Positions 1 to 64,000 of a DNA stretch of 64,000 nt are shown one piece after another. The notes beneath the pieces were generated by a model. The model searched no databases, was not told where the DNA came from, and was given only the letters and a program-made list of their open reading frames with translations. A program made the translations under genes and the position numbers. How positions within the stretch are numbered: position 1 is the first letter of the stretch; each line of letters opens with the position of its first letter. This stretch comes from an uncultured Gemmatimonadaceae bacterium (GTDB taxonomy: Bacteria > Gemmatimonadota > Gemmatimonadetes > Gemmatimonadales > Gemmatimonadaceae): NCBI GenBank assembly GCA_963829055.1, contig CAWHHI010000004.1, positions 320,001 through 384,000 of the forward strand. Direction: 5' to 3'.

Positions 1-257
1 GGCTACGCTCGAGAACGGACGAGGACGTGGATCTCGTGTTGATGGACGTCATGATGCCGGAGATGGACGGGTACGAAACAACACGAGCTATTCGGCAGAA
101 TCCACGGTTCCGAACGCTGCCGATCATCGCGCTCACCGCGAAGGCGATGAAGGGCGATCGCGAGAAGTGCATTGCGGCTGGCGCATCGGACTACATCACG
201 AAGCCGGTAGATACGGAGCAGCTGTTGTCGCTCATGCGCGTCTGGTTGTACCGATGA
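1..257 (+). CDS. C-terminal receiver domain of a (probably large hybrid) sensor kinase/response regulator, 5'-truncated by the window
   Basis: [16 protein letters not shown]...[31 protein letters not shown] is a canonical REC domain; stop at 257. Confidence 0.85.
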
Positions 258-279
258 ATGCACGCGGCGGGGTCGGACG

Positions 280-1236
280 GTGAGCGTGGATCAACGTGGT
301 CCTGACGGCGCGGCGGCGGCTGAGGCGGCGGAGAAGGGCCGCCGTCGCGAGGACCGCTTGCGCGCTTCCATGGGCTCCAGGCAAACGGGGCCTGACGCGT
401 CACCGCCGGTCTCGTACGATCCGGAGCTGGAGCGTCTCGAGATCGAGCTGCTGCTCGAAGCCGTCTACCGACACTATGGCTTCGACTTTCGCTCGTACGC
501 GTACGCGTCCATCAGGCGTCGCCTCTGGCGTCGCATCGAAGCCGAGGGACTGACGACCGTCTCGGCGTTGCAGGATCGGGTGCTCCACGAGCCATCGATG
601 ATGGAGCAGCTGCTGCTGGACCTGTCGATCAACGTCACGGCAATGTTTCGCGACCCCACCTTCTACCTGGCGTTCCGGCAGAAGGTGATCCCGCTGTTGA
701 GGACGTATCCGTTTTTTCGGATATGGCATGCGGGGTGCTCGACAGGAGAGGAGGTCTATTCGATGGCCATTCTCCTCGAGGAAGAGGGTCTGTACGACCG
801 CGCGCGCATTTACGCCACGGACATCAACGAGGTCGTCGTCCATCGCGCGCGCGCCGGGATCTTTCCGCTCGAACGGATGCAGGAGTACACAGAGAACTAC
901 ATCCGCGCCGGTGGGACGCGTTCGTTCTCCGAGTATTACGTGGCGAAATACGATGGCGCGCTGTTCTCACCGGCGCTGCAGCGCAACGTCGTGTTCTCGC
1001 AGCACAACCTCGTCACCGATCGTTCGTTCGCCGAGTTCAACGTGATCCTCTGTCGCAACGTGCTCATCTACTTCGACCGGACGCTCCAGACGCGCGTGCA
1101 CGGACTCTTCTACGAGTCACTCGTGCATCTGGGCATTCTCTGTCTCGGCTCGAAGGAGACGCTGCGGCTGTCGGACTACGAGGCGTCGTACGACGAGTTG
1201 TCGGGTGCAGACCGGATTTACCGGAAGGTTCGGTAG
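280..1236 (+). CDS. cheR: CheR-type protein-glutamate O-methyltransferase
   Basis: YGFDFRSYA, INVTAMFRDP, RIWHAGCSTGEEVYS, ATDIN and ILCRNVLIYF motifs; the true start may be the ATG at 370. Confidence 0.93.
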   Translation: MSVDQRGPDGAAAAEAAEKGRRREDRLRASMGSRQTGPDASPPVSYDPELERLEIELLLEAVYRHYGFDFRSYAYASIRRRLWRRIEAEGLTTVSALQDRVLHEPSMMEQLLLDLSINVTAMFRDPTFYLAFRQKVIPLLRTYPFFRIWHAGCSTGEEVYSMAILLEEEGLYDRARIYATDINEVVVHRARAGIFPLERMQEYTENYIRAGGTRSFSEYYVAKYDGALFSPALQRNVVFSQHNLVTDRSFAEFNVILCRNVLIYFDRTLQTRVHGLFYESLVHLGILCLGSKETLRLSDYEASYDELSGADRIYRKVR

Positions 1237-1238
1237 TC

Positions 1239-1835
1239 GTGTACGAGATCATCGTGATCGGAACGTCGTGGGGCGGGTTGAGCGCGCTCTCCACGATCAT
1301 CTCGACTCTGCCGTCCACGTTCGCGTTGCCGATCGTCGTCGTGCAGCACCGCAGCCCTGACGCCGCGGGATTCCTCGCTGAGTTGCTGCAGGGCCGCACC
1401 AGCCTGCGCGTGGCGGAGGTCGATGACAAGATGACGATCGCTGCCGGTCACGTGTACGTCGCTCCACCGAACTATCATCTGCTCGTCGAACGCGGCTTCT
1501 TTTCCCTCACCACGGATGCGCCCGTGCGGTACAGTCGCCCGTCGATCGACGTCACGTTCGGCTCGGTGGCCGACGCCTACGGCCGTTCCGCCATCGGCAT
1601 CGTGCTCACCGGCGCGAACGAGGACGGCGCGTTAGGCCTGAAGCGCATCGCCGATCGCGGTGGGTACGCCATCGTCCAGGATCCGGAGACGGCTGAAGGC
1701 GCGATGATGCCGCGCGCGGCGTGGCGCCTGGTGCCGCGAGCCCGCGTGCTGCCACTCGAGCTCATCTCCAGCCACCTGGTGACCGTCGCTCCGGCGCGTC
1801 CGCCAGCGCAGACGCGGCGGGCTCCGTTCGCATGA
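1239..1835 (+). CDS. cheB: CheB methylesterase, catalytic domain only (no REC)
   Basis: GTSWGG (Ser), VVQH (His), SRPSIDV and LTGANEDG (Asp); GTG start 2 nt after the cheR stop. Confidence 0.9.
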   Translation: MYEIIVIGTSWGGLSALSTIISTLPSTFALPIVVVQHRSPDAAGFLAELLQGRTSLRVAEVDDKMTIAAGHVYVAPPNYHLLVERGFFSLTTDAPVRYSRPSIDVTFGSVADAYGRSAIGIVLTGANEDGALGLKRIADRGGYAIVQDPETAEGAMMPRAAWRLVPRARVLPLELISSHLVTVAPARPPAQTRRAPFA

Positions 1836-3511
1836 CGGCGACCATCGGCGAAGCCACAACCGCGCCTCCGAGCGGGGCGCACGATGAGCAGGTGAACATC
1901 CTGCTCGTGGACGACCGCGCGGAGAATCTCCTCGCGCTCGAGGCCATCCTCGAGCCGCTCGGTGAGCGTCTCGTGCGCGCGCACTCGGGTGATGAAGCGC
2001 TGAAGTGCCTGCTGACCGAAGAGTTCGCGGTCATCCTGCTCGACGTGCAGATGCCCGGGCTCAACGGATTCGAGACCGCGGAGCTGGTCAAGTCGCGCGA
2101 ACGCACACGCTTCGTGCCGATCATTTTCCTCACCGCCATCAGCAAGGACGAGGCGTACGTCTTCCGCGGCTACTCGGTTGGCGCCGTGGACTACATGTCG
2201 AAGCCGTTCCAGCCCGATGTGCTCCGGTCGAAGGTGTCCGTGTTCGTGGACCTGTATCGCAAGCAGCGGCAGCTCAAGCGACAGGAGCGGTTGCTGCGTG
2301 AGGCGGCCGTGCGCGAAGTCGAGCTGGAGCATCGCGCACGCCTGCTCGCGCAGGAAGCGCGGACCGCGCAGATCGTCAGCACGGCGATGGACGCCATTAT
2401 CGTGCTCGACGCGGACCGCTACATCGTGATGTTCAATGGCGCGGCGGAGCGCATGTTCGGGCGCGCGGCGTCGGAAGTCATCGAGCTGTGCGTCGACGAG
2501 CTCATTCCCGACGAGGCGCTCGATCAGGCCCTAACGAGGATCAGTGCGGCACCCGCCGCGGACGCCGGCGTGCCGGCACTGCTGTCGCTGCAAGGCGAAC
2601 GCGCCGGTGGCGAACACTTTCCGTTGGAGGCGTCGGTCTCCTGCCTCGACGTCGGCGGTGAGCGCAGCTTTGCCATCATCGCACGCGATGTCACCGACCG
2701 CGTTCGCGCGGAAGAGGCGTTGCGCACGCAGGCGGTTTCGATCGCGGAGAACGCAGCCGAGCTGCGCCAGTTGAACGACGAGCTCCAGGAACGGCAGCAG
2801 GATCTCGAGCGGGCGATGACGGCGCGCAACCGGTTCTACGCGTCGATGAGTCACGAGCTGCGCACGCCGATCAACGCCATCATCGGCTACAACACGCTCC
2901 TGCTCGATCACATCTACGGGCCGCTCAACGAGAAGCAGACGCACGGCCTGCAGCGAACGCACAAGGCGGCGAACCATCTGCTCGAGCTGGTGAACGACGT
3001 GCTCGATCTCTCGAAGATCGAGGCGGGCAAGATCGAGCTCACCTTGCAGCCTGTGCCTTTTCCGGGCCTCATCGAGGATCTCTTCGTCACGGTCCGCCCA
3101 CTTGCCGATGAGCACGAGACTCGGCTGGAGCTCAGGGTCGATGGTGATCCCAAGGCGATCATCAGCGACCCGCGTCGCGTCCGGCAGATTCTGTTGAACC
3201 TGCTCTCGAACGCCATCAAGTTCGGCCGCGGCAAGCCGATCCAGGTCGACCTCACCCTTGGCGCCAGCGACCATATAGAGGTTGCGGTCACCGATCAGGG
3301 TGAGGGCATCGATCCCGATGACCTGCCTCGCATCTTCGATGAGTTCGTGCAGCTGTCGAATTCGCAGCAACTGGGCGGCACTGGGTTGGGCCTGCCAATT
3401 TCCAAGCGCCTCGCGACGCTTCTCGGCGGCGAGCTCCGCGTGTCTTCGGAGCGAGGCAAGGGAAGTACATTCCGGCTCACGCTGCCGGAGCGCATCGGCA
3501 TGACCGAGTAG
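1832..3511 (+). CDS. REC-PAS-HisKA-HATPase hybrid histidine kinase
   Basis: ILLVDDR/LLDVQMP receiver, PAS domain (DAIIVLD...FNGAAERMFG), MSHELRTP H-box, NLLSNAIKF, GTGLGL; ATGA overlap with cheB. Confidence 0.93.
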   Translation: MTATIGEATTAPPSGAHDEQVNILLVDDRAENLLALEAILEPLGERLVRAHSGDEALKCLLTEEFAVILLDVQMPGLNGFETAELVKSRERTRFVPIIFLTAISKDEAYVFRGYSVGAVDYMSKPFQPDVLRSKVSVFVDLYRKQRQLKRQERLLREAAVREVELEHRARLLAQEARTAQIVSTAMDAIIVLDADRYIVMFNGAAERMFGRAASEVIELCVDELIPDEALDQALTRISAAPAADAGVPALLSLQGERAGGEHFPLEASVSCLDVGGERSFAIIARDVTDRVRAEEALRTQAVSIAENAAELRQLNDELQERQQDLERAMTARNRFYASMSHELRTPINAIIGYNTLLLDHIYGPLNEKQTHGLQRTHKAANHLLELVNDVLDLSKIEAGKIELTLQPVPFPGLIEDLFVTVRPLADEHETRLELRVDGDPKAIISDPRRVRQILLNLLSNAIKFGRGKPIQVDLTLGASDHIEVAVTDQGEGIDPDDLPRIFDEFVQLSNSQQLGGTGLGLPISKRLATLLGGELRVSSERGKGSTFRLTLPERIGMTE

Positions 3512-3746
3512 CACGGAGAGTCGCAAAGCACCCGGGTTGCTGTTCGCGGCTCGTGCCGGCTTCTAGTTTTAGTTGTCGGTCGATAGCTGATAGCTTTTCG
3601 CCCGTTGATCGGCGAACATTCCACGCAATATTGGACACGCACGCGAATAGCCGGGGCCGGTCGCTTGGTCTCGACTGAACCAATCGCATTGTCCGACGGT
3701 ACCACTCGGCGAGTCCTTCGTCGCCATTGCGCGTGACCGGACGAAA

Positions 3747-4213
3747 GTGAATGTCACCAGTGTTCAGCGAGTGAGCGCATTGAAGGCTTTGTGTGTTGGT
3801 CGGCATCGCTATCTCAGCGATCACTTCGGGCGGTTCTTCCGGAAGCTCGGAGTGGACGCCGTCGAGCGTCGTTGGTGTGATGGATGCGATTGGATGCGGC
3901 GCGCGATCATCGGCCCGACATCGTGTTCTGTGAGTACGACCTGTCTGGCTACCGTTCCGCTGGAACCGTGGGAACGCGATCCATTTCTCTCGCGCTTGCC
4001 GGTGATCGCCGTGAGTCTCACGCGTCGCTCGGACGAGATGCATCTGCTCGACATCAACAACATCGCCGGCTTCTTCTATCTGCCGTCGCTCACCGAAGAC
4101 GACGCGCGTCAAGCTGTTGCACGTTGTGCGACCGAGCGCGGGGTATTCCTTGCAGTCATCACTGCAGTCGATCCGTCGAACGACCATCGCCCACGTCGTC
4201 GCCTCGCGCCTGA
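3747..4213 (+). CDS. Degenerate (pseudo-)receiver-like protein, frameshifted
   Basis: Stitching ORFs 3747 and 3884 gives ALCVGRH...RDHRPDIVFCEYDL...LPVIAVS...AGFFYLP, which has receiver-like spacing but lacks the canonical residues. Confidence 0.5.
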
Positions 4214-4380
4214 CGAGTGCTCACTCGGCAAGTCGTCGGCGTCGATTCGGCGGACATGCGGTTGCGCGTGCATCATGATTCATTATCATTCGCCCGCGTT
4301 TTCGTACGTTCGTGAACGCGCGCGACGCAAGCGGGATTCACGGGCGCGCGGTGCCGGCGACGGAGCAGGAACGGCGAGCT

Positions 4381-5984
4381 TTGAAAACGCCTGACGTGAA
4401 ATCGAAGGGAATCGATCGCCCGGCGCAGACCGAGGCGCTGCTGTCCGCTGCAGGACTCGATGTGCTCGGCGCGCTGAGCACCGGGATCGTCTGCGTCCTT
4501 CCTGACGGAACAATCTCCGCGGTGAACGATGCCGCGGCAGAAGCGCTCGCCGCGGACTCGCGACAGATCGGCTCCGATTTCTGGAGCTCGTTCCCAGCGC
4601 TGCACGACGGTCGCGGACACGATCACATCGCCGCGACCATCCTCGACGGCGCCCCGCGTGTGTTCCACGCCGCGCTCCCCGGTGGACACGCCGATGCGGT
4701 GCACGAGATCCGCGTCGCGCGCACTCGCGCCGGCTGGCTCGTGTTCGAGATTCGCGAGACGACACATCAGACGCGCGACTCGTCTGGCGAGGAAGGCGAG
4801 CCGCTCCGCGAGATCGCGCGCCGCATGGCGGCTGGCTCGGACTCCGAGGCGCTGCTCTGCGTGCTCTGCGACGCCGCGCGCGAGATCGCCGGCGCGGACG
4901 GCGCGGCCGTCGCTCGGCTGGCGGGAGCGGACGGCATCGTCGTCGCGTCGTCAGGCAGCGAGGCGCCTGACGAGGGCACGTTGTTCGGCATGGTCGACTC
5001 GCTCGCCGGGAACGCGCTGCGCAGTCGCAACCTGATCGTCGAGCAGGACGATCCTTCGCTCGCCTGGCCGGTCTTTGCACCCGACGCGAAGCGTCGGTGA
5101 GGTCGCCGTGGCGCCGCTCATCGCCGCGGACCAGCCGGTCGGCGTGCTGTGCGCGTGGCACTCGCGATCGACGGCGACGTCTTCTCGCAGCGGGATCGAC
5201 AGCGGCTGCGGACAATCGCCGATCACGCGGCCGTCGTGCTCGTGAAGGCGCGACTGCTCGAGGAAGCACAGGCGGCCACGCACGCGAAGGGCGTCGTTCC
5301 TCGCCACGATCTCGCACGAGCTGCGGACGCCGCTCACGGCACTCGCGGGCTACGGCGAGCTGCTCGCGGACGAGATCCTCGGCCCGCTCAGCACGCATCA
5401 GCTGGATATGGTCGACCGCATGCGGTCGGTGACGCATCAGCTCGGGGTCATGGTCGATGAGCTGCTGACGTTCTCGGCGCTCGAAGCGGGGCGCGAGATC
5501 GTCCACGCGCGGACGTGTCGACTGGCCGATATCATGGAAGCGGTGACAACTGTCATCGAGCCGCTCGCACGACAGAAGGATCTCGCCCTCACGTGACGCT
5601 GCCGGAGCGCGCGACCTGGCTGCTACACGGACGGGGAAAAGGTCCGGCAGATCCTGGTGAACCTGATGGGCAACGCCGTCAAGTTCACGGACAGTGGCAG
5701 GTGACGCTGAGCGCGTCGCGCGTCGTAACGGCGAGGTGCACGATCGACGTGCAGCGACACGGGCATCGGCATCAGACGAATTCGATCTCGGCAGGCTCTT
5801 CCAGCCATTCACGCAGCTCGACGCCGGGCTCACTCGCCGTCATGGCGGCACGGGGCTCGGGCTCTACAACTCCAGTCGCCTCGCCCGACTGCTCGGCGGC
5901 CATATCGACGTCGACCTCCGCGCCCGGGGCGAGGGCAGCACGTTCAGCCTGATCATCCCGGCCCGGTACAGCACGCTCGGGTAG
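4381..5984 (+). CDS. PAS/GAF sensor histidine kinase, frameshifted
   Basis: PAS-like (DGTISAVNDAAA) and GAF-like segments, then FLATISHELRTP, QILVNLMGNAVKF and FQPFTQLD...GGTGLGL across several frames. Confidence 0.8.
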
Positions 5985-6005
5985 CCGGGGTCATTCCGAG
6001 TCGGG

Positions 6006-6137
6006 TGTCATTCCGAGCGAGCGGAGCGAGTCGAGGAATCGAGACTCTGCCCGGAGACGAGCCCTCTACCCGCATGATCGCGATTCCTCGACTCCGCGCC
6101 TTCGCGCTCCGCTCGATGCACCCGGCTCGGAATGACA
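6006..6137. repeat. GTCATTCCGAG...CTCGGAATGAC palindromic repeat, copy A
   Basis: Terminal inverted repeat TGTCATTCCGAGC/GCTCGGAATGACA, inner pair GAGGAATCG/CGATTCCTC; partial duplicate of the left end at 5990-6000. Confidence 0.85.
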
Positions 6138-6165
6138 ACCGGCTCGCCGAAGTTAGATTTCTTTC

Positions 6166-8940
6166 ATGTCCAGCGCCCCTATTACGAGCGTGTACAACGA
6201 CGGCTACATCGCCGAGGTCTACGAGGCGTACCGTCGCGACCCGGCGTCCGTCGACGAGTCCTGGCGCCAGTTCTTCCGCTTCGCGGAGCAGCTCGGTGGG
6301 TCCGCTTCGACGTCCACCACAGTTGCCGCGGACCCGGTCTACCTTCGAAAGGTCGCCGGCGCGGCGGCACTCGTCGACGCGATTCGACAGTACGGTCATC
6401 TCGCCGTGCAGCTCGATCCGCTCGGATCGTCGCCACCCGGCGCCGCTGAGCTGACTCCGGAGTTCCACGGCATCACCGAAGCCGACCTGCAGCTCGTGCC
6501 GGCGCTCGCGCTCGGCTTCGACGTCGGGACGGCCGCGGACGTCACCGCGCGTCTTCGCGATCTCTACTCGTCGACGATGGGCTTCGAGTTCGCGCACCTC
6601 GGCGAGGAGAACGGAGCGCGAGTGGTTCCGCGAGACGATCGAGCACGAGACAGCTCGCGCGATACCTAACGCCGGAAGAGAAGCGCGCCATCCTCGAGCG
6701 CCTGAGCGAGGTGGACGGTCTCGAGCGCTTCATCGGTCGCGCGTGGGTGAACATGAAGCGGTTCTCCATCGAGGGAACCGACGCGCTCGTGCCGATGCTC
6801 GACGTCGCTCATCGAGGAGTCCGCGCCGCGCGGGCGCGCGCGAGGTCGTGATCGGCATGGCGCATCGCGGACGCATCAACGTCCTCACGCACATCCTCGG
6901 CAAGCCGTACGCGACCGTGTTCGGCGAGTTCGACGGCAAGCACGCCGCCGCGTCCGCCGAGAGCGAGACGGGCGACGTGAAGTACCACCTTGGCGCTCGC
7001 ACGGAGCGCGACGCTCGCCGATGGTCGAACGGTCGGCGTGCAGCTCGTGCCGAATCCGAGCCATCTCGAGGTCGTGAATCCGGTGCTCACGGGCGTCGCG
7101 CGCGCGCGGCAGCGCGTGACGGCCGGCGAGCGCCTGACGAGTGAGCTCGACGCGCTCGCGGTGGTGCCCGTGCTCGTGCACGGCGACGCCGCGTTCCCGG
7201 GCGAGGGCGTCGTGGCCGAGACGCTGAACATGTCGCGGCTCCGCGGCTACACGGTCGGTGGCTCGCTGCACATCATCGTCGAACAACCAGGTCGGCTTCA
7301 CGACCGATCCGACCGACGCGCGCTCCACGCACTACGCGAGCGATCTCGCGAAGGGCTTCGAGATCCCGATCGTCCACGTGAACGCCGACGATCTGGAGGC
7401 GTGCATCGCGGCGGTGCGGCTCGGCGTCGCGTATCGCACGAAGTTCAGGAAGGACTTCCTCATCGATCTCGTCGGCTATCGTCGTCACGGCCACAACGAG
7501 GGCGACGAGCCGACGTTCACGCAGCCGACGCTGTACGCGACGATCAAGGCGCATCCCACGACGCGGCAGGTGTGGGGCGAGCGGCTGGTGCGCGAAGGCG
7601 TCGTGACGCGGAGGACGTGCAGGCGGCCGAGCGCGACGTCGCGCAGCAGCTCGAGGAGACGTACGACGAGGTCGAAGAAGGCGACGCACGGAGGACGATC
7701 ACGAGATCGAGTGGCGACAAGGCGCCGCCTCCGACGGATCGTCGAGACGGCAGTGCGCGCCGAGCAGCTCGTCGCGCTGAACGAACAGCTGCTGGCCTGG
7801 CCCACGGGCTTCAGCGCGCATCCACGGCTCGCGAAACAGCTCGAGCGCCGTCGCGACGCGATGGGCGAAGCTGGCGGCATCGACTGGGGGCATGCCGAGT
7901 CGCTCGCGTTCGCCTCGCTGCTCGCCGAGGGGACGTCGGTCCGGCTGTCGGGCCAGGACGCCGAGCGCGGAACGTTCTCGCATCGTCACGCGGTGCTGCA
8001 CGACCCGAACACCGGCCAGACGTTCACGCCGCTGCAGCACCTGCCTAACGCCAGCGGGCAGTTCGAGATCTACAACAGCCCGCTGTCCGAGACGGGCGTG
8101 CTCGGCTTCGAGTACGGCTACAGCACCGCGGCCGACGATACGCTGGTGCTCTGGGAAGCGCAGTTCGGCGACTTCGTGAACGTCGCGCAGCCGATCATCG
8201 ACCAGTTCATCGCCGCCGACCGCGCCAAGTGGGCGCAGGATTCCGGCGTCGTGCATGCTGCTGCCGCACGGCTACGAAGGGCAGGGGCCGGAGCACTCGA
8301 GCGCACGTCTCGAGCGCTTCCTCCAGCTCTGTGCCGACGGGAACCTGCGCGTCGCGTATCCGTCGCACGCCGGCGCAGTACTTCCACATTCTGCGTCGTC
8401 AGGCGAAGTCGGATTCGCGACGTCCGCTGATGCTGATGCAGCCCAAGAGCCTTCTGCGCCTTCCGCAGGCGGCGTCGCGGCTCGAGGATCTCGCGAACGG
8501 CCGATTCGCGTCGGTGATCGACGATCAGATCGGTCGGTGATCGGCGCGATGACGTGCAGCGCGTCGTGTTCTGCACCGGCAAGATGTTACTACGATCTCA
8601 ACGGCGAAGGAGCGTCCGGCGAACGTCGCGATCGCGCGCGTCGAGGAGCTGTATCCGTGGCCGGCGCGAGCAGGTCTCGCGCATCGTCGACCTCTATCCG
8701 CAACGTCGACCGAAGTCGTCTGGGCGCAGGAAGAGCCGAAGAACATGGGCGCGTGGAGCTACGTGTGCGCCGCGGCTGCGTGCCTGCACGGGCAACGCGA
8801 TGCTCATTCGCTACATCGGGCGTCCGGAGCGCGCGAGCCCGGCGGAAGGGTACCTGACGTCGCATCAGGAAGAGCAGGCGCGCATCGTCACCGATGCGCT
8901 CGAGGTGCCAGCGAAGCGAAAGGCGGCAGCACGGTCGTAA
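6166..8940 (+). CDS. sucA: 2-oxoglutarate dehydrogenase E1 component, frameshifted
   Basis: [90 protein letters not shown] and [10 protein letters not shown]. Confidence 0.93.
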
Positions 8941-8971
8941 TCGACGCGCTGCCATCCCGAGGAACGACACC

Positions 8972-11700
8972 GTGCGGTCAGGCGTTGAACGCTCGGCGGT
9001 GCGTCTGCCGCCGTCGGCAGTGCTGTTGCTCTTGGCGCGCTCACGGCGCCGCCTGCCCTCCCGGGCGCAGGGCATCCCGCGACTCGACGAGGCGATCTCG
9101 GGCCTGTCCGTTCCCATGCGTGTGCTCGTCATCGCCGCGCACCCGGACGATGAGGACACGCAGCTCATCACGTGGCTCGCGCGCGGGCGGCACGTCGAGA
9201 CGGCGTACCTCTCGCTCACGCGCGGCGACGGCGGTCAGAACCTGCTCGGCAACGAGCTCGGCGATGCGTTAGGCGCCATCCGCACCGAGGAGCTGCTCGC
9301 GGCGCGACGCATCGATGGCGGCCGCCAGTACTTCACGCGCGCGTACGACTTCGGTTTCTCGAAGACGTCCGACGAGACGTTCCGGCACTGGCCGAGGGAC
9401 TCGATCCTCCGCGACGTCGTGACGGTCGTGCGGTCGTTCAAGCCGCACGTCATCGTCGCGCATGTTCTCCGGCACGCCGCGCGACGGCCACGGGCACCAT
9501 CAGGCGTCGGGCATTCTCGCGCGCGAGGCGTACGACGTCGCGGGTGACACGGTGCGATTCCCGGCGAGCGTCACCGCATGGGCTGGCGCCGTGGACGCCG
9601 CTCAAGTTCTATCGCGGTGCGTGGTCGGCGCAGCGGCGACAGACCCGGTGCTGCGCATCAACGTCGGCGAGTTCGATCCGATGCTCGGGCGCTCGTACGC
9701 CGAGATCGCGGCGGAGAGCCGGTCGCAGCACAAGTCGCAGGCGTTCGGGTCGCTCCAGCCGAAGGGCGCGCGATTCACGCAGGTGCGTCGCGAGGCGACG
9801 CGCGTGAACGAGTCGCAGGCGCCGGGAACGGAGAAGTCGCTGTTCGACGGCATCGACACGACGTGGGCGCGGTTCAGGACGTCCGACAACGTCGCCGGAG
9901 GTCGCGCGCGCTCGTCGATTCGCTTCCGCGGCCAGTTGCGGCAAGCGCAGGCGTCGCCGTACCTCCGCGACGCCGGCCTCGGCCGTGCCGGCGCTGCACG
10001 CGCTGTGCTGAGCCTGGCGCTCCGTGCGCACGACGCCGACAGCGGCATCTCGGCGCGTCCGGGTCGCCTGACGCCGCGGCGAGCGCGAACGTCGGGCGAC
10101 TTGCCGATCTGGACGAGGCGCTCCGCATCGAGCAGAACGGTGAAGCGCGCTCGCGCTAGCGAGCGGGGTCGCGGTCGAGGCGAGGCGGAGCCGCGCGATC
10201 AGTCGCGACGGCGACAGCGCTCGCCGCTCACAGCTCACGGTCTACAATCGCGGCACGGTCCGGTCGACGCAAGCCCGGAGTCCGTTCTACATCGTGCGTG
10301 CCGAAGCGTGGCCGCTCGCTGAGCGGCGGAATGCGCAGCGCTCGCCGTGCTCGGGCGACGAGCACAGCTACCATTCTCCCCGACAGCGCGCGCACGTGGC
10401 GCGCTGGGTCGTGTGCGCGCCGAGCGGCTCGGCGCACTCGCCGTACTGGCTGAGTCGGACGGCGCGCCGGGCGACATGTTCCGGCACGCGCGAGCCTGGT
10501 CGAAATCCGAGAGCGCAGGCGACGGCGGGCGCAGTCGTGTGGGTCCGTCCAGTTGCCGGGTGACCCGACTGCTCGGCAAGCCGGTTCGACATCGACGACG
10601 CCGATCGTGTATCCGCTACGCCGATCCGCTGCGTGGCGATGTGAGTCGCCCGCTGGCGTTACGTGCCCGAGGTGTCGGTGACGCTCGATCGGGCGATCGA
10701 GTACGCGCCCGCGCGCACGCCACTCGTCAGGCAGCTTCGCGTGGAGCTCCGCTCGGCCGCCACGACGTCGCGGGATGTTCGCGTCTCGCTGCAGCTCCCC
10801 GCCGGCCTTCGCGCCGACTCGGCCACGCGGATCGGTGACGCTGCCGGCGTACGACGCGGTGCGCAGTGCGACGTTCACGGTGCGCGGTGAGCTTCCGGCC
10901 GGGTCGACACACGATCTCCGTCGTCGCGGAGTCGAACGGGAAGCGCTTCACGCAACGGCTACACGGCGATCGAGTACGATCACATTCGCCCGCAGCGGCT
11001 GTATCGCGATGCGGCCGTCGCGATCGAAGCGGTCGATCTCAAGGTGCCGCCGACGCGGTCATCGCGTACATCCAGGGCGTCGGCGACAACTCGGCCGCCA
11101 TGCTGCAGCAGCTCGGGTTGCGCGTCACGACGCTCAACCCGGCCGACATCCCGAAGACGGATCTGTCCCGGTACAACGCGATCGTCGTCGGCACGCGCGC
11201 GTACGAGTCGAACGACGCGCTCGTGGCGAACAACGCGGCGCTGCTCGACTACGTGAAGCAGCGGCGGGACGATGGTCGTGCAATACGGGCAGACGAGATG
11301 ACAGCAGCCCGGGCATCATGCCGTATCCGATCACGCTCGCGCGGCCGGCGGATCGAGTGACGGACGAGGCGAGTCCGATCCGCATGCTCGACCCGAAGGC
11401 GCGGGTGCTGACGTACCCGAACGCGATCACGGACGCGGACTTCGCGGGCTGGATTGCAGGACCGTTCGCTGTACATGCCGCGCACGCATGCCGCGGAGTA
11501 CGCCGCGGTGCTCTCGACGAACGACCCGGGCGAGCACACCTAACGATGGGGCGATCCTGGTGGCGAAGTACGGCGCGGGGACGTACGTGTACACGACGCT
11601 GGCGTTCTTCCGTCAGCTGCCTAACGGTGTCCCGGGCGCGGCGCGCCTGTTCGTGAACCTGCTGGCCGCGAAGGCGCCGGATAAGACTGTGGTGCCGTGA
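8972..11700 (+). CDS. Secreted PIG-L/LmbE-family deacetylase with C-terminal extension, frameshifted; start approximate
   Basis: AAHPDDED, LTRGDGGQN, RTEELLAARRIDG, HGHHQASG, SRSQHKSQ, YDHIRP and YTTLAFFRQLP. Confidence 0.85.
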
Positions 11701-11910
11701 GGGAGGCCGGAGGAAGGAGGCCGGAGGACGGAGCGGAGGCGGAGGCGGACGGCGGAGGCGGGCGACCCGAGCGGCAGCGTGTCATCCCGAGCGGCAGCGA
11801 GGGATCTCCTCGGAAGTCTCGGGGCCAGTCCGGCCACGATGTCCTCCGGAGATCCCTCGCTGCGCTCGGGATGACAGCTCCACCGTCCGCCGTCCGGCCT
11901 CCGTCTCCTA
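11701..11910. repeat. Compound hairpin: GGAGGMC-type heptamer arms around palindromic repeat copy B (11780-11876), between convergent genes
   Basis: TGTCATCCCGAGCG...CGCTCGGGATGACA, inner GAGGGATCTCC/GGAGATCCCTC, outer GGCGGACGGCGG and CCGTCCGCCGTCC arms. Confidence 0.8.
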
Positions 11911-11931
11911 AGGCCTGCCTGCCTGACGGCC

Positions 11932-13593
11932 TCACGCTGGAACGCGCTCACGACCAGTCCGACGATCACCACCGTCACCGCGCCGATCACGTTGTGCCAG
12001 AGGAACGCGACCTCCGGCGGCCGAACGTTCACCGCGCCAACCACCGAGATGCCCGCGATGCAGCCCGATGAACGCGCCCGTGCGCACGTGACCCTCGGAA
12101 TCATCGCCAGCAGGAAGACGCCGAGGATCGAGCCGTAGAAGAACGAGCCGAACCGGTTCACGACCTCGATCAGCGAGCCGAGGCTCACCGCGTACGATCG
12201 CGATGATGCACGCGAAGACGCCCCAGATCACCGTCGCGATCTTCGACGCCCGGACATACGCGGCGTCCGGCGCGTTAGGCCGCAACCACCGGCGGTAGAA
12301 GTCGATCACCGACGCCGTCGCCAGCGAGTTGAGCTCGCCGGCCACCGCCGACATTGCGGCCGCCATCACCGCCGCGATGAAGATCCCCGTCAGACCCACG
12401 GGCAAGGTCGAACAGCACGAAGTGCGGGATGATGTAGTTCACATCCCTCGACGACTCGCCGGTCACGCGCGCCGCCAGCGCCAGCGCCTCCGTGCGCACG
12501 TCCTCGACGCGTTTCTCGGCCGATGCGGAACGCTGTCGCGCGTGGCCGACGTCTTCGCGCGCGGCGATCGCCACGTGCGGCCGCGTCACGTTGCGCGAGT
12601 GCGGCGCCGTATTGCGTCGCCAGCGCCTGGTACTGCCGCCGGCTGCGCCTCCCGCACGCGACGGTCGTGTGTCGGGTTGAACAGCATCGGCGGCGGCTGG
12701 AACAGGTAGATACACGAACACCAGCACGCCGACGAGCAGCACTCCGGCCTGAAGCGGGATCTTCCAGTACGCGCTGATGAGCAGCGAGCTTCGCGCCTCG
12801 TCCACGGACTTCGCCGTGAGGAACCGCTGCACCTGGCTCTGATCGGTGCCGAAGTACGACAGCATCAGGAACGTGCCGCCAATGAGCCCCGACCAGAACG
12901 TGTACGTGCTGCGTGATGTCGAACGAGAAGTCGAACACCCGCAGCCGCCCGACAGCGCCGGCGACGTGGAGCGCCTGCGTCGGGGCTCACGGGCAACTTG
13001 AACAGCACCACCGCGATCACGGCCGCGATCGCGGTCACGACGAGCACCATCTGCTTGACGTCGGCCCACGTGACCGCCTGTACGCCGCCGACGATCGTGT
13101 AGATCACGGTTGGGATTCCCATGATTGCGACCGACCAGCCCGACCGGCCAGCCGAAGATCGATGAGAACACGACCGCGGGCGCGGCGAGAATCGTCCCGC
13201 ACGACATCCCGCGCGAGAGCAGAAACAGGAATGCGGTGAGCGAGCGGGTCTTCGCGTCGAACCGGCGCTCGAGGAATTCATAGGCCGTGAACACGCGCGC
13301 GCCGTGCAGGAACGGCACGAGCGTCACGCCGAGGATCACCATGGCGAGCGGCAGTCCGAAATAGAACTGGACGAACCGCAGCCCGTCCGTCGCGCCCTGG
13401 CCCGGTCGTCCCGATCATCGTGATCGGCCGAGAGCTGGGTCGCCATCACCGAGAGCCCGACTGCCCACCACGGAAGGCTCCGGTTGGCGAGCAGGTAGCC
13501 CTCGATCTCGGTGGAGCGCTTCGTTCGGCGGATGCCGTCAATCCCCACGTACGCGAGGTAGACGACGAGGATCGCCCAGTCGAGAGAGTGCAC
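11932..13593 (-). CDS. Sodium:solute symporter (SSS family), frameshifted
   Basis: [56 protein letters not shown] and [16 protein letters not shown]; 3' end uncertain. Confidence 0.9.
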
Positions 13594-13601
13594 GAATCCC
13601 G

Positions 13602-13732
13602 TCAGGCTCGTGTAGCGCGACTGCAGCAGCCACAGGAGGAGCAGCGCTCCGACCTGAACGGCCATCACGCGAATCAATGTCTGCCGAAACGTCGGGGTCG
13701 CCGGCGCCGGCGACTCACTCGGGCGATGTCAT
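13602..13732 (-). CDS. Small single-TM membrane protein upstream of the symporter
   Basis: ...[28 protein letters not shown]; a TGA at 13602-13604 lies one base out of frame, just before the symporter GTG. Confidence 0.45.
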
Positions 13733-13897
13733 GTCGGGATCGGTGGGTGTCGTGACTCGTGCGCGCATGGAGCGCGGCCGAAGTATCCACTCGCGCGCGC
13801 AACCGGAGCAAGGAGTGCGGCGATGGTCAGGATGAAACCCTGACCTTGTTAGATTCTCGCTGGAGGGCAGCAGCGACTCCAACTCGCTCCAGTGCTC

Positions 13898-15252
13898 ATG
13901 GCCAATGATAGCTACAGCGCTCGCCTGGCAGCGACCGCGCGTGGTGATCGTCGGTGGCGGGTTCGGCGGACTCACCGCCGCGCGAGCGTTTCGCCGATCT
14001 CGACGTCGACGTCACTGTCATCGACCGAGAACAATCACCACACGTTCCAGCCACTCCTCTATCAGGTAGCGACGGCGACGCTCAATCCGAGCGACATCAC
14101 GGCACCGATCCGGCATCGTGCTGCGCTACTCAGCGGAATGCGACGGTGCTGCTCGCGGACGTGATCAGTGTCGACGTCGCGAACCGCACGATCTAACCAT
14201 CGAGGAAGTGCGTGGTCGCATCGCGACGTCGTCCGCTACGACTATCTCATTCTCGCTGCGGGCGCTCGCCACTCGTACTTCGGCCACGACGAGTGGGAAG
14301 TCAGATCGCGCCGGGACTCAAGACCATCGACGATGCGCTCGAGATTCGTCGTCGGTTCCTGCTCGCGCTCGAGCGGGCGGAGCTCACCGATGATCCGGAC
14401 GAGCGCGACAGAGTACATGACGATCGTCATCGTGGGTGGTGGGCCAACGGGCGTCGAGCTCGCGGGCCTCATTCCCGACGTGCTTCGTGGTATCCGTCGC
14501 GACTTTCGCCGCATTGATCCGACTCGCGCGCGCGTGATTCTCATCGAGGGTGGGCCGCGCCTGCTGGCCGCGTTTCCGCAGGAGATGTCGGATCGCGCGC
14601 TGTCGGATCTACGCGAGCTCGGCGTGGACGTGAGGCTCGATTCGGTCGTGACGCGCGTCGAGCGCACGACGGCGTGCATTGGCTCTGGCGAGTGCATTCG
14701 CGACGCGAACGATTTTCTGGGCTGCCGGCAACGCAGCGTCGCCGCTTGCGCGATCGCTCGGCGCACCGCTCGATCGTGCCGGACGCGTTCTCGTGCAGCC
14801 AGATCTTGTCGGTTCCCAGACCATCCGGAGGTGTTCGTCGTCGGCGACATGGCTACGCTGACGGACGTGCGGGGCGTACGGTTCCGTGGCGTGGCGCCGG
14901 CTGCGAATCAGCAGGGCAAGCGCGCCGCCGAGAACATCAAGCTGCTGATTGCGTGACGAGAAAACCGATCGCATTCCGCTATCGCAACAAGGGAGACCTC
15001 GCAACGATCGGCCGATACAAGGCCGTCGCGGACTTCGGGAGCTTTCGCGTCACCGGCTGGATCGCGTGGTGGTTCTGGCTGTTCGTTCACATCATGTATC
15101 TCGTCGGTTTCCGGAACCGCCTCAGCGTGCTGCTGCAGTGGGCGTATTCCTACTTCACGTATCAGCGGGGCGTCCGACTGATCACGCACGAGGATACGGA
15201 ACGGGAGGACCGCTTGGCCGGCGCGTGGCCAGCGCTGAGGACGCGCGCATGA
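13898..15252 (+). CDS. ndh: Type II NADH dehydrogenase-like NAD(P)/FAD oxidoreductase, frameshifted
   Basis: VVIVGGGFGGL, NHHTFQPLLYQVAT, IVGGGPTGVELAG, VFVVGD, FRYRNKGDLATIGR and WLFVHIMYLVGFRNR. Confidence 0.88.
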
Positions 15253-15401
15253 CTCGCGAACGTGAACAGATTTCAATGCGCGAGTCTATGGGCGAATGAT
15301 CTGACCTTTGGTTGACGTGCCGAGCAATTGGTCGAATATTCGAAACCCGCGGGGACGTCGACGCCGATGAATCCGCCGCGCACGGCTACTCGGAGCACTG
15401 C

Positions 15402-16030
15402 ATGGCAGCGGATGGCCGTAGCACTACGGCGATCGATGCTCCACCGTCTCCGGTCCGCGTCCTCATCGCTGAGGACGACACCGATCTGCGCGGGGTACTC
15501 AGTCGGAGTCTGAGCGCTATCGGGCACGTCGTCGTCGGCGAAGTAGCGACGATCAGCGGAGGCCATCGAGCGCACGCGCGAGCTCGTCGCCCGACGTGCT
15601 GCTGCTCGATGCGCATCTCGGTCCCGACAAGATGCGTCGAGGCCGCGAAGACGCTCGCGACCGACAATCCCGGCGTGGCGGTCATCTACCTCTGTGGCGA
15701 GCCGGAATTCGTGCTGCGAAGGAGACGTCGCGGGACACGACGGCGATCTCGGTGCTGCCGAGCTCGTGCCCCGCGTCGCGTGCTCGACTCGAGCATTCGA
15801 CTCGCCGCGCAGCGCGCGCGCGAGCTGCGTGCGGCTCGCGAGGAAGTCGCGCGAGTTGGCAGCAGCTCGAGAACCGCAAGGCGATCGAGCGCGCCAAGGG
15901 CATCCTGATGCGGCGCACTGGACTCTCGGAGCAGGAAGCGTATCGCATCCTCCAGCGCACGAGTCAGGACCGATCAGTCCCGATGGTCGACGTCGCGCAG
16001 GAAGTGTTGGACAGCGAACCGGGTAGATAG
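15402..16030 (+). CDS. REC-ANTAR response regulator (RNA antiterminator), frameshifted
   Basis: VLIAEDD and LLLD receiver; C-terminal LENRKAIERAKGILMRRTGLSEQEAYRILQRTSQD is an ANTAR signature. Confidence 0.88.
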
Positions 16031-16046
16031 GGACTCGGCATGCGGG

Positions 16047-16174
16047 TATCAGCTATCAGCTATCGGAGCACGGGAAACGGTGAAACCCTCGGGACGTCTC
16101 TCTTGGCGAGCGAGATCATCCCGAGGGTTTCCGCTTCCCGTTTCCCGTAGCTCGATAGCTGCCAGCTGATAGCT
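16047..16174. terminator. Long hairpin between convergent genes, likely a bidirectional terminator
   Basis: AGCTATCAGCT...CGGGAAACGG..GAAACCCTCGGGA pairs with TCCCGAGGGTTTC..CCGTTTCCCG...AGCTGATAGCT. Confidence 0.65.
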
Positions 16175-16183
16175 TCTGCTTCT

Positions 16184-17568
16184 CTACGCCGTCGCCGGCG
16201 GACTAACGAACTGCTCGAGCCCCACGCCCAGCATTAGCGTCGCCAGCACGACAGCGGCCGACGTGAAGAACGGAACGCCCGTGCCGAGGTGATCGTAGGC
16301 GAAGCCCGCCCACAGCGGCGCGATGATGCGCGCGACACCGCCGAACGTCTGCTGCACGCCCATGTACAATCCTCGCTCGCGCGGTGGAGATCACCCGCGA
16401 GAGCAGCGCCGTCACGCACGGGAACGTGAACGCGGTGCCGAGCGGGATGAACGCGACGGCGAGCGCCAGCACCGGCAGCGATCGCGCGAGCGGCATCCCG
16501 CCCAGTCCGATCGCCAGCAGCACCACACCGAATCCGCGACAGGCGCGCCTCGCCGAATCGATCGACCGCCTTGCCGAGCAGCAGCACTCGCGTGAACACG
16601 GAGATCGATCCGATGTACATGAAGAAGTAGCTGATCGTCTGCTCGGTCACCTGGTAGCGATCCGCGAGAAACAGCGCGAGCACCGCGGTCACACCCTGAA
16701 ACGCGCCCATGGCGATCGCGTAGATCCAGATGAGCCGCGACGCGGGCTCGCCGGAATGCTCGAGCACTCGCAGCACGGCCTCGCGCGACGAGCGCGGCTT
16801 CTGCGGCGTCGGATGCTGCGCCTCGCTCACCGCGGCGCGACTCGCGCAGGTAGTGCCACGCGAACGCCATGTTCACGAGGCAGAGCAGCGCCGCGAGCAG
16901 ACCGGGCATCGCGTGACCCACCGCGTGCAGCCCCGCAACGTCACCGCCGCCCAGGTTGCACACCTTGTTGCCTAACGTGATGGAAAAGGCGCCGAGCACC
17001 GGGCCGAACGCGACGCCGAGGTTCGTGGCGGCGGAGAGCCAGCCGAGCCCGCGCGCGCGCTGATCGGGCTCCACCGAGTCCGCGACGTACGCCTGGATCA
17101 CGCCGACCGTGCCGCCGCCCGCGCCCTGGACGATGCGCGAGATGAACAGCATCGCCAGCGAGTTGGCGAAGCCGAAGATCACGTACGCGATCGCCGACGC
17201 GCCGAGCGCGACGAGCAGGGCGGGGCGTCGCCCGAATCGATCCGAGAACCGCCCCCACACCGGCGCGCTCACGAGCTGCGCGACCGTGAACGTCGACACG
17301 AGCAGCGCGACCACGGATGCCGATACCGAAATGCACGCGCGCCGATGTTGAACCCTTCGCCGCCCAACCTGCGCGCGTAGAACGGAAGGATCGGCACGAC
17401 GATCAGCAGCCCGACCATGTCGAGGAATGCCGTCGCCATCAGCACCATGAGCTTCGCCGGAATCTTCCGAAGCTCGCGGCCCAGTGTGTACAGGAGTCCC
17501 ACCGCGAGCGCGCCGAGAACGATGCGCACGGCGGGGTGCTCGAGTGATGTCGCGATGTCGAGGACCAT
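16184..17568 (-). CDS. MFS transporter, TetA/DHA1-like, frameshifted
   Basis: FLDMVGLLIVVPILPFYA, WGRFSDRFGRRP (motif A), RIVQGAGGGTVGVIQAYVAD and GVAFGPVLG. Confidence 0.88.
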
Positions 17569-17675
17569 GAGGATCTATATGTACGACGCGCGCGGCAGGC
17601 CGCGTCGCGTCCGAACTGGATCGTTTACCGAATCACAACTTCCTGACCTCGGCGGCCGTTCCTGGAAACGACGCC

Positions 17676-18553
17676 TCAGTCGACTGCCTTGCCGAGCGCT
17701 GCGGGCTGCACGGCTCGTCCAACGACACCAGCCAGAGCGACGATGGTAAGCACGTACGGGATCATCTCAACGAACTGTGACGGAACGAGCTGCAAGCGAC
17801 TGCAAGCGGATCTGCATCGTCTCGGCAGCGGCGAACAGGAGACACGCGATCGTAACCCGTTTCGGATCCCACTTGCCGAAGATGACGGCTGCGAGCGCAA
17901 TGAAGCCACGCCCAGCCGTCATGCCGTCCGTGAACTGATGCTGATCGAGCGCCAGGTAGGCACCCGCCAGCGCGGCGCAGGCGCCCGATACCGCCACCGC
18001 CAGCCACCGAACGCGCTTCACCGGCACTCCAACCGACAACGCCGCCTCGGGCTTCTCGCCCGCCGCGCGGACGCGCAAGTCCGAACGGTGTACGATAGAG
18101 CAACCACGCCACCGCGACCATGGTGATAATACCGAGCCAGACGAGCGGGTTCGCAAGCGACGACAGCACCCCGCTCCGCACCTCCGCGCCGCCAAAGCCG
18201 GGGACCCGCGGCGAGTTCGACGAGCTGTCGAACGCGAGGCGGAGGAAGAACCGGGTGACGCCCACCGCGAGCAGGTTCATGGCGATGCCGACGACAACCT
18301 GGTCCGCGCGATAGCGAATCGTCGCCAGCGCATGCAGCAACGCCGCCACAGTCCGCCCGCGATCGCCGGCGAGGATCCCGACCCACGGTGAGCCCGAGTA
18401 GTAGCTCCCGAGCGTGGCGCAGAACGCCCCCGTGAGCATGAACCCCTCGAGCGTGAGCGCGATGATCCCCGCTCGCTCGGACACGATCCCGCCCGCGGCC
18501 GCGAACAGGTACGGCACCGCGATGCGCAGCGTCTGGATGAGAAACGCGATCAT
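17676..18553 (-). CDS. Nucleoside/sugar ABC transporter permease 2, frameshifted
   Basis: SERAGIIALTLEG, ADQVVVGIAMN, RAAGEKPEAA and AGRGFIALAAVIFGKW. Confidence 0.9.
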
Positions 18554-19756
18554 TCGAGGAACCGGGAACGGGGAACTGGGAACTGGGTCCCGGATTCACG
18601 GTTTCCGCGTTGCCGCGGCTGTCCCGTTCGCCGGCTCCCGCCGGTTCCCGGTTCCCGTCGACTCGCGCTCGCGAGCGCACGTCGGACTTCAGGCACGGCC
18701 GTCGCGACCGCGATGATGACGACCGCCGTCAGGACGTCCACCATCTGTTTGGGCACGAGCGCGTTCACGGCGAGCCCGCCCTGAGAGAGCGTCGCGAACA
18801 GCAGCGCCGCGATGATCACGCCCACGTGGGTGATTTCGACCCACCAGCGCGACCGCGATGCCCAGAAAGCCGCTGCCGGTACCGAAGCCTTCCTCGTAGT
18901 AGTGCTTGTAGCCGAGGACGTAGTTCAGGCCACCGAGGCCGGCGAGCGCACCGCTCAGGATCATGGTTCTGGCCCACACTGCGCCTACGCGAACGCCGCC
19001 GTATTCGGCCGCGTCGGGCTGCAGTCCCACGGCGCGAAGCTCGTAGCCGGGTCGCGTCCGGAACAGGTACCACCAGACAGCCGACCGCGGCGACGATCGC
19101 CAACAGGAACGTCGTATTGGCGGCCGAGCCGGCGAACATGGCGGAGACGGCGGCGAGCCGTGGCATTGCGCCGGCCTGCATTTCCGGCGTGTGCAGTGTT
19201 TCGGGGACGTGAATGTGCGCGGCGACAATGTAGTTCAGCAGCGCGAGCACGATGAAGTTGAGCATGATCGTGACGATCACTTCGCTCGCGCCGAAGCGCG
19301 CCTTGAGCACGCCCGGAATCGCGCCGACGACGCCACCTCCCGCGCCGGCCGCCACGATGCAGAGCAGAATCGCGATCACGGCCGGCGTTCCCGCGGGCAG
19401 CGACAGCCCGACGAGCGCCGCGAGAAAGCCGCCGCTCGCGAGCTGGCTCTCAGCGCCGATGTTGAACAGTCCGGCGCGGATACCGATCGCGACGGCGAGT
19501 CCGGTGAACGTCAGCGTGGTCGCCTTGTAGATGACCTGACCGAAGCCGTACGCATTGCCCCACGTGCCTTCGAGCAGCTGGCGGAAGACGTCGCCCGGTG
19601 ACTGCCCGAAGATGATGATGAGGATGTCGCCGACGACGGCCGCGATGAGCAGCGCGACGAGCGGCGGCAGAATCGATTCCTCGATGCGCGCACGCCACGC
19701 GCTCGCGTCGCGGACTCCGATTCTGCCGGTGCGATCTCGAGCGAGGGGTTCGTCAC
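18550..19756 (-). CDS. Nucleoside/sugar ABC transporter permease 1, frameshifted; C-terminus encoded by a heptamer repeat
   Basis: GLFNIGAE, LKARFGASEVIVTIMLNF, GYELRAVG and GFLGIAVALVGRNHP; ATGA and GTGA overlaps with its neighbours. Confidence 0.88.
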
Positions 19757-21399
19757 GCGGCGGTTCCGCTCGCGCCGGTCATGTAGGGTCCGAGGACTTC
19801 CGCGCTCGCGTCGCTGGCCGGGCAGCGTCACGACCATGCGGCCGCCGTACATGACGGTCACGCGATCGGAGAGCGCCAGAATCTCCACGAGGTCCGCAGA
19901 CACGAGCAGAATCGCCTTCCCCTCGGCCCGCGCGCGCCGCAGTTGGTCGTGAATGAACTCGATTGCGCCGACGTCCACGCCGCGCGTCGGCTGCGCCGCG
20001 ATCAACACCGTGAAGTCGCGCCCCATCTCGCGGGCGATGACGATCTTCTGCTGATTGCCGCCCGACAGCGCGCGCGACGGCAACGACTCGTCAGGCGGCC
20101 GGATGTCGAACGTCTGGATGCGACTCGCCGCGTTCGCGGCGATGCGCGCGTGATCGAGCACGCTGGCGCCGCCCGTGAACCGATGCTGTTGACCGAGGAT
20201 GAGATTGTCCGCCACCGAGTACTCGAGGACGAGCCCGCGGCGGTGGCGATCTTCGGGGATGTGCGAGAGCCCCGCGTCGGCGCGGCGCGCGCACGTCGCG
20301 CGTCGGTGATGTCGTGCTGCGTGCCGACCGAGGTCGACGATGCTGATGGTGCCCGACGCCGGCGCGCGAAGTCCGGTGATGGCTTCGATCAGCTCGGTCT
20401 GTCCGTTGCCCTCGACGCCGGCGATGCCGAGGATCTCGCCGCGCGCGATCGGTGAACGAGACGTTGTCTACCTCGTTAGGCTTGCGGCGGGAGGCGACGG
20501 TAAGGTTTGAAACGCCTGAGAGCGGGAACCGGGAACCGGGAAGCGGGAAGCGGGGCTGCTCGCAGCCCGCTGCTTGCAGCTCCGTCCCGGCTTCCCGCTT
20601 CCCGCTTCCCGTTCCAACGGCGACACCATCGATCGCGAGAACGACATCTCGGCCCACCATCATCCGTGCGATCGATCGCGGCGTCGCGTCGGCCGTCCTC
20701 ATTCGTCCCACCGTTCGCCCCGCGCGCATCACCGTGATCGTCTCCGAGATCTCGATCACCTCGTCCAGCTTGTGCGTGATGAGGATGACCGTATCCGCCG
20801 TCGTCGCGGAGACGACGCAGCACCTTCCACAGCTCACTCACCTCCGGTGGCGACAGCACCGCCGTCGGCTCGTCGAGAATCGAGGATCTTCGCGCCGCGG
20901 TAGAGCGTCTTCAGAATCTCGACACGCTGCGCTTCGCCGACCGAGAGCTCCGAGACGAGCCGCGACGGGTCCACTCGCAAGCCCCGTGCGCTCGCTCAGC
21001 GCACGCACTTCGCGCTCGGCGGCGCTGAGATCGAGCGAGAGACCGCGTCGCAGCTCGCGGCCGAGGATCAGATTCTCCGCGACCGTGAGCGTGGGCACGA
21101 GCATGAAATGCTGGTGCACCATGCCGACGCCGGCGTCGATCGCTTCGCGCGTCGTCCAGCCCGTGACGTCGCGCAGGGCGCCGCCGGAGGTCGCGACTTC
21201 GACCGACGCCGCCGTCGGGCGGATACATGCCCGCGAGCACCCGCATGAGCGTCGACTTGCCGGCGCCGTTCTCGCCGACGAGCGCGTGAATCTCGCCCGA
21301 CGCGACCTCGAGGTCCGCGCCGGCGTTCGCGACGACCGGCCCGAATCGCTTGACGACGCCCGTCATCCGAACCGCGGTCGATCGGCTCATCGCGATCAT
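19753..21399 (-). CDS. Two-domain ABC ATPase (CUT2/nucleoside type), frameshifted
   Basis: [51 protein letters not shown] and [10 protein letters not shown]. Confidence 0.92.
20521..20615. repeat. Inverted heptamer arrays inside the ABC ATPase linker
   Basis: GGGAACC GGGAACC GGGAAGC GGGAAGC ... GCTTCCC GCTTCCC GCTTCCC GTTCC. Confidence 0.8.
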
Positions 21400-21406
21400 C
21401 GCGTGC

Positions 21407-22446
21407 TCACCGAGTACTCGGCACGGTGATCTTGCCGGCGACGATCTCGGCCTGCAGCTCCTGGAGTCGCGTTCGCACGGAGTCCGGAATGAGCGCGCTG
21501 TTGTTCGCGTCGTACACGTAGCCGACGCCACCTTCGGCGAGCCCGAACTGGTAGATGCCGCCGCGGAACGAGCCGTCCTTCGCGCGGCGAATGGCGTCGA
21601 ACACGGCGGCGTCCACGCCCTTCACCATCGACGTCAGCACGTAGCCGGGCGCCTCCGCGAACTGATCGGCGTCCACGCCGATCGCGAGCTTGTGAGACGA
21701 TCGCGCGGCCTCGAACACACCGAGGCCCGTGGACCCGGAGGCGTGGAAGATGATGTTCACGCCCGACTGGTACTGGCTGAGCGCGAGCTCTTTCCCACGG
21801 CCCGGATTGCGAAACGCTTCCGGCGTGACACCGGCATACTGCGCGATCACTGTGCAGTCGGGGCACACATGCTTCACGCCGGCGCGGTAGCCTGCTTCGA
21901 ACTTGTGAATGAGCGGGATGTCCATCCCGCCCACGAACCCGACCTTCTTCGAGCCGCCGACGAGCGCAGCCAGTGCGCCGACGAGGAACGAGCCCTGTTC
22001 CTCGCGGAATTTGAGTGCGGCGAGGTTCGACGGCGGCTCGATCGTGTTGCCCTGCGGCGTCCGTCGCCGACGGCGTAGTCGACGCCTGCGAACTTGACGT
22101 TCGGGTATTCCTTCGCGAGCTGCGTGAGGTCATCGGTGAAGATGAAGCCGACGCCGATCACGACGTCCATCCCCTCGGCCGCCAGAAGCCGGAGCCCCGC
22201 CTCGCGGTCGGAGCCTTCGCCCGGCTCGATGAACCGCACGCGTGCGCCGAGCTGTCGTTCCGCGCGCTCCGCGCCGAGGTAGGCACCGTCGTTGAACGAC
22301 TTGTCGCCGCGACCGCCGACGTCGAACACGATGCCGACGTCGACGGCGTCGCCCACCGGCGCGGGCGTCGCACCGCGCGGACGCACGAAGAGGAGCGCGA
22401 CGTGCACCACGAGGAGCACGCCAAGGAGGGACAGAAGCCGTTTCAT
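21407..22446 (-). CDS. BMP/PnrA-family substrate-binding protein, frameshifted
   Basis: [43 protein letters not shown] and LTSMVKGVD. Confidence 0.92.
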
Positions 22447-22512
22447 CGCGGGGATAGAATCGTTCGGCGAAGCAGGCGAAGGGAAGGGAAACGCCGAACG
22501 ACTATCAGTGCG

Positions 22513-23748
22513 CTACCTGTTGGCCGCCTCGAGCTTCCACAGACCGTTCAGCATGTCGGACGCGTAGACGTAGCTGCCGTCGAAATGCACACCCCAGACG
22601 AAGACGTTGCCGTTCGTGAGCCCGGCCGCCAGCTCGCGGCCCATCTTCTTGAGGTCGCAGCGTCCGTCGGCCGACTTCTGGTCAGCCGTGCACGACGTGA
22701 GGTCGCCGCGAACATCGAGCGCGCGAACACCGGCGTTGTAGTAGGCCGCGTACAGGATCCCGCGCTGCTCGTCAACCGAGAAGTTGTGCGTCCCGGCGTT
22801 GTCCACGTGGTAGAACGCGACTTCTTTCGGCGCCGCCATGTTGGTCAGGTCGACGACGTGAACGTCGCCGTTCGACGCGCTGAGCAGTGGTCCGTTCCCG
22901 GGTGCTTCCTCGCCGACGAACAGGAACCGTTTCGCGTTCGCGCCGCCATTCGGGTCCTGGAACCACCACACGTTATGCGCCTCGCTTCCCCCTCCGGCTG
23001 CCGCATACGCCGCCGTGCGAACGTTGCCGATCTGCACGGGATTCGCCGGGCTCCCGCCCTTGCCTCCGCCACCAATGTCCCAGATGGTGACGCCGTCGTC
23101 CCAGAGGGCCGTGAACAGCAAGCCATCGCGAACGAACACGTCGTGCACGTACGGGTGAGCCCATGACGCGCACGAGCACTTCGCGTGGGTTGGACGGGTC
23201 CGACAGGTCGACGATGACGAGACGCGCCGTCGGCGTGTCGATCGAGAGGAACCCGTAGAGCGTCCCGTTGACGCGCGCGAGCTCCGCCGTGTGGACGCCG
23301 TTGCTCGTGTTCGCCGTCTGATACCGTGTGCGCTGCACAGGCTTGAGCGGGTTCGTGAGGTCGTAGATGACGATGGACCCGTTCGCACGCTCAGTCGCCA
23401 CGAGCAGCAGCTTGCCGTCGTCCGACACCTGCACGTCGCCGAGTGTGGTCGCGTTCTCGACGATGAGCGAGTCGACGAGCACCGGTGACGCGCCCGCGAT
23501 GTTCCAGATGTGGATGGCGTTGCCGAACGTGAGCCCGCGCTTACCCCACGTGGACGTGTACGCGACGTTGCCGCGCGTCCACACTTCGGCCATGTAGCGC
23601 GCGGTCATGTCACCGCGGCCGATGCTCGACAGGGCGGGACCACTAAAGGGCCGGTCCCAGTCGAGGAGTCGGAGCCGCAAGCAGCCACCAGCGTGGCGAG
23701 AGCGGGGACGGCAAGGCGCGCCAGGCGATGAGACAGAAGATTCATCAT
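22513..23748 (-). CDS. LVIVD-repeat-like beta-propeller lipoprotein, frameshifted
   Basis: Lipobox LVAAC; repeated IYDLTNP / IVDLSDPSNP / VVDLTNMAAP; VHD, AHN and THN histidine motifs; YASDMLNGLWKL end. Confidence 0.7.
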
Positions 23749-23812
23749 TGAGACGTGGCTACGGGAAGTCGTTAGGTCAGCGAGCCGACGAGATTGGCGG
23801 CGGACGCGGGCT

Positions 23813-25123
23813 TCAGTGAACATGTCCCGCCGCCTCCGTCGGTGTCGACGGCGACGGAGCGTTAGGCATCGCGACGCCATACCGGCCCATGCGGTGTACC
23901 ATCCGGCCTGACCCCGAGTCGGACGCCGAGTGACACGCTCCAGATGGACGAGGCGCCGTAGAAATCCTGCGGGACGAACGCCGAGGGGCTGATCTCCTCG
24001 CGCGGACGCGCATACGCGACTTCCGCGAATGGCGCAATGTCGACGCCGCGGACGGGAATCGGTAGGCTGAACGCGGCCGAGGCAATCCGCCACCGCGTTA
24101 TGCCAATGATCGAGAGGTCGGTTGGCGACCGCGAGTATCGAAACGGATCGAGCAGTCGCTCTTCCTCCGGGCGCGTCGTGTTCTCGAACCGCACACTCAC
24201 GGTCGCCGTTCGTACGGCTGCCGTGCCTTCGGCGAGGAACGACGTGAAGTCATTCGTCTGGACGTCGCCGAACAGCTCGTACGTTCGCGCCCACTCCACG
24301 AGCGCGCCTCGCAGTGCGCCGCGGTCGCGCTCCAGCCGCGCACCGACACTCCATTTGCGCTGATCGAGTCCGTCACCCGACGCCAACTCCGGTGACGTCA
24401 CCGATGCGAAGCTCCCCTCGATCTCGATCCCGGCGCGGGCGCTGACCGTCCCGCGCGCCGCCCATGAGTCACCGAATCGACTGGCGTCGGGCGGCGCGCC
24501 GGGGCTCACCGGCTCGTCGCCGTTGAAGAACGCACCCTCGAGCATCACCCGCCCTCGGCGCACGGCGCCGATGGCCACGTACCGCTCGAGTATCTGCGCG
24601 AGGTGGTGATTCACCGGGTAGGCGGCGAACGGGCGCATCATGGGATCATCGGTGCCGAACGGGACAAAGCCCTTACCTCCAGCGACTGATACCCCGATTC
24701 CCCCAAAGGTCCCGCTCGCCGCGACGATCGCTTCGTGAAGGTACGTATGCGGATGACGGCGGTCCGCATAGCCTTCGCCGTACGTGCCAGCGTTGAGCTG
24801 ACCGCGGTCGAGGGTCAGGCCCTCGAAGTCCAGCGTGAGCACCCCGCTCGAGGTGCCCGGACATGACGCTCCCGTGCGCCATGATCACGGGTTGCGCGAG
24901 GTAGCCCTCGGTATACCGGCGGTTTTCTGGCCCCGGATCGAGCCGGGTCACCAGCCCAATCGCCTGAGCTCGAACGCTGCCGGTCGCTCGCGAGGAAGAG
25001 TCGGGGGCCTCCATACCGGCCATGGTCCCCATCTGCGCGCGCGCTGGGGCGACCGACGCTGCGATCGCGCACGTGGCCATTGTGGCGATGACCGTGGTCG
25101 CGACTCGAATGTACCACCCCCAC
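23813..25123 (-). CDS. Secreted/outer-membrane hypothetical protein with Met/His-rich ends, frameshifted
   Basis: Signal peptide then AQMGTMAGM; EGYADRRHPHTYLHE; alternating beta-strand pattern; alternative-frame end HRMGRYG...GHVH. Confidence 0.6.
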
Positions 25124-25246
25124 CTAACGATCGCCGCTCATCCGAGCGTCGAGCGAGCGTGGAGCGAGTGTGCGGATGTCAGCGGAGCGACGGATATGTG
25201 AACCCCGATTCGGCAGTATCGGAACGCGCAGAACCACCGAAAGGTC

Positions 25247-25295
25247 GCGCCGGGCCACGACCGCCGAAAGGGCGAGGTCGGTCGTGGCCCGGCGC
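25247..25295. terminator. GC-rich hairpin downstream of the small minus-strand ORF
   Basis: GCGCCGGGCCACGACC / GGTCGTGGCCCGGCGC, a 16 bp perfect stem. Confidence 0.6.
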
Positions 25296-25303
25296 ATGGC
25301 TGC

Positions 25304-25522
25304 TTAGCCGTTCAACTCGTCCTCGTGTCCCGTGATGCGGTGCGATGACGTGCCCGTCTGCTCTACGTCAGGCTGCGTGGCGTCGTTCTTCTCCTTCTGT
25401 GACTGTGCGAACTCCTCCTTGTCATTGTCCATCAGCCTGGACTTCTCCTGCACATCCAGCTTGATGGTCCCGCCCGACTCAGGGCGCTTCGCTTTCAAGG
25501 CGTTCGATGGCTTGGAGCCCAT
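25304..25522 (-). CDS. Small charged hydrophilic hypothetical protein (72 aa)
   Basis: MGSKPSNALK...EDELNG; AGAGGA upstream of the ATG and a hairpin downstream. Confidence 0.6.
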   Translation of the reverse strand: MGSKPSNALKAKRPESGGTIKLDVQEKSRLMDNDKEEFAQSQKEKNDATQPDVEQTGTSSHRITGHEDELNG

Positions 25523-25830
25523 GGGTTTCCTCTGCGAATTGGGTAGTGCAGGCAAGGTCACGAATCATGCCGCCCATACTGCGTACGACCATCGTGCCTC
25601 GGCGGCCGAGCTCGGCGCTGTTAATCTCGCGTTAGGGTTGGAACGTGAGTGAACGGTCCGGTCCGGCATCGTGTCCCCACAGTCGATCACTGCTGCGAGC
25701 GCCCTATCCCACAATCGTTGCTGCACTACGTCGCACCGTCTATCTGCTCGGTTCATCCGCGCCGATCAGGTGTGTTCGAGGTGTCCATGGGACGCTGAAC
25801 AATCGGCGCACGAACGAAGGAGGAGCCACG

Positions 25831-28800
25831 ATGAAGCGAACACTTCGTCGAATTCTCGTTGCTGCCGCCGCGCTGACCGCACCACTGGTCGCCGCAGGTG
25901 CGCAAGCGACCGGCACAATCACCGGCCGGGTTACCGACCGCGCGACGCAGGCAGCGCATTGGCGACGCGCAGGTACTGGTAGTCGGCACGACTCGCGGGG
26001 CGCGTACGAACGACGCTGGGCAGTACCGACTCCCCGGAGTCGCCGCCGGTCCAGGTGCGCATCCGTGTCCTCAGACTCGGCTACGAAGCCGAGACGCGCA
26101 CGGTTGACGTCAATGCCAACGGGACCGCTACCGCCGACTTCGCACTCGGTGCGACGGCGACGCGCCTCGATCAGGTCGTCGTCAGCGCGACGGGAGAATC
26201 GGAGGTCAGGCGCGAATCGGGCAACAACATCGCGACCATTAATACGGATTCCATTCCGAAGACGGTCGTGAACGGCGTGAGCGATCTGCTGTCATCGCGC
26301 GCCGCGAACGTCATCGTGACGCAGACGAGCGGCACGACGGGCGGTGGCTCGCGCATCCGTATCCGCGGGTCGAACAGCCTCTCGTTGTCGAACGAGCCAC
26401 TGATCATCATCGATGGCGTTCGCGCGATCAGCGACGTGTCCGGCTCGACGATCGACATCGGCGGTCAGAATCCGAGCCGCCTCGACGATCTGAATCCGGA
26501 AGACATCGATGACATCGAGATCATCAAGGGGCCCGCGGCGGCGGCGCTCTATGGTACGGCGGCCGCGAACGGCGTCGTGCAGATCACGACCAAGCGCGGC
26601 CGCTCCGGCAAGACCAAGTGGACCGGGTACGCCGACGGCGGAACCGTCCGTGAGTCACGGCGTTTCCCGCCAACTTCGGCAGCGTCGGCCTAACGCCGAG
26701 CGGGCGTCGTACGACGGGCTGCAGCATCTGACGCCGAGCTGTCCGGGCTCTGCACGCCGAAGGCGGACTCGCTGATCAGCTTCAATCCGCTCGAGCAGGC
26801 CGGCCCGTTCGTCAACGGGTGGCGCAACGAGTTCGGGGCCAGCGCGAGCGGCGGAAACGAGCAGACGCAGTTCTACCTCGGCGGCGACTTCGGCCGCGAG
26901 CAGGGCGTGTACCCCAACAACGAAGTGCGTCGCACGCGGCATCCGCGCCAACCTAACGAGCCAGCTCGGCCCCAAGCTCGATGTCGGCGTGCACGCCGGC
27001 TACAACCAGGCGCGGCTCAAGCTGCCGCAGAACGACAACAACGATCTGAGCCCGATCGCGAACGGCATCTTCGGGAGCGCCGAGGATGATCCGGACCTCC
27101 GCGGGAACCTGTTCTATCCCGGTGAGCGTGATCAACGCAGATCTACACGGCGCAGAACACCGATCGCATGACGTTCTCGGGCAACGGCAACTGGCGTCCG
27201 CTGCCGTGGCTGAGCGTCGTGGGTGTGACGGGCCTCGACTACGCTGGGCGCACTGACCTGCAGGTCATTCCAGCCGGGCTCATTCCCGAGCCGGATCGCC
27301 GCGCGATCGGGTAACGCGACTTCCAATCCGTACAGCTTCTGGACGTACACGGCCAACGTGAACGGGACGGCGTCCTACATGCTGGGTTCGATGCCGCGTC
27401 GACGTCCATCGGCACGCAGTACAACAAGGAGACGGTGAACGGAACGCAGGCAGCGGGTGAAGGCCTCGCTGCCGGATCGAGCTCGGTTGCAGGTACGACG
27501 TCCGGATTCGCCGCCACGCAGCAGAACAGCGACATCATCACGCTCGGCGGGTACCTGCAGCAAAAGCTGTCGTGGCGCGACCGCCTGTATCTCACCGCCG
27601 CGGTGCGTGGTGACGACAACAGCTCGTTCGGCCAGGACTTCAAGCTGGTGTACTATCCGTCGGCGAGCCTCTCGTGGGTGATCGGCGACGAGTCGTGGTT
27701 CCCGAAGATCAATGCCATCAGCTCGCTCCGGCTGCGCGGGTCGGTCGGCCAGTCGGGTCAGCGCCCCGGATTCCGGAACGCCGTGTCGTTCTACCAGGCC
27801 GTCGGCGTTAGGCGCGAAGTCGGCGACGTCGGCGCGCTGGAGCTCGGCGCGAACATCGGGAACAACGAGCTCAAGCCCGAGCTGTCCACGGAATACGAGG
27901 GCGGGCTCGACCTCGGCATTCTCAACAGCCGCGTCTCGCTCGAGCTGACGTACTACAACAAGTCCACGAAGGACGCGCTCATTCAGCGTCAGCTCGCGCC
28001 GTCGACCGGCGCGCAGACGCGCTTCGAGAACCTCGGCGAGGTCACGAACAAGGGCGTCGAAGGCACGCTCAACGCCGCCGTGCGTCGACGCCGACAACTT
28101 CAAGTGGAACGTGACGCTGAACGGGTCGGTCAACAGCAACCGCCTCGTCACGCTCGGCGCTGGCGTCGACACGATCTTCCTCGGACTCGGCGCCGTCGAC
28201 GGCAACGCCATTCAGCGATTCGTCGAAGGCCAGCCCACCGCCGGCTACTGGCAGCGTCCGCTGATCTCGTGGCAGGACAAGAACAACGACGGTGTGATCA
28301 GCCCGATCGGTTGTGGCCCGACGTCGGCCGACGACACGCGCGGACTGCGAAGTGCAGATCGGCGACAACGTCGCCTATCTCGGCAATCCGCTGCCGAAGC
28401 GTGAGGTTCACTCTGAACACGAACTTCACGCTGTTCAAGTACTTCCGGCGTCGGCGGCGTGGTCGATCATCGCGGCGGCTACACGCTGTACAACGCCACG
28501 GAGCAGTTCCGCTGCGTCACGTTCCAGACGTGCCAGGCCGCGTACGACAAGAAGGCGCCGCTGGACGATCAGGCGGCGCGCATCGCGTCGCTGCTGGGCA
28601 CGGACGCCGGCTACGTCGAGGATGCGTCGTTCGTGAAGCTGCGCGAAGTCGTCGCTGACGCTGCTCGCGCCTAACGACTGGGCGAAGCGCGTCGGCACGT
28701 CGAACCTCTCGCTCACGCTCGCCGGCCGCAACCTCGCGACGTGGACCGACTACAAGGGCTTCGACCCGGAGCTGAACTGGAACGGCAGCTCGAACTTCAG

Positions 28801-28867
28801 CACGGCCGATTTCCTCACGCAGCCGCCGGTTCGCTACTTCACGGCGCGCTTGTCGTTCGCCTGGTAA
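25831..28867 (+). CDS. SusC/RagA-family TonB-dependent receptor, frameshifted
   Basis: AAGGAGGAG RBS; GTITGRVTD; IRIRGSNSLSLSNEPLIIIDG; LNPEDIDDIEIIKGPAAAALYGTAAANGVVQITTKRG; YPSASLSW; LKPE; FVKLREV; terminal FAW. Confidence 0.92.
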
Positions 28868-28902
28868 TCCTCGAATATCGAACCTAACGAGGATCGACAT
28901 AG

Positions 28903-30257
28903 ATGACTTCAACTCACGTGACACGCACGCGGGCGCTCGCGATGCAGGGCGTGCTGTTAGGCGCCCTGCTCGCCGCCGCGTGCGACCCGAACAAGGCGCT
29001 CGACGTCAAGGACATCGACGTCGTGCAGCCCGGCCAGATCAACGACAAGTCGGCGCTGCCCGACCTTCGCAACGGCGTGTTGTCGACATTCCAGCTCGCG
29101 TTCAGTGGCGGAGCCGACCTCGCCAACGGCGGCCACGAGGGCCAGGTGAACATGTCCGGGCTGCTCGGCGACGAGTTTCTGAACGCCGAGAGCTTCCCGG
29201 ATCGCGTGTCGCGTCGACATGCGCGACATCATTCCGTCGAACCTGTCGCTCGTCTCGCTCTTTCTCGACCTGAGCCGCGCCCGAGCGACCGGCGACTTCG
29301 CATCGACGCAGCTACAACACTCTCGACGCCGGCGCCGACGGACAGTCGGAGGTGCTCAGCCTCGCCGCGTATCGCCTACGTCCTGTTCGGCGAGAACTAC
29401 TGCTCGGGTGTTCCGTTCAGCACGGCTGACGCTCGACCGGCAACATCGAGTACGGGGATCCGCAGACTCGCGACCAGGTCCTGCAGACCGCCGTCGCGAA
29501 GTTCGACTCGGCCATCACGATCGCGACGGCACAGGAGAACGCCGACCTGCTGAATCTCGCGCGCGTCGGCAAGGCGCGCGCGCTGCTCGATCTCGGCCAG
29601 TTCGCCAACGCCGCGACGGCGGCCGCAGCCGGTGCCGACGTCGCTTCCAGTATCTCATTCGCAGCTCGTCGAACAGCCTGCGCCAGAACAACGGTATCTG
29701 GAACTACACGGCGAACACGCTTCGCGTTCAGCGTGCCTGATCGCGAGGGCGGGAACGGACTGCCGTACCTGACCGCGAAGGATCCACGTCTCGACGGTCG
29801 TCGCGACCGGCCAGCGCGGGTTCGACCGCGCGACGCCGTTCAATCTGCAGCTCAAGTATCCGGATCTAGCAGGCGAACGTCGTGCTGGCTCGACGGCATC
29901 GAGGCGCGTCTCATCCAGGCCGAAGCGGCGTTCCGCGCCGGAACGCCCGGCCCGGCGTTCGCGACGCTGAACGCGCTCCGTGCGATCGCCGGCCTCGCTC
30001 CGCTCACGGATCCCGGAAGCGAGTCGGCGCGCACGAATCTGCTGTTCCGCGAGCGCGCATTCTGGATGTGGGGCACCGCGCACCGCCTGGGCGACATGCG
30101 CCGGCTCGTGCGCCAGTACGCGCGTGCGCAGGACACCGTCTTCCCGACGGGCGAGTACCACAAGGGCGGCGAGTACGGCAGTGACGTGAACTTCCCGGTG
30201 TCCAGCGACGAGCGAAACAACCCGAAGTTCACGGGGTGTATCGATCGTTCCGCGTAG
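28903..30257 (+). CDS. SusD/RagB-family lipoprotein, frameshifted
   Basis: Lipobox [30 protein letters not shown] and HRLGDMRRL. Confidence 0.88.
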
Positions 30258-30259
30258 CC

Positions 30260-30666
30260 CGATCGTCGCGGATCGACGCGTACGGATCACTGCGCCTCGG
30301 CCGGTGCGAACTACGATCGGACGGATCTGTACTGCGAGACGACCGGACCGGCTTTGCATTCACGCATCTGCGGCGCTCGCGGCTCGCGTGGGAACGGCGA
30401 TGACGCGGATGACGCGGAAGAAGCAGGATACTGCTCGATCAGGTGTGGCCCCTCTCGCAACGAGCCGGGCATTCGTTGGGAACGGCCGCGTCGGGACGCA
30501 GCAGTCTCGACCGAGACGGCCGTTCACTCTTTCATCACGCCGCGGCGAGCAGCCAGCATCGATGCAAAGTCGTATCCGGCTCGTTTTCGCGTGTCAGTCC
30601 GCGACCAATCGTAGTTCCCACCGGCTACGGCGCATCGCATCCGTACGCGTCGATCCGCGCCGATCG
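30260..30666. repeat. ~410 bp fold-back element with long imperfect terminal inverted repeats
   Basis: Perfect 21 bp pair CGCGGATCGACGCGTACGGAT (30267-30287) / ATCCGTACGCGTCGATCCGCG (30639-30659); imperfect pairing extends about 130 bp. Confidence 0.8.
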
Positions 30667-30717
30667 CAGTCCTCGGGTTCCCGGTATCGCGCGTTCTCAG
30701 GTGTTGATTCACGCACC

Positions 30718-32234
30718 ATGACTGACCGGATTCGAACACGCTTCCTGATCGTTGGAAGCGGCGTCGCCGGGCTGCACACCGCGTGGCGCGCGTCGCAGAC
30801 CGATGACGTTCTCGTCGTCACCAAGCGATCGCTGTTCGACAGCGCGACCGCCTACGCGCAGGGCGGGATCGCCGCCGCGCTCGGCGCCGGAGATTCGCCC
30901 GAGCTCCACCGGAAGGACACGCTCGCCGCCGGCGCCGCGTTATGCGACGCCGCCGCCGTCGAGGTGCTCGTCGAGGAAGGGCCCGCGCGCGTGCGCGAGC
31001 TGCAGACCGCCGGCGCACGCTTCGACCTCGGCTCCGACGGCAAGCTCAAGCTCGGCAAGGAAGCGGCGCACTCGCGCAATCGCATCGTGCACGCGCACGG
31101 CGATCAGACCGGCGCCGAAGTCGCGCGCACGCTGAGCGCGCGCGTGCAGGAGAGCGAGCGCGTCGCCGTCTTCGAGAAGACGCGTGTCCTCGATCTCATC
31201 GTCGATCGCGGCCGCTGCTGCGGCGTGCGCGCGAGCGTCGCCGGCCGCGCGGTCGAGATCATCGCCGACGCCACCGTGCTCGCGACCGGCGGCTGCGGTC
31301 AGGTCTATCGCTACACGACGAACCCCGTCGTCGCGACCGGCGACGGCTTCGCGATCGCGCACCGCGCCGGCGTGAAGCTCGCGGACATGGAGTTCGTGCA
31401 GTTCCATCCGACCGCGCTCGACACGCCCGAGAATCCGCTCGCGCTCATCTCCGAGGCGGTGCGCGGTGAAGGTGCCGATGCTGCTCAACGCCGACGGCGA
31501 GCGATTCATGCGCGACCGGCATCGCCTCGCCGAGCTCGCGCCGCGCGACGTCGTGGCGCGCGCGATCTTCCGGGAGCAGGCCGGGCGGTCGGAAGGTCTA
31601 TCTCGACGCGCGACAAGCTCGGGATCCGGCTTCAAGAAGCGATTTCCCGGGATCTACGCGCTGTGCAAGGCGCGCGGCATCGATCCGTCGCGACAGCTGA
31701 TTCCGGTCACGCCGGCAGCGCACTACATGATGGGCGGCGTCGTCGTCGACCTCACGGGTCGCTCGTCGCTCAAGCGACTCTACGCCTGCGGCGAGGTGTC
31801 GCGCACTGGCGTGCACGGCGCGAATCGTCTCGCCTCCAACTCGCTGCTCGAGGGGCTCGTGTTCGCCGAGCGGGTCGCGCGCGATCTCGTGCAGACGCCG
31901 AAGCTCGCGCGCGGTGCCGCGCAAGCAGAGTTGGCGCGTGCCGCCGCTCGCCGATCGCGGCGCGGCGCAGGTGGCGGCGGACGAGATTCGCCTCGTGATG
32001 TGGGAATACGCCGGGATTGCGCGGACCGCCAAAGGGCTCAGAAAGTGCATTAGCAGGCTCGACGAAATCATGTCGCGACTTGCCGGAAGGCGCGACCGAG
32101 GAAGCGAACATGGCCGACACGGCTCGACTCATCGTGGAAGCTGCCCTCATGCGAAAGGAATCGCGCGGCGGGCACTATCGCAGCGATTTTCCGCGGGCGA
32201 AGCGCAAGTGGACGGGCGGCACATCGAGTGGTGA
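30718..32234 (+). CDS. nadB: L-aspartate oxidase, frameshifted
   Basis: [70 protein letters not shown] and [12 protein letters not shown]. Confidence 0.95.
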
Positions 32235-32281
32235 ACAGCGCTAGAACCACGCGCTAGTTCAGCACTCGGCTAGATTACGAC

Positions 32282-33312
32282 ATGGCTCTCCCGGTCCAGA
32301 CGCGTCCCGATCCCGCGGCTCGCACGAGCGGATTCGTGCAGCTCGCGAAGCGGACGGAACGCCGTCATCCTCGCGCACAACTACGAGCGACCCGAAGTGC
32401 AGGACGTCGCCGATTTCGTCGGCGACTCACTCGGACTCAGCCGAGAAGCCGCGAAGACCGAGCGCCGACATCATCGTCTTCTGCGGCGTGCACTTCATGG
32501 CCGAGACGGCGGCGATTCTCTCGCCGAACAAGAAGGTGCTGCTTCCCGATCTCGCCGCCGGTTGCTCGCTCGCGTCGACCATCGACGCCGATCAGCTCCG
32601 CGCAGTGGAAGGCGGAGCACCCGGGTGCCGTCGTCGTCTCCTACGTGAACACGACGGCCGAGGTGAAAGCCGAGAGCGATTATTGCTGCACGTCCGGGAA
32701 CGCCGTCGAGATCGTGAACTCGATTCCGGCCGACAAGGAGATCCTCTTCCTGCCCGACATGTTCCTCGGAGCGCACGTGCGTCGTGTGACTGGTCGCGAG
32801 AACATCCACGTCTGGATGGGCGAGTGTCACGTGCACGCCGGCATCGATCCCGAGCACATCGCGTTGCAGCGCGCGCGCATCCCGGCGCGGAGATTTCTCA
32901 TTCACCCGGAGTGCGGTTGCGCGACGAACGTCGTCGAGGCGGTGTCGGCCGGCGACATCGATCCCGACGGGCGTGCAGATCCTCTCGACCGAGGGGATGA
33001 TCCGGCGTCCGGCTGAATCGCCGGCCAGACGACGTTCATCGTCGCGACCGAAATCGGCATCCTTCACCGCTTGCGGAAGGCGAATCCAACGAAGACGTTC
33101 ATCGCGGCGAGCGACCGGGCACAGTGCGCCTACATGAAGGTGACGACGCTCCCCAAGGTGCTGCGGTCGCTCGAGCACTCTGGAGCATCACATCACCGTC
33201 CGAGGCGACGTCGCCGCGCGGGCGCGGCGGGCGATCGAGCGAATGGTGGCGATCGGCGGTCAGACGCCGCTCTCGCCAGCGTCCCGCATCCACGGAGGAC
33301 CCGGGTGAGTGA
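32282..33312 (+). CDS. nadA: Quinolinate synthase, frameshifted
   Basis: [50 protein letters not shown] and CAYMK. Confidence 0.95.
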
Positions 33313-33338
33313 ACTGGCCGGGCGCAGAGGAGCATGAG

Positions 33339-34285
33339 ATGACGACGCCAACCCCTAACCCGTCCTCGTCGGGTGATTCGTTCCGCGCCCCGCGGACGGT
33401 AACGCCGCTGTCGGTCCCGGCACTCAACTACGACCGGCTCCGGTTCCCGCTGACGCACGACCAGCTTTCATCGCTCGTGCGAGGAGCGCTCGAGGAGGAT
33501 CAGGCGTTCAACGACGTCACGACGATCGCCACTGTGCTCTCGTCGCGGCGCGCGCGTGCGTCGCTCGTCGCGCGTCAGGCAGGGTGTATCGCCGGCGTAT
33601 CGCTCGCGCTCGAGGCGTTCCGTCTGCTCGACCCGAAGATCTCGATGCGCGTCGACACCGAGGACGGCACGCGCGTGGAGAAGGGCGATACCGTCATCTA
33701 CATGACCGGCCACGCGCGCGCTCTGCTGTCGGCGGAGCGGACGGCGCTGAACTTCATGCAGCGCCTCTCGGGTATCGCGACGCTCACCGCGCAAGTTCGT
33801 GGATGCGGTGAAGGGCACGCAGGCGAGGATCCTCGACACGCGCAAGACGACGCCCGGGTGGCGCCGGCTCGAGAAGTACGCCGTGCGCGCCGGCGGTGGC
33901 GTGAACCACCGCCTCGACCTCGCGCGCGCGGTCCTGATCAAGGACAATCATCTCAAGGCCGTCGACGGCGATGTCGGCGTCGCCGTGCGTCGCGTTCGCG
34001 AGCTCGCGCCGCCGGGCGCGAAGATCGAAGTCGAGTGCGACTCGCTCGATCAGGTGCGCGCGGCCATCGAGGCCGGCGCCGACGAGGTGCTCGTGGACAA
34101 CATGCCGGTGGATACGATTCGCGAGGCGGTGACGATCGCGCGCGGACAAGGCGACGGTCGAGGCGTCAGGCGGCGTCACGCTCGACACCGTGCGCGCGAT
34201 CGCGGAGACGGGCGTCGACTACATCTCGGTCGGCGCGCTCACGCATTCGCCGCCGGCGATGAATCTCGCGCTCGACTTCGACTAG
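33339..34285 (+). CDS. nadC: Nicotinate-nucleotide pyrophosphorylase (carboxylating), frameshifted
   Basis: [37 protein letters not shown] and ISVGALTHS. Confidence 0.95.
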
Positions 34286-34291
34286 CGGCCG

Positions 34292-34994
34292 TCAGGTGGC
34301 TCCCGGAGTGGACTTGGCGGTCCACTCCATGCGCCACTGCTTCACGACCCATCCCGAGTCGGACCGCTCGACGCTGAAGGTGTACCCGCCCGAGCTGTAG
34401 CCGTCGTAGTTGTACCCTGCGGCCGCCTCGGCGCGGTCGCCGGCGGAGAGGTCGATCGCGCCGACGGTGTAGAGCAGCGCGCGTCCAGCGACGGAGCGAC
34501 CCGGCGCGTTAGGCGTGAAGGTACAGGTCGACGCCCGGCGCGCTGGCGTGCGTGGTGTCGGCGAGCCGACGCACCATCGCCTCCGACGGATCGGCGCGAT
34601 CCTGCGACGTCGACGCCTTCTTGAAGTCGTCGGTCGAGAGGCTCAGGCAGAACGCCGACGCGAGCGTCGAGAAGCCCGCGCGATCCTTCTCGAGCAGGTT
34701 GTGGAAGACGACCTCGCGAATGGAGTCGAGCACGGGCGACTGCGGGATGGTCGGCGCCGGACGACGCACGGGCGCCGGCGCGGCCGGCGGCGGCCTGGCG
34801 GTGCTGGCGCTGACGCCGCAGGTCGCGGCGCAGTAGTGTCGGCTGGCTTCGGGCGGCGTGAGGACCTTCGCCTTGACCTGCTGCGTGAGCGGCCGACGGA
34901 GAACGCGATCGCCAGAGCGCAAGGCGGATGGCGGACGGCTGACGGCGGATGCGGGAATGACAGCGAGCCAGCGGCTGAGCGAGTGATTGTTCAT
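34292..34994 (-). CDS. Hypothetical exported Cys-containing protein, frameshifted
   Basis: GC3-rich coding continues past 34509 in a shifted frame (YNYDGYSSGGYTFSVERSDSGWVVKQW) to a TGA at 34292. Confidence 0.55.
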
Positions 34995-35454
34995 CGAACT
35001 ACCTGGAGAAGGGAAGCGTGCTCGGCCGCACGGGACCGAAGCACGCCGCGGGGACGGAGATTCTCCGCCCCCGCGGCTCTACGCAGGATGACCGTGCGGG
35101 TTGTCCGCCTTCAAGGTGTTCGGTCACATTCGGATTGAACCGCGGCTCACCACTAACGGAGCGCGAAACGGGTGAAGCGCCGCGGGCATGCTCGAGACAT
35201 ACTTCGGGCCGTGTCCAGCTGATCGCAGCCGCTCATCCCAACGCCGTCGCCGGCTGAGGCCACGGCCCCGGCAGGATCACGGGCAAGGCTGCGGACGTCT
35301 GCGACATCTGCGGTCTCGGACCGCCTCGTCTGGCGCAACTGCAAGCTCACTGTGCACGAACTGTCGATCGATCGTCAAGAGTTGCGCTGACCTGTGACCG
35401 ACCCGACGTCGACGACTCGACAGTGCCAGTCGACGGCCACGCCATCATCGCCGC

Positions 35455-36311
35455 ATGGACTATCGCGAGCTGACCCCGGCTCCGGCGCTGCGGCCGATAC
35501 ATCCGGTGCTATTGGACCCTCCGCGCGCCGACGCGCCCGAGGCGTCGAGCCGCGCAGCGGGTTCTGCCGGACGGCTGCGTCGAGATCATCATCAACCTCG
35601 GCGCACGCAGTTCCTCCGCCACGACGCGGCCGGGCCGGACCGAGCGGCAGCCGCGCGACCCTGGTGGTCGGGCCGACGACGCGACACATGTCGATCGCGC
35701 CCACCGGCGTCGATTCGACTCGTCGGCATTCGCTTCGCCCCGGGTGGTGCGGTGCCGTTTCTGTCCGTCTCGCCGCTGGAGGTTCGCGATGCCGCGCCTG
35801 CGCTCGACGGACGTCGGCTTCGCCCTTCGAGCCGGCACTCGCCGAGCGTCTCGCGGCCGCGCTCGCCCGGCACCGAGGCCTCGATTCTCGACACCGCGTT
35901 CGCGCCGACGGCTGGACCGCGCGCGGCGGCTCACCGACCGGCGGGTCTGGCGTCCGTGCGCGCAGCGTTTGCCGCGACATCACCGCTCTCGCGTCGACGC
36001 GCTCACGTGCGCTCACCGGCTCGGCGCACGGCAGCTCGAGCGGCAGTTCCGCGACAACGTCGGATTCGGCCCAAAGACGCTCTGCCGGCTCGCGCGCTTC
36101 CAGCGCGTCGTGCGCGCCATCGAGCCGTCGAACCGGACCGTCTCGTGGGCGCGGCTCGCGGCGCAGCATGGGTACGCGGATCAGTCCCACCTCGCCCGGG
36201 AGTTCCGCGAGTTCGCCGGCACGACCCTCACGGACTACGTGCGCGAGCTTCATCCAATGTCCGATCACTTTCACACCGGCACCGCTCGGCGACGACCTGG
36301 CCGCCGGCTGA
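35455..36311 (+). CDS. AraC-family transcriptional regulator (DUF6597-type N-terminus), frameshifted
   Basis: MDYRELTPAPALRP, LPDGCVEI, GIRFAPGG, RQLERQFRDNVGFGPK and GYADQSHLAREFREFAG. Confidence 0.85.
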
Positions 36312-36453
36312 CGGTCCGCGGCGATGTCGGATTCATCCAAGACGACGCGCGTCGTCGGTAAGCTGTCTCGAGCCTGCCTCGGACGCGTGATCGTTCCCAC
36401 CGACCGTCGGGCCACGGCAAGCCGATTCACGTCGACTTCACGAGAGTGTACGC

Positions 36454-36940
36454 ATGCGTCATTCGATTCCGCTTATGGCCGTCTCGCGACGGGCGCCGCG
36501 ATCGGTGTTCACTCTGGGCCCGCAGCTGCACCGGCGCCACCGCTGTCCGCCATCGCGTTCATGACCGGCTGCTGGACCGGACCATCGCCGAACGGTGCGA
36601 CGATCGAGGAGCACTACAGCGAGCCGTCCGAGAACCTGCTGATCGGCATGACGCCGCTACGTGCGGACCGGGCGCGTGGTCGACTTCGAGTTCACGACCG
36701 TCGAGCGGACCGACTCGTCGTTCGTCATGACGCCACGGCCGAAGGGCGTGAAGTCCGACTGCTTCCCGCTCAAGGAAGTCTCCGACGGTCGCGCGACGTG
36801 GGAGAACCTGAAGCACGATTTCCCGCAGCGCATCATTTATCGGCGCGGGCACCGACGGCTCGCTCATCGCGCGCATCGAGGGAACGACGCCGAGCGGGGA
36901 GCGTCACATGGAATGGACCATGCACCGCTGCGCACGTTAG
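36454..36940 (+). CDS. Small secreted protein, DUF6265-like, frameshifted
   Basis: IAFMTGCW, IEEHYS, VDFEF and WENLKHDFPQRIIYRR. Confidence 0.7.
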
Positions 36941-36965
36941 GCGGGATCGGCGCGCACCTACCGTG

Positions 36966-37009
36966 ATGTGGCGAGAGGCCGGCGTATCGAACGCCGGCCT
37001 CTCGCCACA
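36966..37009. terminator. Hairpin between convergent genes
   Basis: TGTGGCGAGAGGCCGGCGT / ACGCCGGCCTCTCGCCACA, a perfect stem. Confidence 0.7.
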
Positions 37010-37064
37010 CGTGGCACATCACGTCTTCCTGGTGTTGCGTCACGCTGACCCGCGTTAGGCTCGA

Positions 37065-38000
37065 TCAGGGTGCAACGGTGATGACCGCGGACGCGGGCTT
37101 CCCATCCGCGGTCACGGTGGCGACGGGCTTGTTCGAGCTAACGCCACGCCCGTCTCGAGCCCGGTCGACGAGACCGTGGCGATCGACGCGTTCGATGTCG
37201 ACCAGCTGACCGTGCGCCCAGTCAGAGGGTTGCCGCTTGCATCTTTCAGCGTGGCGGCTAGTTGGAGCGTGAGTCCCTGCGAGACTGGCTGGGATCCCGC
37301 TGGCGTGATGGCGACATTGGGCGCGGGCGCCGGCACGATGTCGATCGTCGCCGTGCCGCTGACCTGGTCCTGCACGGCTTGCGCGGTGATGATTGCGCGG
37401 CCTAACGAGGCGCCGACGACGACGCCGGCGCCGTTCACTGTCGCGATCCCAGGGTTCGAGGTCGAGAACGCAATCAATCGACCCGAGAGCGCCAATCCAT
37501 CTTTGTCGCTCACCACGACGGTGAGCGGGACTGGTGTACCGATCGGCACGGACGTCGACGACGGGGACAGAACGACGGAATTCACGAGCGGCTGGACGTT
37601 CATGGTCGCGTGCGCCGTTGCCCCATTCACCTGAGCAACGATGACCGTCGCGCCTATCGCGACGCCCGTCACCGTGCCGTTCGCATCGACGGCGGCGACG
37701 TTCGGATTCAGGCTCGACCACGCGACTGTACGGTCCGTCACCCTGTTGCCGGACGCGTCTCGCAATTCGATCGTATACCTGTACGTCCTGCCGAGACGAA
37801 CGGAGTCGATGGCCGCCATCCCTGACGATCGCCGTCACTTTATTTTGGGTCGATGCCGCCCCCTCCTTACAGCCAACGAGCCCGACCGCGATTGCTGCGA
37901 GGGGCAGAACAGCACGACCAAGGAGGGTCGTAGTACGGATGCGTTCCAAGCCGTCGACTGCGCGAGGCAGACCGACGCGCGACATGCGCAAAACGTGCAT
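37065..38000 (-). CDS. Ig-like (BIG2) repeat lipoprotein, frameshifted
   Basis: Lipobox LVGC; three repeats such as WSSLNPNVAAVDANGTVTG, FSTSNPGIATVNGAGVVVG and WSTSNASIATVSSTG. Confidence 0.85.
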   Translation of the reverse strand: MHVLRMSRVGLPRAVDGLERIRTTTLLGRAVLPLAAIAVGLVGCKEGAASTQNKVTAIVRDGGHRLRSSRQDVQVYDRIARRVRQQGDGPYSRVVEPESERRRRRCERHGDGRRDRRDGHRCSGEWGNGARDHERPAAREFRRSVPVVDVRADRYTSPAHRRGERQRWIGALGSIDCVLDLEPWDRDSERRRRRRRRLVRPRNHHRASRAGPGQRHGDDRHRAGARAQCRHHASGIPASLAGTHAPTSRHAERCKRQPSDWAHGQLVDIERVDRHGLVDRARDGRGVSSNKPVATVTADGKPASAVITVAP

Positions 38001-38240
38001 TGATGCTCCTCTGCGAGGACGACGAATGTGCCGCGCATCGAGCTCAGCCGCGCGACACGATACGACCTTGGCGCCGCCTGGAAGAGTCCGGAAAGCGGAC
38101 CTCCGTGGCGGACCCGACACAGACGTATCGACGGCGCAACGAGAACGTCGGCAACATCACCGTGGCGCTGCCGAACTGAGCAATAAGCGTTCCCAATGGT
38201 CGTGTACGCTTGGGCGAAAAACCGCGCCCAGCGCCGGGCG

Positions 38241-40328
38241 TCAGGCGCCTACGCCGAGTGGCGACCGTGACGCGCGCTCGAGTTGCGACGGAAGCGCCGC
38301 TGGATCGCTCGTCGGCTCCTCGCACAGGTACTGACGGCACACGTACGCCGTTGCCTGATCGTCTCGCGGCGGCTTGTCCGCGAGCAACGCGATACGCACC
38401 GCCGCCGTCTGCTGCTGGCGCGGCCCCGCCGGCGATGACGAGCGACGGGACGTAGTGCGCTGCCGACGGCGTCGGCGAGCGCGCGGAAATCGTCCGCGGC
38501 AGGGATCACCGGCGAGCGCGACTTCGACCGCGCCGTGCACGGCCATGTCGGCGGCGCCGAGCATGTGCCCGAACGCCGGCGCATAACGAGCGAGCGGCTC
38601 GCTCAGCGACTCGAGCACGCGCATCGCGCGCTCGCCGCCGCGCGTCATCGCCGAGGAGCTCGGCCAGGCGGAGCAGCAGGTCGACCGCGAGCGACGTCCC
38701 GGCAGGGACGGCGTTGTCCGTGATGTCGCGCGGCCGCGTGAGCAGCGTCTCGTGGTCACTGGCGGTATCGAAGTACGCGCCAACGCTCTCGTCCCAGAAC
38801 CATCGTCGACCGCGTCAGCGATGGTGCGCGCGGCGTCGAGCCACCGACGGTCGAACGTCAGCCCGTAGACGTCGAGGAATCCGAGCGCGACGGCGGCGTG
38901 GTCCTCGAGGTAGCCGGCGATCCGCGTCACGCCGGCGGTGTGCGATCGCATGACGCGACCGTCGCGGACCATTTCCCGCAGCAGGAACTCGGCATTCCGC
39001 ACCGCGAGCGCGCGGTAGTCGTCGCGACCGAACGCGCGCGCCGCTTCCGCGATCGCCGCGAAGCATGAGGCCGTTCCACGCGGCGAGGACTTTCTCGTCG
39101 CGACCAGGCCGCTCGCGCCGCGCGCGTCGTGCCAGCAGTGCCGCGCGCGCATTGGCCACGGCCTCGGCCACGTCAGCCACCGGCACGCCGGCGCGCGCCG
39201 CGACCACGCCGCATCTCGTGCGGCGCGTGCAGAATGTACTTTCCTTCGAAGTTCGGTTCCTGCGCGACGCCCCAGTACGCGGTCGCGAGCGACCCGTCCT
39301 CGCCTAACGCGCGCTCGAGCTCGTCGCGCGTCCAGACGTAGAACGTTCCCTCGTGGCCCTCGCTGTCCGCGTCGAGCGAGGAGTAGAAGCCACCGGCTGG
39401 CGACGTCATCTCGCGCGCGACCCAGTCGATCGTCTCCTCGGTCACGCGACGTACTTCGTCGTCGTGCGTCGCCTGCCAGAGGTGCACGCCCAGCCGCGAC
39501 AGCAGCGCGTTGTCGTACAGCATCTTTTCGAAGTGCGGCACGAGCCAGATGGCGTCCACCGCATAACGATGGAAGCCGCCGCCGAGCTGATCGTAGATGC
39601 CGCCGCGCGCCATCTTGCGGAACGACGTCGTCGACCATCTCGAGCGCGTAGTCGGTGCCGGTGCGGCGCCAGTAGCGCAGCAGGAAGTCCAGCGTCATCG
39701 CCTGCGGAAACTTCGGCGCGCCATCGAAGCCGCCGTTCCGGGCGTCGTAGCGCTGCGCGATCGTCGCGATACGCGCGCTCGAGCGTCGTCGCCGTGAGCT
39801 GCGCCGGTGGAGCGGGTCGGCAGCGCTCGTGCTCGCGTAGAGCTCGCGCATGCTTCGCCGCGGTTTCGTCGACACTGCTCGCGCCGAGTCCGATACGCGT
39901 CCGCGACGGCCTGCAGCACGCGCCGGAACGACGGCATGCCGTGCCGGTCGTCCGGCGGGAAGTACGTGCCGGTGTAGAACGGCACGCGTGTCGGGCGTGA
40001 GGAACACTGTCATCGGCCAGCCGCCATGACCGGTCATCGCCTGCGTCGCCTGCATGTAGATGCTGTCGAGGTCCGGACGCTCCTCGCGGTCGACCTTGAT
40101 GTTCACGAACAGCTCGTTCATGAGCCGCGCGGTCTCCTCGTCCTCGAACGACTCGTGCGCCATGACGTGGCACCAGTGACACGCCGCGTAGCCGATGCTG
40201 AGGAGGATCGGCTTGTCTTCCCGCCGCGCCCGCTCGAGCGCCTCCTCACCCCACGGATACCAATCCACCGGGTTCTCGGCGTGCTGCGCGAGGTAGGGGC
40301 TCGTTTCGTTCGCGAGGCGGTTGGGCAT
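38241..40328 (-). CDS. YyaL/SPATA20-family thioredoxin-domain glycoside-hydrolase-fold protein, frameshifted
   Basis: [70 protein letters not shown] and YLEDHA. Confidence 0.92.
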
Positions 40329-40332
40329 GAAG

Positions 40333-40480
40333 CCGGAGGGAGGAAGGAGGCCGGAGGACGGAGGACGGCGGAGGGCGAACGGCAGACTGGTCAAGCCGTC
40401 TCGAGCAGGAAACGTACTTCGCGCACGTCACGCCGCCGTTGGCGCATCGGCCTCCTCCGGACGCCTCCGTCCTCCGGCTC
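40333..40480. repeat. GGAGGMC-type heptamer array with inverted partner
   Basis: The 25-mer GGAGGAAGGAGGCCGGAGGACGGAG at 40339 is identical to the one at 11709; inverted CCTCCGTCCTCCGGCT near 40464. Confidence 0.7.
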
Positions 40481-41848
40481 AGCCAACGGCCTCATCGATG
40501 ATGACCCGGCGCATCGTGCGGCCGAGCCTAACGCGGACGCGCGCGAGCAGGATGAGCGCGACGGCGGCGAGCCCGACGACGATGCCCCACCAGAGGCCAA
40601 CGGCGCCGCCGCCGTAGCGGAACGTGAGTACCCAGCTCACCGGCAAACCGATCAGCCAGAAGCCCACGACGTTGATGATCGCTGGCGCATGCGTATCGCC
40701 GATGCCGCGGAGCACGCCGGCTGCCACGGCCTGCAGGCCGTCGAACACCTGGAACACGCCGGCGATCGGAATCAGCGTGGCGGCGAGCGCAATGACCGTC
40801 GGCGTCACCCGTGTACGACGCGCGCGAGTGCGGCGGGGAAGAGCCGGAACGCGAGCGCGCTCACGCACATGAACGACGTGCCGATGAAGATGCCGGCGAT
40901 GGCCGATCGTCGGGCCGCGCCTCGTCACCCGCGCCGATCGCCTGACCGACGAGCACCGCCGTCGCGGTCGAGACGCCGAGCGGCACCATGAACGTGAACG
41001 ACGCGAGGTTGATGGCGATCTGGTGCGCCGCCATCTGACGTCGTGCCGAGCACACCCATGAGGAGCGCGGCGGCGGCGAACGCGCCGTATTCGAGCAGGT
41101 ACTGCAGCCCGATCGGAAGTCCGAGGCGCAGCATCCGAATCGAGCGGGCCGATCGCGGCAGTCTCTGGTCGCCACGGCGTCAGGTCGGTGCTAGAGCTCT
41201 CGCCCGGAAATCGCGAGCAGCAGCAGCGCCATCACCCAGCGGCTGATGCTCGTGGCGAGCGATGAACCGCCGACGCCCAGCGCCGGCGAGCCGAGGTTGC
41301 CGTAGATGAACACCCAGTTCAGTCCGGCGTTGAGCAGGTTCGCGACGCAGCACGGTCCACAGGACCGGCGCCACGCGGCCCATCGCCTGCAGCGATTGTC
41401 GGAACACGATGAACGCGTAGAACGGAAACACGCCGGGAATCGCAATGCGCACGTAGCGTCGCCGCGTCGGGGATGACTTCCGGCGGCTGCCCGAGCAGCG
41501 TCAGAGCACCCACGTGACGGGCACGAACGTCGCGCACGTGACGACGGTCAGCGCGAGCGCAGAGCACGAGCCCGCGTTGGAGCGCGCGCGAGATCGCCTC
41601 CTCGTCGCGCGCTCCGACGCTCTGCGAGATGACCGGGTCGAGGGCCATGAGCGTGCCCTGTCCGAAGATGCCGGCGATGAAGAAGTAGAGGTTGCCGAGC
41701 GCCGCGGCTGCGAGCGCCGACGGGCGATACGTGACCGACCATGATGGTGTCGATGACACCCATCGCCATGATCCCGAGCTGCACGGCGGCGACGGGCAGC
41801 GCGAGCCGAAGCATGGCGCGGAGGTCGGAGGACGAGGGGCGAAGCACG
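40479..41848 (-). CDS. MATE (NorM-like) efflux transporter, frameshifted
   Basis: [42 protein letters not shown] and [21 protein letters not shown]. Confidence 0.9.
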
Positions 41849-42044
41849 ATGACGCGTTGAGGGTGCGTGCGGAAACTAACGTATCTGCCTCGCCGCTCTG
41901 TCATGCGCATCGCGCATACGCATCGCGCCTCCCGGCTCGCGCCACTTCCAGAGGAAGCCGATGGGCTCTCATCTTCAGTGAATCGGTCGATTCCCTCCGC
42001 CCGGCTTCGCCGGGCCCCCGCTCTATTCCCGATTCCCTACGTCA

Positions 42045-43426
42045 ATGACGTCAGACCTCGATCGCTATCTCACTGAGCACGACGCCGCATCCACGATGAG
42101 CTGTTCGATCTCCTGCGCATCCCGAGCGTGAGCGCGCGCTCCGAGCATGCGGCCGACGTGCGGCGGGCGGCCGAGTGGGTGCGGGACTCGCTCGCGCGCA
42201 TCGGCTTCGACGCGTCGCTCCACGAGACGCCCGGTCACCCGATCGTCCTGGCGGAATGGCGAAAGGCTCCCGGCGCGCCGACGATCCTCGTCTACGGGCA
42301 CTACGACGTGCAGCCGGCCGAGCCGCTCGACCTGTGGGAGTCACCGCCGTTCGAGCCGACGATTCGCGATGGGCGCATCTACGCGCGCGGGTCGGTGGAT
42401 GACAAAGGACAGCTCTTTCTCCACGTGAAGGCGCTCGAGGCGCACCTGGCCGTTCGCGGCAAGCTGCCCGTGAACGTGATCGTGCTCGCGGAAGGGGAAG
42501 AGGAAGTCGGCAGCGAGAACCTCGAGCGACTTCATCGCCGCGAACGCGAAGCGCCTCGCCGCGGACGCGGTCGTGATCTCGGACTCGTCGATGTTCGCGC
42601 CGGGCCAGCCGTCGATTCTGTCGTCGCTGCGCGGGCTCGCGTACTTCGAGATCAACGTGACCGGTCCGACCGTCGATCTGCACTCGGGGAGCTACGGCGG
42701 CGCCGTCGTGAATCCGGCGACGGCACTGGCGCGCATCATCGCGACGTTCCACGACGAGAACGGCCACATTGCGATTCCCGGGCTTCTACGATGCGGTGCG
42801 CGATTGGGGCGACGACGCACGCGCCGCCATTCGGAAGCTGTCCGTTCGACGAGCACGGGTTTCCAGCACGAGACGGGCGCGCCGGCGTTAGGCGGCGAGA
42901 ACGGGTACTCGACGCTCGAGCGGATCTGGACTCGGCCCACGTGCGAGGTGAACGGTCTGCTCAGTGGCTATACGGGCGAGGGCGCGAAGACGGTGCTGCC
43001 GTCGAAGGCGATGGCGAAGGTGAGCTGCCGTCTGGTGCCGGATCAGAAGCCGGACGGAGATCGGACGCCTGATGGAGGCGCACGTGCGCCGCGTCGCGCC
43101 GAAGGGCGTGACGGTGACGGTGGAGCACCTGCACGGTGGACGTCCGTGGCGCGCGGAGCTGAATGGCCCGGTGTTCGACGCCGCGCGTCGCGCGCTGGCG
43201 GCCGCGTTCGGGCGCGAGCCGGTGATCGTGGGCGAGGGCGGATCGATCCCGGTGGTCGGCGACTTCCAGCGCATCCTCGGCACCCCGGTGCTGCTCATGG
43301 GCTTCGGGCTGCCCGGGCGAGAACGCGCACGCGCCTAACGAATGGATGAGCGACGAGAACTTCGTGAACGGCGCGAAGGCGGTCGCGGCGTTCTGGGACG
43401 AGCTCTCGACGAGCTCGCGGAGCTGA
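42045..43426 (+). CDS. M20-family dipeptidase, frameshifted
   Basis: [41 protein letters not shown] and HAPNE. Confidence 0.92.
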
Positions 43427-43527
43427 CGACCACCAACTGACCAGCTGGCACCGGTTGCGGGCGTCCGCGGCGTGACACAGACAGTGTCCAAGGCGTAGGA
43501 CAGCCGACCGCAGCGCCCGCTTTCGGC

Positions 43528-43556
43528 TTGACGCGTGTATCCTGCTGTATACCAAT
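43528..43556 (+). promoter_or_regulatory. Possible sigma70 promoter for the beta-barrel gene
   Basis: TTGACG followed by TATACCAAT in an AT-richer intergenic stretch; the -10 spacing is imperfect. Confidence 0.3.
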
Positions 43557-43661
43557 AGGCTTACAGCGTTCCTCCGCTCTCGGCGCCGCACGGCACCGGT
43601 CCTGCTTTACAGGGTGACGTATTCCCTAACGTCTACAGTCCGCAGAGAGAAGGGAGGATAG

Positions 43662-44290
43662 ATGAAACGCTTCGTACTTCGCACCTCGATGTTGGCGCTC
43701 GCCGCCATCGTCGTCCGCGATTCCGCTGGCCGCGCAGCAGGCCAAGCCGACAGTGTTCGACGTATCCCGTACGCCGGCTACATGATGTTCGGCAAGCTGT
43801 TCGAAGGGCCCGATCGGCACGAGCGTGTCGGCCGGTAGCGGCCCGGTGTACGGTGCCCAGATGAGCCTAACGATGGCGAAGAACGTCGCCCTCTACGGCA
43901 ACGTGGGCTACTCGAGCTCCGACCTGAAGATCGGGCTCCCGATCATCGGTGGACTCGACGTCGGGCTCGAGCAAGGCGCTCCTGTACGACGGTGGCGTCG
44001 AGCTCAAGATCCCCATGCAGGCCGCATCAATGGTGACGCCGTTCGTGCAGGGTGGTGTCGGCGCGATTCGCTACGAGGTCTAGTCCGGTTTCCTGAACAC
44101 GAACGCCACGAACGTCGCGTACAACTTCGGCGGTGGCGTCGACGTGCAGCTCAGCCCGAACTTCGGCGTCCGGCTCATGGCGAAGGATTACCTCGGCAAG
44201 TTCGACTTCAAGGAAGCCACGTCGTTCGACCTGAACGGCAAGACCACGAACAACGTCGCGCTGACCCTCGGCGTGAACTTCGGGTTCTAG
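43662..44290 (+). CDS. Outer-membrane beta-barrel protein, frameshifted, with an in-frame TAG at 44081
   Basis: GGAGGA RBS, signal peptide, PFVQGGVGAI, NFGGGVD and terminal LGVNFGF. Confidence 0.8.
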
Positions 44291-44350
44291 CCGTCTGATC
44301 GAGGTGACGCGCGCCGACCGGGCACGGGTTAGGCAGGATGACCAGGATCG

Positions 44351-44385
44351 GTGCGGCCCGCGACCGAACAGGTTGCGGGCCGCAC
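44351..44385 (+). terminator. Hairpin downstream of the beta-barrel gene
   Basis: GTGCGGCCCGCGACC / GGTTGCGGGCCGCAC. Confidence 0.5.
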
Positions 44386-44426
44386 GCACGAAGCACCAAC
44401 ATCCGCTGGAATCCTCGAGGCACGAC

Positions 44427-44871
44427 ATGCGTCACTTGAGTACCGCTGGTACCGCTTTGCTCGTCGCCGCGATCGCCGCCTGTTCGAGCAACACCACGGC
44501 CGACGTGAGTGCGCCGGCGCAGACGAACAGCCACGACGCACGCAGCAGGAGGTCGGGCAAGGCGTTCACGATGAAGATCGGTGAATCGATCGTCAGTGGG
44601 TGAACTTGCGCCTCACGTTCAGGAGCGTCGAGGGTGATTCGCGCTGCCCCATCGACGCCGTCTGCGTCTGGGCTGGCGACGCCGAGATCGCGCTCAAGAT
44701 CGAGCAGGCGAATCAGGGCCGCGGTCGCGGCGCTGCACACGACGCTCGAGCCGAAGAAGACCGAGTGGAACGGGTACACGATCAGCCTCGTGAGTCTCAC
44801 GCCGTGCGGCGCAAGCCGCGCGACGCGGTGAATCCGCGGACTATCGCGCGGAAGTGGTCGTGACGCGCTAG
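44427..44871 (+). CDS. Small lipoprotein, frameshifted
   Basis: Lipobox IAAC and a DSRCPIDAVCVWAGDA motif. Confidence 0.75.
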
Positions 44872-44896
44872 TCGCCATCTCGACTGAGTCTCGCGG

Positions 44897-44924
44897 AGGG
44901 CCGCCCTGACAGGCGGCCCTTTGT
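44897..44924 (+). terminator. Putative intrinsic terminator
   Basis: AGGGCCGCC-loop-GGCGGCCCT followed by TTGT. Confidence 0.55.
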
Positions 44925-45092
44925 CATCTCCGGACAGGTCGCGGTGGGATACTGGTATGGTCGACCGAAACACGTCGGGCTGCATTGGGGGAGGCGGTTG
45001 GGTGGTCCCGTGGCCATATTACCGGCTTCGCATCCGCCTCGCGGCCGCCGCTACCGGTGGCCGCGGGCCGACGATTTCCCCGCCACGCACGC

Positions 45093-47478
45093 ATGCGCGC
45101 CCTCGCTGCACTGCTCGCCGTCACGCACGTCACTGATCCAGGCGATACCTACAGTGGCCGGGAAAGGAAGCTCGATGTTCCGCCGCCACGCATCGAGGCC
45201 GATGTCATAGTCGACGGCGCGCTGACTGAGCCGGCCTGGAGTCAGGCCGCGGTGCTCACCGGGTTCTCGCAGTTCCAGCCGGTGGACGGTCGCCCGCCAC
45301 CGACTCGACCCAGGTGCTCGTGTGGTACTCGGCGACGGCGATCCACTTCGGGATTCGCGCGTACGAGGCACACGGCGTCGTGAACGCGAACCTGCTCGAC
45401 CGCGACAAGATCTTCACGGACGACAACATCCAGATCCTGCTCGGCACGTTCAACGACGGGCGTCAGGCGATGGTGTTCTCGGTGAACCCGCTGGGCATCC
45501 AGGCGGACGGCACGCTGAACGAAGGCACCGGTAGCCGAGGCGGTGGCGCGTTCGGCAGCGCGCAACAGGCGCGGGAGCAGGCGGACCTGAGCGCGAACTT
45601 CGTGTTCGAGTCCAAGGGTCACGTCACCGATTTCGGGTATCAGGTCGAGATTCGGATTCCGTTCAAGAGCCTGCGCTACCAGTCGAAGGACGTCGCAGGA
45701 CTGGGGAATCAACGTCGTTAGGCAGGTGCAGCACCTCGGCCAGGAGGACAGCTGGGTGCCGGCGAGCCGAGCGGGCGCGTCGTTCCTCGAACCAGTCAGG
45801 GCGCCTGATCGGACTGAATGGATCTGCGCCGAGGACTCGTGGTCGACGTCATTCCGGAAGTCGTGACGCGCAGCCTCGGGGCGGAGGATGCCACGACGGG
45901 GCAGTGGGACTACACGCGCGATGGGCCGCAGGTCGGCGGCAACGTGCGGTGGGGCATCACGAACAACCTGACGTTCAACGGTACCGTCAACCCGGACTTC
46001 GCGCAGGTCGAGGCGGACGTCGCGGCAATTCAATACGACCCGCGCGCCGCTGTGTCGTATCCGGAGCGGCGACCGTTCTTTCTCGAGGGCATCGAGAATT
46101 TCTCGATCGCCGAGCAATCTGGTATACACGCGCCGCATCGTGAAACCGGACGGCGCGGCGAAGCTGACGGGGAAGATCGCCGGGACGAACATCGCGTTCC
46201 TGTCGGCGCTGGACGATCGCACGACGTCACTCGACTGGGCGAATCCGGCCACGCGGGCTGACGCGAACCGGCCGTTGTACAACATTCTGCGCGCCACCCG
46301 CGATCTTGGCGGCCAGTCGCGCGTGGGTCTCGTCTACACCGACAAGGTCGATGGGAGCTACTACAATCGCGTCGCCGGCAGTCGATGGGCGCTTCGTGTT
46401 CAAGAAGATCTACACGGTGCGCGGGCAGGTCGCGGGCAGCACGACGCATCGCGGCCCGGTGACGGCGAACGCACCGCTCTGGAACGCGTCGTTCGATCGA
46501 CAGGCCCGCAGCCTTCGACTCACGTATTCGATCAACGCGAGCGATCCGGATTTCCGCGCGGCGTCGGGCTTCCTGTCGCGCATCGGCATCGTGAATACGG
46601 GCTTCAATCATCGCTACACGATCTTCGGCAAGAAGGACGGGCTCGTGCAGTCGATGCAGTTCTCGGTGAACCTCAGTTGACGTGGCAGTACGACCGGTTC
46701 ACTGCTGGGAAGTCATGGCAGGACGGGAAGCTGCACTTCAACGAGAACACGACGTTTCGCGGTGGGTGGCGTGCTGGCGCCTCGCTGCTGCTCGAGCGGT
46801 TCGGCTTCGATGACAATCTGTATCGCGACTATCGCCTGCTGAAGCCGGCCGCGGCGGGGTTCGACACGATTCCGTTCACGGGCGTCGGTCGCCTCAACAA
46901 CCTGGACTGGGTGCTCTCGCTCGGCACGCCGCAGTTCAAGCGATTCTCCGCCGACCTGCTCGACCATCTGGGGGCAGGACGAGAACTTCTACGAGTGGTC
47001 GTCGGCGAACATCGTGACGATCACGGCGAACGTGAGCTGGCGCCCGATCGACAAGCTCCGCGATCGACGCGCAGTACCAGCACCTCGAGTACAACCGGAA
47101 GACGGACGGCAGTCGACGGTCGGCATCCGGAAGATCCCACGTCTCAAGGTCGAGTATCAGATCGCGCGGCCGATGTTCTTCCGGGTCGTCGGGCAGTACG
47201 ACGCGGAGCAGCAGGCGGCGCTGTACGATGACTCGCGCACCTTCTACCCGATCGTTAGGCCGCTGCCGTATCAGCCCGGCGTCGTCGCGCAGGATCTGGG
47301 TTTCTCGCGGAACGATCTGCGCGTGGACTGGCTGTTCTCCTACCAGCCGACACCGGGTACGGTGATGTTCGCGGGGTACGGCGGATCGTACGAGGGTCCG
47401 GAACACCTGCGCTTCAGCGGCATGGAGCGCACGGATGATGGCTTCTTCGTGAAGCTCAGCTACCTGTTCCGGATGTAG
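45093..47478 (+). CDS. CBM9-like/DUF5916 outer-membrane protein, frameshifted
   Basis: VDGALTEPAW, FNDGRQAMVFSVNPLGIQAD, EIRIPFKSLRY, NPDFAQVEAD, ERRPFFLEG and terminal FFVKLSYLFRM. Confidence 0.85.
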
Positions 47479-47524
47479 ATCTCGTTTCGGACTGGCTCCC
47501 TGCTTCGACTGCTATCTCAGACTA

Positions 47525-47774
47525 GCATCTCAGACGAATGACGCGAACGGATTCGTCTGATCAGGCGGATTGATTCCTCGTCATCCCGAGCGGCAGCGAG
47601 GGACCTTCTCGACCGTCATCATGGCCAATCCTGCTACGATGCCATCACAGAAGGTCCCTCCCTTCGTCGCTGCGCTCCTCAGGGCAGGCTCCGGCGCTCC
47701 TCGGGATGACACATGACGCATGGAGTCAATCCGTCCGATCCGATGCATCCGTTGGCGCCCTTCGTCTGAGATGC
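47525..47774. repeat. Nested fold-back: ~54 bp outer inverted repeat around palindromic repeat copy C (47580-47710)
   Basis: Outer GCATCTCAGACGAA/TTCGTCTGAGATGC; inner GTCATCCCGAG/CTCGGGATGAC and GAGGGACCTTCT/AGAAGGTCCCTC. Confidence 0.8.
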
Positions 47775-47778
47775 CAGC

Positions 47779-48154
47779 TCAGGCTGTCGCGGGGCGGGAC
47801 TCGCGGTGCGTGAACGTCGCGTAGCCGACGATGATGCCGAGGATCGCGCCAGGCGTCATGATCTGCCAGTAGTACGCTGGCTGGCCCGCCGCGACCTGCA
47901 TGCGTGAGACGCCGAACGCGAGCAGCGTCCCGATCGCGAAGCCGAACAGGATCGCCGAGCGGGAGGGAGTTGACCTTTCGCGCGAACCAGCCGATCAGGA
48001 CGCCGGCGATGAGTCCCTTGACCGTCGAGCCGATAACGATGCCGACAATCCCGGCGCGGACGTTCGGGTCGTCGCCGGCGGAGACGAGCGCCGACAGGCC
48101 GTCGGGGATCCCGAGGGCGCCGCCGAGGAGCATGCCGAAGAGGGGTTTCTTCAT
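47779..48154 (-). CDS. Small multi-TM membrane protein, frameshifted
   Basis: MKKPLFGMLLGGALG...GSTVKGLIAGVLIGWFARK...YWQIMTPGAILGIIVGYAT. Confidence 0.75.
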
Positions 48155-48174
48155 TGGACGGTTAGGCGATAGGA

Positions 48175-48205
48175 GGGAACAGGGAACCGGGAACGGGGAA
48201 CAGAG
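48175..48205. repeat. GGGAACN heptamer tandem array
   Basis: GGGAACA GGGAACC GGGAACG GGGAACA. Confidence 0.7.
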
Positions 48206-48244
48206 AGCTGCTCATATCCTCATTCAACGTCGACGCGTTGTCCT

Positions 48245-49267
48245 TTAGCGAGGGACTGCTACCGCCCGACGACGGCGAGGAACGTCGACGCGCATGATCA
48301 GGTACGCCAGCACGAGCAGGATGGGCGTACTGTGGCGCATCGCGAAGCGACGGACGCGCTCGAACACGTTCTCCCGGTAGGCGGTGACCGGTTCGCCGGC
48401 GCGAAGTGCGGCGACGTCGCGCGCGAGCGCCATCACGTCCGCATACCGATGCTCCGGTTCGTGCGGCCATTGCCCTGTCGAATGATCGCCTGGAGCGGAC
48501 GAGCGGGCGTCGCGCGCACTCATCCGCTGTCCGACGTGTCGGTACGATCGCCGGTGCATCGCACAGATCGCGCAGGATCGCGCCGATGGCGTAGACGTCC
48601 GCGCGCGCATCGACGAGCGCGGGATCGCCAGCGCCTGCTCGGGCGCCATGTAGCCCGGTGTCCCGAGCACGACGCCGTGGCCGGTCGTTGGCTCGATGTG
48701 CCGTCCGCCGCGACGACGGCGGCGTCCACGCCTAACGACATCGCGGCGTCGCCGATCATCTTCGCGACGCCCCAATCCATCACCAGCACCTCGCCGAATG
48801 GGCCGACCATCACGTTCTGCGGCTTGAGGTCGCGATGGATGACGCCGTGCGCGTGCGCGAACGCGACCGCCTCACAGATTCGCTCGACGATCCGCCAGTC
48901 GCTCGGTCAGACGGTGATGCGGGCAGCGCGTCCAGCGGGCGCCGCGCACGAGCTTCATCGCGTAGAACGCTCGTCCGTCCGCGAGCGTGCCGACGTCGTG
49001 GACGGGCACGATCCCCGGATGTTCCAGCTGCGCGAGCGTGCGCGCCTCACGCGATCATCCGCGACGGCGACATCCGGCGAGACTTCGGGCAGACGGATGA
49101 CCTTGAGCGCCACGTCACGCGCCAGCTCGCGATCGCGCGCGCGGTACACGGTGCCCATGCCGCCTTGCCCGACGCGCTCGATGATCTCGTACTTCGTGCC
49201 GCTCAGGTCCGGCGCGTCGGCGGCGTCACGCAGCCGACGGAGCGCGGCATCGGACAAGCCCGCTCAT
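48245..49267 (-). CDS. Hanks-type Ser/Thr protein kinase with a single C-terminal TM, frameshifted
   Basis: [51 protein letters not shown] and DVYAIG. Confidence 0.9.
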
Positions 49268-50024
49268 CCGGGCGGAGTCGATGCCAAGCAGCTCGCGGGC
49301 CTCGAGGCGGAACTCGTCGTCCGTCGCGCACAGCGTCTCGCAGTCGCTCGAGCACGAGATCGACGCAGCTCTCGTCGCGCGAACGCCAGATGGTTCGTCA
49401 CCTGCGTGACCGGAATCCCGAGCTCCGTTCCGAGCTGCGCGTACGTTGGTCGGGCATCGCCGCCGTCGTCGAGGTCATAGCGTTGAAAGACCTCGAACTG
49501 CGCGAGCTTGCCGGTCGCCGCGCACGACTCGCGCAAGCGCGGCGACGGCGTCGGCGAACAGACGCGCGCACCCATTCCTGACGAAAGAGGGCGTCATCAT
49601 CGGCACTCGGCGCGAGCGCCGCGTCGGTGAGTCCGGACCCAATCGGCAGCGTGCCCGATCTCCTGCTCGGCCGCCGCGAAATCCAGCGGAACGAATGACA
49701 CGCCACCGCCACGCTTGATCCGACTTGCGCGCCTTGTGCTCGTTCGCGACGAAGCCGTCGAGACACACGCGCAGGAACGTACGAAACCTCGCCCGCGCCG
49801 GATCGAAACGGCCGAGTGACCCCTTCTCGAACGCGCGGGCGAAGAACTCCTGCGTCAGGTCGGCAGCGTCATCACGGTCGCGCGCGCCACTTGATGCGCA
49901 CGTACTTGTAGACCGGTCGCCAGTACGCCGACACGAGCGCGTCGAACGCGACGCGCCGGGTCTCGAGGTCGGCGCTCGCGATACCGGCGACGACGGAATG
50001 GCGCGTGGCGGGGAACGATCCCAC
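49264..50024 (-). CDS. ECF sigma-70 factor of the kinase-associated type, frameshifted
   Basis: FPATRHS, YWRPVYKYVR, DAADLTQEFF, RFRTFL, KRGGG and YAQLGTELGI..VTNHL; ATGA overlap with the kinase. Confidence 0.85.
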
Positions 50025-50105
50025 GACGAGAGACGGCGACGGGAGGGGGACGGGGAGGCGACCAAGGCGGGCAGGGCGACATCGTAGGCCGCAACGCTGA
50101 GCGGG

Positions 50106-50948
50106 TCAATACGACGGGCCCGCGTTGCCGTCACCGGCTTGGGCGGCGGCGCAACAGGCGGCTGATCGTCCGCGACGAATACCTCGCGGGTGAGCGCCGT
50201 AGCCAGAACCGCCGGCGAACGCCCGGTGAGGGCAGTAGCTCCCGCGTGAGCGATCGTGACGACGCGTAGCCGACGCAGTGCCGCGGCCTGCGACCGGCCT
50301 ACCCGCCCGGACGCGAGCAGGTGGAACGCGGCGTTCACGCGAGCGCACGACAGCACGGTGCGCGCCGGCGCGAGCCCCGCCCGCGCGAGCCAGCGATCGA
50401 GCGACCGGCGCGTCGTATTCGCGGCAGCCGCGAGATCGGACACGGAGCGCAACCTGTCTGGCCTTCGAAAGAGCAGTTCGAGCGCGCCTGACACGCCGAC
50501 CGGGAGCATCCCGAACGCGCCGCCGACGCCGCTCACCAGGCGATCGGCGGAATGCGCGGTGATGGCGCGATGCACCGCCGCCGCAAGCGCGCTCGGTGTG
50601 TCGTCGACTCCGCGGATGATGATTTCGCGCGCGCCAAGCCGAGACGAGCGCCTGCACGGCGCGGATGCCGGTCGCCGTGACGGACACGTAGCCGATGAGC
50701 GCCCCCGGAGGTGCGGTTCCGAGTGCGTCGGCCAGCGCGCGCAGTCGACGAGCGGCTCCGCGTTCGTCGCGACGCAGGGGTCGACGATGACGATGTCGTG
50801 CGCAGGTTGGTCCGCTCGTCGAGCCAGTCGCGTGAGCAGGACGTCCCAGGACGTCGTGTTGGCGACGACGTGGGGCGACGGGAATGCGCGTTGGAGATGC
50901 GCGAGCGAGAGTGACGAGAGATGGCAGAGGGCAAACACACGCGGTCAT
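50106..50948 (-). CDS. AraC-like HTH regulator, frameshifted
   Basis: SVSDLAAAANTTRRSLDRWLARAGL helix-turn-helix, preceded by a receiver-like IVIVDP segment. Confidence 0.65.
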   Translation of the reverse strand: MTACVCPLPSLVTLARASPTRIPVAPRRRQHDVLGRPAHATGSTSGPTCARHRHRRPLRRDERGAARRLRALADALGTAPPGALIGYVSVTATGIRAVQALVSAWRARNHHPRSRRHTERACGGGASRHHRAFRRSPGERRRRRVRDAPGRRVRRARTALSKARQVALRVRSRGCREYDAPVARSLARAGGARAGAHRAVVRSRERRVPPARVRAGRPVAGRGTASATRRHDRSRGSYCPHRAFAGGSGYGAHPRGIRRGRSAACCAAAQAGDGNAGPSY

Positions 50949-51047
50949 GGGCGGCGACCGGATGACGTTAGCGTAACCGTCTCACTCACACCGTCATCAT
51001 TCGAACGCGCGCGCCACCGATCTCGCGCAGGCTCGACGTGCCCGCCT

Positions 51048-51394
51048 CTACCAGCGTCGGTGAGGGTCGCTCTCGTCGTCCTCTTCGTCGTCGCGATCGC
51101 GTCTCGGGCGTCCAGTCGGTGCGAAGTCGTGCGGCTCATCGATCTTCTCGCCACCACCATCCTCGGGCCGGCAGTGGAGCCTCGGTGTCCAGGATGCGGC
51201 GAGCCTCGTCGGCGTCCTCACGGCGGACGGCCAGGCGCACCGGGTACAGGATCGCCATGGAGGGGATCATTCCGCCGGCCGTGTCGCGCATGATCGCGGA
51301 CGGGATGTTGTGCGCCTCGAGCACGAGGTGGGCCATCGTCGCCTCCACTTCGCTCGACGTATTTCCGCAGGACGATCACTTCATCGTCGCTCAC
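51048..51394 (-). CDS. DUF2007-like putative signal-transducing protein with an acidic tail, frameshifted
   Basis: EATMAHLVLEAHNIPS...VRLAVRREDADEARRIL. Confidence 0.7.
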
Positions 51395-51425
51395 GGTTCG
51401 AGTCACGATCGTCGCGGGGACGCGG

Positions 51426-51967
51426 CTAAAGGTGTTCCAGTCCGCTTCGGGCCGACGGAGCTTGCCGGTACGCCTCGACCGCGCTCGTTGCAGCGCCAGG
51501 AGCGAGGTGGCTTCGGGCGGAGCTTCGGTAGGCTCGACCGCGTGCTGAAGGCGACGCGAGCTTGCTCGTATTCGACCCAGCGATGTGAGCTTGTGACGTC
51601 GCGCGGAACTCGCCGGAGGCGCGATCGCTGAGCGAGTGGCGTCGGGCGTACTCGCGGCAGGCCTGCCAGAGGTTGTTCGCCCTGTGCCACCAGTCGTCGC
51701 CCCGCTCGCCGTTGACATCTTCATGCAGGACGACTCGTACGCGGCGGCGGCCTCGGAGAGCTGCTCGTCGCTCGCGGCGACCAGGCGGAGGGCAGCGGTC
51801 TGCTCGATCTCGCTGGTCTCCATCTCGATCAGTCGGGCGTACCGCCGGTGCTGGCGACAGCACTCGGCCGCGGACCGAAAGAGGAGGTCGGCCTTGTCGC
51901 AGATGGTTGGTTCAGGGGCGGCCGCGGCTGCCTTGGAGGCGGGGCGGCGCTGCTTCGTCTTCGGCAT
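51426..51967 (-). CDS. Helical hypothetical protein, frameshifted
   Basis: ADLLFRSAAECCRQHRRY...WWHRANNLWQACREYARRH with GC3-rich codons; 3' end uncertain. Confidence 0.6.
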
Positions 51968-52176
51968 CGGAGGCAACGGAAAGGAGACTCAGTACGACGG
52001 GTGGGCGCGGCGCTCGAGCGGTTCGGCGAGAATAAGACGAAGGCGCCGCCCCCTCATGATAACTAGACGACGCACCATCGCGCCGGGTCATGTGGCCGTG
52101 TCGGCGATCGGGCAATCGGGGCACTGGCGGCCGGAGCTTTTTGCAGGGCCGAGCCGCGGCCGGCGGCGACTCTCCG

Positions 52177-53330
52177 CTACTTCAGCTCGAGATTGTGCTT
52201 GCTGACCAGGTCCATGTACGTCGCGTAGCCACCCTTCGCGGACTCGGACACGAACGAATCGACCGTCTGCAGCAGCTGTGTGCTGAAGTAGCCAGGTACG
52301 CTCTGCGGATGGGACCCGTAGAAGCCGCCGCCGAAGTAGCTGCGGATGATGACGCTGCGCGAATCATGAGGCAGCGTTCGGACGCTCGCCGCGAAGGCGT
52401 CGAACGAGCCTTCACGCATGAGGTAGAACTCCACGTTCGACACGTACAGCGCCGACAGCGTCTCTCCCCGCTCCGTCATCACCTTGCCGATCTCGCGCAG
52501 TGCGTGGTCCCCGGCGAGGTTGCCGACGACCGGCACGATGAGGTTGCGGCCCTCGAGCGACTTCACGAACTGGAAGTCGTCTTCGTGGCGAGGTACGACA
52601 GCTGCTTCCCAGCCAGGTCATGCTCGAGCAGGAGCGATCGCAGCGTCGGATAGTAGGGGCGCGGCGCTCGGCCCAGACTGGTGAACTGCAGTTCCAGTCC
52701 GGCCTCGAAGAACGCCTGGTGGATGTGATCGATAGTCTCGAGCTCCGCCGGCGTCAGCGGAATCCCGTAGCGTTTCACCTTCGTGCGAATCATCGCTCGC
52801 GACGTCTCGTACTGGTCGGCGTCCGCGGGCGTCTTGTCGATGAGCTCGACGACGTCGGCGATACTCTTGCGCTTCCACTTCGCGACGTCGTTAGGTATCG
52901 CCCGGCCGGTGAGCAACGCCAGGTACTCCACGCGGTCGTGCGCCATCTCGAACAGCGCCTTGAACAGCAGATGCTGCAGCAGATTGTCGCGACGAATGTC
53001 GACGATGAACGCGATGCGTGGCCGAATCTGCGCGATGTACGAGAAGCTCTGATCCGGACCAACGCCGATGTACGCGCCGCCGGTGACCCCAAGGCGTCTC
53101 ATGGCGCCGAGCACGTGAAGGTACGACGACTCGTTGGAAATGAGGTTGTCGGAGTCGAAGAATCCGCCGGGCTCCGAGATGCGCGCGCTGAGTGCCGCGA
53201 ATGCCGAGTCGCTGAGTGCGGGCGCCAGCTGTTGCGTGGTGTACGCCGTCGCGTGCGCCGCGTCCTGCTGGTACGCGGAGACCGGCAGCGCCGCGAGCAG
53301 CAGAGCACCCACGACCGATTTCGTCAGCAT
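52177..53330 (-). CDS. Exported hypothetical protein, one frameshift
   Basis: Signal peptide; SEPGGFFDSDNLISNE, GAYIGVGPDQSF and LYVSNVEFYL; two ORFs join near 52570. Confidence 0.75.
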
Positions 53331-53388
53331 GTGGCTGGCTTCCGTGCGTCGAGGAGCAGGTGAGGGGCGTTCATGACGGTATGGGCTG

Positions 53389-53919
53389 TCAGGCCGGCTG
53401 TTGGAGCGCGCGACGGTACGCCTCGAGCACCGCTGGCCCGAAGCACGTGAGCGTCACGCGCTCGATCCGCTCGTCGGCATTGAGGAACCGCCGCACTTCG
53501 CTCACGGCGATCGCTGCAGCCTTGTCCACGGGGTATCCATATACGCCGCAGCTGATCGCGGGGAATGCTACCGTCCGCGCGTCATGCTCGGCCGCCAGAC
53601 GAAGGGATTCACGATACGCTGACGCGAGCAGCTCGGGCTCGCCGTGCGATCCGTCGCGCCAGACCGGACCAACGGCGTGGATGACCCAGCGTGCCGGCAG
53701 TCGATAGCCGCGCGTGATCTTCGCGCGACCGGTTTCACAGCCGCCCAGCGTACGGCATTCGGCGAGAAGCTCAGGGCCGGCGGCGCGGTGAATCGCGCCG
53801 TCCACTCCACCGCCGCCGAGCAGCGACGTGTTCGCCGCGTTCACGATCGCGTCCACGGCGAGCGTCGTGATGTCCGCTGCGACGATCTCGATGCGATTCA
53901 CACTGCTCCTACCGCTCAT
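53389..53919 (-). CDS. ymdB: Macro-domain O-acetyl-ADP-ribose deacetylase (YmdB-like)
   Basis: [37 protein letters not shown] and [12 protein letters not shown]; intact ORF. Confidence 0.92.
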
Positions 53920-54459
53920 GCGATACCGGCCGGCGCGTTAGGCGTCCGCGGGCGTCGGGCCGGCGCGTCGGCGCCGCCGCGGCGGAGCAACAGCAGTGCG
54001 AGCAGGATCGCGCCGCACGTCACGCCGACGTCCGCGAGGTTGAACGTGTAGAATCGCCAGCCGCCGACGCCGATGTCGATGAAGTCGACGACGCCGCGAT
54101 ACGTGCCGCCTGGCGACCGGAATCGGTCCATCACGTTGCCGATCGCGCCACCGGCGACGAGCGCGAGCGCCGTCGCCTGGACGCGGTCCTTCGGCGGCGT
54201 CGTGCGGTAGATGCTGGCGAGCACGGCGAGCACGCCTAACGCCAGTAACGAGAAGCCCGACGCGGGAATGCTCGCCGAGCGACACGGAGAACGCGGCGCC
54301 GGTATTGTACGCGAGCGTGAAGCGAACGACGTCCCCCACTACGGGGTGCGGGACGTGCTCGGGGACGAGATGCTGCTCCGCCAGCCGTTTGGTCGTGCAG
54401 TCGGCGAGGACGAGCAGAAACAGGAGCGGCCAGAAGGCCTTGGCTTTGCTGGTCAGCAT
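53916..54459 (-). CDS. lspA: Signal peptidase II, one frameshift
   Basis: [24 protein letters not shown] and FNLAD. Confidence 0.92.
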
Positions 54460-54512
54460 CGAGAGGACTCCATGGCCGGAAAGCTAATGACGGCGGGCAC
54501 GGTCACCGTCGT

Positions 54513-55941
54513 TCATTGTCGGGAAAGTGCGGGGATTCTGAGGACCTGGAGGTGCGCGGTCCCGTTCGCGCTCGCGCGCACGAGGATGCCACGAATAGTT
54601 GCCCGGACCTCGAGCACGTCACCGGTAGCCACCTTGGCCACGAGCGACGCGTTCTGCCCGAGCGGCCGATTCATACCCCGCTCCAGGCGGTCGCGTGCCC
54701 GCTCGACCAGGTCGGCGACGGGAAAGCGGGCCCGCGTCCGCAGCATGGTCTGCACGTCCCCTCGGCGCATGAACTCGAGCCCGCGGACGAGCAGGTCGGC
54801 ACTACTGACGTCGTACGCGAGGTCGGGGACGAAGAGCTGCCGCGTTTCGGCGTCGAAGCGCGGCGTGCCGACGAGGTACACGAGGCCGCTGGCCGCACCG
54901 TCGAACCTCAGCGGCGAGCGCTACGCGGCCCCCTCCGATGCCGGACAGGAGCGCTTCGCGGATGGTGATCCATCGGGCGCCACGGCGAATGCGCTTGCCG
55001 ACGAGGTTCTTCTGGAGAATCGCGTTGGCGATGTCGTAGCTCAGTTCTCCCTCGAGCAGCACGTGCAGCGCCTGCTCGTGCTTCCCGGTTTCTCGGGTCA
55101 GCGGAGGAAGGCCGTCGGTGCCGTCGGCCGGGCGCGGGCCGGTGACGACTCGCGGTTCACCCGTGAGTCCGACGTCGAGGGCCACGACCCGACCCGAGCC
55201 GGCAATGGGCCCGAGGTGGACGGCCCGTGGCTGGATGAGCAGCCAGACGCTGTCGGACAGGCGGATGGGACGCTGCAGCACCCGCCACCACCGTTCGATC
55301 GGCGCCCGCACGTCCACCGTCGCGATCTTTTCGTCGAGCTGGACGACGCGCTTCTCGAGCTCCGCTCGGGCCGCGGTCACGACGCGGTCGGTGACGTCGA
55401 TCTTGAAGACGGTGACCTTGCACTGGTCGCGGCGCTCATCGCTGAACGGAGCGACGCGCGTGATCTCGCTCTTGCCGCGGAGTCGCCAGTCGGACGTTAT
55501 GCGGAGCGTCGTCGCGATCTCGACGACCACGCGTGGTCGCGCGGCGCCGAGGCCGCAGGATCCGAACAGGTCGCCACCGAGTGGCGCGTTGTACCACCCC
55601 TTGCCCTGGTACTCGAGCACCGTTTTCAGCCGAACGGTATTCCTCTCGAGTCGCACCTCGAACGGCGAACGCTCGGCCGCGAACGCCGTGTTGACGCGAT
55701 GGTTCGTTGCGCTGCGGCGGCGTGCTTCGAGGTCACCGAACGTTCGCGGCACGGCGGCCTCGAGCCGCTGCGAATGCCGGGGAGAGGTCGTACGTGATCG
55801 GTGCGTCGAGCAGCGACGGCGGGAGCGGCGGGAGGGAGTCGGCGGCGGTATCGGCGACGCGAACTGGAGGCGGTGCGTCCACCGGCCGCGGACGGGCCGC
55901 AGCCGATCAACACCGCGACGACTGCCGCGGAGGAGCGCCAT
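54513..55941 (-). CDS. DUF4403-like lipoprotein, frameshifted
   Basis: LIGC lipobox-like segment; WRVLQRPIRLSDSVWLLIQP and YLVGTPRFD. Confidence 0.65.
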
Positions 55942-55956
55942 GTCGACGTCGCATGG

Positions 55957-56947
55957 CTATCCCTGTCGGTGCTTGCGCATCCAGTCCTCGACGAACGTCG
56001 GCAGAAACATGTTGTCGGCGATGGCCGCGACTTCCTCTGCCTCCTTCCACGCCTGCTCGAGCAGTGCGAGCTCGCCCTCGAGGGCGCGTCGTTCACTGTC
56101 TTCGTGCGCGGCCATCTCGAGCGCGAGGCGCAGCGACTCCGGCAGTGCCGAGATCTTCGCTTTCGCGCGGCTCATTGCCATGCGAGCGGCGACGTCGAAG
56201 AAGCGCATCGGGTCTGGTACGCGCTCGATCAGCGAGACGGCCTCCGTCACGCGATCGCGCGAGCCGCCGAATCGATTGAGCTGCGGCAGGAGCTTCCCGA
56301 GCGCCTGAATCGCGGGGTCTCCCTCGAGCGTCACGATCTGTTTGCGATAGCGGAAGGCCGAGTCGCCAGCCGGTCTCGTCGCTCGTCACGAGCTGCAGTC
56401 GGCTCAGGTGCTTCCCCTTCACGGTGAGCTCGCCGACGTCGGGGACGGGAAGGCGTGCGACGACCCGCTCGGGTGAGCCTTTGACGATGCGCTCGCCCAT
56501 CTGGCCGATGAGCCATCCGAAACCGCCGATGCCGACGCCCGCCGCGGCGCCGCCGACGACGAGCGCGCCTAACGCGCCGAGCCCGATGCCGACGCGGATC
56601 AGGGCGGTGCGGCGTCGGCGACCGAGCTGATCGCCGTACCGCCAGGCGGCGAATTCGGGGCGTTCGGGGCGACCGATGCGCACGAGCTCCAGCCCGGACG
56701 GGAGTCGGGCGAGACCGATCTGGTCGGTGGAGACGCGGAGTCGGGTGTCACGATAGAACCGCTCGCACTCCTCGATGGCTTCCCATCGTTCTTCGGTCGG
56801 CGTCAGGTTCCACTGGCGGCAACGACGGCAAACGACCCAGAGCCGGCCGCGTTCGGGATCGAAGGCGAGACGCCGGCCAACGGGAAAATGCTCGATGGTG
56901 TCGTTTCCTTCGAGCGCGCTGTGGCAGAAGATGCAGGTAGAATACAT
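55957..56947 (-). CDS. Hypothetical membrane protein with an N-terminal Zn-ribbon, one frameshift
   Basis: CIFC...CRRC, one Gly-rich TM, and C-terminal LALEMAAHEDSERRALEGELALLEQAWKEAEEVAAIAD. Confidence 0.75.
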
Positions 56948-57007
56948 CTCTCTTCGAATATGGCCGACGGCGCAGACAGCGGCGAGGCGACCACCACGGG
57001 GGACGGC

Positions 57008-57988
57008 ATGCAATATCGGCGGCTCGGGCAGACGGGGATGACGGTGTCACGCATCTGTCTCGGGTGCATGAGCTATGGCAGCTCGAAGTGGCGCCCGTGG
57101 GTGCTGAACGAGGATGCGGCGCGGCCGTTCTTCCGTCAGGCGCTCGAGCGCGGGATCAACTTCTTCGACACCGCCGACATGTACTCGCTCGGCGCCAGCG
57201 AAGAGGTGACGGGACGCGCGCTACGGGCGATGGCGAAGCTCGAAGAGATCGTCATCGCGACCAAGGTCTTCTGGCCGATGGGTGAAGGGCAGAACATGGC
57301 TGGCCTCTCGCGGAAACACATCATGCAAGCGTGCGAGGCGAGTCTCAGTCGACTCGGTATCGAGACGATCGATCTGTACCAGATCCATCGGTTCGATCCG
57401 GCGACGCCGATCGACGAGACGCTGCGCGCCCTGGAGGATCTCGTCAGGCAGGGGAAGGTCCGCTATATCGGCGCGAGCTCGGGGTACGCGTGGCTGATGA
57501 TGAAGGCGCTCAGCCTCTCTGAACGAAACGGGTGGGCGCGGTTCGTCACGATGCAGAATCACTACAACCTCCTCTATCGTGAAGAGGAGCGCGAGATGAT
57601 TCCGCTGTGTGAGGCCGAGGGCATCGGCGTGATTCCGTGGTCGCCGCTCGCTCGCGGGCTGCTTGCCCGGGGCGAGTCTCGCTTTGGTGGTGACGCGGGA
57701 ACGTCGCGTGGTGCGACGGACACGATTGGCCCCAAGCTGTACGACACGCCGGGGGACGCGGACGTCGTCGCGGCGGTGCGTCGCGTGGCGCAGGGCCGGG
57801 GGATCACGCCGGCGGAAGTGTCGCTCGCGTGGTTGCTGTCGCGCCGCGCGGTGGTGGCGCCGATCGTCGGAGCGACGAAACCGGAGCATCTCGATGCGGC
57901 GGTTCGGGCGGTGGACATCACGCTGACGGCGGACGAGATCGGGATGCTCGAGGCGCCGTATAGGCCGCATGGGGTGAAGGGTCACTGA
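57008..57988 (+). CDS. Aldo/keto reductase (YajO-like)
   Basis: LGCMSYG, FDTADMYS, ATKV, DLYQIHRFD, GKVRYIGAS, MQNHYNL and WSPLARG; intact ORF. Confidence 0.95.
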   Translation: MQYRRLGQTGMTVSRICLGCMSYGSSKWRPWVLNEDAARPFFRQALERGINFFDTADMYSLGASEEVTGRALRAMAKLEEIVIATKVFWPMGEGQNMAGLSRKHIMQACEASLSRLGIETIDLYQIHRFDPATPIDETLRALEDLVRQGKVRYIGASSGYAWLMMKALSLSERNGWARFVTMQNHYNLLYREEEREMIPLCEAEGIGVIPWSPLARGLLARGESRFGGDAGTSRGATDTIGPKLYDTPGDADVVAAVRRVAQGRGITPAEVSLAWLLSRRAVVAPIVGATKPEHLDAAVRAVDITLTADEIGMLEAPYRPHGVKGH

Positions 57989-58231
57989 CGGGCCGAAGGA
58001 CCGAGGCCTTAGGAAGGAGGAAACAGCGGGACCGGGGACCCGGGAACGGGGAACTGCGGCTGGTTGCTGGGTGGTCGTGCTGGTGGCTGGGTGACGCTGG
58101 GTGCTGTTGCGAGCAGCACGTAGGATGCTGGGCGATAATAGCAGCAGCGGGCGGCGTGCGGCCGCAGCATGCAGCCGTCGGCAGATGTTCCCAGCGTGCA
58201 GCTGCGTGCAACAGGCAGCTGCTCGCTAGGG

Positions 58232-59305
58232 CTACCTAACAAGATAGAACGCCATTCCAAGTATGGCGTACAACGCAAGCAGCAGCAGACCCTCGAACCA
58301 GGTCGTCTCTCCGTCATGCGCGATGGCGTTCACGCCGAACGCCACCGCCGCGATCGCGATCAGCTCGATCGGGTTCCCGAACACCAGGTTCATCGGGTGC
58401 CCCATGAAGTACGACGCGATCACGAGGATCGGCGCCGTCAGCAGCGCTACCTGCACCGTCGCGCCGACCGTGATCGTGAACACGAGCCCCATCCGATCGC
58501 GGCGCGCGAAGTAGACCGCCGACACGTACTCGGCCGCGTTGCCCACGACCGCGAGGACCGTCACGCCAAGGAAGAATGGTGACAGCCCGAGGCTCTTCGA
58601 CGTCTCCTCGAGCGCACCCGACACGAGCTCCGCCTCGAGCGCGATGAAGGCAGTCGCGCCGAGCAGCACGCCGATCGACTTCCACACCGGCCACGCTTCG
58701 CCGTGCATCTCGTCGGCGTCCTCCTCGCGGGAGAAGACGTTCTTATGCGTGACGAGCGTGTACGCGATGTTCGCGAAGTACATGATGATCAGCACGACGG
58801 ACACGCCGAGGCTCAGGAGCTCGTCGAGGCGTGTGCGTTCGATGACCGTCTGATTGAGTCCGCGCTCAGTGTAGTCGAACAGCGCCGGAACGAGCAGCGC
58901 GATGACCGAGAGGATGAGAAGGCTCGACTGCAGGCCGGCGCGTTCTCGCGGGAAGGTCTGCGTGTGTCGCTTCCATCCGCCAACGACGATGGCGAGGCCG
59001 AGGCCGAGCAGCGCGTTGCCGATGATCGAGCCGGTGATCTGCGCCTTCACCACCTCCGTGTTCCCGGCAGCCAGGATGAACAGCGCGATGATCAGCTCGG
59101 CCATGTTGCCGAACGTGACGTTCACGAGCCCGCCGATCTCGGAGCCGGCGCGGACGGCGAGATGCTCGGTCGCGCGTCGGATCCACTCGGCGAGCGGAAC
59201 GATGGCGAGCACGCCGATCGCGAACACCCACACTGGCGATGCGTGGAACACGTACTCCAGCAGCACCGACAGCGGAACGAGGAGCAGAAACAGGTTGACG
59301 ATCAT
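58232..59305 (-). CDS. cax: Calcium/proton exchanger (CaCA family)
   Basis: [22 protein letters not shown] and DGETTWFEG; intact ORF. Confidence 0.93.
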
Positions 59306-59537
59306 GCGCGGAATTTGTGTGACACAGGCCAGCGCCGGGAGCCGATGTCGCGAATCGGTCGGCTCCGGCCGCGGCGATAGCACTGGAGCTAACCCTGAGA
59401 GGGCTGGCATCTCGATCAGCACCCTCGGTCAGCCCAAGCCAGCGGATACGGGGACTGAAAGCTGAAAACTATGACTGAGTGACTGACTCACTTGGAACTG
59501 GCCATGCCGCCGCCGGACTGCCAGCCATTTCCGGGCC

Positions 59538-60783
59538 CTAGGAACGTCCTTCGACCCCGGTGACCGCGCGGAAGGTATCACGCGCGATGAGGAGCTCCTC
59601 GTCCGTCGGGATCACCCAGACCGGCAGCCGGGAGGCCGCACTCGTTATGCGGCCCTCCTTTCCGCCGACCATCTCGCGCGTTCGCGGCTTCATCCAGCTC
59701 TACGCCAGCCCAGGCCAGTCCTCGGCAGATTTCCGCGCGGACCTCTGGTGCATTCTCGCCGATGCCGCCTGCGAACACGATCGCGTTCGAGCCGCCGAGC
59801 GCGGCCAGGTAGGAGCCGATGTACTTGCGCGCGCGATAGCAGAAGATGTCGATCGCGAGACGAGCGCGGCGGTCGTTGTTCTCGTGTGCCTCGGCCAGCA
59901 GATCGCGCATGTCGTGCGTGAGGCCGGACAGACCCAGCAAGCCAGACTGCTTGTTCAGCAGGTTGTCGACCTCGCTCGGTGAGAGTCCTTCCTTCGTGCC
60001 GAGGTACTCGAGCACAGCGGGGTCGATGTCGCCGGACCGTGTGCCCATCACCAGGCCTTCGAGCGGCGTGAATCCCATCGACGTGTCGACGGAATTGCCG
60101 GCGTCGATCGCGCACGCCGAGCATCCGTTGCCCAGGTGCAGCGTGATGATGCGCGTCTGATCACGCGAGACTCCGGTCAGCTCGCGCCAGCGATACGCCA
60201 CGTAGCGATGCGACGTCCCGTGGAATCCGTATCGTCGCACCTTGTGGCGTCGATAGAGCTGATACGGGATCGCGTAGAGGAACGCGCGCTCGGGAATCGT
60301 ATGGTGAAATGCCGTGTCGAACACGGCGACGTGCGGCACGTTTGCGCCGAGGACCGCGCGGGCGCCCGCGTACCCCTTGAGGTTGTGCGGATTGTGCAGT
60401 GGCGCGAGGTCGATCATGTCCTCGATGCCGCGCAGCACGTCGTCATCGATGCGGACCGATCGCTGAAAGCGCTCGCCGCCGTGGACCACACGGTGTCCTA
60501 CGGCGTCGATCTCACCGACAGCGCCGATGACCGGTCCCGACTCCTTCGACGCGAGCCACGCCACGATGTACTCGACGGCGCCGCGGAGGTCGCGGATCGG
60601 CGCAGTGTCGCGCGTGGGAACGCCGTCGGCGGCACGGAGCGTGATGATCGCTTCGCCGCCAATGCGCTCGATCTGCCCGCGGGCGAGCTTCTCATCCGTG
60701 TGCGCCTTGATGCGCTCGGCGTCCGTGCGCACGAGCTGGAACTTGACTGTCGACGAGCCGGCGTTGATGACGAGGACGTTCAC
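59538..60783 (-). CDS. ackA: Acetate/propionate kinase, one frameshift near the 3' end
   Basis: [68 protein letters not shown] and PTDEE. Confidence 0.95.
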
Positions 60784-61742
60784 GTCGGTACGCCGCCATC
60801 GAGAATCGTGGCCAACTTGGCGGCGTCGATGTTGCCGCCCGATACCACGCACACGACCTTGCCGCCGATGTGATGACGCAACGCCGCCGCGAGGGCGGCG
60901 CCTCCCGCGCCCTCTGCCACGACGCGAGCGCGCTCCGCGAGCAGGCGAACCGCCGCAGCCACGTCTTCGACGCTCGAGACGAGCGCGCCAGTCAGGAGCG
61001 TGCTGACGAGTGGCCACATCTCCGCGAGTACGCCCATCCCACCAATGCCGTCGACGAAGCTGGGCGTGCGCTCCACCCGAATTGGAGCGCCGGCCGCGAG
61101 CGCTGACGTGAGCGGCGTGGCGGTGTCGACTTCGCATCCGAAGACTCGCGCGTTAGGCGCCAGCGCCCGAACGGCCGTCGCGATGCCGCTGCTCAGACCT
61201 CCGCCACCGAACGGGACGAGGACGGTGTCCACGTCAGGCAGGTCTTCGACGATCTCGAGGCCGATCGTTCCATTGCCGGCGACGACTGCGGGATCGGATA
61301 CCGGATGCACGAACAGGCCGTCGATGCCGGGATACGAATGGTCCACGAGCGTCTGCCACCAACGGTCGTAGGACACCTTCACGACGCGTCCGCCCAGCCG
61401 CTCGATGGCGTCGATCTTCGTGTGTGGCGCGTGGTCCGGCACGACGACGGCGCAGGGCACGCCGAAATGCCGAGCGGCCCACGCGACGCCCTGCGCCATG
61501 TTGCCGGCGCTCGCTGTGTACGCGCCTTGCGCGAGACGCTCGGATCCGGCGAGCAACATGGCATTCGCGGCGCCGCGGAGCTTGAACGAGCCGATAGGCT
61601 GGAGGTTCTCGAGCTTGAGCCAGATCTCACCCGCCGCGCCCGGAACGTCGAGCCTAACGAGCGGCGTGCGCACCGTGACGCCAGACAGTCGCTCGCGCGC
61701 AGCTCGGACGTCCGCGATCGTGATCTGGTCAGGCGTCGGCAT
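60780..61742 (-). CDS. Threonine/serine dehydratase (PLP fold II, no regulatory domain)
   Basis: [31 protein letters not shown] and SGGN; intact ORF. Confidence 0.9.
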
Positions 61743-62769
61743 CGCGGAGACCGCCCAGGTCCACCCAGCTGCCGGCACCCGTGGCGACGGCGCGATCATA
61801 GATCCGTCGTGCGGCCGCGACGTCCTCGATCGCGAGGCCTAACGACTTGAAGACCGTGAGCTCGTCCGCCGACCGTCGGCCGACGATGCGTGGTGGGGCG
61901 ACGAGCAATTCACCGATCTCGCCCACGATGTGCTCGTCGCCGACGAGCCCCTCGCGCTTCGGCACCAGGAAGTCGCCCGCTTCGTTGATGGCGGACTCGC
62001 GGCGATCGACGTAAAAACGCGCCGCGGCGACCGTCGCCGAGTCGAGCTCACGGGCGGTCGCGAGGCTCGCGCCGACGGCGTTCACGTGTGCGCCCGGCGC
62101 GAGCCACTCTCGCGAGAGTACCGGCTCGCGCGAAGACGTGACAGTGCAGACGACGTCGGCACCTTCGACTGCCTGACGAGCGGTGGCGCAGACGACGATG
62201 TTCACTCCGTTCGCGCCATTGGCTTTCGTCCGTTCGGCGAAGTGGCGCGCGCGTTCGCCCGATCGGCTCCAGACGCGAACGTCGCGGAATGGACGAACGA
62301 GGCTCAGCGACTCGAGGTGCGTCGCCGCCTGCACCCCGGCGCCGAGTAGGGCGAGCGTGCTCGATTCAGGACGCGAGAGCAGACGCGTCGCGACGGCGGT
62401 GACCGCCGCGGTGCGGAGTCCGGTAATGGTGCTTGCGTCGATGATCGCGATGAGGCGCCCGTGTTCGGTGTCGAACAGCAGCACGGCGCCCTGATGCGAG
62501 TCGTATGGCGTGGCGTCGTTGCCGGGGAAGACCGTGATGACCTTCGCGCCCAACGCCGATGGTTGGTCGAGCGCCGCGGGCATGACCGCGAACGCGTTGC
62601 GCCCGTCGTGCAGTCGCACGACCTGGCGAAGCGGCAGGATGGCGCCGCCCTGCGCGAGCGTGCGCAGCGCGTCGGTCATCGCCTCGATGCATTCGGACAT
62701 CGGGAGGAGCGCGATGACGTCGCGGTGCCCGACGAGCAGCGTACCTGTGTGAGCCGGTGGGGTCGACAC
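61729..62769 (-). CDS. Ornithine cyclodeaminase/mu-crystallin family protein
   Basis: MPA...GAKVITVFPGN, ITGLRTAA, GAGVQA, HVNAVG and FKSLGLAIED; intact ORF. Confidence 0.92.
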   Translation of the reverse strand: MSTPPAHTGTLLVGHRDVIALLPMSECIEAMTDALRTLAQGGAILPLRQVVRLHDGRNAFAVMPAALDQPSALGAKVITVFPGNDATPYDSHQGAVLLFDTEHGRLIAIIDASTITGLRTAAVTAVATRLLSRPESSTLALLGAGVQAATHLESLSLVRPFRDVRVWSRSGERARHFAERTKANGANGVNIVVCATARQAVEGADVVCTVTSSREPVLSREWLAPGAHVNAVGASLATARELDSATVAAARFYVDRRESAINEAGDFLVPKREGLVGDEHIVGEIGELLVAPPRIVGRRSADELTVFKSLGLAIEDVAAARRIYDRAVATGAGSWVDLGGLRDADA

Positions 62770-62777
62770 GCGATTCT

Positions 62778-63284
62778 CTAGAGTTGGCGGACGCCGGACA
62801 TGAGCACGCCGCGGAGCACTTCGATGGCTTCACCGGCGCTCGCCGACGCGCGCACTACGTCGGGATCGAGGATGCGGAAGAACTTCGCGGTGGTTTCGTC
62901 GGGGCGGAGCAGCACGACGGGCTTCTTGGCACGGATCGCGAGCGCGACCTCGGATGCGGTCCCGGCATTCATGCCGCACACGACACAGGCATTCGCGGAC
63001 AGCGCGATGACGGCGTTGCGCGCTTCGCCGAGGCCGGTCGCGAGTACGACGTCGATGGCGGGCGATGCGCCGAGCGTATCAGGCGTTGGCAGGAGTCCGA
63101 CGGTGAGACCGCCGGCTGCGCGCGCGCCCTTGGCGGCGGCGCCCATCACGCCGGCCACACGACCTCCGGTCAGCACGCCCCAGCCGGCCTTCGCGACCAA
63201 CTCGCCGATGAGCGTCGCGTCGTCCATCTCTTTCTGCCCGGCGCCTTCGCCCGGTCCGAGCACACCGATCAGGATCCGTCGCAT
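62778..63284 (-). CDS. LOG/SLOG-family (TIGR00725-like) nucleotide-binding protein
   Basis: IGVLG, LTGG..GVMGAA.KGA, VGLLP, TGLGEARN and GTASE. Confidence 0.85.
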   Translation of the reverse strand: MRRILIGVLGPGEGAGQKEMDDATLIGELVAKAGWGVLTGGRVAGVMGAAAKGARAAGGLTVGLLPTPDTLGASPAIDVVLATGLGEARNAVIALSANACVVCGMNAGTASEVALAIRAKKPVVLLRPDETTAKFFRILDPDVVRASASAGEAIEVLRGVLMSGVRQL

Positions 63285-63325
63285 ATCGCGGATGCTAACG
63301 ATACGAGGACGGTCACGCGACCACT

Positions 63326-63477
63326 TGTCATTCCGAGCGAGCGAAGCCGGGTGCCCACCGCAGGTGGGCGCATGAGGAATCGCGATCGTACAGGTAGAGA
63401 GCCCTCTACCCGGAACCGCACGATTCCTCATGCGCCCAGAGGGCACCCGCGGCCTGCGGCCTCCGCTCGGAATGACA
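63326..63477. repeat. GTCATTCCGAG...CTCGGAATGAC palindromic repeat, copy D
   Basis: TGTCATTCCGAGCG/CGCTCGGAATGACA; shares GAGGAATCG, GAGCCCTCTACCCG and CGATTCCTC with copy A. Confidence 0.85.
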
Positions 63478-63531
63478 GCGCCTCGACCCACTTGGCTCGC
63501 TCGGCACGACCACCCGTTAGGCGTCGCGAAT

Positions 63532-64000
63532 TCAGGGGACGATGCGAGCGCGGCGGATCACGTCCAGCTTCGGAAAGCTCTGCGTGAGGTACGCATTGCC
63601 TTCCGTGGCGATCTTGCCCTGGTCCGGTCCCGCGCCGTACGGCGCGCCCTCGCCGTAGCCCGCGTACAGGCTGTCCACGACCGCCATGCCATCGACCACC
63701 TCACCGATCGGCGCGAAGGCCATCGCGTCGAGGTTCGAGTTGTCGGCGTAGTTGATGAACAGCTGCGTGGATCGCGTGTTCGGTTGATCCATCTTCGCGA
63801 ACGTCACCGTGCCGCGCTTGTTGCTCTTCTTGACGGAATCGTCCTCGATGTTCAGCGACTCCCACGCGGCGTTCACGCGCGGGTCACCGTTGAGCCCGAA
63901 CTGCGCCATGAAGCCCTGCAGGACTCTGAAGAAGCGCGTGTCGTCGAAGAAGCCCAGCTGCACGAGATGGTAGAACCGGTCGACACCGCGCGGCGCCCAA
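63532..64000 (-). CDS. Cyclophilin-type peptidyl-prolyl isomerase, 5'-truncated by the window
   Basis: WAPRGVDRF, FFRVLQGFMAQFG, RSTQLFIN and GNAYL..FPKLD. Confidence 0.9.
   Translation of the reverse strand, partial: WAPRGVDRFYHLVQLGFFDDTRFFRVLQGFMAQFGLNGDPRVNAAWESLNIEDDSVKKSNKRGTVTFAKMDQPNTRSTQLFINYADNSNLDAMAFAPIGEVVDGMAVVDSLYAGYGEGAPYGAGPDQGKIATEGNAYLTQSFPKLDVIRRARIVP

What the first reader, a model, noticed from the sequence alone, without database searches (positions are those of the whole stretch)
1630..63521. Highly iterated non-palindromic heptamer CCTAACG/CGTTAGG overriding codon bias
Seen: 40 exact copies by hand count, about 1 per 1.6 kb (I may have missed some). CCTAACG on + (22): 2530, 6665, 8044, 11539, 11620, 16971, 25123, 26689, 26952, 28670, 28883, 37401, 39303, 40527, 43334, 43625, 43866, 48731, 54235, 56568, 61653, 61838. 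CGTTAGG on + (18): 1630, 9267, 12273, 20474, 23770, 23860, 25630, 27806, 34507, 36935, 37053, 42886, 45716, 47253, 52889, 53936, 61151, 63515. Many extend to GCCTAACG/CGTTAGGC, and there are one-mismatch variants near 28956, 33354, 44327, 48160 and 58235. A rough base-composition estimate at ~68% GC gives only about 7 copies, and TA is visibly depleted here, so the true excess is probably larger. Most copies are inside genes, in several frames, and impose codons that are otherwise rare in this sequence: GCG-TTA-GGC in cheB, GCC-CTA-ACG in the kinase, CCT-AAC in sucA, GTT-AGG in susC, and a CGT-TAG stop at 36935. Copies also occur in the frameshift-free genes, which argues against an indel artefact. 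Established: Neisseria/Pasteurellaceae uptake sequences and cyanobacterial HIP1 are iterated in this way, whereas Chi and KOPS are strand-polarised along replichores. Inference: the near-equal strand split argues against Chi/KOPS and favours a DNA-uptake signal, a methylation/repair-driven iterated motif, or a nucleoid-protein site. I do not know of such a motif being described for this lineage.
Basis: partly seen in the sequence, partly recalled or inferred. Interest (0 to 1): 0.85.

Follow-up and report, generated by a model that had tools for sequence, protein, structure and literature searches.

The report
Hyper-abundant genome word matching integron ends
This soil Gemmatimonadota bacterium and some related genera have written the 8-letter DNA word GCCTAACG about five thousand times through their genes against normal codon choice, much as Neisseria and Haemophilus do with their DNA-uptake tags, and the word is identical to the end of the integron gene-cassette recombination sites found in the same bacteria.

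Summary
All 40 CCTAACG/CGTTAGG copies are at the listed coordinates (22+/18-), against 2.3 expected. The full word is the octamer GCCTAACG. It occurs 5,004 times in the 7.78 Mb genome, 38-50x over Markov models and 14-30x over a synonymous-codon shuffle. It lies on both strands, in all four stop-free frames, in stop codons and between genes. Its spacing is more even than random and it has almost no replichore polarity. Short-read assemblies of relatives carry it, often at orthologous positions, so it is not a base-calling artefact. Among 401 Gemmatimonadota genomes, only a patchy set of genera in one order is rich in it, with edge "dialects". It most resembles DUS/USS uptake sequences (confidence 0.45); the reader protein is unknown. 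Presence of intI does not track its abundance. No C5-methylase or Vsr was found in word-rich genomes. This scan reported the same word earlier in other Gemmatimonadota genomes. My library searches found no paper on it.

The parts
1630..1637 (-). GCCTAACG copy; read GCG-TTA-GGC in the CheB methylesterase ORF (1236-1832,+)
2529..2536 (+). CCCTAACG (7-mer copy); xGC-CTA-ACG frame in hybrid kinase ORF 1697-3508(+)
6664..6671 (+). ACCTAACG; its TAA ends ORF fragment 6157-6666(+) (sucA N-terminus)
8043..8050 (+). GCCTAACG; xxG-CCT-AAC-G in sucA fragment 7228-8427(+); kept in G004
9267..9274 (-). GCCTAACG; xCG-TTA-GGC in ORF 8858-9544(+); kept in G004
11538..11545 (+). ACCTAACG; xCG-TTA-GGC in ORF 11430-11612(-)
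11619..11626 (+). GCCTAACG; xCG-TTA-GGC in ORF 11616-12227(-)
12273..12280 (-). GCCTAACG; gives the TAA stop of ORF 12278-13414(-)
16970..16977 (+). GCCTAACG; gives the TAA stop of ORF 16724-16972(+); kept in G002
20474..20481 (-). GCCTAACG; outside my ORF calls; kept in G004
23770..23777 (-). ACCTAACG; outside my ORF calls
23860..23867 (-). GCCTAACG; gives the TAA stop of ORF 23865-24884(-); kept in G004, G001, G002
25122..25129 (+). ACCTAACG; xGC-CTA-ACG frame in ORF 24968-25198(+)
25630..25637 (-). CCCTAACG; outside my ORF calls
26688..26695 (+). GCCTAACG; TAA ends ORF fragment 25983-26690(+) (TonB-receptor plug); kept in G004, G001, G002
26951..26958 (+). ACCTAACG; outside my ORF calls; kept in G002
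27806..27813 (-). GCCTAACG; xxC-GTT-AGG-C in TonB-receptor barrel ORF 27315-28655(+); kept in G004, G001, G002
28669..28676 (+). GCCTAACG; outside my ORF calls; 7-mer kept in G001, G002
28882..28889 (+). ACCTAACG; outside my ORF calls
34507..34514 (-). GCCTAACG; gives the TAA stop of ORF 34512-35078(-); kept in G005, G001, G002
36935..36942 (-). GCCTAACG; xCG-TTA-GGC in ORF 36652-36963(+)
37053..37060 (-). GCCTAACG; its TAG is the stop of ORF 36324-37058(+)
37400..37407 (+). GCCTAACG; xCG-TTA-GGC in Big_2-domain ORF 37115-37834(-)
39302..39309 (+). GCCTAACG; xxC-GTT-AGG-C in ORF 38244-40427(-); kept in all four relatives
40526..40533 (+). GCCTAACG; outside my ORF calls; kept in G005, G001, G002
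42886..42893 (-). GCCTAACG; outside my ORF calls; relatives differ at 2-3 bases
43333..43340 (+). GCCTAACG; gives the TAA stop of ORF 43024-43335(+); kept in all four relatives
43624..43631 (+). CCCTAACG; gives the TAG stop of ORF 43629-43892(-)
43865..43872 (+). GCCTAACG; xxC-GTT-AGG-C in ORF 43629-43892(-); kept in G005, G001, G002
45716..45723 (-). GCCTAACG; gives the TAG stop of ORF 45230-45718(+); relatives one base off
47253..47260 (-). GCCTAACG; xxC-GTT-AGG-C in ORF 46843-47475(+); kept in G005
48730..48737 (+). GCCTAACG; xCG-TTA-GGC in ORF 48523-48906(-); 7-mer kept in G005, G001, G002
52889..52896 (-). ACCTAACG; xxG-CCT-AAC-G in ORF 52566-53453(-); 7-mer kept in G005, G001, G002
53936..53943 (-). 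GCCTAACG; its TTA (TAA on -) is the stop of ORF 53938-54459(-)
54234..54241 (+). GCCTAACG; xxG-CCT-AAC-G in ORF 54211-55794(+); absent from relatives (3 or more differences)
56567..56574 (+). GCCTAACG; just upstream of the aldo/keto reductase ORF; kept in all four relatives
61151..61158 (-). GCCTAACG; upstream edge of the acetate kinase ORF; 7-mer kept in G005
61652..61659 (+). GCCTAACG; outside my ORF calls; kept in all four relatives
61837..61844 (+). GCCTAACG; xCG-TTA-GGC in ornithine cyclodeaminase ORF 61732-62829(-); relatives differ at 2-3 bases
63515..63522 (-). GCCTAACG; xxG-CCT-AAC-G in ORF 62781-63557(-)

Best explanation
GCCTAACG (core CCTAAC, with the two edge bases less strict) is a lineage-specific signature word acting at the DNA level. 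A directional process keeps it at about one copy per 1.5 kb. That process acts on the double-stranded sequence itself, whatever the gene, frame, transcription direction or replication direction. The mechanism I think most likely is the one known for the DUS of Neisseriaceae and the USS of Pasteurellaceae. A surface or periplasmic component of the competence machinery prefers DNA that carries the word. Homologous recombination of preferentially imported word-bearing alleles then drives the word to high, evenly spread density in the core genome and repairs decayed copies. Shown: the excess, its independence of strand and frame, its maintenance at orthologous sites, its restriction to certain genera with edge dialects, its absence from foreign-looking stretches, and the presence of genes for DNA import. 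Inferred: that uptake is biased, and what the receptor is. The word also equals the R'' end (RYYYAAC plus G) of the integron attC sites in these bacteria. The receptor's specificity may therefore have arisen on, or been selected for, integron cassette DNA.
For: Excess: 40 copies vs 2.3 expected in the window. Genome-wide there are 2,457 (+) and 2,547 (-) copies, against about 65 per strand (order-1 Markov), about 51 (order 2) and about 128 (order 3). It is the top 8-mer under all three models. Inside 6,812 ORF calls there are 1,535 sense and 1,787 antisense copies, against 107 and 60 in 20 synonymous shuffles (largest 122 and 76). 22% of [APST]-Leu-Gly contexts and 44% of Pro-Asn-[VADEG] contexts are written as the word, and the PN dipeptide is 1.36x over expectation. 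Symmetry: no contig shows strand bias. Neighbouring copies have the same orientation 2,589 times and opposite orientation 2,395 times. 46.6% of copies lie on the G-rich strand. Even spacing: 4.4% of gaps are 200 bp or shorter, against 12.3% for a random process. Maintenance: in syntenic same-genus DNA of 75-85% identity, 14/21, 18/24, 12/16 and 11/30 copies are kept, against 23-28% of control 7-mers. One-off variants at positions 2 and 7 are depleted to 0.17-0.44x, while edge variants are enriched 5-13x. Phylogeny: all 7 genomes of the genus and G014 have 2,500-6,400 copies, while most sister genera have 6-50. In the phylum survey, 8 of 401 genomes have 1,000 or more copies, all in one order. 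Dialects exist: YGCCTAAC in G299 and G292, CCTAACG in G000, G014, G010 and G318. Foreign DNA: three word-free stretches of 31-50 kb carry second, distant copies of housekeeping genes. Machinery in G000: intact ComEC, DprA, three PilT-family ATPases, a PilQ-like secretin, pilins, and an HHH_3/ComEA-like match beside pilT.
Against: Nothing here shows biased uptake. The import genes are just as present in word-poor relatives: ComEC is in 105 of 111 family genomes, and pilin matches are in 111 of 111. No gene was found that tracks the word. The narrow ComEA model TIGR00426 found nothing, and PilQ scores below its cut-off (258.5 vs 284 bits). Unlike USS there is no extended flanking consensus. Unlike DUS there are no inverted pairs acting as terminators. 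An arbitrary uptake word would not be expected to coincide with the integron R box, so the plain DUS model leaves that identity unexplained. A lineage-private receptor would not predict that.
Confidence: 0.45

Rival explanations
1. The word is the binding site of a chromosomal DNA-binding protein and is kept by weak selection at each site. Candidates are a nucleoid or segregation factor, or an integron-integrase-type or Xer-type tyrosine recombinase that uses the double-stranded R box as a landing, decoy or cassette-acceptor (attG-like) site.
For: The word is letter for letter the R'' box plus G of attC sites in G000's own array, in G021 (19 of 23 attC sites) and in G299 and G235. Strand-polarised counts in another phylum (G629 6/168, G831 100/5) suggest the same word marks cassette arrays there too, though I did not inspect those sites. 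IntI is known to recombine double-stranded genomic attG sites with a GWT core (bioRxiv 10.1101/2022.09.11.507474, passages read), and the word contains GTT. Even spacing and tight specificity at positions 2-7 fit a protein site.
Against: Presence of intI does not track the word. It scores over cut-off in 18 of 31 relatives, both rich and poor. In genus g40 the word-poor G288 has two copies over cut-off plus a third just under it, while the word-rich G396 has none found. No copy over cut-off was found in word-rich G002 and G004. Dispersed copies lack attC structure: flanks carry almost no information, and word-flanked hairpins number 32 against 15 in a reversed-genome control. Few solitary cassettes were seen. 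GTCTAAC, a normal R'' variant in the arrays, is depleted 5-fold genome-wide. Per-site selection for one of 5,000 redundant sites would be very weak.
Confidence: 0.25
2. The word is a by-product of a biased methylation and repair system, as proposed for HIP1 in cyanobacteria or for Dcm/Vsr and CCWGG in E. coli. Near-matches would be converted to the word.
For: One-off variants at several positions are depleted below expectation, as a conversion process would produce. The patchy distribution would fit a horizontally mobile methyltransferase.
Against: C5-methyltransferase (PF00145) and Vsr (PF03852) were found in 0 of 8 word-rich genomes, and only in word-poor G012 and G028, plus Vsr in G007. Depletion is equal for all three substitutions at positions 2 and 7, not specific to T. 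The word is not a palindrome. N6/N4 methyltransferases and methylation itself were not tested.
Confidence: 0.1
3. The word is a replication- or repair-oriented polar signal such as Chi or KOPS.
For: There is a weak skew: CGTTAGGC lies on the G-rich strand in 53.4% of 2,045 copies. Spearman rho is -0.19 across 137 bins.
Against: The skew is far below what I recall for Chi (about 75%) or KOPS (above 85%); no call tested those figures. It goes in the direction expected from the word's own G/C content. Runs of one orientation are at chance level (21 runs seen, about 36 windows expected).
Confidence: 0.03
4. It is an artefact of long-read base calling or assembly, or it consists of fragments of a dispersed mobile element.
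For: The genome shows many frameshift-split genes.
Against: The word is present at similar density in 13 other genomes and in contigs whose public names carry short-read assembler tags (L001, L017, L019, L024). Copies are shared at orthologous positions. No single neighbouring word is common enough to be its source. Flanks are not conserved.
Confidence: 0.02

Closest known systems
DUS of Neisseriaceae (10-12-mer, receptor ComP, with genus 'dialects') - features recalled; no DUS paper was read here
   Same: One asymmetric short word at about one copy per kb on both strands. It is lineage-restricted with dialects at the edges, maintained in the core genome and missing from foreign DNA. Type IV pilus and ComEC/DprA genes are present.
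   Different: The word is 8 bp, not 10-12. There are no inverted pairs serving as terminators. No ComP-like receptor was identified. Uptake bias is untested. The host phylum is one with no reported transformation system in the library.
USS of Pasteurellaceae (9-bp core plus AT-rich flanks) - features recalled
   Same: Most copies lie inside genes in several frames. The word distorts codon use and, mildly, peptide use. Spacing is more even than random. The receptor is unknown.
   Different: There is no extended, helically phased flank. The genome is GC-rich. The word contains stop codons on both strands and supplies 5.7% of the stop codons of the ORF calls. In fetched DNA of word-rich relatives the figure is 32 of 353 ORFs; in word-poor relatives it is 0 of 196.
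Integron attC sites (R'' RYYYAAC ... R' GTTRRRY) and genomic attG sites
   Same: The word equals R'' plus the next base of the attC sites in G000, G021, G299 and G235. It contains the GTT cleavage triplet. attG sites are double-stranded genomic targets with a GWT core (10.1101/2022.09.11.507474, passages).
   Different: Dispersed copies have no L boxes, no hairpin partner and no polarity. They lie in conserved codons of housekeeping genes. intI presence does not track them.
HIP1 (highly iterated palindrome) of cyanobacteria - recalled
   Same: An octamer written into genes at very high density, with an unexplained driver.
   Different: HIP1 is a palindrome linked to methyltransferases. This word is asymmetric, and no C5-MTase or Vsr was found.
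Chi and KOPS/AIMS - recalled
   Same: Over-represented asymmetric octamers.
   Different: Those are strongly polarised along replichores. This one splits 46.6/53.4.

Membership tests
DNA uptake sequences (DUS/USS) | One short asymmetric word far over compositional and codon-aware expectation, genome-wide | tested here: met
   5,004 copies; 38-50x over order-1/2 Markov; 14-30x over synonymous shuffle
DNA uptake sequences (DUS/USS) | About equal on both strands, independent of transcription and replication direction | tested here: met
   2,457/2,547; sense 1,535 vs antisense 1,787; 46.6% on the G-rich strand
DNA uptake sequences (DUS/USS) | Restricted to a clade, with variant 'dialects' among related genera | tested here: met
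   8 of 401 genomes with 1,000 or more copies, one order; edge dialects
DNA uptake sequences (DUS/USS) | Copies maintained at orthologous positions; foreign DNA lacks them | tested here: met
   55 of 91 site comparisons kept vs 23-28% for controls (the relatives are not independent); word-free stretches carry distant duplicate housekeeping genes
DNA uptake sequences (DUS/USS) | Competence machinery encoded (ComEC, DprA, type IV pilus, ComEA) | tested here: inconclusive
   ComEC, DprA and 3 PilT over cut-off; PilQ-like below cut-off; TIGR00426 no hit; HHH_3 hit. The same genes occur in word-poor relatives
DNA uptake sequences (DUS/USS) | Word-bearing DNA is taken up preferentially | not testable with these tools
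   Needs uptake or transformation assays
DNA uptake sequences (DUS/USS) | A dedicated sequence-specific receptor (such as ComP) | tested here: inconclusive
   The one pilin tested (G000 C16:947580-947852) has full-length relatives in both rich and poor genomes
Integron attC site | R''-L''...L'-R' imperfect inverted repeat that folds as a hairpin; copies polarised in arrays next to intI | tested here: not met
   True only for about a dozen copies near intI on G000 contig C20. The dispersed copies have no conserved flanks, no polarity and no excess of hairpin pairs (32 vs 15)
Integron attC site | R box sequence RYYYAAC/GTTRRRY | tested here: met
   GCCTAAC/GTTAGGC; identical to R'' in 19 of 23 attC sites of G021 and to those of G000, G299 and G235
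Chi / KOPS | Strong strand polarity along replichores | tested here: not met
   46.6/53.4; rho -0.19
HIP1 / VSP-repair-driven motifs | Palindromic target of a cytosine methyltransferase with a Vsr-type repair partner | tested here: not met
   Not a palindrome; PF00145 and PF03852 found in 0 of 8 word-rich genomes

The most novel reading that the evidence does not exclude
Most plausibly this is the receptor of natural transformation; alternatively it is an integrase-related protein. Under this reading, uptake or recognition that evolved to harvest cassette DNA from the soil gene pool has, as a side effect of biased recombination, written the attC R-box thousands of times into the cell's own core genes. 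That would tie natural transformation and integron cassette capture together mechanistically. It would also explain why the same word can arise in unrelated phyla.
Probability: 0.15. Interest if true: 0.9.

Novelty: new variant of a known kind. Interest (0 to 1): 0.72.

Why it matters
To my knowledge (recalled, not checked here), uptake-sequence-like genome words have been shown experimentally only in Neisseriaceae and Pasteurellaceae. A clear case in Gemmatimonadota, a widespread and little-studied soil phylum, would show that self-preferential DNA exchange, or some other genome-wide reader, is more widespread than thought. It would also give a simple marker for foreign or mis-binned DNA in these MAGs. 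The identity of the word with the integron attC end is new in the searched literature. If it is causal, it opens an experimental route into how cassette DNA is recognised and exchanged in soil communities. One word-rich genome (G299) is complete in four contigs, so a culture may exist in which to test this.

Tried and rejected
(1) Maximal-order Markov ranking did not single out the word because its sub-words are enriched too. Low-order models did.

(2) intI as the driver: no co-distribution.

(3) ComEC as a discriminator: present in 105 of 111 family genomes, rich and poor alike.

(4) A pilin of G000 as a ComP-like receptor: matches in 111 of 111 genomes. Full-length relatives occur in both rich and poor genomes, and the gene looks frameshifted in G000. 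Inconclusive.

(5) C5-methyltransferase and Vsr: not found in word-rich genomes.

(6) Alternative words in word-poor sister genera: none in 20-100 kb samples of G007, G008, G009, G016 and G018.

(7) A second enriched word in G004 turned out to be local (AGCTATC)n tandem clusters.

(8) Words pairing into attC-like hairpins genome-wide: 32 vs 15 in the control. My first, stricter attC finder found nothing on the ten loci it was given. I replaced it with a fold-based one, which found sites in the known G021 array used as a control; its sensitivity is low.

(9) Polarised domains: at chance level.

(10) The same word in another phylum: 0 of 401 genomes have a symmetric excess. The largest count is 299, about equal to its control. 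The five handles are ordinary.

(11) Literature: the word as text gives only primers. 'DNA uptake sequence' + Gemmatimonad gives 0 papers. A four-term search on uptake sequences in metagenomes gives 0. Gemmatimonadota + 'natural transformation' gives 8 papers that only co-mention the terms, judged from the listing.

(12) Searches returned errors (unsearchable word; wrong kind of handle).

Full report
**Observation.** The DNA search finds 40 exact copies of CCTAACG in the window. 100 dinucleotide-preserving shuffles give a mean of 2.34 (largest 7). Thirty of the 40 extend to GCCTAACG; the others begin with A (7) or C (3). The window is G000:C4:320001-384000, in a 7,784,024-base assembly of 20 contigs with about 66.7% GC. 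Genome-wide the 7-mer occurs 3,154 (+) and 3,237 (-) times.

**What the word is.** Low-order Markov models put GCCTAACG/CGTTAGGC far above every other 8-mer. There are 2,457 and 2,547 copies, against about 65 (order 1), about 51 (order 2) and about 128 (order 3) expected per strand. Aligning all 6,391 7-mer copies shows G at the preceding position in 78% (A 13%, C 7%, T 2%). Beyond that there is almost no information; only a 3-base periodicity from codons remains. The copies are therefore not pieces of a longer repeat.

The single-mismatch spectrum gives the specificity:
- Every substitution at positions 2 and 7 is depleted to 0.17-0.44 of expectation.
- GCTTAACG is at 0.27 and GCCTAAGG at 0.39.
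- ACCTAACG (13x), GCCTAACA (10x), CCCTAACG (5x) and GCATAACG (4.4x) are enriched.

The effective word is a strict CCTAAC core with softer edges.

**It acts on DNA, not on protein.** I called 6,812 ORFs by GC3 periodicity, covering 77% of the genome. Of the 5,004 copies:
- 1,250 read xCG-TTA-GGC and 529 read xxC-GTT-AGG-C (antisense).
- 617 read xGC-CTA-ACG and 914 read xxG-CCT-AAC-G (sense).
- None lie in the two frames where the word reads as a stop (GCC-TAA-CG and CGT-TAG-GC).
- 1,694 lie outside the ORF bodies.

TTA makes up 1.7% of Leu codons (3,038 in all), so 41% of all TTA codons sit in the word. Twenty shuffles of synonymous codons within each ORF give 107 sense and 60 antisense copies (largest 122 and 76), against 1,535 and 1,787 observed. 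This null is conservative, because it keeps the codon usage that the word itself has inflated.

22% of all [APST]-Leu-Gly contexts and 44% of all Pro-Asn-[VADEG] contexts are written as the word. The Pro-Asn dipeptide is 1.36x over its amino-acid expectation, so protein sequence is mildly bent as well.

The word also supplies stop codons. 387 of 6,803 ORF calls end in its TAA or TAG. Indel errors in this assembly could inflate that figure. But in fetched DNA of eight other word-rich genomes, 32 of 353 ORFs end in the word, against 0 of 196 in three word-poor ones.

**Distribution along the chromosome.**
- No contig has strand bias.
- Neighbouring copies share orientation 2,589 times and differ 2,395 times.
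- In regions with clear GC skew, GCCTAACG reads on the G-rich strand in 953 of 2,045 copies (46.6%).
- Runs of one orientation are at chance level.
- Spacing is more even than random: 4.4% of gaps are 200 bp or shorter, against 12.3% expected. Close inverted pairs are rare: 30 within 100 bp.
- Copies are spread evenly along ORFs.

Chi- or KOPS-type polarity is excluded.

Three stretches lack the word: C6:5441-55038, C11:1-44055 and C6:591809-623330. All sit at contig ends and encode ordinary housekeeping genes. The FtsK and DAHP synthase there have second copies elsewhere at only 47-56% identity. These stretches look like foreign or mis-joined DNA.

**Not an artefact; maintained.** The best named relatives of the window's acetate kinase are Gemmatimonadota MAGs. 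Five of the 80 loci are rich in the word. Four of those (L001, L017, L019, L024) bear short-read assembler tags in their public names.

All six other genomes of the genus have 2,501-5,112 copies, and G014 of another genus has 6,360 in 5.1 Mb. Most sister genera have 6-50. The window is syntenic with G001, G002, G004 and G005 at 75-85% nucleotide identity. Of the window's copies that align, 14/21, 18/24, 11/30 and 12/16 are kept, against 27%, 28%, 23% and 27% of control 7-mers. One small extra fragment gave 1/3. Third codon positions inside the word are 82-89% identical in three relatives, against 71-73% elsewhere; in G004 the figures are 71% vs 69%. The samples are small and the relatives are not independent. 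Where a copy is not shared, the relative usually differs at 2-3 bases. There is both maintenance and turnover.

**Phylogenetic range.** In 401 genomes of the phylum:
- 1,000 or more copies occur in G000, three of four genomes of genus g40 (the fourth, G288, has 66), G299 (g43), G318 and G159 (g37), and G206 (g73, a second family of the same order).
- Nine more genomes have 400-900 copies.
- Nothing outside that order stands out.

These tallies include the unpublished genomes G013, G078, G198 and G117.

Samples of 20-100 kb from five word-poor relatives show no alternative hyper-abundant word. The rich genera differ at the edges: G299 and G292 have an invariant 5' G (98%) and a preceding Y, and G292 has only 60% G at position 8. 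G000, G014, G010 and G318 have 68-78% G at position 1 and 83-92% G at position 8.

**The integron connection.** I tested that.

In word-poor G021, one contig carries the word about every 500-600 bp, almost all on one strand (64 of 65 listed places on C95). The sequence shows a classical cassette array. Each site of about 90-100 bp starts GCCTAACG, has complementary inner boxes, and ends GTTAGGC. Of 23 sites anchored on the inner box, 19 start GCCTAACG.

The TIGR02249 integron integrase scores over its cut-off in 18 of 31 relatives. In G000 it lies at C20:208041-208958 (265.7 bits, at the cut-off). About a dozen attC-like sites lie to its left, reading GCCTAACG...CGTTAGGC. G299 and G235 have the same.

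In 401 genomes of the phylum reached through locus L021, whose public title says Acidobacteriota, none has a symmetric excess. The largest count is 299, about equal to its control. Several have strongly one-stranded counts (6/168, 100/5, 9/73, 58/3), as cassette arrays would give. I did not inspect those sites. That tally includes the unpublished G611, G488 and G513.

The word is therefore the common attC end in these soil bacteria. Yet the dispersed copies are not attC sites:
- They have no conserved flanks and no polarity.
- Word-flanked hairpins are hardly more frequent than in a reversed-genome control (32 vs 15).

The integrase does not track the word either. It is present in many word-poor genomes. 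No copy over cut-off was found in word-rich G002, G004 and G396. Word-poor G288 has two copies over cut-off and a third just under it. MAG incompleteness limits the negatives.

Passages of bioRxiv 10.1101/2022.09.11.507474 report that integrases insert cassettes at double-stranded genomic 'attG' sites with a GWT core. Passages of PMC12614218 link natural transformation to cassette recombination. Both are context, not evidence about this genome.

**Mechanism.** The pattern matches what I recall of Neisseria DUS and Pasteurellaceae USS:
- one asymmetric word at about one copy per kb on both strands;
- even spacing;
- copies written into genes against codon bias;
- maintenance at orthologous sites;
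- clade restriction with dialects;
- absence from foreign DNA.

G000 encodes an intact ComEC, DprA, three PilT-family ATPases, a PilQ-like secretin just under its cut-off, pilins and an HHH_3 match next to pilT. TIGR00426 found nothing. However, the same genes occur in word-poor relatives: ComEC in 105 of 111 family genomes and pilin matches in 111 of 111. Those two tallies include the unpublished G013 and G419. The machinery is therefore permissive, not diagnostic.

I put 0.45 on an uptake-type molecular drive and 0.25 on a chromosomal protein-binding site, integrase-related readers included. I put 0.10 on a methylation or repair drive; C5-methyltransferase and Vsr were found in 0 of 8 word-rich genomes, while N6/N4 enzymes were not tested. 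Little remains for polar signals or artefact. About 0.15 stays unassigned, for something not on this list.

The identity with the attC end is unlikely to be chance. The boldest reading that fits is a recognition step tuned to cassette DNA.

**Novelty.** The library searches found no description of the word or of uptake sequences in this phylum. This scan has reported the same word before in other Gemmatimonadota genomes (e1-7737463, e1-7736792). An unchecked note reports the same octamer in Verrucomicrobia (e1-3015718), which I could not test.

Noticed in passing
G000 contig C20:119000-209200 (outside the window); loci L185, L186: G000 has its own integron: intI at C20:208041-208958(-) (265.7 bits, at the cut-off). 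About a dozen attC-like sites (GCCTAACG...CGTTAGGC, 50-130 bp) lie on the + strand at 191802-207188, and more are scattered at 119251, 119424, 163143, 173525 and 183882. The cassettes point towards the 3' end of intI, which is not the usual divergent layout.
   Followed up: partly
L081/L082 (G021:C95:1-32000); also G021 C43 and C80, G019:C3, G374:C2: Large chromosomal integron cassette arrays in word-poor Gemmatimonadota (about 30 cassettes of 500-600 bp in G021). One-stranded counts of the same 8-mer in another phylum (G629 6/168, G831 100/5) suggest big arrays there too.
   Followed up: partly
G000 C6:5441-55038, C11:1-44055, C6:591809-623330 (loci L177-L184): Three word-free stretches of 31-50 kb at contig ends carry housekeeping genes. 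A second FtsK (47% identity) and further DAHP synthases (54-56%) lie elsewhere in the genome. These are probably mis-joined or foreign DNA, and the word could serve as a bin-purity marker.
   Followed up: partly
window 6157-8427, 25983-28655, 31376-33013: Several genes are split into adjacent ORF fragments (sucA, a TonB-dependent receptor, the nadB/nadA region), as expected from indel errors in a long-read assembly. After a frameshift, the wrong frame often runs until a stop supplied by the word.
   Followed up: no
L126-L127 (G004:C4:45001-85000), about 49.6-64.3 kb of the joined stretch: Clusters of the tandem heptamer (AGCTATC)n in inverted pairs at five places within 15 kb. G000 has 61 copies of AGCTATCAGC. 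This looks like a small repeat element of unknown nature.
   Followed up: partly
L197-L201 (G206 contigs C1-C5, first 20 kb each): A 9-12-base word around AAGACTCAAGAC is 40-100x over expectation (13-16 copies of its 9-mers in 94 kb). I did not look at whether it is dispersed or local.
   Followed up: no
window 211-3508: Chemotaxis cluster: CheR (211-1233), a CheB methylesterase domain (1236-1832), and a hybrid response-regulator/PAS/histidine kinase (1697-3508).
   Followed up: partly
G000 C12:490840-494424: An HHH_3 (ComEA-like) match lies directly beside the pilT-family ATPase cluster. This is a candidate DNA-receiving module for any uptake test.
   Followed up: no
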